Below are positions 1-31,794 of a stretch of DNA of 31,794 nucleotides, piece by piece. The position numbers and the translations under genes are program-made. Source of the DNA: an uncultured Eubacteriales bacterium (GTDB lineage Bacteria > Bacillota > Clostridia > Christensenellales > Borkfalkiaceae); assembly GCA_902767455.1 (NCBI GenBank), contig CACXHH010000191.1, positions 1-31,794 of the forward strand, written 5' to 3'. The stretch's first letter is position 1. Every line of letters starts with the position of its first letter. The notes below the pieces were generated by a model. It saw only the letters and a program-made list of their open reading frames with translations, made no database searches and was not told the DNA's origin.

Positions 1-437
1 GAAGCGTTTACGAGTTTTTCCAAAGCCGCCAAAGAAGCGCCCGTGGAGATAACGTCATCAACGATGAGAACGCGTTTACCTTTGAGATATTCTACGTCCG
101 AACCGTCGAGATAGAGCGCCTGTTGACCGCGGGTGGTGATGGACGTGACGTCAAACTTGACGACGTTGCGCATATAAAGTTTTGCCGATTTGCGGGCAAG
201 AACGTATTTGTTTACGCCCATTTGCCTTGCCATGGAGCAAACGAGAGGGATACCCTTACTTTCGGCTGTGATCATTACGTCGTGTTCGGGGGCTCTCTTG
301 ATAAGCTCGCGCGCGCAAGCTTCGGTAAGTTCCGTGTCGCCGAACATTACGAACCCGGCTATGTAAAGTTTATCGTTGAGCGGGCAGAGCGGAAGCTGTC
401 TTTCAAGCCCTGCGATCGTCATTTTATAGTATTCCAT
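1..437 (-). CDS. Type I phosphoribosyltransferase (adenine PRTase-like), 3' end runs off the window
   Basis: Not in the ORF track because it is open at the edge. Manual translation from ATG at 437 gives MEYYKMTIAGLERQLPLCPLNDKLYIAGFVMFGD...AESKGIPL...LARK...KRVLIVDDVISTGASL. This includes the PRPP-binding motif VLIVDDVISTG. A GAGG SD-like sequence lies upstream. Confidence 0.9.
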   Translation of the reverse strand, partial: MEYYKMTIAGLERQLPLCPLNDKLYIAGFVMFGDTELTEACARELIKRAPEHDVMITAESKGIPLVCSMARQMGVNKYVLARKSAKLYMRNVVKFDVTSITTRGQQALYLDGSDVEYLKGKRVLIVDDVISTGASLAALEKLVNA

Positions 438-454
438 ATCAAGCCTCGCAGTTT

Positions 455-886
455 TCAGTTTTCTTCCTTATCTTTTTCGTAAGAAGCAAACTCGTATTCG
501 TCCTCGCAACCGCAATCGCAGTGGTGGTGATGGTGTTCGTCGCCGCAATCGCATTCGTCTTCTTCCATGACCTTGGTGAATTCGTTGAAAACGGCGTCGA
601 GAGTAGCCTGATCTTCAACGGGAAGAAGCTCATTTTCGGCGGATATCTCGAAGATGACCACTTCGTCGGGATCGACGCCCGCGACTTCTTCGGCGGGCTG
701 GAAGAAGGCGTAGTCTTTACCTTCGTAATCGAGCGTGGCGATATGATAGAAGTTGTAAACGTTGCCGGCTTCGTCGGTAAGTTTTACCAGAGCTTCTTCG
801 TCTTCGCACCCGCAATCGCAACCTTCGTCGTGACAGTGTTCGTGTTCTTCGTTAAGCATTTCTTCTTTTTTGGTTTTTTCGTCCAT
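455..886 (-). CDS. DUF1292-family acidic protein with Cys/His-rich N- and C-terminal arms
   Basis: Core LVKLTDEAGNVYNFYHIATLDYEGKDYAFFQP...LLPVEDQATLDAVFNEF resembles DUF1292. It lies directly downstream of ruvX, the usual Firmicutes arrangement. GGAG SD at the end of ruvX. Confidence 0.8.
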   Translation of the reverse strand: MDEKTKKEEMLNEEHEHCHDEGCDCGCEDEEALVKLTDEAGNVYNFYHIATLDYEGKDYAFFQPAEEVAGVDPDEVVIFEISAENELLPVEDQATLDAVFNEFTKVMEEDECDCGDEHHHHHCDCGCEDEYEFASYEKDKEEN

Positions 887-888
887 TT

Positions 889-1314
889 TTATATTTCTCC
901 CAAATTTTTTAACCTGTTTATATAGTCTTCCAGAATATAGGAAGCGGCTATCGAATCGACGTAGTTTTTGCGCTTTTCGCGGCTGACGTCGCCGGCTAAA
1001 AGCACGCGCGTGGCTTCTTTCGTAGAAAACCTTTCGTCGGCGGTGACGACGGGGATATCCGTTACCGTTTTAAGCTTTGCGATAAAGCTTTCGGTAAGCT
1101 CGGTCTGTTCGCTTTTAGTTCCGTCAATTTTCACGGGAAGCCCGCAGACTATCCTGTCCGCCCCTTCTTTTTTTGCCAGTTCAGCCAAAAAAATAACGTC
1201 TTTTTCAAAATTTTTGCGCCAGTAGGTTTCGCGCGGCAACGCCATCGACATAAACGGATCGCTCACCGCAACTCCCACGCGCTTGTTCCCGATATCGTAA
1301 CAAATAAATTTCAT
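889..1314 (-). CDS. ruvX: YqgF/RuvX Holliday-junction-resolvase-like RNase H-fold nuclease
   Basis: YDIGNKRVGVAVSD, VCGLP, DERFST and VDSIAASYILEDY motifs; 141 aa. Confidence 0.95.
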   Translation of the reverse strand: MKFICYDIGNKRVGVAVSDPFMSMALPRETYWRKNFEKDVIFLAELAKKEGADRIVCGLPVKIDGTKSEQTELTESFIAKLKTVTDIPVVTADERFSTKEATRVLLAGDVSREKRKNYVDSIAASYILEDYINRLKNLGEI

Positions 1315-1322
1315 ACTTTATA

Positions 1323-1351
1323 ATTATACCACCATTTTACCTTTTTTACAA
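1323..1351 (-). promoter_or_regulatory. Sigma-A promoter of ruvX (TTGTAA-17-TATAAT, extended TG), 8 nt from the ATG
   Basis: Minus strand reads TTGTAA aaaaggtaaaatggtgg TATAAT tataaagt ATG, with no SD. Confidence 0.75.
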
Positions 1352-1509
1352 GCGATTTTATATATCCGAGCGGTATGCGGGCGCCCCTTTTTTACAAATC
1401 AGCGTTTTTTATACTCGGTAACCATTTGCCGCGCGTTTATCGCGTAACGAATATCGTCACGAACTATTGCCCATAATATTTTCGAAGTTAAAACTTCAAG
1501 GAGAAAAAT

Positions 1510-1731
1510 ATGGACAAAAAATTGATAACAGGTATGCTTCTGGGCGCGCTTATCGGCGTTATCGTCGTAGAGAACGTTCCGAAGGTCAAGGAACTCTATA
1601 ATAAAGGTCAGAGCGCCGTCGTCGACAAAATAAAAGCGATTTGCAAAAAGAAGGATAAGTCCGAAAATAAGGACGCTTCTTTTAGCGATGACGACTGCAA
1701 CGAGTGCGACTGCGAAGCCCGCCCCGTTTAA
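1510..1731 (+). CDS. Small membrane-anchored hypothetical protein (YtxH-like N-terminus, acidic Cys-rich tail)
   Basis: Strong AAGGAG SD. Hydrophobic N-terminus LITGMLLGALIGVIVV, a Lys-rich helix and the tail DDDCNECDCE. Followed by a terminator. Confidence 0.75.
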   Translation: MDKKLITGMLLGALIGVIVVENVPKVKELYNKGQSAVVDKIKAICKKKDKSENKDASFSDDDCNECDCEARPV

Positions 1732-1738
1732 TGAAAAA

Positions 1739-1759
1739 GCGGGGCTATAAGTCGATAAT
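1739..1759 (+). repeat. Dispersed 20-bp motif copy A (GCGGGGCTATAAGTCGATAAT)
   Basis: 18/20 match to consensus GTCGGGCTATAAGTCGATAA; starts 8 nt after the stop at 1731. Confidence 0.8.
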
Positions 1760-1779
1760 TAGTTTTTTTTGACGATAAA

Positions 1780-1823
1780 AACAGGCTGTTGAGAGCTGAA
1801 TATTCAGCTCTCAACAGCCTGTT
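1780..1823. terminator. Bidirectional terminator formed by a perfect 44-bp palindrome
   Basis: AACAGGCTGTTGAGAGCTGAAT|ATTCAGCTCTCAACAGCCTGTT lies between convergent genes, with A/T tracts on both sides. Confidence 0.85.
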
Positions 1824-1837
1824 CGTTTTTACGCTTT

Positions 1838-3022
1838 TTACGCTTTTTTGTTTTCGGGCAAATACTTTTTAAGCTCGTCGACCATATCGAGTTTTTCCCA
1901 CGAGAAGCCTTCTCTTCCGAAGTGACCGTAAGCGGCGGTCGCTTTATAAATGGGCTCTCTCAAACCGAGCTTATTTATTATCGAGAGCGGACGGAAGTCG
2001 AATTCCTTCGCGACGATTGAAGATATCTCTTCGTCGGGGATAACGCCCGTACCGAAAGTGTCGACGTACATTGAAACGGGCTTTGCTACGCCGATAGCGT
2101 AAGCAACCTGTATCTGAATTTCCTTTGCAAGCCCCGCCGCAACGACGTTTTTGGCTGCGTATCTTGCCATATACGCGGCGGATCTGTCGACCTTGGTAGG
2201 ATCTTTACCCGAGAACGATCCGCCGCCGTGCGGGCAAGAACCGCCGTAAGTATCGACGATTATCTTTCTGCCCGTAAGCCCGCAGTCGGCTTTGGGCCCG
2301 CCGACTTCGAAACGCCCCGTCGGATTGATATAATATTTGGTGTCTTTCGTGACAAGACGCGCGGGTATAACTTCGTTAATGACGTATTTTTGAATATCGC
2401 TCCTTAACTGCTCGGTCGTCACTTTTTCCGAATGCTGACTCGATACGACGACCGTATCCACGCCGACGACCTTTTTTCCGTCGTAAACGACCGTGACCTG
2501 ACTTTTTCCGTCAGGACGGAGATAATCGAGCAGTCCGCTCTTTCTTACGTCGGTCAAACGCTTGGCGAGCTTATGCGCAAGAACGATGGCGGTGGGCATA
2601 TACTCTTCCGTTTCGTCGGTAGCGTAACCGAACATCATGCCTTGGTCGCCCGCGCCAAGCTTGTCGGCAAGTTCGCCGCCGCGCTTGTATTCGAGCGAAT
2701 TGTCTACGCCGAGAGCTATGTCGGGACTTTGGTCCTTTATAGCCGTGATTATGGCGCAGTTATCGCAATCGAAACCGTATTTTGCGCGGTCGTAACCTAT
2801 CTCGCGTATGGTGTCGCGAGCGATCTTCTGAATATCTACGTAACATTCGGTAGTTATCTCGCCCGAGATGACGACCATGCCCGTGGAAGCAAAACTTTCG
2901 CAGGCTACTCTTGCGTTTTTGTCGTTTTTTAAAATTTCGTCAAGTATCGCGTCGGCAATTATATCGCAGACTTTATCGGGATGTCCTTCGGTGACACTTT
3001 CGCTCGTGAAATATTTTAACAT
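1838..3022 (-). CDS. metK: S-adenosylmethionine synthetase
   Basis: [35 protein letters not shown] and AAYGHFGR motifs. Start set at ATG 3022 (AGGAG SD) rather than the ORF-track start at 3043. Confidence 0.99.
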
Positions 3023-3113
3023 TTTTATCTCCTTTATCTCCATAACTGTATTCTTGCTTTCGCAAACGTAAAACGCGAAAACTATTTCGTATAAGTGAAT
3101 ATAACTTTTAATT

Positions 3114-3142
3114 ATTATATCTTGTATTTATTAAAATGTCAA
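3114..3142 (-). promoter_or_regulatory. Perfect sigma-A promoter of metK (TTGACA-17-TATAAT)
   Basis: Minus strand reads TTGACA ttttaataaatacaaga TATAAT. It is back-to-back with the pflX-like promoter. Confidence 0.85.
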
Positions 3143-3149
3143 AGAAAAG

Positions 3150-3178
3150 TTTACAACGTTTATAAAGTATGATAAAAT
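3150..3178 (+). promoter_or_regulatory. Sigma-A promoter of the PflX-like gene (TTTACA-17-TAAAAT, extended TG), 6 nt from the ATG
   Basis: TTTACA acgtttataaagtatga TAAAAT aatatt ATG, with no SD. Confidence 0.75.
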
Positions 3179-3184
3179 AATATT

Positions 3185-4042
3185 ATGCACAAATGTTCAC
3201 TTTGTCCTTTATCGTGCAACGCCGAAAGGGAAAAAGCCGTCGGCGCGTGCGGCGTCGGCGACAAGATCAAAATAGCCAAGTATTATCTTCACCCGTTTGA
3301 AGAACCCGTGATATCGGGCGTTTCGGGCTCGGGTACGATATTTTTTTGCGGTTGCTCGCTTAAATGTTGTTTTTGCCAGAACTACGAGCTTTCGAGAAAC
3401 TTACGCGGCAAAGAAATAACGTCTTACGAGCTTGCCGATATTTTTAAGTTTCTTGAGGACGAAGGCGCAAACAACGTCAATCTCGTATCTCCCACGCAAT
3501 ACTCCGACAAAATTATACAGGCCCTTAAAATTTATAAGCCGAAAATACCCGTGTGTTACAACACTCACGGGTATGAAAAAGTTGAGTTAATCGACTTATT
3601 GAACGACTTCGTGGATATTTATCTCCCCGATTTCAAGTACGTATCGCCTGACAGATCGTTAAGGTATTCGGGGGTAGCGAACTACTTCGAGTACGCCTTC
3701 CCCGCCATTGAAAAGATGATAAAATCAAAGCCTTGCGTTATCGGCGACGACGGGCTTTTAAAGCAGGGCGTTATAGTCCGCCACCTTATTCTTCCGCAAA
3801 ATCTTGACGAAACGCGCAAAGTTTTATCGGCGCTTAAAAGTATAATCGGCGACGCGTATTTATCGCTTATGTCGCAGTATACGCCTTTCGGCGAACTTAA
3901 ATACCCCGAACTAAAACGAAAGATAACGCTTCGGGAGTATAACGCCGCCGTATCGTTCGCCCGCGCCGAAGGTTTTGAAAAAGTATTTTTGCAGAACTTC
4001 TCTTCGCAAAGCACGGAGTTTATCCCAAGTTGGGATTATTGA
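3185..4042 (+). CDS. PflX-like radical SAM protein (pyruvate formate-lyase activating enzyme-related)
   Basis: N-terminal CSLCPLSC, HPFEEPVISG, GTIFFCGCSLKCCFCQN (CxxxCxxC), NVNLVSPT, DIYLPDFKY, VRHLILP and SLMSQYTP motifs. Confidence 0.9.
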   Translation: MHKCSLCPLSCNAEREKAVGACGVGDKIKIAKYYLHPFEEPVISGVSGSGTIFFCGCSLKCCFCQNYELSRNLRGKEITSYELADIFKFLEDEGANNVNLVSPTQYSDKIIQALKIYKPKIPVCYNTHGYEKVELIDLLNDFVDIYLPDFKYVSPDRSLRYSGVANYFEYAFPAIEKMIKSKPCVIGDDGLLKQGVIVRHLILPQNLDETRKVLSALKSIIGDAYLSLMSQYTPFGELKYPELKRKITLREYNAAVSFARAEGFEKVFLQNFSSQSTEFIPSWDY

Positions 4043-4192
4043 CTTTTCTTTTCGATATCAAGTAGCATTTTTGTAAGTTTCGCGCAAGTTTTTGGGCTTG
4101 CGTAGGTCAAAAGCTTTTCTATTTCGTTTTTCGTCAGCATATAAATAATATGCGCCGAAAGCAAATAAATATTTATACTTTAAGGAGTAACT

Positions 4193-4825
4193 ATGTTTCT
4201 CGCAACCGCAATCGAAACGCTCGACCACTCGTGGGCAAGCGTAATGCACGGCATGCAAAGCCCGTTTTTCAACGTGTTTTTCAAATACTTTTCGGTTCTC
4301 GCCGAACACGGACTGATAATACTTGCCATAAGCATTTTACTGTTTTTATTCAAAAAGACGAGAATACAAGGCTCGACGATATTCTTCGCCGTGGCGATCT
4401 CGATAGTTCTCGGGTATCTTGCGAAATTCGCAGTCGCCCGCCCGCGCCCCTTCTGGGACACGCAGACCGACTACTACGAGTGGTGGCTTGCCGCGGGAGC
4501 CGATTACTCTTCGAGCTACTCTTGCCCGTCAGGGCACGCGTGCGTTGCCTTCGCGTTCGCAACCGCGATGCTTATGACCTTCGATAAGCGCTACGGCTGG
4601 ACGGGATTCGTATTCGCGCTCGTAATCGGCGTAGCTAGAACGTATCTTATGCGTCATTACCTTACCGACGTACTTCTCGGACTCGTTTTCGGGCTTGTAA
4701 GCGGCGTTCTCGGTTACTTTGCCGTAGCCGCGATGAAAAGTTTTATTGAAAAACGCCCCGAAGGAAAGTTTTCAAACTTCCTTTTAAACTTCGATCTTAA
4801 ATCTGTTTTTGAAAAGAAACAATAA
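4193..4825 (+). CDS. PAP2-family membrane phosphatase
   Basis: Motifs KxxxxRPRP, SCPSGH and ARTYLMRHYLTDV; several TM helices; AAGGAG SD. Confidence 0.93.
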   Translation: MFLATAIETLDHSWASVMHGMQSPFFNVFFKYFSVLAEHGLIILAISILLFLFKKTRIQGSTIFFAVAISIVLGYLAKFAVARPRPFWDTQTDYYEWWLAAGADYSSSYSCPSGHACVAFAFATAMLMTFDKRYGWTGFVFALVIGVARTYLMRHYLTDVLLGLVFGLVSGVLGYFAVAAMKSFIEKRPEGKFSNFLLNFDLKSVFEKKQ

Positions 4826-4837
4826 AAAAGCATACTG

Positions 4838-4869
4838 AAAGCGGTCGGGTAAAACCCGACCGCTTTTTT
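4838..4869. terminator. Bidirectional rho-independent terminator
   Basis: AAAGCGGTCGGGT-AAA-ACCCGACCGCTTT followed by a T tract, between convergent genes. Confidence 0.85.
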
Positions 4870-4875
4870 CGTTAA

Positions 4876-4895
4876 GTCAGTCTATAACGCGATTA
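4876..4895 (+). repeat. Dispersed motif, degenerate copy B (GTCAGTCTATAACGCGATTA)
   Basis: 15/20 match to consensus; intergenic between convergent genes. Confidence 0.45.
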
Positions 4896-4921
4896 AAAGC
4901 GTTTTTTAATCGGAATAATCG

Positions 4922-5818
4922 TTACTTATTAAAGAATTCAAGTATATCTTCATAGACTTTTCCGTTATCCGTTTCGTTGAGTATCTCGTGGCGCATGCCT
5001 TTATAGGTTATAGCCGAAACGTTTTTAAAGCCCGCGTTTTCAAAAAGTTTTTTGCTTGCGGCTCTGCCCTTTTCGCCGCCCGTGCAAGGATCGTCTTCGC
5101 CGCCCACGAGAAGCACGGGCATATCTTCGTTGACGTCAACGTATTTACCGACCTTGCCCATTTTATTCAGCAAGTGGAAAAGCGCGCTGAACGAGCCGTT
5201 AGTGAACTTGATACCGCAAAGCTCGTCCGCTATATATTTTTGAACGTTTTCTTCGTTTACGCTCAACCAGTCAAGATTCGTCTTTCTGTCCTTTATGGAC
5301 TTGGCGTAAGGCCCTAACGCAAGGGTATACAGCAGTTTTGACGATTTCGTCTTTCCGCTTAAAGCTTTGACTATATTGCCGAGAAAAACCGCGACGGGGC
5401 TTGCCGGGTTGGGATTGACGTAGCCCGACAGCGCGACTTTCGCGTAATTTTTCGATTTCGTCTGCAACAAAACGCGGGAAATTATCGAGCCCATCGAGTG
5501 CCCGAAAAGATACACCGGCAAATCGTTGAAACGCTCTTTGATATACCCGTAAATAGCGTTCTGGTCGTCGATAAGAAGTTCTTCGCCTTTTTTATCGGCG
5601 ATATGCCCGATAAGCGGAGCGTCTTCGCCGTGCCCCCTCAAATCGGAAACGACGACCGAATACCCGTTTTTGCATAAAAATTCGGCGAACGGGTAATATC
5701 TTTCTTTGTGTTCCTGCATTCCGTGAACTATCTGTATCACGGCTTTACCTTCTTCCGCCGCAAAAACGGCAAGCGACAGTTTATATCCGTCGGAACTGTT
5801 TAAAAATAATTTTTCCAT
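4922..5818 (-). CDS. Alpha/beta hydrolase, lysophospholipase / monoacylglycerol lipase family
   Basis: HGMQEHKERY, DLRGHG, nucleophile motif GHSMG, GGEDD and MRHEILNE. ATG 5818 has a GGAG SD. Confidence 0.92.
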   Translation of the reverse strand: MEKLFLNSSDGYKLSLAVFAAEEGKAVIQIVHGMQEHKERYYPFAEFLCKNGYSVVVSDLRGHGEDAPLIGHIADKKGEELLIDDQNAIYGYIKERFNDLPVYLFGHSMGSIISRVLLQTKSKNYAKVALSGYVNPNPASPVAVFLGNIVKALSGKTKSSKLLYTLALGPYAKSIKDRKTNLDWLSVNEENVQKYIADELCGIKFTNGSFSALFHLLNKMGKVGKYVDVNEDMPVLLVGGEDDPCTGGEKGRAASKKLFENAGFKNVSAITYKGMRHEILNETDNGKVYEDILEFFNK

Positions 5819-5840
5819 AATCAACTCCGTTTTATATTGT

Positions 5841-7280
5841 TCAATCTATAAGACAGCGTTTTACCGCGTCAAGCCAAAGTTCGTACGTTTCGTCGTCACG
5901 CGTTTCGGGCAAGAAAGAAAGGAGTTCGCCGCCGCCCTTATACGCGAGCCCGAGCGCCTTCAAGCACATTTTGACCGAGCCGAGCACGGTGGCTTCTTTG
6001 TTGAGCGGAACTTTGACGGGCACTTGCAGCTGGTCCGCCTGAAACTGCATAAGGAATTTGTTTTCGCTTGCGCCGCCGTCGGCTTTGACGAAATCGAGAT
6101 CTATCCCGCTCGCCTGCTGCATTATATCGAAAAGTTCTCTCGCGGCGTACGCCATGGCCTCGAGCGCCGCCCTTACGACGTGCGCCTTTTCGGAGCCGCG
6201 CGTAAGCCCGTAAATAAGCCCGCGAGCTTCGCTCTTCCAGTGCGGAGCGCCAAGCCCCGTAAACGCGGGAACGAAACATACGCCGTTGGTAGAAGTAACG
6301 GAACGAGCGAGCGTTTCCGTTTCGGCGGCAGAAGTTATCATGCCGAGATTATCGCGCAAAAACTTTATCGCCGTACCCGCATTGAATACGCTTCCTTCAA
6401 GCGCGTAAGTCACTTTGCCGTCGACCTTGTACGCTACCGTCGAGATAAGCCCCTTATCGGTATGGCAGATCTTGTCGCCCGTGTTGAAAAGCATAAACAG
6501 CCCCGTGCCGTAAGTGACTTTTGCGCTTCCCTTTTCAAGACAGTCCTGCCCGAAAAGAGCCGACTGCTGATCGCCTATAACGCCCGCTATAGGCACTCTG
6601 TTTCCGCCGAAATCGGCAAAGCCGAACACCTTGTCGTTATCGAGAACTTCGGGAAGTATCTCGCGCGGAATACCGAATATCTTTAAAAGTTCGTCGTCGT
6701 ACGACATGGTATGTATATTATACAGCATCGTGCGGCAGGCGTTGGTGACGTCGGTAACGAAGTTTTCGCCCTTGGTCAGGCGGTAAATGATATAGCTGTC
6801 CACCGTGCCGACTCTGAGCCTTCCCGCTTCGAGCGCCTCGCGGACTTTGGGAACGTTGTCGATCAGATATTTGATCTTACTCGCCGAAAAGTACGCGTCG
6901 ACGACAAGCCCCGTCTTATCGTAAATGAGCCGTTTGGTTTGCGCGGACATTGACTCGCAGAAGTCTTTAGTCCTTCTACATTGCCAGATAATCGCGTTAT
7001 AGAGCGGTTTACGGGTAACGCTGTCCCAACAGAGAACGGTTTCGCGCATGTTGGTAAGCGAGATACCGATAACATCGCCGTCGACCTTGTCGTAAGCTTC
7101 GTTCAAGCACATACGAGTAGACAAGAAAATGTCTTCGGCTTCTTCTTCGACCCAGTCGGGCTTGGGGTAGATCTGGTCGACTTCTTTTTGCTTGACCATC
7201 TGAAAACTTCCGTCGTTCACGTCGTATACGCAGGAGCGGACGGAAGTCGTTCCCACGTCAAGACCTATAATATAACTCAT
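5841..7280 (-). CDS. glpK: Glycerol kinase
   Basis: IGLDVGTTS, AIIWQCRRT, DAYFSASKI, TDVTNACRT, GDQQSALFGQ, KVTYGTGLF, PAFTGLGAPHW and ADGGASEN motifs. Confidence 0.95.
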   Translation of the reverse strand: MSYIIGLDVGTTSVRSCVYDVNDGSFQMVKQKEVDQIYPKPDWVEEEAEDIFLSTRMCLNEAYDKVDGDVIGISLTNMRETVLCWDSVTRKPLYNAIIWQCRRTKDFCESMSAQTKRLIYDKTGLVVDAYFSASKIKYLIDNVPKVREALEAGRLRVGTVDSYIIYRLTKGENFVTDVTNACRTMLYNIHTMSYDDELLKIFGIPREILPEVLDNDKVFGFADFGGNRVPIAGVIGDQQSALFGQDCLEKGSAKVTYGTGLFMLFNTGDKICHTDKGLISTVAYKVDGKVTYALEGSVFNAGTAIKFLRDNLGMITSAAETETLARSVTSTNGVCFVPAFTGLGAPHWKSEARGLIYGLTRGSEKAHVVRAALEAMAYAARELFDIMQQASGIDLDFVKADGGASENKFLMQFQADQLQVPVKVPLNKEATVLGSVKMCLKALGLAYKGGGELLSFLPETRDDETYELWLDAVKRCLID

Positions 7281-7286
7281 ATATAT

Positions 7287-7315
7287 ATTTTACTATATAT
7301 TAAGATACTTTTCAA
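7287..7315 (-). promoter_or_regulatory. Sigma-A promoter of glpK (TTGAAA-17-TAAAAT), 6 nt from the ATG
   Basis: On the minus strand TTGAAA is at 7315-7310, TAAAAT at 7292-7287, then atatat and ATG 7280. No SD. Confidence 0.7.
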
Positions 7316-7329
7316 GACGTTTTTGAAAA
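7309..7329. promoter_or_regulatory. Inverted repeat TTTTCAA-N7-TTGAAAA overlapping the glpK -35 box (candidate operator)
   Basis: Directly visible dyad in the glpK/murG divergent spacer. Operator function is inferred. Confidence 0.35.
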
Positions 7330-7418
7330 TTTATATCAAAGAATATTTTATTTTCTCGCTTCACTCTTTTTTTGACTTTTAAAAATACAAATGACGTTTC
7401 GTATACATAATATATAAT

Positions 7419-8471
7419 ATGAAAACTCTCGTAATGACAGGCGGCGGAACGCTCGGGCATTGCAGACCGTGCCTTGCGCTCCTTCCGTACGTTAAAGACC
7501 ATTTTGACAAAATAATTTACGTCGGCTCGGAAACAGGGCCCGAAAGACGAGCGGTCGAAGGAACACTTGATTATACGTGCATACCTACCGTAAAATTCGT
7601 AAGAAGCTTTAACCTTAAAAACCTTACAATTCCGTTCAGGCTTGCAAAAAGCGTGGCGTGCGCGGAAGCTATCCTTAAACGCGAACGCGCTACGCTCGTA
7701 TTTTCAAAGGGCGGGTACGTCGCTTTGCCCGTATGTATCGCCGCGGCAAAACTTTCTATCCCCGTCGTCAGCCACGAATCGGATCTGACGGTCGGGTTGA
7801 GCAACAGGCTCACCGCAAAAAAGAGCAAATTCTTTCTGACTTCTTTTAAAGAAACGGCGGAAAAATATCAAAACGGCGTTTACGTCGGACCGCCGCTTTC
7901 AAAGGAAATACTCGCCGACCGAAAACTTGCTTCAAGAGAAAAATTTTCACTTGACTTTAAGAAGCCCGTGCTTCTCGTCGTCGGCGGAAGCAGCGGCGCA
8001 AAAGCCGTCAACGATTTCGTTCGCACTTATGTTGACGAGTTTTTGAAAAGCTATGAAATATTGCACATATGCGGGGAAAAACATATTTCGGGCGTAAAAA
8101 AACGCGGGTATTGCGAAGTGGGATTTTTAAACGATATGTCGCTCGCCTACTCGTGCGCCGATCTCGCGCTGTCAAGGTGCGGCTCGAACACGGCTTTCGA
8201 GCTTCTCGCAAGGAATATCCCGACGCTTTTCGTGCCTCTCCCCGCAAAAGCTTCACGCGGGGATCAGATAGAAAACGCAAGATATTTTACCGAGAAAAAA
8301 CTCGCGTTGAGCGTCAAAGAAGAGGAGCTATCCGTGGCAAAAGTTTCGGAACTCTTATCCGAACTTTCAAAAAACAGAAAGAGTTTTGCCAAAAATATGC
8401 GTGAATTCGTTCCGTTGAACGCGCTTGAAAAAACGTCTGAAATTGTCATTTCCGTAGCGAAAAACGATTGA
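7419..8471 (+). CDS. murG: Undecaprenyl-PP-MurNAc-pentapeptide GlcNAc transferase
   Basis: TGGGTLGH, FSKGGYVALP, HESD, VGGSSGAKAVN, RCGSNT and RGDQIENA motifs. Confidence 0.96.
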   Translation: MKTLVMTGGGTLGHCRPCLALLPYVKDHFDKIIYVGSETGPERRAVEGTLDYTCIPTVKFVRSFNLKNLTIPFRLAKSVACAEAILKRERATLVFSKGGYVALPVCIAAAKLSIPVVSHESDLTVGLSNRLTAKKSKFFLTSFKETAEKYQNGVYVGPPLSKEILADRKLASREKFSLDFKKPVLLVVGGSSGAKAVNDFVRTYVDEFLKSYEILHICGEKHISGVKKRGYCEVGFLNDMSLAYSCADLALSRCGSNTAFELLARNIPTLFVPLPAKASRGDQIENARYFTEKKLALSVKEEELSVAKVSELLSELSKNRKSFAKNMREFVPLNALEKTSEIVISVAKND

Positions 8472-8496
8472 CTGACGACGTAAGGTGTGATAGTAT
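8468..8496 (+). promoter_or_regulatory. Sigma-A promoter of the WYL regulator (TTGACT-17-TAGTAT, extended TG); the -35 box overlaps the murG stop
   Basis: TTGACT gacgacgtaaggtgtga TAGTAT. A dyad TGATA-N6-TATCA (8488-8503) overlaps the -10 box. Confidence 0.6.
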
Positions 8497-8541
8497 ATTA
8501 TCAAAAATACTGTTTAAGCGCCGACGCGCCAACGAGAAAAG

Positions 8542-9465
8542 ATGAAGTTTCAGATACTGATAAATATCCTTATCACGCTGTTATCGAGAAAATGCGTGAC
8601 AGCCGAACAGATCGCCGCAAGATACGATATATCTAAGAGAACGGCGTATCGCTACATACAGGAGCTGTCGATAACGGGCGTTCCGATAGTCGCCGCCAAA
8701 AACGTTCGCGGCGGATATAAGATAGCCGACAGTTATCGCCTTCCCGCAACTTTTTTCACCGAAAAGGAATTTGCAACTTTAACGGCGATGGTCAACTCCA
8801 TAAAGAGCCAGCTCGCGCACTCGAACGAGCTTGAAACACTTCTCGAAAAGCTGACCGCCGGCAGACGCGAATACGAAGAGATAACGATAAGTTCTTCTTC
8901 GCTCGTCATAGACGGAACGGGCTGGGCGGCGGACGAAAAACTTTCGCAAAAACTCGCCGTTATCACCAACGCGGTTGAAAATTCGAGATTACTTAAAATC
9001 GAATACGGCGACGGAAACGGCAACGTTTCGGAACGCATTATCGAACCGCACGCGCTCGTGTTGAAGAACGGGCGGTGGTACGTTTACGCCTTTTGCAGAA
9101 TGCGTGAAGATTTCAGGCTCTTTAAGGTCGCGCGCATACGCTACGCCGAAGACGAAGGCGAGTTTGAAAAAAGGCCTTTCGATCCCGTTATCAAGCCTAT
9201 CAACGAGTGGCAGAACGCGGGAAAGCCCGTCGAGATGACGCTCAAACTTTTGTCCGAAGTAAGGGGTGAGATCGAAGAGTGGCTCGGCGTGGACAACGTT
9301 TTTTCAGCCAACGACGAGATTTACGCGCACGCTATTTTGCCGTATAATAACAATCTCGTTTCCGAGATAATGCGTTACGGGAATAAAGTGACGGTTATGG
9401 CGCCCGCCGAACTCAAACGCGACGTCATTTCCGCCGCAAAACAGATAGTCGAAATGTACAAATAG
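8542..9465 (+). CDS. HTH-WYL-WCX transcriptional regulator (YafY family)
   Basis: N-terminal winged HTH (VTAEQIAARYDISKRTAYRYIQEL...GGY) and a WYL domain (ERIIEPHALVLKNGRWYVYAFCRMREDFRLFKVARI). Confidence 0.95.
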   Translation: MKFQILINILITLLSRKCVTAEQIAARYDISKRTAYRYIQELSITGVPIVAAKNVRGGYKIADSYRLPATFFTEKEFATLTAMVNSIKSQLAHSNELETLLEKLTAGRREYEEITISSSSLVIDGTGWAADEKLSQKLAVITNAVENSRLLKIEYGDGNGNVSERIIEPHALVLKNGRWYVYAFCRMREDFRLFKVARIRYAEDEGEFEKRPFDPVIKPINEWQNAGKPVEMTLKLLSEVRGEIEEWLGVDNVFSANDEIYAHAILPYNNNLVSEIMRYGNKVTVMAPAELKRDVISAAKQIVEMYK

Positions 9466-9542
9466 ATTAACGACTTTGCTCAGGTGTCGTGAGCAACCTG
9501 TAAATTCGGATTGCGGTCGACTATTCATAATTCATAAAAAAA

Positions 9543-9572
9543 CGCCGCGGCGCTTAAAAAAGCGTCGCGGCG
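9543..9572. terminator. Bidirectional terminator
   Basis: CGCCGCGGCGCTT-AAAA-AAGCGTCGCGGCG with A/T flanks, between convergent genes. Confidence 0.8.
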
Positions 9573-9587
9573 ATATTTTGTTTAAAA

Positions 9588-11648
9588 TCAGGAAGCGCTC
9601 GTTTCGGTAAGATCCTTATAAGCGTTGGTGAAGTATTTGACCTTGGTTTCGTCGTTACGGTAAGAGTTGATGAACTTGTTGGCGATCTTGCTTATTTCAC
9701 TGCTCGTTACGGCGTTGAGCTTGATCTGCTTATAGTTATAAGCGACGGTGCCCTTAACGTCCATATCGGCTTTGAAGGTAGCTTCGTCCGTTTCAACGTC
9801 GTAAGGTTCTTCAACGATCTTGGTGCAAACGATGACATGGATACCGTAATCGGTGATTACCATCGTGTAAGCGCCGACGCCTTCTTCGACTACGAGTTTA
9901 GCCGCCGCGGCGAATTCGGGAACGTAGTTGGTTGCCGAAGTATACGGAGAATAGAGATAACCGTATTCGTTGGAAAGGCTACCGGGGTCGGTGGAGAATA
10001 CGTAAATAGCGTCTTTTATCTTGTTGAGAGTTTCTTCGTTGAAGTCTACGAGCATACCGAATTTATCGGTGCTTTCAAAGCTCTTCTTTTCCATACCCAT
10101 AGTGGCGGTAAGGAAGGTGCTTACGAATTCGTCAAACGCGTAGGCGTTGGGGGTAGCTTTGAGAATGTTCCACTTGGTAAGGGTAACGCCGTTGTCGTCT
10201 TTTTCTTCGTAGCCGTCTTCGTCTTTGACTTCGACGGTGCCGAGATACCGCTTGTAGTCGGCTATATCGGAAACGGTGTATTTATCTTCAAAGGTGAAGA
10301 CGCCGTTGTCGTAAGTACCGTAGTTGAGATATACCCAGCTATCTCTTCTGTCGAGAGCGTAAAGCTGACGAGCGAGCATTGCTCTGTACTCGATTATTTC
10401 GCGTTCGGAAACATTTTCGGTAGCCTTGAAAGCGTTAAGCTGAGCCGTCTGTTCGTCGTTGAAGCCGATGAGAAGGTTTGCAACGTAGCCGTAACCTTCA
10501 AAGGGGTTATAGAGAACGAGGCTCGTATCGGAAGCCGAGTTGAGCGCCGTTTCGTAAGCCGAATAGTCGTTTCTGTAAAGTGCCTTCTGGTTTTCGTACT
10601 CAACTTTGTACTGCCCCCAGAGAGAATCGCCGTAAGTAGCGTCGGCGCCGAGAAGCGTTTCCTGAACGGAAGCCGTCAAAGAATCTTCGTACTTAGCTAC
10701 GATAGCGCTTTCCAACTGAGATTTGATGTTGTCGGCAAAGTAGGTATAGTTGAGAATATTGTCGGCGTTCTGCGAATAATCGACGTATTTGTCTTTATTG
10801 CTCTGGTCGACTTCTTCGGAATTTATAAGCCCTTGATTTACGAGGAACTCTTTAACAGAGTTGAAATCTCTCTTTCTCGCGGTGGTGGAAAGGTCTATCT
10901 TATAAGCCTTCCATACGGCCATATTGAGATCGTAAGTATTCGTATACTCCTGTTTGAGCTGATCTACGCCAATATCGAGCGTAAGGTCGGCAACGAGATA
11001 ATCGTAGTCTTCGGGAGTCTGAAGTTTGAGTTCTTCTTCGGTGAGATCTTCTTCTTCGTCTTCCGTGGGCGCGGTTCTCGCGGTGTAAGTCACGTCTTCC
11101 TTTTCGTCGGCGGAATCGTCGGCGTCGGCGTAAGTGTCGATAAGGTTGTTGACGCTTTTTCTTATATTATAATTTACCTGAGCGATCTCGTATTCGGTAA
11201 GGTATTTTTTGAGCGTTTCGATATCGCCCTTCTTGGGATCGATAGCCGTGCCGCCTGCCGTAGCGCTCGTCTTGAAATACTTCTCGAACTCGGTAAGCGT
11301 ATTTTCGCTTGCGGTAAGCGCGTTGTTGTAGGTTTTTGCAAGTTCGATACGCGACTGCTGGACAACTATCCTGTTGTTTACGAGATTGTCGAGAACGGCC
11401 TGATACGCGCGATCGAGCGTATAGCTGTAATACTGAACGTATTGATAACCGTAAGAAACGTAGCCGGAAACGAGCTGACGTTTATAGATCTCTTCCTTTT
11501 CGACCTGGTCGGAGATCTGAACGGTAGCTATGACCTGAGCCATATCTCTGTCGGTGTTGGTGGTTATCCATTCGCAACCGGCGAACGCCGCGAGCGACAG
11601 ACTTACCGCCATGATTAGGCAAATAATTTTAGCAACTGTTTTATTCAT
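9588..11648 (-). CDS. Large lipoprotein, PrsA/SurA-like foldase with a divergent parvulin domain (686 aa)
   Basis: Lipobox FAGC at residue 25. SurA-N-like QVIATVQ...QAVLDNLVNNRIVVQQ. Parvulin-like FSTDPGS...GYL...YVPEFAAAA...TDYGIHVI. It sits after mfd, where Clostridia usually carry prsA. GGAG SD before ATG 11648. Confidence 0.7.
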   Translation of the reverse strand: MNKTVAKIICLIMAVSLSLAAFAGCEWITTNTDRDMAQVIATVQISDQVEKEEIYKRQLVSGYVSYGYQYVQYYSYTLDRAYQAVLDNLVNNRIVVQQSRIELAKTYNNALTASENTLTEFEKYFKTSATAGGTAIDPKKGDIETLKKYLTEYEIAQVNYNIRKSVNNLIDTYADADDSADEKEDVTYTARTAPTEDEEEDLTEEELKLQTPEDYDYLVADLTLDIGVDQLKQEYTNTYDLNMAVWKAYKIDLSTTARKRDFNSVKEFLVNQGLINSEEVDQSNKDKYVDYSQNADNILNYTYFADNIKSQLESAIVAKYEDSLTASVQETLLGADATYGDSLWGQYKVEYENQKALYRNDYSAYETALNSASDTSLVLYNPFEGYGYVANLLIGFNDEQTAQLNAFKATENVSEREIIEYRAMLARQLYALDRRDSWVYLNYGTYDNGVFTFEDKYTVSDIADYKRYLGTVEVKDEDGYEEKDDNGVTLTKWNILKATPNAYAFDEFVSTFLTATMGMEKKSFESTDKFGMLVDFNEETLNKIKDAIYVFSTDPGSLSNEYGYLYSPYTSATNYVPEFAAAAKLVVEEGVGAYTMVITDYGIHVIVCTKIVEEPYDVETDEATFKADMDVKGTVAYNYKQIKLNAVTSSEISKIANKFINSYRNDETKVKYFTNAYKDLTETSAS

Positions 11649-11835
11649 AAAAACACTCCCGATGAAGAAACGCAAACAGCCTTATCGTGAAATCGTCGCA
11701 TAGGCTTGCCCGCGATCGTGAGCTTTTTTTGCTTCGCCGTCAGGCGTTGATTGAAGCAAATTTACGCGGACTTTTTGCTGTCTTCACTTTAATATAAGTA
11801 TGCACGCACGCATAGTACGCGCTTTAACTTTATAT

Positions 11836-11864
11836 ATTATACCTAAACTTAAAAAATAAATCAA
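11836..11864 (-). promoter_or_regulatory. Sigma-A promoter of the PrsA-like gene (TTGATT-17-TATAAT), giving a ~180-nt leader
   Basis: Minus strand reads TTGATT tattttttaagtttagg TATAAT. Confidence 0.75.
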
Positions 11865-11951
11865 GGTTTTTTTTACAATTTGTTTGCTTTTCTTCCTTAT
11901 TTTACAAACTTTTTTAACAAACGGACTGAACGCAACCCGTCTTTTTAGCCG

Positions 11952-14900
11952 TTACTCTTCCGAAACGGGGCATTCGAGCGCGAAAAGCATAAACTTTTCG
12001 GCGAATTCGGCTTGCGCGTTCGCGCCGCCTTCAGCCCTGAGATTTATTACGGGATTGACGTCGAAAGTAAGCACCGCCCCGCCCTTATGGGCGTTGAGCG
12101 CAAGAGTCAGCCTGCCGTCCTTGAAGGAATTTACGTCTTTTATAACGAGCTTTGCTTCGTCCTTTCTCACCGTAAGCTTGATGACTTCGAGCTTTTTAGC
12201 CATGCGTTTGAGCTTGGAAATAAGTATTAAATTTTCAACGTTTGGCGGGAGTTCGCCGTACAATTCGCGTATGGAATCGCGGACGCGGTTTTCGTCGGCT
12301 AAATCTCGTATCTCGGCGATAGCCTTGTACATATCAAGCCTTTGCGCCGAAGAAGTGACGTACCCGTCGGGGATATACGCGTCAAGACGAACGTCGAGCT
12401 CGGTTTCGAATTCCTTAGTCACTTCGCCGAGCTGCTCTTTTAAAAGCCTTGAATACAGTTCGTAACCTATCTTATCCATGTGCCCGTGCTGTTCGCGGCC
12501 GAGAACGTTGCCCGCGCCCCTTATTTCAAGGTCGCGCATGGCTATCTTGTAGCCGCTTCCCAACTCCGTGTATTCCATAAGCGCCGAAAGCCGTTTGTAC
12601 GCAGACTCGGTAAGCACCTTGTCGGGCTTGTAAGTAAAATAAGCGTGAGCCACGCGGTCGCTTCTGCCGACGCGTCCTTTCAGTTGATAGAGCGTAAACA
12701 GCCCGAGCATGTCCGCGTCGATAACGACGAGCGTGTTGGCGTTGGGAACGTCTATGCCGTTTTCGATTATGGTCGTCGCGACGAGAACGTTATATTCCCC
12801 CGCAAAGAAAGCCATTATCTGCCCGTCAAGCATATCTCTGTTCATCTGCCCGTGACCTACGACGACTTTCGCTTCCGGCACGGCGTTTTTGACTTCGTCG
12901 GCAAAAGAATAAATGCTTTCGACGTGGTTATACAGTATAAACACCTGCCCGCCGCGCGCAAGTTCCTTGACGATAGCGTCGCGTATAAGCGTGATGCTCT
13001 CTTCCGTCACGTACGACTGAACGGGTATCCGCTTTTGCGGCGGCGTTAAGATAAGGCTTATATCGCGTATGCCCGAAAGCGACATGTGAAGCGTTCTCGG
13101 GATAGGCGTCGCGCTCATTGTGAGAGTGTCGACGTTGTTCTTCATAACGCGGAGTTTTTCCTTGTGTTCGACGCCGAAACATTGTTCTTCGTCGAGAACG
13201 AGAAGTCCTAAATCTTTGAACGAAACGTCTTTGCCGAACAGACGGTGCGTTCCGATAACGATATCGATCTCGCCTTCCGCTATCTTTTTGACGTTTTCCT
13301 TTATCTTTTTGGGGCTTTGGAATCTGTTGAGCACGCAGCTTCTTATGCCGAAGTGCTTAAATCTGTCGACCACGGTGCGGTAGTGCTGTTCGGTGAGAAT
13401 GGTCGTCGGCGCGACGATGGCTACTTGTTTTCCGTCCATACACGCTTTAAAGCACGCGCGAAGCGCGACTTCCGTCTTTCCGAACCCCACGTCGCCGAGA
13501 AGCAACCTGTCCATTATCTTTTCGCTCTCCATATCGTGCTTTATCTCGGCTATGGACTGTACCTGATCTTCGGTAAGCTCGAACGGGAACTCGTTTTCAA
13601 ACTCGGCGGTCAGCTCGTTATCGCGTGAAAACGCAAAGCCTTTTTTCGTCGCCCTGTCTTTATACAGCTTTTTAAGGTTGACGGACATCGCCGATATCGA
13701 AGCCCTTACCCGCTCTTTCAGCCGCTCGAATTCCCCGCCGCCGAGCTTGCTGAGCATAGGCGCCTGCTCGCCGCCGAGATACTTGGTGAGTTTATCCATC
13801 TGGTCGGTCGGGATATACATAAAATCCCCGCCGGCGTATTCGAGTGCGACGTAGTCTTTACTGCCTTCGGTGGTAGTTATCCTTTCGGTGCCGCGGACTA
13901 TACCTATACCGTAAGTTTCGTGAACGGCGAAGTCGCCCGTCTCGGGCGCCGAAAAGTTTTCGTTGCGACGCTTTTTGACGCGTTTATCCTTGTCTTTTAC
14001 ACCCGATACGAACACGTCGAGCGCGCCTATTACGACGAGCTTTTCGTCGTGAAGGATAAATCCGTCCGAAAAATAGTAATCGGTAGCGTACGCTTTTCCG
14101 TCGGTATCGGCGTTGTCTGTGCAGAGAATTTCCACTCCGCGGGAATACATCATATCTGCCGTAGAGCGGCTTCGTTGCTCGTTTCCGCACGCGATAATCA
14201 CCTTATAGCCCGACTTTTTCCAGTTTTCGACGTCGGTAACGAGATTCTCGGCGTTGCGCTGATACTTTGGCGACGGCATGGAGTTTATGCGCACGGTATC
14301 GAGCGGCGAATAAATCGAAACGGTCGAATTTATATTTTGCATCGAGTGGCACGGAAGCGTTATCTTTTCCGTGACTTTATAATGCGGTACGAGATTTTCG
14401 AGAGTGAAATCGAACGCTTCGCCGGCTTCCATAAGCGACGTAAACCTTGAAGCGTGCTCGCTGTAAACGCCGGAAGCTACGTCGGCTATCATTTTCGGCT
14501 CGTCGTAGAACACGGCTTTACAATCGGTAAATATCCTGAAAATATCGTTGGTGGTATTTTTCAGCAGCGGAATAACGAACGATAAAACAGCGGAAGTATA
14601 GTCGGCGTTGTCGAGCGTGGACATTATTTCGCCGTAAATAGCCGAAGATTTAACGCGAGCGCCCGAAGTTTTAAACTTCTTCTTGCTCTCGGCAAGCCTT
14701 TCGCGGATATATCCGACGTCGTTTTCGTCAATAAAATAGTCTACGGTCGGAAGGCAGAAGAACGAACGGACTTCGTCGCCCGCGCGCATATCCTCGTCGA
14801 TAACGCGTATACGCTCGAGCTCGTCGCCGAAAAAGTCGCATCTATAAGCGGTATCGGAGTTTACGGGATAGACTTCGAGTATATCTCCGCGAAGCGCAAA

Positions 14901-15386
14901 ATCGCCCTTGGCTTCGGCGAAATCTTTACGCTTATACCCCATTTTTACGAACGTCGCGACAAGCCCGTCTATAGAATATTCCCTTGCGGAATAAAGTTCT
15001 ATCGACGGCATATCGATCGGCATCGGCTGCATAAGAGCTTCGAGCGTGGTGACGACGATATCGACGCCCCGACCTATCTCGTACAGAGCGTTTATCCTTT
15101 TGTACAGATTATCTTTGTTGAGAAATTTTCTGTACAGCAAAACGTCGTCCTTCGCGGGAAGATATACGACTTTTTTGCCCGAAAGATACGCTATCTCGTC
15201 TTTTGCTTTGCTTGCGGAAAGAGCGTCTTTGGCGACGTATAAAAACTTGTCGCCGAAAAGAAGCGGAAGGAAATATCTCGCGCTTTCCGTAACACCAAAA
15301 GCCGCAGTAGAAATTCCACTGCGGGTGTTGAACTGCCACTTTTTGAGCGGCTCCGATTTGATTTTATCTATGTGATCTGAAAGCAT
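11952..15386 (-). CDS. mfd: Transcription-repair coupling factor
   Basis: FALRGDILEVYP, CarD-like RID (AVHETYGIG), GDVGFGKT, SATPIPRTL, QLKGRVGRS, MRDLEIRGAGNVLG and a C-terminal TRCF domain. Confidence 0.98.
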   Translation of the reverse strand: MLSDHIDKIKSEPLKKWQFNTRSGISTAAFGVTESARYFLPLLFGDKFLYVAKDALSASKAKDEIAYLSGKKVVYLPAKDDVLLYRKFLNKDNLYKRINALYEIGRGVDIVVTTLEALMQPMPIDMPSIELYSAREYSIDGLVATFVKMGYKRKDFAEAKGDFALRGDILEVYPVNSDTAYRCDFFGDELERIRVIDEDMRAGDEVRSFFCLPTVDYFIDENDVGYIRERLAESKKKFKTSGARVKSSAIYGEIMSTLDNADYTSAVLSFVIPLLKNTTNDIFRIFTDCKAVFYDEPKMIADVASGVYSEHASRFTSLMEAGEAFDFTLENLVPHYKVTEKITLPCHSMQNINSTVSIYSPLDTVRINSMPSPKYQRNAENLVTDVENWKKSGYKVIIACGNEQRSRSTADMMYSRGVEILCTDNADTDGKAYATDYYFSDGFILHDEKLVVIGALDVFVSGVKDKDKRVKKRRNENFSAPETGDFAVHETYGIGIVRGTERITTTEGSKDYVALEYAGGDFMYIPTDQMDKLTKYLGGEQAPMLSKLGGGEFERLKERVRASISAMSVNLKKLYKDRATKKGFAFSRDNELTAEFENEFPFELTEDQVQSIAEIKHDMESEKIMDRLLLGDVGFGKTEVALRACFKACMDGKQVAIVAPTTILTEQHYRTVVDRFKHFGIRSCVLNRFQSPKKIKENVKKIAEGEIDIVIGTHRLFGKDVSFKDLGLLVLDEEQCFGVEHKEKLRVMKNNVDTLTMSATPIPRTLHMSLSGIRDISLILTPPQKRIPVQSYVTEESITLIRDAIVKELARGGQVFILYNHVESIYSFADEVKNAVPEAKVVVGHGQMNRDMLDGQIMAFFAGEYNVLVATTIIENGIDVPNANTLVVIDADMLGLFTLYQLKGRVGRSDRVAHAYFTYKPDKVLTESAYKRLSALMEYTELGSGYKIAMRDLEIRGAGNVLGREQHGHMDKIGYELYSRLLKEQLGEVTKEFETELDVRLDAYIPDGYVTSSAQRLDMYKAIAEIRDLADENRVRDSIRELYGELPPNVENLILISKLKRMAKKLEVIKLTVRKDEAKLVIKDVNSFKDGRLTLALNAHKGGAVLTFDVNPVINLRAEGGANAQAEFAEKFMLFALECPVSEE
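14195..14218 (-). repeat. Dispersed motif copy inside mfd (AAAAGTCGGGCTATAAGGTGATTA)
   Basis: 17/20 match to consensus; 18 contiguous nt are identical to intergenic copy H at 24479-24496. Confidence 0.55.
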
Positions 15387-15408
15387 TTACGCTTTTAAAA
15401 ATAAAAAA

Positions 15409-15436
15409 GTAGGGCTATAAGCCCGTTAATCGACTT
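15409..15436. repeat. Dispersed motif copy C (GTAGGGCTATAAGCCCGTTAATCGACTT), pth-mfd junction
   Basis: 15/20 match on the + strand plus a partial opposite arm TCGACTT. Contains the hairpin GGGCT-ATA-AGCCC. Lies 2 nt after the pth stop. Confidence 0.65.
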
Positions 15437-15438
15437 TT

Positions 15439-16011
15439 TTACACTTTTGTGTTATAGACGTTCATCAGCCTTTCCGTATCGACGCCTTTGACGAAATCAA
15501 CGGCGCAGCAAGCCGCGCGCTTTATCGCCTTTTCGTATAGCTCGGCTTTGTTTTTCGGGATATTCGATAAAACGTAATCTATCAAAGATATCTCGGGGTC
15601 TTCCTTTTTCGAGCCTATACGTATACGCGCGAAGTCTGTCGCGTTCAGATGAAGAATTATATTGCGCATACCGTTGTGCGTTCCGCCAGATCCTGAAGGT
15701 TTGAACCTTACGGTGCCGACGTCGATGTCGATATCGTCGTATATCACCACGACGTTATTTAACTCGATCTTATAAAAATCGACTACCGCGCGAACGGCTT
15801 CCCCGCTCAGATTCATAAACGTTAAGGGCTTGACGAGAATAACCTTTTCGCCGCTGACGAAAGTTTCGGCGACCAACGATTTGAGCGCCGATTTTTTCGT
15901 GAAATCGCAACGGAGTTCTTCGGCGACGAGATCTATCGCCATAAAACCGAGATTGTGTAACGTTTTTTCATATTCGCGCCCGGGGTTTCCGAGCCCTACT
16001 ACAATTTTCAT
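15439..16011 (-). CDS. pth: Peptidyl-tRNA hydrolase
   Basis: VVGLGNPG, TLHNLGF, KPLTFMNLSGEAV, YDDID, GGTHNGMRNI and RIRIG motifs. Confidence 0.98.
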   Translation of the reverse strand: MKIVVGLGNPGREYEKTLHNLGFMAIDLVAEELRCDFTKKSALKSLVAETFVSGEKVILVKPLTFMNLSGEAVRAVVDFYKIELNNVVVIYDDIDIDVGTVRFKPSGSGGTHNGMRNIILHLNATDFARIRIGSKKEDPEISLIDYVLSNIPKNKAELYEKAIKRAACCAVDFVKGVDTERLMNVYNTKV

Positions 16012-16042
16012 ATTCAAGCGGAAAACGAACGAGTTTTTTAAA

Positions 16043-16064
16043 GGGCTACCCGAGTGGATAGCCC
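16043..16064 (-). terminator. Hairpin after prs (GGGCTA...TAGCCC, then TTT); possible weak internal terminator sharing its ends with the dispersed motif
   Basis: Minus strand reads TGA TAA atcac GGGCTAtccactcgggTAGCCC ttt. Confidence 0.45.
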
Positions 16065-16072
16065 GTGATTTA

Positions 16073-17035
16073 TCAGTAGTTAGCGGAATCCGAATATATT
16101 TCGGACATGGGATTATCGAGATAGATGTTCGAGATTGCTTTAGCGAGCATCTTGTCGACGGACAATATCTCGATCTTATCTATTCTCTTTTCGGGCGGGA
16201 GATTGATGGTATCGAGAACGACGAGTTTGTCTATGTACGAATTCTTTATTCTCTCGATAGCGGGGCCTGAAAGCACGGCGTGCGTGCAGCAGGCGTAAAT
16301 CTTTTTGACGCCGGCTTTGTGGAGAGCTTCGGCGCCCTGGCAGATGGTGCCGGCGGTATCGATCATATCGTCAACGATAAGGCAGTTCTTGCCTTCGACT
16401 TCGCCGATGATGTTCATTATCTCTACCTGATTGGCTTTGGGACGACGTTTGTCGACTATCGCCATCTGGCAGTTGAGTTTATCTGCGACCGTTCTCGCGC
16501 GGGAAACGCTGCCTACGTCGGGAGAAACGACTACGAAAGTGTCGTCAACGAGATTCTTGAAGTATCTTGATAAAATGTGGTTGCCGACGAGATTGTCAAG
16601 CGGAATATTGAAAAAGCCTTGTATCTGTGCGGCGTGTAAATCTATGGTAAGCACCCTGTCCGCGCCTGCGGAAACGATTATGTCGGCAACGAGTTTCGCG
16701 GTGATCGGATCACGCGGTTTAGCCTTTCTGTCCTGACGGGCGTATCCGAAATACGGAATGACCGCCGTTATTCTGCCTGCCGAGCCGCGCTTCATCGTGT
16801 CGATCATGACGAGTAATTCCATCAAGCTCTCGTTTACCGGGGTGGAAGTCGACTGTATAATAAATACGTCCCTGCCCCTGACGCTTTCCTTAAGGTAAAC
16901 GCTCGTTTCGCCGTCTGAAAAGTGCCCTACTTCGATATCGCCGAGTTTGGTGTTGAGCTGGCGGGCTATAGCTTCAGCCAAAGGTTTGTTTGAGTTACCT
17001 GCAAAAAGTTTGAGTTCGGTACTGTGCGTAATCAT
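16073..17035 (-). CDS. prs: Ribose-phosphate pyrophosphokinase
   Basis: FSDGE, PYFGYARQDRK, DLHAAQIQGFF, SPDVG and IVDDMIDTAGT motifs; AAAGGAG SD. Confidence 0.99.
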   Translation of the reverse strand: MITHSTELKLFAGNSNKPLAEAIARQLNTKLGDIEVGHFSDGETSVYLKESVRGRDVFIIQSTSTPVNESLMELLVMIDTMKRGSAGRITAVIPYFGYARQDRKAKPRDPITAKLVADIIVSAGADRVLTIDLHAAQIQGFFNIPLDNLVGNHILSRYFKNLVDDTFVVVSPDVGSVSRARTVADKLNCQMAIVDKRRPKANQVEIMNIIGEVEGKNCLIVDDMIDTAGTICQGAEALHKAGVKKIYACCTHAVLSGPAIERIKNSYIDKLVVLDTINLPPEKRIDKIEILSVDKMLAKAISNIYLDNPMSEIYSDSANY

Positions 17036-17141
17036 CTCTTCTCCTTTAGTGTGACTCGGCCGCGCGGCGAAAGTTTATTAGGCGTTGCGGTCTGCCCGAT
17101 TATCGTCCGCCTTTTTGGCGGGCGTTTTCTTTTGTATTTAT

Positions 17142-17170
17142 ATAATAATAGAAATTTCGTTTTTAGTCAA
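17142..17170 (-). promoter_or_regulatory. Sigma-A promoter of prs (TTGACT-17-TATTAT)
   Basis: On the minus strand TTGACT is at 17170-17165 and TATTAT at 17147-17142, giving a ~100-nt GC-rich leader. Confidence 0.65.
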
Positions 17171-17305
17171 CTTAATTTTCGGCAGGTTTTTATTTTTAAA
17201 AAAAGTTTTTACTAAAACGGCTTTTCCGCCTCTTATTCTTTCGCGTAAAAAACAGACGCAAAAATCAAGAAAGCCCGTCTATAACTTCGTTATCATTAAA
17301 ATAGT

Positions 17306-17749
17306 TCAATTTGCGCCCTGCCGTCTGTTTTTGAAAAACTCGGTAAGAATATCAGAACAGCGCTCTTCGTTTTCGAGCTTTTCGACCTTACAGTTCCAGT
17401 TTAAGATAGCGCCGCTTTTCGCAAGCTTATCCGCGCCGCCCGTAGGACCGCTCGCCCCGAAGTAAACTTCGGGTATACGCGCGTTCATTATCGCGCCGAA
17501 GCACATTACGCACGGCTCCACGGTGACGTACATAACGCAGTCGTCAAGCCGCCAGCTTTTAAGTTTTTTACAAGCTTTTTCTATGGCGATAAGTTCGGCG
17601 TGCCCCGTTGCGAGCTGCGTTCTTTCGCGGACGTTGTGAGCTTTCGCTATAACCTTGCCGTTTTGAACTACGACCGCGCCGATAGGTATTTCGCCTTCAT
17701 CAAAAGCTTTGCGCGCTTCTTTATAAGCGACGTCCATAAAATTTTTCAT
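17306..17749 (-). CDS. tadA: tRNA-specific adenosine deaminase
   Basis: EIPIGAVVV, GHAELIAI and YVTVEPCVMCFGAIMNARI (HAE...PCxxC zinc motif). Confidence 0.93.
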   Translation of the reverse strand: MKNFMDVAYKEARKAFDEGEIPIGAVVVQNGKVIAKAHNVRERTQLATGHAELIAIEKACKKLKSWRLDDCVMYVTVEPCVMCFGAIMNARIPEVYFGASGPTGGADKLAKSGAILNWNCKVEKLENEERCSDILTEFFKNRRQGAN

Positions 17750-17750
17750 A

Positions 17751-18206
17751 TTATTTATGATAAGTATTTCCGTTGATAATGGTGAAAGCGCGGTAGAGCT
17801 GTTCGGTAAGTATAAGCCGCGCCAAAGTGTGCGGAAAGGTCATCTTCGAAAACGATATCTTTCCCGAAACGGCAGATTTCACGCTCTCGTCAAGCCCGTA
17901 GGAAGAACCTATAATAAACGTCAGCTCTTCGCCCGCGTCAACGGAAGAAGAAACGAGCTTGGCAAGCTCTGCGCTCGATATTTCTTTCCCTTCCACGCAG
18001 AGCGCGTAGCTTTTGCCCTTTACGCGCGAAATAATATTTTCGGCTTCGAGTTTAAGCGTCTTTTTGACGTCGGAAAGGTTTTCTTCCTTTATCTCGATCA
18101 TCTCTACCGAGCAGTATTTATTGAGCCGTTTAACGTATTCGGCTATGCCCGAACGGAAGTATTCTTCCTTAACTTTGCCGACGGCTATTATCTTTATCTT
18201 AAACAT
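17751..18206 (-). CDS. rlmH: 23S rRNA (pseudouridine-1915-N3)-methyltransferase
   Basis: IIAVGKVKE, LTFIIGSSYGL, SFSKMTFPHTLARLILTEQLYRAFTI and TYHK motifs. Confidence 0.97.
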   Translation of the reverse strand: MFKIKIIAVGKVKEEYFRSGIAEYVKRLNKYCSVEMIEIKEENLSDVKKTLKLEAENIISRVKGKSYALCVEGKEISSAELAKLVSSSVDAGEELTFIIGSSYGLDESVKSAVSGKISFSKMTFPHTLARLILTEQLYRAFTIINGNTYHK

Positions 18207-18222
18207 ACGCTTTTTTCGGTTG

Positions 18223-19155
18223 TCAGGCAAACAGATTCGCTATCCATACGGCAAGCGACAACACTAAGCCTATAACTCCCCCTTTCACAAATTCAAACCA
18301 GTTCGTCTTTTCGGGTTTTGAAGGCGCTTTCGTCGAAGTATCTCCAAAGCTTTCGGGTTTTCTTCCGACGAACAGAAGCGCGAACGCAACGGCAAGGCAT
18401 ATAAGCCCTACCGCCATACGTGCGATACCCGCGGGCAATATTGAAAATAACGAAAAATATTCGTTGAGTATGACGAGCAGATTGTTCAGAAAATGTATGA
18501 TTATCGTCGGAACTACGCTCCCGCTTTTGAGCGCGACGAGCGAAAGTATCAAGCCAACCGCAAACTGGTAAAGCGTTTTCGACGGGCTGAGATGGTATAC
18601 CGCAAACAAAGCGGCCGTTACGATAATCGATATATAGCCTGACTTTTTAAGCCCGTTCTGCACTATTCCGCGAAAGAGCGTTTCTTCGAGAACGGGCGGC
18701 AGAACGGCTATTACGACGATAGTCAAAATCAGATTGAGCGGAGAGTATTCGGGAAGATAGGACGGCGTATCGACGTAGCCGAAAAGACCGAGAAATTTGA
18801 TAAACAGTTCGTTAAGCTCGCCGAGCCCGAACAGCACGCCTATCGCCGTGGGGATAATCAAAAAATAGAATTTTTTGTCGATTCTGAATTTAAAATAAGC
18901 CGTTATATCGCCAAAAGACGAGCGGGAAACGAAAACTGTTGCAAGAATCGCAAAAAGAAGCGAAACGCACGGCAGAAAGTAGCTGAAATAAATATATACG
19001 GCGTCCTTTGAAGAAGCGCCGTTAAAGTGTACGATTATTGAAAACACGAGAGAAACGAGCATTACGAGAACGACCGCAAACGAAAACGCAAGTCCGCTCG
19101 TCCGCTCGCTTATTCCCAAAGGTTTGTTGATGGATTTTTTTATATCTCTTTCCAT
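18223..19155 (-). CDS. CPBP (CAAX/Abi-type) intramembrane glutamic endopeptidase
   Basis: PVLEETLFRG (EExxxR), FAVYH and IIIHFLNN motifs; multiple TM helices. Confidence 0.92.
   Translation of the reverse strand: MERDIKKSINKPLGISERTSGLAFSFAVVLVMLVSLVFSIIVHFNGASSKDAVYIYFSYFLPCVSLLFAILATVFVSRSSFGDITAYFKFRIDKKFYFLIIPTAIGVLFGLGELNELFIKFLGLFGYVDTPSYLPEYSPLNLILTIVVIAVLPPVLEETLFRGIVQNGLKKSGYISIIVTAALFAVYHLSPSKTLYQFAVGLILSLVALKSGSVVPTIIIHFLNNLLVILNEYFSLFSILPAGIARMAVGLICLAVAFALLFVGRKPESFGDTSTKAPSKPEKTNWFEFVKGGVIGLVLSLAVWIANLFA
18621..18647 (-). repeat. Dispersed motif copy inside the CPBP gene (AAAAGTCAGGCTATATATCGATTATCG)
   Basis: 16/20 match to consensus, with matching AAAA and TCG flanks. Confidence 0.45.
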
Positions 19156-19187
19156 TAGGATCTGCCTTTTTTAATTAAAAATGCGTT

Positions 19188-19207
19188 TTATCGACTTATA
19201 GCCCGAC
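19188..19207 (-). repeat. Dispersed motif copy E (GTCGGGCTATAAGTCGATAA)
   Basis: This is the copy used as consensus; it abuts the plsY TAA. Confidence 0.85.
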
Positions 19208-19990
19208 TTATTCGTTCTTTTCTCCGTTTTCGCCAACGCTCTTTTCGTCGTCGGAAGAAACTTTTTGCTTCTTGTTTTTAAGTTTCAGATCTTTTATCAT
19301 CTGCCACCAGTTAGTGGGGTGTTCGTCGCCCGACAGAAGCCTTCCGATGTTCTGTCTGTGCGCAAACCAGGTAAGAACGACTATTCCGAGAATAAGCATA
19401 TTTATAACGATAAAATACGTTATCTCGCCGCCGTCGACTTGTACCGACGGCTTGTAGTAAGTGTTGTAAATATCAAGACATGCGTAAATAGCCGGCGGAG
19501 TGGTGGCTAAAAACGAGCCCATCGAGCCTATTCTCGTAACGAAAATAAAAAGTAGCGCGACCACGCCGAAAATTATCGCGATATACCATTCGGTAACAAC
19601 GAAAACGCCTATCGTGGAGGCTATGCCCTTTCCGCCTTTGAAATGCAAAAACACGGGGAAGATGTGCCCGAATACGACGAAGAAGCCCGCAAGGTAGCGC
19701 GTTAAGAGTGTTATCGGGAGCATCGAGCCGGCAAAGAGCTTGTCGCCGAAAATAAAGCCGACCAAAAATGTGGGGATAGCGCCCTTCAAAATATCGAGAA
19801 CGAGTATCAAAAGCCCTATCTTCAGTCCGAAAACCCTGCTCATATTCATCGTGCCGGGATTTCCGCTGCCTTCGTTACGGATATCGCGTTTTAAAAGTTT
19901 TGAAATTATTACGGCGTTGTTGACGTTGCCGAGAAGGTAAGAGCCGATCGCAACGAGAAGCAACACCCACCAACACTGTGAAAAACTCAT
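19208..19990 (-). CDS. plsY: Acyl-phosphate:glycerol-3-phosphate acyltransferase
   Basis: SYLLGNV, DIRNEGSGNPGTMN, LDILKG, GHIFPVFLHFKGGKGIASTIG and HRQNIGRLLSG motifs. Translationally coupled to der (TAA ATG). Confidence 0.96.
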   Translation of the reverse strand: MSFSQCWWVLLLVAIGSYLLGNVNNAVIISKLLKRDIRNEGSGNPGTMNMSRVFGLKIGLLILVLDILKGAIPTFLVGFIFGDKLFAGSMLPITLLTRYLAGFFVVFGHIFPVFLHFKGGKGIASTIGVFVVTEWYIAIIFGVVALLFIFVTRIGSMGSFLATTPPAIYACLDIYNTYYKPSVQVDGGEITYFIVINMLILGIVVLTWFAHRQNIGRLLSGDEHPTNWWQMIKDLKLKNKKQKVSSDDEKSVGENGEKNE

Positions 19991-21307
19991 TTAATCTTCG
20001 TTCCTTTCCTTGAAGAATATTCTTATCGGCGTACCGGAAAAATCAAACGTCTTTCTGATAACGTTTTCAAGATAGCGTTTATACGAAAAATGCACGAGTT
20101 CGGCGTTGTTTACGAAGATAACGAACGTCGGCGGACATACTCCGTCCTGAACGGAATAGAAAATTTTCAGCCTTCTGCCTTTTTTTGAAGGCGGTTCGGT
20201 CATTCTGACGGCGTCGCCGATAACTTCGTTGAGCGTGCCGGTGGTTATGCGTTTTCTCGCGTTCGTCAAAGCTTCCTTTGCGGCGGCGAGCGTCTTTTCG
20301 ACGCGTTGTCCAGTCTTTGCCGAAATGAACACGGGTTTGAAATAATCCATAAACGCCAGGTCGTTATCGAGTTTTTTCTTGAACTCGTTTACGGTGTTCG
20401 TATCCTTATCGATAACGTCCCACTTATTCATGACGACGACCGAAGGTTTACCCTGTTCGTGGACGTAGCCGGCTATTTTCACGTCTTGCTCGGTGAGTCC
20501 GACTTCGCTGTCGACCACGATAAGCGAAACGTCCGCGCGGCGAACGGAGCCAAGCGCTCTTATAACGCTGTAATACTCGATATCTTCTTCGACGGCTTTT
20601 TTCTTTCTTATGCCCGCGGTGTCAATGAGAACGTACTTCTGCCCGTCGAACTCGAAAGGCGTATCTATCGCGTCGCGCGTGGTGCCGCTTATATCCGAAA
20701 CTATCGTGCGGTCGTAGCCGAGAAGCTTATTGACGAGGCTCGATTTGCCCGCGTTTGGCTTCCCGACGACGGCGACCTTTATAACTTCGTCATCGGAAGC
20801 GTCGTCCTCGATACGCCCGAAGTTTTTACATACTTCGTCAAGGCAATCTCCGAAGCCTTTGGACTGCTCGCTCGAAATACCTATCGGCTCGCCAAGCCCC
20901 AAAGCGTAGAAATCGAAAAGTTCGTCGGCGCGGAAGTTGTCGAGTTTATTGACGACGAGAACTACGGGTTTGCGGCTTCTTCTCAATCTTTCGGCAACGT
21001 CCATATCGGCGGCGGTCACGCCGTCTTTTACGCTTGTCATAAATATAATGACGTCGGCGGTGTCGATAGCGATTTCCGCCTGCTTTTTGATATGGCGCCA
21101 CATTTCGTCCTGACTTTTAAGTTCGATACCGCCCGTATCTACGAGCGTAAACTTATAGCCGCACCACTCGGCGTCGCAGTATATCCTGTCGCGAGTAACT
21201 CCCGGGTGGTCCTTGACGATGGATATCTTCGTCCCCGTTATCTTATTGAAGAAAGTCGACTTGCCGACGTTAGGTCTGCCGACTATGGCTACGATGGGAT
21301 TATTCAT
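19991..21307 (-). CDS. der: Ribosome biogenesis GTPase Der (EngA)
   Basis: Two GTPase domains (GRPNVGKS/DTGG/NKLD and GKPNAGKS/DTAG/NKWD) plus a KH-like C-terminus. ATG 21307 has a GGAG SD. Confidence 0.99.
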   Translation of the reverse strand: MNNPIVAIVGRPNVGKSTFFNKITGTKISIVKDHPGVTRDRIYCDAEWCGYKFTLVDTGGIELKSQDEMWRHIKKQAEIAIDTADVIIFMTSVKDGVTAADMDVAERLRRSRKPVVLVVNKLDNFRADELFDFYALGLGEPIGISSEQSKGFGDCLDEVCKNFGRIEDDASDDEVIKVAVVGKPNAGKSSLVNKLLGYDRTIVSDISGTTRDAIDTPFEFDGQKYVLIDTAGIRKKKAVEEDIEYYSVIRALGSVRRADVSLIVVDSEVGLTEQDVKIAGYVHEQGKPSVVVMNKWDVIDKDTNTVNEFKKKLDNDLAFMDYFKPVFISAKTGQRVEKTLAAAKEALTNARKRITTGTLNEVIGDAVRMTEPPSKKGRRLKIFYSVQDGVCPPTFVIFVNNAELVHFSYKRYLENVIRKTFDFSGTPIRIFFKERNED

Positions 21308-21364
21308 ATATTCTCCGTAAAGCGGCAAAGTATTACGCCGCAAATTGTTGATTTCAGTAAAAAA

Positions 21365-21401
21365 GCCTGCCTATAAATCGATTATCGGCTTATATGTCGC
21401 G
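21365..21401. repeat. Dispersed motif copy F: head-to-head pair (CCTATAAATCGA-TTA-TCGGCTTATA) overlapping the DUF512 stop
   Basis: Arms match the consensus 15/20 (+) and 14/20 (-) and form an imperfect hairpin. Confidence 0.65.
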
Positions 21402-22667
21402 AGTCAAGCCGTCGAAGAAGTCCCCGCCGCCGCACGGCAGAACGCGGACCTTCTTGCCTATCTCGCGCGAGAGTTCGTCTAAGCTCACGTCGTCTAAAAA
21501 GAGCGTTCCTTCGACGTTGAGCATCGCCGAAGATATGGCGAGTTCGTCAAACGGCTTATCGAATTTCCTGACGAAGTTTATTACGTCTTTACCGACTACA
21601 AGCCCCGTACAAGTGACTGTGTTACCGAAAAACTCGTTTTCCACGCCTTCGACATAAACTTTCAACCCCTCGCAATACTCTTCGGCAATACGCGCGTGGC
21701 GCTCGATGAATTTTTTGCTCGCAACGCCCGTAACTATCAAGAAAGTCCTTGTATAACTTCGTTTTTCGAGTTTTTCTTTAAATTCGTGCTCGAACATGGC
21801 GTTCATGCCTATCCCGTTTTCGAGCTGGTCGAACTCCCCGTAAAAAGAGTACGGCTCGACGTCAATATCGGCTTTTAAATAAAAGTCGTCGGCAACGAGC
21901 GCAAAATCGCGTTTTATCGCCGCGTTGAACGCCTTGACTTGTTCTATCACCTTGCGTGAAGAAACAAGGTCGTAATCTTCTATCTTTTCAAGCCCGTCAC
22001 GGAAACGCGTTATCCCGCACGGAACTACCGCGCAAGATTTGACGTTATTTATCGCGGAAAGGTCGTTGAGCGTTTTATCGAGAAGCTCGCCGTCGTTTAC
22101 GCCTTTTACGAGCACGACTTGCGTATGCATTTCGATACCGCCTTCGTCAAGCTTTTTAAGCTGTGACAAGATCTTGTCGGCGAAGCGGTTTTTGAGCATT
22201 TTTTTACGCGTTTCGCCGTCGGTCACGTGCACGGAAATATACAGCGGACTCAACTTCAATCTTACAATACGCTCTATATCTTCGTCCGTAACGTTGGTGA
22301 GAGTGACGTAGTTTCCGCATAAGAAACTCTGGCGGTAGTCGTCGTCCTTGACGTATAAAGTCGGGCGCATGCCTTTGGGCATCTGCGAAACGAAACAAAA
22401 AATGCAGTCGTTACGGCAGGTCTTTATCTCGAGATTGTCGCTTACGAAAGTAAGCCCGAGCGTTTCGTCCACTTCCTTTTCGACTTCGAACTCGACCACT
22501 TCCCCTGCCGACTCGACTTCCATCACGAAATATTCCTGTTCGTCGTAAAAAAGGTAGTCGAGAAGGTCTTTCGCTTCGTGCCCGTCGAAAGAAACGATCT
22601 TATCGCCGATATTCAGTTGTAATTCTTCGCCGAGAGAACCTTCGTCGATAGTTTTTATAGTAAGCAT
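21390..22667 (-). CDS. PDZ + radical SAM + DUF512 protein (TIGR03279-like)
   Basis: N-terminal PDZ-like region, CRNDCIFC (CxxxCxxC), KDDDYRQSFLCGNYVTLTN, SPLYISVH and QLENGIGM. Upstream of der, as commonly seen in Clostridia. Confidence 0.9.
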   Translation of the reverse strand: MLTIKTIDEGSLGEELQLNIGDKIVSFDGHEAKDLLDYLFYDEQEYFVMEVESAGEVVEFEVEKEVDETLGLTFVSDNLEIKTCRNDCIFCFVSQMPKGMRPTLYVKDDDYRQSFLCGNYVTLTNVTDEDIERIVRLKLSPLYISVHVTDGETRKKMLKNRFADKILSQLKKLDEGGIEMHTQVVLVKGVNDGELLDKTLNDLSAINNVKSCAVVPCGITRFRDGLEKIEDYDLVSSRKVIEQVKAFNAAIKRDFALVADDFYLKADIDVEPYSFYGEFDQLENGIGMNAMFEHEFKEKLEKRSYTRTFLIVTGVASKKFIERHARIAEEYCEGLKVYVEGVENEFFGNTVTCTGLVVGKDVINFVRKFDKPFDELAISSAMLNVEGTLFLDDVSLDELSREIGKKVRVLPCGGGDFFDGLTRDI

Positions 22668-22704
22668 AATATCGTTTTTTATCAGTTTCGTATTATAAAA
22701 TATC

Positions 22705-22729
22705 GTCGATTATCGACTTATAGGCGGGT
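22705..22729 (-). repeat. Dispersed motif copy G with a partial second arm (CCCGCCTATAAGTCGA-TAA-TCGAC)
   Basis: 16/20 match to consensus, about 6 nt after the reductase stop; forms the hairpin GTCGA-TAA-TCGAC. Confidence 0.75.
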
Positions 22730-22734
22730 TTTTT

Positions 22735-23841
22735 TTATTCAAACGTCTTCGCTACGTCAACTAAAAGCGCCCTTATGGGGAGCTTCTGCGGACATATCCG
22801 TTCGCACTTTCCGCACTTTATACAGTCACTCGCCTTGCCCTTGCCGACGGTGTGAACGGAATCGTAATAGAAATCGGCGTTCCAGTCGTTGAAGTGCTTT
22901 TTCGCGTTGTAGCACGCGAAAAGATCGGGTATCGAAATACTCTTCGGGCAGCCGTCGACGCAATAGCGGCAAGCCGTGCACGCTATCATATTTTTCCCGC
23001 GTATTATTTTTTTGATACGCTCGGCGGCGGCAAGTTCTTCATCCGAAAGTTTACGGTAATCGGACATAAAACTTACGTTTTCTTCAAGCTGACTCGGCTC
23101 GCTCATCCCCGACAAGACCATCATGATACTGTCGGGCATAGCGGCGAATCTTATGGCAAGTTGCGCCGCGGAAATCCCCAGCTCGTCCGCAACGGCTTTG
23201 GCTTCGGGAATAAGGTTTGCTAAACTTCCGCCCTTTATCGGCTCCATGACGATAACGGGTTTGCAATGTTTTTCGCAAGTTTTCAGGCATTTTCCGCTCT
23301 GCACGGCGATATCGTCGTAATCGAGATAGTTATACTGTATCTGTACGACTTCTATCTGCGGATATTCTGTCATAATTTTATCGAGCACGTCGGCTGTGTC
23401 GTGGAAGGAAATGCCGAAGTGCTTTATTTTGCCTTCTTCTTTGAGCTTTAACGCTTCTTCGTATGCCCGACATCTCTTGAAATGCTCGAAGTTGACTTTG
23501 TTCTGCGAGTGCATAAGATAAAAATCGAAATATTCCACCCCGCAGGTTTTAAGTTGATTTTCAAAAAACGGACGTATATCGGCGTTCGTTTTGAAATATG
23601 GCTCGGTGAGTTTATCCGTTATCGTAAAAGCTTCGCGCGGGTAACGGTCTGAAACGCATTTTTTGAACGCTTTTTCGCTCAATCCGTTATGGTAGCCGTG
23701 AGCCGTATCGAAGTAGTTGAAACCGCTCGCGATAAACTTATCGACCATTGCGTTTAACTTTTCGCAGTCGATCTCCATACCCTTTTTCGGAAGGCGCATA
23801 AGCCCGAACCCAAGCTTGTTTTTAACGTTGAAATACTGCAT
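22735..23841 (-). CDS. Aldo/keto reductase with C-terminal 4Fe-4S ferredoxin domain
   Basis: LGFGLMRLP, YFDTAHGY, YFDFYLMH, HFGISFH and MEPIKGG motifs; CTACRYC...CP and CIKCGKCERICP clusters. Confidence 0.93.
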   Translation of the reverse strand: MQYFNVKNKLGFGLMRLPKKGMEIDCEKLNAMVDKFIASGFNYFDTAHGYHNGLSEKAFKKCVSDRYPREAFTITDKLTEPYFKTNADIRPFFENQLKTCGVEYFDFYLMHSQNKVNFEHFKRCRAYEEALKLKEEGKIKHFGISFHDTADVLDKIMTEYPQIEVVQIQYNYLDYDDIAVQSGKCLKTCEKHCKPVIVMEPIKGGSLANLIPEAKAVADELGISAAQLAIRFAAMPDSIMMVLSGMSEPSQLEENVSFMSDYRKLSDEELAAAERIKKIIRGKNMIACTACRYCVDGCPKSISIPDLFACYNAKKHFNDWNADFYYDSVHTVGKGKASDCIKCGKCERICPQKLPIRALLVDVAKTFE

Positions 23842-23868
23842 AAGTCCCCCTATACGTCGGTTTTAGCG

Positions 23869-24456
23869 TTATTTTGCAAGTTTAAACTCTATTTTTTCAA
23901 ATCTCGTGAGATAATCGCGTTTTCTGCCGGTATCTTCCGTGCGGTCAACGAGAAGTATCGTCAACGCTTCCCAAATAGTGACGGTGGCGGCTATATCCGC
24001 AACGTACGCCGCAATGTCTTTTACGAGCCCGCCGTCCGTCCACAGATGCCCCACGAGAATATTCGCCACGAAAAACGCGACGCCCGTACCTATAAGAATA
24101 AACGCTATCCTGTTCTTTCTCTTTTTAGCCGTTTCACCCGTCTTGTATTGAAGAATAACGTTCTTTTTGAAATTATCGGTAAGCTGTTCCACGGAATAGC
24201 CTTCGAGATCTTTAAAACATACTTCGAGATCTATACGGTACTTTTTGGGAACGGCGTCGACGACGTAATTTATCCAGTCGAAAAAATCGTCGGTAAGAAC
24301 CGGGCGCGCGGTAGCGAAATTATTGTCGAACAAATCGCGCGGCGTATCGTAAATAAGCTTGACGCGCGCGATCTTTTTCTCGTGGTCTATATCGAAATAT
24401 TCGTTCTCGATATTTTCGTATTCGTCTATTATCTTTTTGAATTTATTCTTTGCCAT
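23869..24456 (-). CDS. Hypothetical protein with a soluble N-domain and a C-terminal two-TM hairpin
   Basis: 195-aa ORF fitting between flanking genes. Two hydrophobic segments: IAFILIGTGVAFFVANILVG and IAAYVADIAATVTIWEALTILLV. Confidence 0.8.
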   Translation of the reverse strand: MAKNKFKKIIDEYENIENEYFDIDHEKKIARVKLIYDTPRDLFDNNFATARPVLTDDFFDWINYVVDAVPKKYRIDLEVCFKDLEGYSVEQLTDNFKKNVILQYKTGETAKKRKNRIAFILIGTGVAFFVANILVGHLWTDGGLVKDIAAYVADIAATVTIWEALTILLVDRTEDTGRKRDYLTRFEKIEFKLAK

Positions 24457-24472
24457 GTATATTTTTGCGTGT

Positions 24473-24492
24473 TTATCGCCTTATAGCCCGAC
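24473..24492 (-). repeat. Dispersed motif copy H (GTCGGGCTATAAGGCGATAA)
   Basis: 19/20 match to consensus, 2 nt after the thioesterase stop. Confidence 0.85.
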
Positions 24493-24494
24493 TT

Positions 24495-25217
24495 TTAATT
24501 TTTAAACGTGATCGCGCATCTTGCCGCGACCGCGTTTCCGCTCGATATTTTAAAGTAGGTAGTATTCCCTTCGTTTTTAGCGAAAACCGTTACGGGATAG
24601 CCTTCTCTCGTCTGGTTGAGATAGTGTATCTCGACGCCGCCGATTTTGCGGTCGACAACCTCTTTGCAAGAAGTCGCGTCCACGCAAAAACGGATATACT
24701 CGACGTTGTTTGTGTGATTTGAATAGTCTATCGCGCTCGGCGGCACGTTGAAAGACGAGCGCAGTTCGCCGCCTTCCACGTTAAAGCGAGAAAACGAAAG
24801 CTCTTGCTCGGGCTCGAAGAGAATATTCTCCGTCGGAAAGTTTATATCGGAAATACGCCTTACGCATTGTTTCGCTAAGTCGAGCACGCACATTTCCGTT
24901 CTCGAGTAAACTGCCGTTTCGCCGTCTTCACGGACAAAGGAAGTGTCCACCCAAACGGAAACGTTGCTCACGCGGGTAACGAAGGTTTTTATCGTCAGTT
25001 TTTTCGCCCAGCCGCACGGAAGCGGCGTCTTGATAACGTTTTTCGTAAACACCCAAACGCATCCGAATTTTGAGCGAAGCGACAGATTATCGAACCCGAA
25101 AGTGGCGAAATAATCGCAGATAACGTCCTGAACTATCTTCGCCGCGCCGATAAGAGATAATGCGCCCGTAAAATCGGTTTCGGAAGTAGATATCGTTTTT
25201 TGAACGGAATATTTCAT
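24495..25217 (-). CDS. Acyl-ACP thioesterase (FatA/FatB-like double hotdog)
   Basis: SETDFTGALS, WVFTKN and IDYSNHTNNVEYIRF (D-x-N-x-H-x-N-N motif). Confidence 0.85.
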   Translation of the reverse strand: MKYSVQKTISTSETDFTGALSLIGAAKIVQDVICDYFATFGFDNLSLRSKFGCVWVFTKNVIKTPLPCGWAKKLTIKTFVTRVSNVSVWVDTSFVREDGETAVYSRTEMCVLDLAKQCVRRISDINFPTENILFEPEQELSFSRFNVEGGELRSSFNVPPSAIDYSNHTNNVEYIRFCVDATSCKEVVDRKIGGVEIHYLNQTREGYPVTVFAKNEGNTTYFKISSGNAVAARCAITFKN

Positions 25218-25234
25218 CGTTTTTAACGAAAACG

Positions 25235-25256
25235 CGGGCGGAAAAAATTCCGCCCG
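25235..25256 (-). terminator. Terminator after rubrerythrin
   Basis: CGGGCGGAA-TTTT-TTCCGCCCG followed by CGTTTT on the minus strand. Confidence 0.7.
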
Positions 25257-25268
25257 AACGCTTTGATA

Positions 25269-25814
25269 TCAGTAATTTTCGGCAGTTACTTCAAAATAGG
25301 ACTGCGGATGCGCGCAAACGGGGCATACTTCGGGCGCCTTGGTGCCGACTACGATATGACCGCAGTTACGGCATTCCCAAACCTTGACTTCGCTTTTAGC
25401 GAAAACTTCCTGCATTTCTACGTTCTTCAAAAGAGCGCGATATCTTTCTTCGTGGCGTTTTTCGATAGCCGCTACGCCGCGGAATTTTGCGGCAAGTTCG
25501 GGGAAACCTTCTTTTTCGGCGGTTTTGGCGAAATCTTCGTACATATCCGTCCACTCGAAGTTCTCGCCGTCGGCAGCGGCGGCAAGGTTTTCAGCCGTAG
25601 TTCCGATGCCGTTGAGTTCTTTAAACCAGAGTTTAGCGTGTTCCTTTTCGTTGTCGGCGGTCTTTAAAAAGAGTTCGGCTATCTGTTCGTAGCCTTCTTT
25701 TTTAGCCTTGGAAGCAAAGTAAGTGTATTTGTTTCTCGCCTGAGATTCGCCCGCAAAAGCGGCGGCAAGGTTCTTTTCGGTCTGAGTGCCGGTGTATTTG
25801 GTCTTTTTATCCAT
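25269..25814 (-). CDS. rbr: Rubrerythrin
   Basis: [33 protein letters not shown] and EKRH diiron motifs; C-terminal rubredoxin CRNC...CPVC. Confidence 0.97.
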
Positions 25815-25848
25815 GATATCCTCCGTTCCGTCATAATAACGGATATTT

Positions 25849-25886
25849 ATTGTAATTATTTTATCACAAAAAAAATTTAAAGTCGA
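25849..25886 (-). promoter_or_regulatory. rbr promoter (TCGACT-17-TAAAAT, extended TG) with an overlapping PerR/Fur-like AT box
   Basis: The -35 box is at 25886-25881 and the -10 at 25863-25858. AAATAAT-T-ACAATAA overlaps and follows the -10 and matches the B. subtilis PerR box TTATAATnATTATAA at 10/14 positions. Confidence 0.45.
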
Positions 25887-25965
25887 CTGTTTAAATAACG
25901 TTTCTCAAAATATAATATTTTTGCGCCGATAAGCTTAAACCGTTCTTTATCGTAAAAAGCGAAAA

Positions 25966-25996
25966 GCGGCGGTCGCAAGGAGCTTGCGACCGCCGC
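25966..25996 (-). terminator. Terminator of the two-gene surface-protein unit
   Basis: GCGGCGGTCGCAAG-CTC-CTTGCGACCGCCGC followed by TTTTCGCTTTTT on the minus strand. Confidence 0.85.
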
Positions 25997-26036
25997 GCGG
26001 ACGAAATCAACAATTATTCGTCTGTTTTCAAAAATC

Positions 26037-27935
26037 TTATTGCGCAAGAAGCGTTCTCAACGTATCTATGACGAAATCGCCGAGAATGACGGATAGTTCG
26101 GGCTCGTTCATGTGCGTCCAGAAGTTCCAGCCGTCGGGATAGCGCATGCAATATTCCATAACCTTAGCTTCGGTGTCGATATAGGTAGCGTAATCAAGTT
26201 CGTCGCACAGCGCTTTTACTTTGACGTTCACCCTTGAAACGGCTTCGAAATATTCAGGTCTGCCGGGGAGCGGGTTAGCCGAAGTGATTATGAACTTCGT
26301 GTCGGGAGATACGGCGAGTATCCTGTTCATAAACTCGCACGCGTTGTCTATAATAGTCCTGTCTTTCATCTGATGATAGGCATAGTCGTTGCTCGAAATA
26401 CCGAACACGACGACCTTCGGGTGATAGATAAGGATAAGTTCTTCGACGAAGTTGATAAGGTCGTAACTCGTGGAGCCTGCTACGGAGTTGTTCAGAACGG
26501 TTATGCCGCGCTGTTCGTACCAGCCTTCCATGCCCCACCATAACATATAGTTGGAGTTGCCGATAAACACCGCCTTACCCTGAAATTTATCCGCGCAGTA
26601 CGGCCCGCCGTGTGCGGCGACTTGTCTGAACATGTGCCCGTAATGTTCCTGATCGTACGAGCAAAGGTTGTAACTTGCGTAAAACTCCTTGTTCTCGTCA
26701 AGCGTGCACCCTACGGGGTTTGACGGGTATTGATAAGTTTCGTCGGTGTGGAAGGCAAACAACTGATAATAATCGGTGATGCCGTATCCGTTTTCGACGG
26801 TCGCCACGTATTTCCACGGAACGTCGCTCTTTTTGAGCGTGTAGTTGAACGGAAATTCAAGCTCGACAGTTTCGTTCAACGGCTCGCCGTAAACGAAAGT
26901 CGCCTTGACCGTGCGCACGAGATTATCAGAAGGCTTTTCGCTTCTCACGAGCTCGCCGCAATACGAACATATAGCGCCGGAACCTTTTCCGAGAGCAAAG
27001 CTCGCCCCCGTTGCGTGAGCCGTTTTTTCGGTCACGTTTTCGCATTTCGTCTGCCCGCAGGTAGAGCACATATAAAGGTCGTAACCTTCGCGCTTGCAGG
27101 TGGCGGGAACGTTCTTTATAAGCGAATAGCTATGCTCGTGCGCCGCGCCCGATCTTACGAAAGCGAGATCGTCGGTGAGGATCGTGGAAGCGCATTCGTA
27201 GGCGTCATGAATATCGTAATGGACTCTCACGAATTGCAGACATACCTTCTCGGTTGTCGAAAGCCCTTCAAAAGCCGAAATCGGGAAATACACGTAGCCG
27301 ACGAAGCCGTCGGGAAGGCTCGCGTAGCCGTTTTTAACGGTCGTTTCCTTCCACTCGCCCGAGTAGTCGTAATAATAGCAGGTAACGCCGTTTACGATAA
27401 CGTGGTCGTCGAGATCGGGTTCGGAGCCCTTATCGCCGTTCGGACTCGTTCTTAAAGTCAAGCCGAGCCCGGGCGTTTTTCCGTCGTTCAATCCCCTGAA
27501 ATCGACGAACGTCATAGCGCCTTCCGCGCCCTGAATATTTTTGGCGGGCGTCCAGTATTGAATGCCTTGACCGTGGTTTGCGCCCGTCGTGCAGATATAC
27601 ATAGCCTGATCGCCGCCGCGACGCATGGTGAAGCCGTATTCGAGCGCGCTCACCTTTTCACCGTAAGCGGCGTACACCCAGTCGATAGAAGAATAATCGT
27701 AGCTTACCGCGCATACCGTTTCGGCAACGCTTCCCGAAGGCATGGCAGGACGAACGTATAAAGCGTCGTCGTCGAACACGCTCTCTTTGACGAGCATACC
27801 CTTGTCTTCAACGGAATTTATCATATTCACGGCTTCCGCCCTTTCGACGGCGCCGCCTTGCGCGACGGTCGTGTACGCGCCCGAAAAGGCTATCGCCGCG
27901 CAGAGTGCAAAGAGAAACAATTTACTTTTCTTCAT
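26037..27935 (-). CDS. Secreted multidomain protein with a C-terminal SGNH/GDSL hydrolase domain
   Basis: Sec signal MKKSKLFLFALCAAIAFSGAYTTVAQG. A beta-rich N-domain, a HEHSY..ATC..C..CG Cys/His module and a linker domain. SGNH blocks IGNS, NNSVAGS, ISSND and WTHMN. Confidence 0.85.
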   Translation of the reverse strand: MKKSKLFLFALCAAIAFSGAYTTVAQGGAVERAEAVNMINSVEDKGMLVKESVFDDDALYVRPAMPSGSVAETVCAVSYDYSSIDWVYAAYGEKVSALEYGFTMRRGGDQAMYICTTGANHGQGIQYWTPAKNIQGAEGAMTFVDFRGLNDGKTPGLGLTLRTSPNGDKGSEPDLDDHVIVNGVTCYYYDYSGEWKETTVKNGYASLPDGFVGYVYFPISAFEGLSTTEKVCLQFVRVHYDIHDAYECASTILTDDLAFVRSGAAHEHSYSLIKNVPATCKREGYDLYMCSTCGQTKCENVTEKTAHATGASFALGKGSGAICSYCGELVRSEKPSDNLVRTVKATFVYGEPLNETVELEFPFNYTLKKSDVPWKYVATVENGYGITDYYQLFAFHTDETYQYPSNPVGCTLDENKEFYASYNLCSYDQEHYGHMFRQVAAHGGPYCADKFQGKAVFIGNSNYMLWWGMEGWYEQRGITVLNNSVAGSTSYDLINFVEELILIYHPKVVVFGISSNDYAYHQMKDRTIIDNACEFMNRILAVSPDTKFIITSANPLPGRPEYFEAVSRVNVKVKALCDELDYATYIDTEAKVMEYCMRYPDGWNFWTHMNEPELSVILGDFVIDTLRTLLAQ

Positions 27936-27974
27936 ATAAATTTACTCCCGTATTTATTTGCCTCCGTCCGCTTA

Positions 27975-30900
27975 TCACGGATTGACGGAAGCGGTGCTTT
28001 CGGCTACCGCGCTCGTCGATTTGCTGTTGTAACCGACTATCGCGCCAACTTTGTTCGTGCCTTTTATAACGCCGCTCACCTTAGAAGGCGTTTCAACGCC
28101 GTTATCGTCGGTGTAAGCCCCGATCGTAGACGAAGTGTAAGTCGAGCCCGAAATGCCGCCTACGCCCGCGGTAGAAGTGCCGACGCCGGTAATATTGCCG
28201 CTGTTTTCACAGCCGAACACCTGAACGTAACTGCCCTGCATGCCGACTACGCCGCCGATATGGCCGTAATTTCCTACGCTCGTGACGTCGCCCTTGTTCA
28301 CGCAGAGAATAAACTTGACGGGGCTTGCCGCAGTTCCGAGTTCGGCGCTGCCCGCTATACCCGCGACTCTGTTGCCCGCCGCGGTGACCGTTCCTTCGTT
28401 CACGCAAGCGTAGACAGTGCCCGAGTTGGACTTGGTGCCGCCGAGTTCGCCTATCACGCCGCCGACGTAGTTTTTACCCGCCGTAAGCGAAGTTACCGAG
28501 CCTTTATTTACGCAATTTATGACCGTAAACACGTTCGCGACGTTTTCGCCGACTCTACCGACGATACCGCCGATATAATTGCCCGCGCCCGTAACGCTCG
28601 ACGAAGCGGTAGTCGTAAGCCCGTCAAGAGTGACGCCGTTTGCGTATGAAAAACCTATACAACCGCCCGCGTAATCGCCCGAAGTCGCCGTTACTTTGCC
28701 GTTATTTTCGTTGGCGCCTACCGTCGAAAGATAGCTCTGACCGATTATTCCGCCTATCTTCGTAGGTCCTGAAACTTCGCCGTTGTTGACGTTTCCGCTA
28801 AGCGTTGCCGTATTCGACTTGGCGTCCGAATTGCCTGCGTTGCCGATAACGCCGCCCGCGATACCTTTACCGCTCGTGATGACGACTTTACCGTCGTTTA
28901 CGCAGTTGGTGACGACTAAAACGTTGTCCTGCGAAGCGCTTCCGCTTCTGCCGACGATGCCGCCGATATAGTAACCGTCGGAAGAAGAATCTATGCTTAC
29001 GACGGCGTTTTTGCCGTTTACGCAGCCGTCGACCTTCTTACCGTCTTTCGACAGCCAGCCGACGATACCGCCGATATCTCTGTAAGTTGCCGTGACGGAA
29101 GCGTCGTTTGCGCAGTTTATTATTTCCGCCGAATAGTCGGCGCCTATTATACCGCCGACGAACTGTTTGCCGGTAACGGCGCCGTAGTTATTGCAGTTTT
29201 CGATAAGGGAAACTTTGCCCGTATCGCTTCTGCCGATAACGCCCGCTACGCACGTACTCGTAGAAGTCACTTCGCCGTAGTTTGCGTTGTTCTTCATCGT
29301 TCCGCCCATGCCGTCGCCGACGATACCGCCTATCGCCGCCGCCGCGCCCGTAACTTTGCCGCGGTTGACGTTATTTATAACCGAGCCGTGCCCTAAACCT
29401 ATCACGCCGCCCGCGCCGCCTGCCGCCGCGGTGACAGTACCTTGGTTTTCGTTATTTTCCGTTGTTCCCTCGCCGTACTTATAACCGAGCACGCCGCCGA
29501 CGTTGGCATTTGCCGTTACCGCGCCGTAGTTTACGCACGAAGTGACGGTCGCGTTCGTCCAGGACGAGCCTACCACTCCGCCGACGCCGCCTTTTGCGTT
29601 ATTCGTTTCCGCGTCGCCTATTCCGCTTACTTCGCCGTAGTTATAGCATTCGGTTGCGGTATCGCCCGTGCCGAGAATACCTATAACGCCGCCGATATGT
29701 AAGGAAGTTTCCTTGGTTTCGCCGATAGAAACGACTTTCGCGCGGTTGGTACAGTTTTTGATTAAGGCGTTTACCGAACCGTCGACCTGACCTATCACGC
29801 CGCCGAGATACCCCAAAGCGGTAACGGTCGCTTCTTCGTTGTTTTCGCTGTTCTGAACGGGCGTATCGATAGAGAGAAGCCCTATAACGCCGCCTACTCT
29901 CGTCGTACCCGTGACGGCGCCGTAGTTATCGTTGTTTTTGAACTCGCTGCCGATAAAGTGACCGACCACGCCGCCCATACGCGCCAGACCGTAGACCGCG
30001 CCGTAGTTCTTACAACCGACTATGCTTCCGTCCGTGCAGTTACCGACCACGCCGCCGCTCGAACAGTTGCCGTCCGAAGTTGCATACACGTCGCCCTTGT
30101 TCACGCAGTTTAAAACTTCGCCGAGGCTCGTTCCTACCACGCCGCCTGCGTAATAAGCCTTCGAGCCTTCAACGTAAGAGATCTTGCCTTCGTTTACGCA
30201 GTTTTCCACCGTACGGTAGTTGTAGCCCGCGATACCGCCGACGTTTCTGAGCTTAGCGTATACTTCGCCGATATTCGTACAGTTTTTGACGGTCACGACT
30301 TCGTAATCTATCGTGCCCGAAGTGCCGCATATACCGACTACGCCGCCCACGCAGTTTGTGCCTCGGATTTTGCCTTCGTTGCGGCAGTCGTCGATGGTGA
30401 GAGTCGCCTGACCTACTACGCCGCCCACGCCGTAAGTGCCGTGAACGTAACCGTAGTTTACGCAGTTATACATAGCCGTATAATTCATCTGATCGTTGGG
30501 ACCTGCGCCGTTTTTGAAGGGGATATACGAATACCCCGCCACGCCGCCGACGTACCAGTCGTCGTGTTCGGTGTCCGAAGTCGAATTACTGTCGCCGTCG
30601 ACTTCGCCGTAGTTTTCGCAGTTTATCATTACGCCGTTGCTCATGCCGACCACTCCGCCGTAATACATGGCGTGTTCGTTGGTAGCCGTCTTGGCGTAAG
30701 CCGTTACCTTACCGTAGTTGGTGCAGTTTTCGACTATCGAAAAGTCGGTACCCGAAAGAAGGTAGTCGTTTTTCATAACGCAACCGACAACGCCGCCGAC
30801 GTAGCTGTCGCCCGTGACGTTTACGTAGTTTACGCAGTTATAAAGGTAAGCGCCGTTGTTGATTCCGCCCGCGATACCGCCCGCAAAGGTGTGCGCGTAG

Positions 30901-31691
30901 CCGTAGTTGTTTTCGTTGATACCCGTAATTTCGCCGCGGACGGTAAGGTTTTTGACCGAGCCCGTGACGAAACCGAACAAACCGAGATAAGACTTGGCGC
31001 TGTTTATCGTAAGCCCCGCAACTTCGTGCTCCTGCCCGTCGTAATTGCCTTCGAAGGGTATGCCGACAGAGCCTATCGGACGCCAGTTTTCGTATTCGGA
31101 AATATCTATATCTTCCGTTTGTATAAAGTAGCAGTCGGTAAGATCGGCGTCGTTTGCTTCGAGAAGCGAAAGCCTATATAAGTCTTCCGCGGTCGCGATA
31201 ACGCAAGGGTTCTCGGCAGTGTATAAGACGGCAAGCGTTTGACCGCAAGCTTTGCAGTAACCGTCGTCGCCGAAATCGTGAGCGAGAAGTTCACCGTAAG
31301 GTTTTCCGCAGGCTTCGCATATAGCTTTTTCCGTGCAAGTAGCCGCACCGCCGTAGTGCTTTGCTCTTTCGACTTCTTCACCGCAGACTTCGCATACGAA
31401 CCAATGTTCCGTTTCGTCGGATAACGCTTCGCCCGTAACGTGTTCGCCGAGCTCGCCGTAAGAAACGCCGCAGACTTCGCAAACGGCTTTTTCGGTGCAA
31501 GTAGCCGTACCGCCGAAATGCTCGGCATAGTCGACCTGCTCTTCGCATTTGGTGCAGACGTACCAGTGCCCCGTTTCGTCGAAGAAGAGTTCTTCGCCCG
31601 GGGTGTGCTTATGCCCGCTCTTTGCCTTACAGCCGACGAAAGCCGTCGTCGCCGCGACGAGCGCAAGCAGTATGATCAGTATCTTTTTCAT
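27975..31691 (-). CDS. 1238-aa lipoprotein: Cys/His repeats followed by ~30 GLUG-type (GGxxG...NCxNxGxV) beta-helix repeats
   Basis: Lipobox FVGC at residue 21; GGAGG SD. Two copies of HW.VC..C....H.GG.ATCTEKA.CE.CG. A cap segment WRPIGS...FEGNYDGQ.HEV.GL...GLFG, then 30 GG[VI][VIA]G-type units counted by eye. Confidence 0.9.
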   Translation of the reverse strand: MKKILIILLALVAATTAFVGCKAKSGHKHTPGEELFFDETGHWYVCTKCEEQVDYAEHFGGTATCTEKAVCEVCGVSYGELGEHVTGEALSDETEHWFVCEVCGEEVERAKHYGGAATCTEKAICEACGKPYGELLAHDFGDDGYCKACGQTLAVLYTAENPCVIATAEDLYRLSLLEANDADLTDCYFIQTEDIDISEYENWRPIGSVGIPFEGNYDGQEHEVAGLTINSAKSYLGLFGFVTGSVKNLTVRGEITGINENNYGYAHTFAGGIAGGINNGAYLYNCVNYVNVTGDSYVGGVVGCVMKNDYLLSGTDFSIVENCTNYGKVTAYAKTATNEHAMYYGGVVGMSNGVMINCENYGEVDGDSNSTSDTEHDDWYVGGVAGYSYIPFKNGAGPNDQMNYTAMYNCVNYGYVHGTYGVGGVVGQATLTIDDCRNEGKIRGTNCVGGVVGICGTSGTIDYEVVTVKNCTNIGEVYAKLRNVGGIAGYNYRTVENCVNEGKISYVEGSKAYYAGGVVGTSLGEVLNCVNKGDVYATSDGNCSSGGVVGNCTDGSIVGCKNYGAVYGLARMGGVVGHFIGSEFKNNDNYGAVTGTTRVGGVIGLLSIDTPVQNSENNEEATVTALGYLGGVIGQVDGSVNALIKNCTNRAKVVSIGETKETSLHIGGVIGILGTGDTATECYNYGEVSGIGDAETNNAKGGVGGVVGSSWTNATVTSCVNYGAVTANANVGGVLGYKYGEGTTENNENQGTVTAAAGGAGGVIGLGHGSVINNVNRGKVTGAAAAIGGIVGDGMGGTMKNNANYGEVTSTSTCVAGVIGRSDTGKVSLIENCNNYGAVTGKQFVGGIIGADYSAEIINCANDASVTATYRDIGGIVGWLSKDGKKVDGCVNGKNAVVSIDSSSDGYYIGGIVGRSGSASQDNVLVVTNCVNDGKVVITSGKGIAGGVIGNAGNSDAKSNTATLSGNVNNGEVSGPTKIGGIIGQSYLSTVGANENNGKVTATSGDYAGGCIGFSYANGVTLDGLTTTASSSVTGAGNYIGGIVGRVGENVANVFTVINCVNKGSVTSLTAGKNYVGGVIGELGGTKSNSGTVYACVNEGTVTAAGNRVAGIAGSAELGTAASPVKFILCVNKGDVTSVGNYGHIGGVVGMQGSYVQVFGCENSGNITGVGTSTAGVGGISGSTYTSSTIGAYTDDNGVETPSKVSGVIKGTNKVGAIVGYNSKSTSAVAESTASVNP
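31310..31560 (-). repeat. Internal tandem duplication (two ~54-codon Cys/His modules)
   Basis: DNA-level similarity GCTTTTTCCGTGCAAGTAGCCGCACCGCCG vs GCTTTTTCGGTGCAAGTAGCCGTACCGCCG. Confidence 0.8.
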
Positions 31692-31733
31692 ACGACCTCC
31701 AAGGTTATTATATTCTGATTATTATTTTAAATC

Positions 31734-31763
31734 TTGACAACGGTTTATTCAATATGATATAAT
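31734..31763 (+). promoter_or_regulatory. Sigma-A promoter (TTGACA-18-TATAAT, extended TG) for a gene beyond the right edge
   Basis: TTGACA acggtttattcaatatga TATAAT. Confidence 0.6.
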
Positions 31764-31794
31764 GCAATAAAAAATAACTATCCTGCTATACGAC

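Follow-up and report, generated by a model that had tools for sequence, protein, structure and literature searches.

The described systems closest to the repeat analysed here are the uptake sequences of the Neisseriaceae (DUS, a 12-mer with the receptor ComP) and of the Pasteurellaceae (USS, a 9-bp core with AT-rich flanks phased on the helix). Both are over-represented, non-palindromic double-stranded DNA words that occur on both strands about once per kb, lie within genes only in tolerated frames and are enriched behind genes; their in-gene copies are made by substitution, their sites are stable across species, they form lineage-specific dialects and are absent from foreign DNA, and close inverted pairs act as terminators. 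The REP/BIME elements of Enterobacteria and Pseudomonas are imperfect palindromes, strictly extragenic and often clustered, which co-occur with RAYT and are found in hundreds of copies 3' of genes and in convergent intergenic regions, the places where IHF and gyrase have their BIME/REP sites in E. coli. HIP1 (GCGATCGC) of cyanobacteria is a far denser 8-bp palindrome, a lineage-wide word of coding and non-coding DNA that propagates by substitution. Phage pac sites are asymmetric, span several helical turns and carry repeated boxes and, as in SPP1, phased A-tracts that wrap the TerS ring; they are normally single-copy, in or near terS. Characterised GTAs such as RcGTA package DNA at random, without sequence specificity, and GTA recipients take in DNA via ComEC and DprA without pili.

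In the window (the whole 31,794-nt stretch analysed) the original prediction had placed nine copies of a 20-bp repeat, all of which are present where they had been placed. The unit is longer than predicted, however, being a non-palindromic ~35-nt word, AAAAG-N5-CTATA(A/G)GTCGATTA-WCG-N4-TTTT, also written AAAA-G(T)C(S)G(N)-CTATAAGTCGATTA-WCG-N4-TTTT. Across the genome the consensus terminates in GATTA and not GATAA. At a PWM threshold of 16 bits the window holds 15 copies, those starting at 2355, 3577, 6978, 17269, 21741 and 23840 being additional. The motif is built from two tandem A(A/T)AAGTCG units with a spacing of 12 bp, and its A/T blocks are phased ~10.5 bp apart across four helical turns, as USS also has helically phased A/T flanks. 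The core contains TCGA/CGAT, a 9-bp palindrome CGATTATCG and a TATAAG hexamer, AAAA and TTTT stand at the flanks, and the N5 and N4 blocks vary in sequence. No hairpin or covariation was found among 159 copies, an Rfam search gave no match, and no homology between copies past ~35–50 nt, no longer master element and no transposase were found. With up to three mismatches, the 20-mer occurs 4 times in the window compared with 0 in 100 shuffles, and 42 times genome-wide. The genome scan against a null that had been proposed with the prediction, at 20 bits or more, gave 281 matches in the 2.05-Mb assembly of this uncultured gut bacterium (like all genomes used a MAG, 72% complete with 4.4% contamination) and 0 in the reversed genome, with 156 coding-sequence copies compared with 0.4 expected after codon shuffling; the commonest 12-mers of the genome are those of the motif. 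The segment at 25.3–31.8 kb is free of copies, as had been noticed, and has 55% G+C compared with 47% for the genome.

The copy at 1735..1769 (+, 34.8 bits) lies 3 nt past the TAA of a small ORF (1510-1731, +) in the same sense, with a hairpin terminator downstream (~1783-1822). Further intergenic copies are positioned between the convergent reading frames 4193-4825 (+) and 4922-5824 (-) (4872..4906, +, 30.2 bits); in the interval from the stop of pth to the start of mfd, antisense to both genes (15405..15439, +, 34.1 bits, with a weak reverse arm at 15416-15450); and antisense to the deaminase gene 17306-17749 (-), 2 nt from its stop codon (17269..17303, +, 29.0 bits, core CTATAACTTCGTTA). 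The consensus copy (19177..19211, -, 37.1 bits) has the plsY stop codon inside its A-tract and takes up most of the 52-nt spacer ahead of the CPBP gene. The copy at 21361..21405 (+, 38.4 bits, with a weak reverse arm of 6.1 bits) overlaps the stop of a radical-SAM gene upstream of der and is antisense to both, whereas that at 22699..22733 (-, 40.3 bits) is intergenic, 1 nt past the aldo-keto reductase gene stop, in the same sense. An antisense copy (23840..23874, +, 30.9 bits) bridges the 27-nt spacer that separates ORF 23869-24456 from the reductase gene, and the intergenic copy at 24462..24496 (-, 31.7 bits) overlaps the stop of the acyl-ACP thioesterase gene and fills a 38-nt spacer. Within genes, copies are found at 2355..2389 (+, 28.3 bits, core variant GTATAACTTCGTTA), antisense to a 401-aa ORF (1838-3043, -) that by eye appears to be a SAM-synthetase-like gene; at 3577..3611 (-, 24.2 bits), antisense within ORF 3185-4042 (+); at 6978..7012 (-, 25.2 bits), in the sense of the FGGY kinase gene 5841-7280 (-); at 14184..14218 (-, 27.0 bits) in mfd, encoding WKKSGYKVII; at 18613..18647 (-, 16.9 bits) in the CPBP/Rce1-like gene, encoding KKSGYISII; and at 21741..21775 (+, 25.8 bits), antisense in the radical-SAM/DUF512 gene (-). 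Several copies adjoin hairpin terminators.

The predicted association with stop codons (six of seven intergenic copies) holds in the window; genome-wide, 43 of 63 co-directional intergenic copies are closer to the stop of the preceding gene than to the following start codon (p=0.005), the stop codon often being a TAA within the motif's A-tract. The agreement in sense between the best copies and the gene before them was a small-sample effect, orientation across the genome being mixed both between genes (35 co-oriented and 28 anti-oriented) and within them (61 and 83). About half of all copies, ~144, lie deep within genes on both strands, where they occupy only stop-free frames, three of the six reading frames. 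Gene 3' ends and convergent regions are preferred, divergent promoter regions hold fewer copies than their share (4 of 84 copies compared with 16.5% of intergenic bp), and some copies sit within 27–52-nt intra-operon spacers. Neighbouring copies have random relative orientation; in G017, 56% of copies are on the G-rich strand, which is not significant, and a looser core-based count gives one copy per 4.5 kb with a Poisson-like spread over 793 kb. Random orientation, the depletion of divergent regions and the copies inside operon spacers all speak for a motif that does not act on the neighbouring genes.

The predicted lineage specificity is borne out by the presence of the motif in 23 of 23 searched genomes of one uncultured Christensenellales genus, at one per 3–7 kb, and by its near-absence from 18 other genera of the order, 16 of which lack the exact core while two have a single copy. 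A complete sister-genus genome has 4 matches in 1.55 Mb, and 2.9 million viral contigs yielded one match only, apparently by chance. Contigs of atypical composition carry the motif at half the density, and in those that deviate most it falls to near 0. The genus uses two spellings of the core, AAG and AGG, with exact-core counts per species ranging from 90:6 to 14:94 and exact-core copy numbers from 8 to 108. The motif is constrained at the DNA level. The mfd copy is kept with motif-matching codons in all 23 genus genomes (GGC 21/22, TAT 23/23, TCG 11/11), whereas the outgroup mfd encodes WAYGGYKVIV without the motif at that place. Of 38 in-gene sites compared between G000 and the distant G017, 18 are retained, in a bimodal pattern; at the 15 sites with at least 70% identity, some in proteins only 35% identical, identity is 0.79 in the motif window and 0.57 over the remainder of the gene. 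Substitutions, not indels, give rise to the copies inside genes, as the GDPD and CPBP genes exemplify, and 18 of 23 unshared sites show no indel in the motif window; the CPBP copy (18613..18647) is retained in the two closest relatives (L001 and L002, protein ~43% identical), and more distant species have neither the motif nor a 35-nt insertion at that site. Whether a given spacer is occupied, and in which orientation, varies among species, and no presence/absence indels of the motif were seen in strain-level contigs.

In its non-palindromic, two-stranded over-representation, tolerated frames, enrichment behind genes, substitution-made copies, long-lived sites, dialects and absence from foreign DNA, the motif resembles DUS and USS, and from this behaviour we read it, tentatively, as a self-DNA tag, the foremost of the explanations considered. 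The element would be a genus-specific double-stranded DNA signature of ~35 bp, read in trans by a sequence-specific factor, presumably a protein. Point substitutions would write new copies in place wherever the word is harmless (right behind stops, in variable protein segments and in the three stop-free frames), the copies would then persist under DNA-level constraint throughout the history of the genus, and the entire set could switch spelling together. Tagged DNA would preferentially be passed on and recombined between cells of the genus, and this exchange would be the drive that maintains the motif. The motif differs from DUS and USS in its Bacillota host, in lacking close inverted pairs that act as terminators, in a word of 35 nt compared with 9–12, far longer than any known uptake sequence, and in a density below theirs. 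The defining reader is also missing: type IV pilus and pseudopilus genes were not found in the 23 genomes, the T2SSE ATPase being present in 0 of 23 compared with 10 of 18 other genera, and the platform protein (T2SSF) and prepilin peptidase, both present in the sister genus, being found in none of the four genus genomes tested, of which three are 96–97% complete. A reader would thus not be a DUS/USS-type receptor, and the predicted uptake-like tag stands on its evolutionary hallmarks and fails on its machinery.

The leading candidate reader for a self-DNA tag is the DNA-packaging machinery of a conserved phage-derived, GTA-like cluster, and import could proceed via ComEC and DprA, both present in the genus. 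One Terminase_6N gene of ~480 aa is found in 23 of 23 genomes and belongs to a syntenic cluster whose members are TerL, a TerS-like small ORF, a P22/SU10-like portal and a major capsid; TerL is 65% identical between genera compared with a proteome median of 44%. A vertically inherited head/terminase cluster and an asymmetric multi-turn site with repeated boxes, whose binding is proposed, recall GTAs and pac, respectively; unlike pac, the motif occurs in hundreds of copies, and the random packaging of known GTAs speaks against a sequence tag read in this way. The cluster is also found in 16 of the 18 other genera, all without the motif, and so cannot alone explain a genus-specific tag. Nor are the terminase genes marked by a conserved copy: in G017 the TerS-like ORF is followed at 77 nt by a 2-mismatch copy, and contig C87 of G000 has nothing over 13 bits.

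Somewhat less probable, although a real possibility, is a chromosome-architecture site, also among the predicted options, at which a genus-specific nucleoid-associated or DNA-bending protein would bind the phased A/T blocks and organise or relax the chromosome under weak per-site purifying selection, with no transfer. The helical phasing over four turns with tandem half-sites, the even, orientation-neutral spread in G017 and the retention of the motif at orthologous places are consistent with this, as is the failure to find uptake machinery or, in any of the 23 genomes, an AAA_10 conjugation ATPase. The preference for 3' ends and convergent regions recalls REP/BIME, for which protein binding is established and here only proposed, and the avoidance of promoter regions fits an intracellular binding protein at least as well as a self-DNA tag. 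Against it, no candidate protein emerged, HU being a single gene as in the sister genus and a Pfam scan of 40 genes shared by G000 and G017 and lacking in G023 finding no DNA-binding domain; nucleoid proteins are not known to rely on a ~30-bit motif at hundreds of sites, and at least 10 substitutions per site in conserved genes would be hard to achieve through per-site selection.

A selfish, self-copying short repeat without host function, driven as REP/REPIN, a MITE or by conversion, is unlikely. Its genus specificity, species-dependent copy number, harmless locations and variable occupancy of the same spacer would suit such an element, and the motif resembles REP as a short dispersed repeat in hundreds of copies. 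The predicted REP-like element is nevertheless rejected because the motif shows neither a palindrome nor covariation, most carriers have no RAYT (among them G000 and the highest-copy genomes; TnpB is sporadic) and half of the copies are in genes. Randomly oriented neighbours, homology confined to ~35–50 nt, substitution in place of insertion, strain-level contigs without indels and sites that outlive the divergence of their host proteins also oppose self-copying, and the variability of the N5 and N4 blocks is what one expects of a binding site and not of repeats copied from one another. Rather improbable, too, is a HIP1-like DNA modification or repair site, at which a methyltransferase or repair enzyme would turn near-matches into matches; spread by substitution, dialect shifts and the TCGA/CGAT and palindromic elements of the core accord with it, but known short-patch repair words are 4–8 bp, the whole motif is 35 bp and asymmetric, and no candidate enzyme was found. 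That the motif is a classical DUS/USS member read by a competence machine missed in the searches is very unlikely, since, although every sequence-level hallmark and ComEC and DprA are present, the pilus components are missing, ComEC is a short form (~500 aa) and ComEA gave no clear match. A gene-expression signal is the least credible, its stop-codon proximity, TATAAG hexamer, AAAA/TTTT flanks and neighbouring hairpin terminators being outweighed by 50:50 orientation to transcription, for which reason the predicted mRNA-processing or cistron-junction mark fails, by divergent-region depletion (against a promoter), by the lack of a stem or covariation (against a terminator), by the absence of an Rfam match, by the many copies deep in genes on both strands and by short operon spacers, where terminating copies would break operons.

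In its evolution the motif follows the pattern of the self-DNA uptake tags known from Neisseria and Haemophilus, in a genus without the pilus machinery that reads such tags.

Alignment of the genomic copies of the motif, first noted as a 20-bp family, extended the unit to about 35 nt, with the form AAAA-G-(G+C-rich N5)-CTATAAGTCGATTA-WCG-N4-TTTT. A position weight matrix (PWM) scan of the window found 15 copies of at least 16 bits (9 intergenic, 6 in genes), and all nine copies listed in the original prediction are among them. When up to 3 mismatches were allowed, the consensus 20-mer gave 4 hits in the window and none in 100 dinucleotide-preserving shuffles; the assembly from which the window comes (2.05 Mb in 337 contigs) has 42. 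The core CTATAAGTCGATTA is present there in 42 exact copies, 93 with at most one mismatch and 160 with at most two, compared with 0, 2 and a few, respectively, for the reversed core. The genome-wide PWM scan against a null that the original prediction proposed returned 281 matches of at least 20 bits, versus 0 in the reversed genome, and coding sequence alone holds 156 such matches versus 0.4 after within-gene codon shuffling. The most frequent 12-mers of the genome are those of the motif. Two tandem A(A/T)AAGTCG elements, spaced by 12 bp, lie within the unit. Its inner N5 and N4 are variable, and the central pentamer is mostly GTCGA, with CTTCG, GCCCG and CGCGA also recurring. Minor core variants with the same flanks were found in exact copies genome-wide (CTATAACTTCGTTA, 11; CTATAAGCCCGTTA, 7; CTATAACGCGATTA, 6), with window examples at 2355, 17269 and 21741, and the invariant frame is therefore AAAAG-N5-CTATAA-N5-TTA. 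An all-against-all BLAST of the flanks showed that similarity between copies stops within 35–50 nt, indicating that there is no longer parent element. No secondary structure was detected among 159 copies, in which mutual information stays at or below 0.15 bits for every pair of columns and base complementarity is at expectation.

The copies are found both between and within genes. Of the 281 matches of at least 20 bits, 137 are intergenic or at a gene edge, 61 lie deep in genes in the sense orientation and 83 deep in genes in the antisense orientation, and the in-gene copies are almost confined to the three stop-free frames. The clustering at stop codons that first drew attention to the family holds in part: of the 63 intergenic copies in co-directional spacers, 43 are nearer to the upstream stop than to the next start (p = 0.005), this stop often being a TAA within the A-tract or within the core, but many other copies are in-gene. 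When copies with at most two core mismatches were counted, the 84 intergenic ones comprised 35 co-oriented and 28 anti-oriented copies in co-directional spacers, 17 in convergent and 4 in divergent spacers, a distribution that differs (p = 0.005) from the intergenic base pair shares of 70, 13, and 16.5%, respectively. Many copies fill intra-operon spacers of 27–52 nt on either strand, and adjacent copies are direct or inverted at random. In the distant genus-mate G017, a looser count (core with at most two mismatches plus an A-rich flank) gave 176 copies, one per 4.5 kb, with a Poisson-like spread. The strand check by replichore suggested in the original prediction revealed no significant preference, with 94 versus 73 copies (56%) on the G-rich strand of G017, and in the own genome no bias relative to gene strand was found. 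Two reading frames of the window were also noted. A 73-aa ORF at 1510–1731 (+), with a good Shine-Dalgarno sequence, a hydrophobic N terminus and an acidic, Cys-rich tail, sits in an apparent 520-nt gap, with the first motif copy behind its stop codon. A 695-aa ORF at 9588–11675 (−), earlier described as a PrsA-like lipoprotein, has a high coding score but matches no Pfam family.

The window carries bacterial housekeeping genes, including mfd, pth, prs, a tadA-like deaminase, rlmH, plsY, der and rubrerythrin, and its relatives by Der are rumen and gut MAGs labelled as Clostridia, Christensenellaceae or Christensenellales. The exact core is present in all 22 other species of the genus, at 5–90 copies each, making 23 of 23 carriers, whereas 16 of the 18 other genera of the order have no copy and 2 have a single one. 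A second spelling, CTATAGGTCGATTA, predominates in some species of the genus, as shown by AAG:AGG core counts of 14:94 in G020 and 90:6 in G012; G004, G008 and G017 are among the species in which the two dialects are mixed. With a single spelling-tolerant matrix at a threshold of at least 20 bits, motif density is 1.4 per 10 kb in the own genome and 3.3 per 10 kb in G017 (793 kb), compared with 0.03 per 10 kb in the complete sister-genus genome G023. One of the hits in that genome is a perfect copy of 37 bits (G023:C8:4411–4445; L146:4412–4446), in an ordinary 78-nt spacer with co-directional genes on both sides; it may have been imported from the genus that bears the motif, or it may be a seed site of ancestral age. 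No analogous motif of the sister genus was found among its top 12-mers or at 45 orthologous der loci. A search of 2.9 million viral contigs of IMG/VR gave a single motif match, which looks like a chance coding match, and literature searches on the core string and on uptake sequences of Firmicutes returned nothing relevant. Motif density drops by half in contigs of atypical composition and approaches zero in the most extreme of them. The 25300–31794 region of the window, which has ~55% G+C and no motif and encodes a 1238-aa GLUG-motif protein and a 632-aa GDSL-lipase-like protein, is probably acquired DNA.

Comparison of orthologous loci shows how copies arise and how long they last. In the glycerophosphodiester phosphodiesterase gene, the ancestral VEKKTIDALKGYKG has become LESAAISRLSTYKG at the motif with no change in length, and this change is limited to the own genome and its closest relative; the copy in the CPBP gene of the window has the same kind of origin. 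The copy in mfd (14184–14218) is kept in 23 of 23 species of the genus, with codons that fit the motif (GGC, 21/22; TAT, 23/23; TCG, 11/11) and a K/R switch that matches the two spellings, while outgroup genera have WAYGGYKVIV or other residues at this site and lack the motif. When the own genome was compared with G017, 18 of 38 in-gene sites proved to be shared at the orthologous residue. Site scores are bimodal, lying either at 25 bits and above or below 12, and 18 of 23 unshared sites differ with no indel. At the kept sites the motif window is 79% identical versus 57% for the rest of the gene, an excess seen even in proteins that are just 35% identical, so that some motif sites are better conserved than their host proteins, a stronger retention there than that of known self-DNA words. 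Intergenic sites in 156 syntenic spacers were common in 4 cases, present only in the own genome in 5 and only in G017 in 22, and the plsY–CPBP spacer carries the motif in sense, in antisense or not at all, depending on the species. In strain-level contigs from other gut metagenomes (short, low-depth Logan contigs), the sites were intact with no insertion or indel polymorphism. This is how uptake sequences behave; the motif is maintained by selection or drive at the DNA level and placed where it is least harmful.

Several known classes of element could be set aside on these observations. The REP-like element considered in the original prediction would be an imperfect palindrome, but no hairpin was seen in the 159 copies, which excludes REP/REPIN elements and likewise intrinsic terminators. 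REP/REPIN elements are moreover extragenic and arranged as inverted doublets, whereas 144 of the 281 copies are deep in genes and neighbors are randomly oriented, and RAYT (PF01797), named in the same prediction as a gene to look for, has no match in the own genome or in 15 of its 22 genus-mates, among them the genomes richest in copies. Terminators are further disfavored by copies in short operon spacers and genes. A sigma-70-type promoter is excluded because 35 copies are co-oriented and 28 anti-oriented and divergent regions are depleted, and an RNA mark because no strand rule exists. Polar chromosome words such as Chi and KOPS/SRS are excluded because there is no strand skew, leading-strand co-orientation not being significant. 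A MITE or insertion sequence-derived repeat is excluded because copies are gained by substitution and lack a parent element; the strain contigs also showed no insertion polymorphism. The random orientation of neighboring copies dismisses an inverton or composite transposon. With promoter, terminator, REP, MITE, RNA mark and polar word excluded, a double-stranded DNA word read in trans remains. Rfam and tRNA scans of the window found nothing. A second repeat family was seen in the own genome, an intergenic module of ~110 nt in 31 copies, often in tandem, with a hairpin core TTAACACTTTTTC-loop-GAAAAAGTCGTTA adjoining TATAAT-like boxes just upstream of genes. It occurs on contigs C112 (L221:1500–4000), C232, C3, C92 and C143 (L222–L225), adjoins on C112 an array of small hairpins spaced by ATATAAC, and has no Rfam match at the gathering score; a neighboring stretch matches Gut-1 RNA below threshold (39.4 bits versus 50).

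The options of the original prediction, which ranged from an uptake-like tag to a REP-like element, a chromosome-organizing site or an mRNA mark, have narrowed to two, a self-DNA tag linked to transfer and an architectural binding site within the cell. Like the uptake sequences of Neisseriaceae (DUS) and Pasteurellaceae (USS), the motif is a double-stranded DNA word far above chance, equally on both strands and in genes and spacers, shared genus-wide with dialects and stable sites between species. Membership in this class fails on its defining machine, as no type IV pilus or competence pseudopilus was found. Of the com/uptake genes that the original prediction pointed to, ComEC, in a short form of ~500 aa in the genus, and DprA are present, while the pilus machinery was not found: the T2SSE ATPase (PF00437) was found in 0 of 23 genomes of the genus versus 10 of 18 other genera, and T2SSF (PF00482) and prepilin peptidase (PF01478) are absent from the four genus genomes searched. 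The sister genus has the T2SSE, T2SSF and prepilin peptidase genes side by side. The AAA_10 conjugation ATPase was found in 0 of 23 genus genomes. TerL_ATPase proteins occur in only 4 of 23 and look like those of ordinary prophages, and TnpB is absent or sporadic, with no consistency among carriers. A search for single-subunit RNA polymerase gave no match, but it matched no control genome either and so says little. Rho, at first scored as absent in the sister genus, is order-wide and therefore has no link with the motif; its RNA-binding domain scores much lower in the genus, with E values of 1e-5 to 1e-20, compared with about 1e-30 elsewhere in the order. Phyletic profiling yielded 69 ORFs of the own genome that have a homologue in the 47% of G017 covered but lack one in G023. 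The 40 of these scanned against Pfam were mostly metabolic and had no DNA-binding domain, and two unknowns among the profiled ORFs fall inside a phage-like gene cluster.

This cluster contains a Terminase_6N gene (~480 aa) that occurs once per genome in the genus (23/23 motif carriers; G012 has two) and in 39 of 41 genomes of Christensenellales, single in most. In G017 the cluster spans 10 kb (C2:167.7–177.8 kb; L254:7700–17763) and begins with this terminase gene (TerL), followed by an ORF of 86–94 aa weakly similar to the small terminase (TerS), a P22/SU10-like portal, the major capsid protein (E = 5e-63 against PHROG) and four further ORFs, ending at alanine racemase. A 146-aa regulator-like ORF lies upstream of TerL, and cluster proteins of 191 and 480 aa are specific to the genus. 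Gene order and content are identical in the sister genus (G023, L162:2800–10846), and the locus in the own genome is C87:2653–4072. Identity between the two genera is 65% for TerL, 52% for the capsid and 45% for the portal, compared with a proteome median of 44%, and no integrase or lysis genes were seen in the stretch read. Derived from phage, inherited vertically and under selection, this head and packaging module resembles a gene transfer agent (GTA); it may be a GTA-like element in Clostridia. As a pac-type signal would require, the terminase and head genes are conserved in all motif carriers. The terminase is also present in 16 of 18 other genera, all without the motif, so the motif-bearing genus is not the sole owner of the cluster, and the terminase–motif link is one that we infer. 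Motif copies occur in the cluster at native density; a copy with 2 mismatches lies near the TerS-like ORF in G017 and none at the terminase locus of the own genome.

We tentatively favor a transfer-linked self-DNA tag, with a putative packaging signal as its leading sub-case. A putative architectural binding site acting within the cell is a somewhat doubtful alternative. In its favor, A/T blocks recur about every 10.5 bp along the motif (at about −8, +3, +12 and +22) with G+C-rich blocks in between; against it, no extra HU/IHF paralogue was found. For the transfer-linked tag, the phage-derived cluster offers a possible pilus-free route. In its most specific form, which we consider improbable, the motif would be a putative pac-like signal of a domesticated phage-like particle inherited vertically across the order, the first GTA-like system in Clostridia. 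In this genus the terminase would have become sequence-specific, so that tagged chromosomal DNA would be preferentially packaged and delivered and then imported via ComEC and DprA. Recipients of the Rhodobacter GTA import DNA via ComEC, ComF and DprA. Preferential packaging and import would together generate a drive of the uptake-sequence type with no need for competence pili.

To our knowledge, a mechanism has been established for genome-wide self-DNA words in two proteobacterial families only, and in both a pilus receptor reads them. The same evolutionary signature is found here in a gut and rumen genus of Bacillota that has lost type IV pili. What this case contributes is a lineage of Bacillota, a word of far greater length, sites more durable than the proteins that host them, and documentation that pili are lacking. 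In practice, the motif could serve as a marker when MAGs of the genus are binned and when foreign DNA is to be recognized in them. The same drive may come from a different route of DNA transfer, for which a phage-derived particle is the candidate; alternatively, such tags may have a chromosomal role of another kind.
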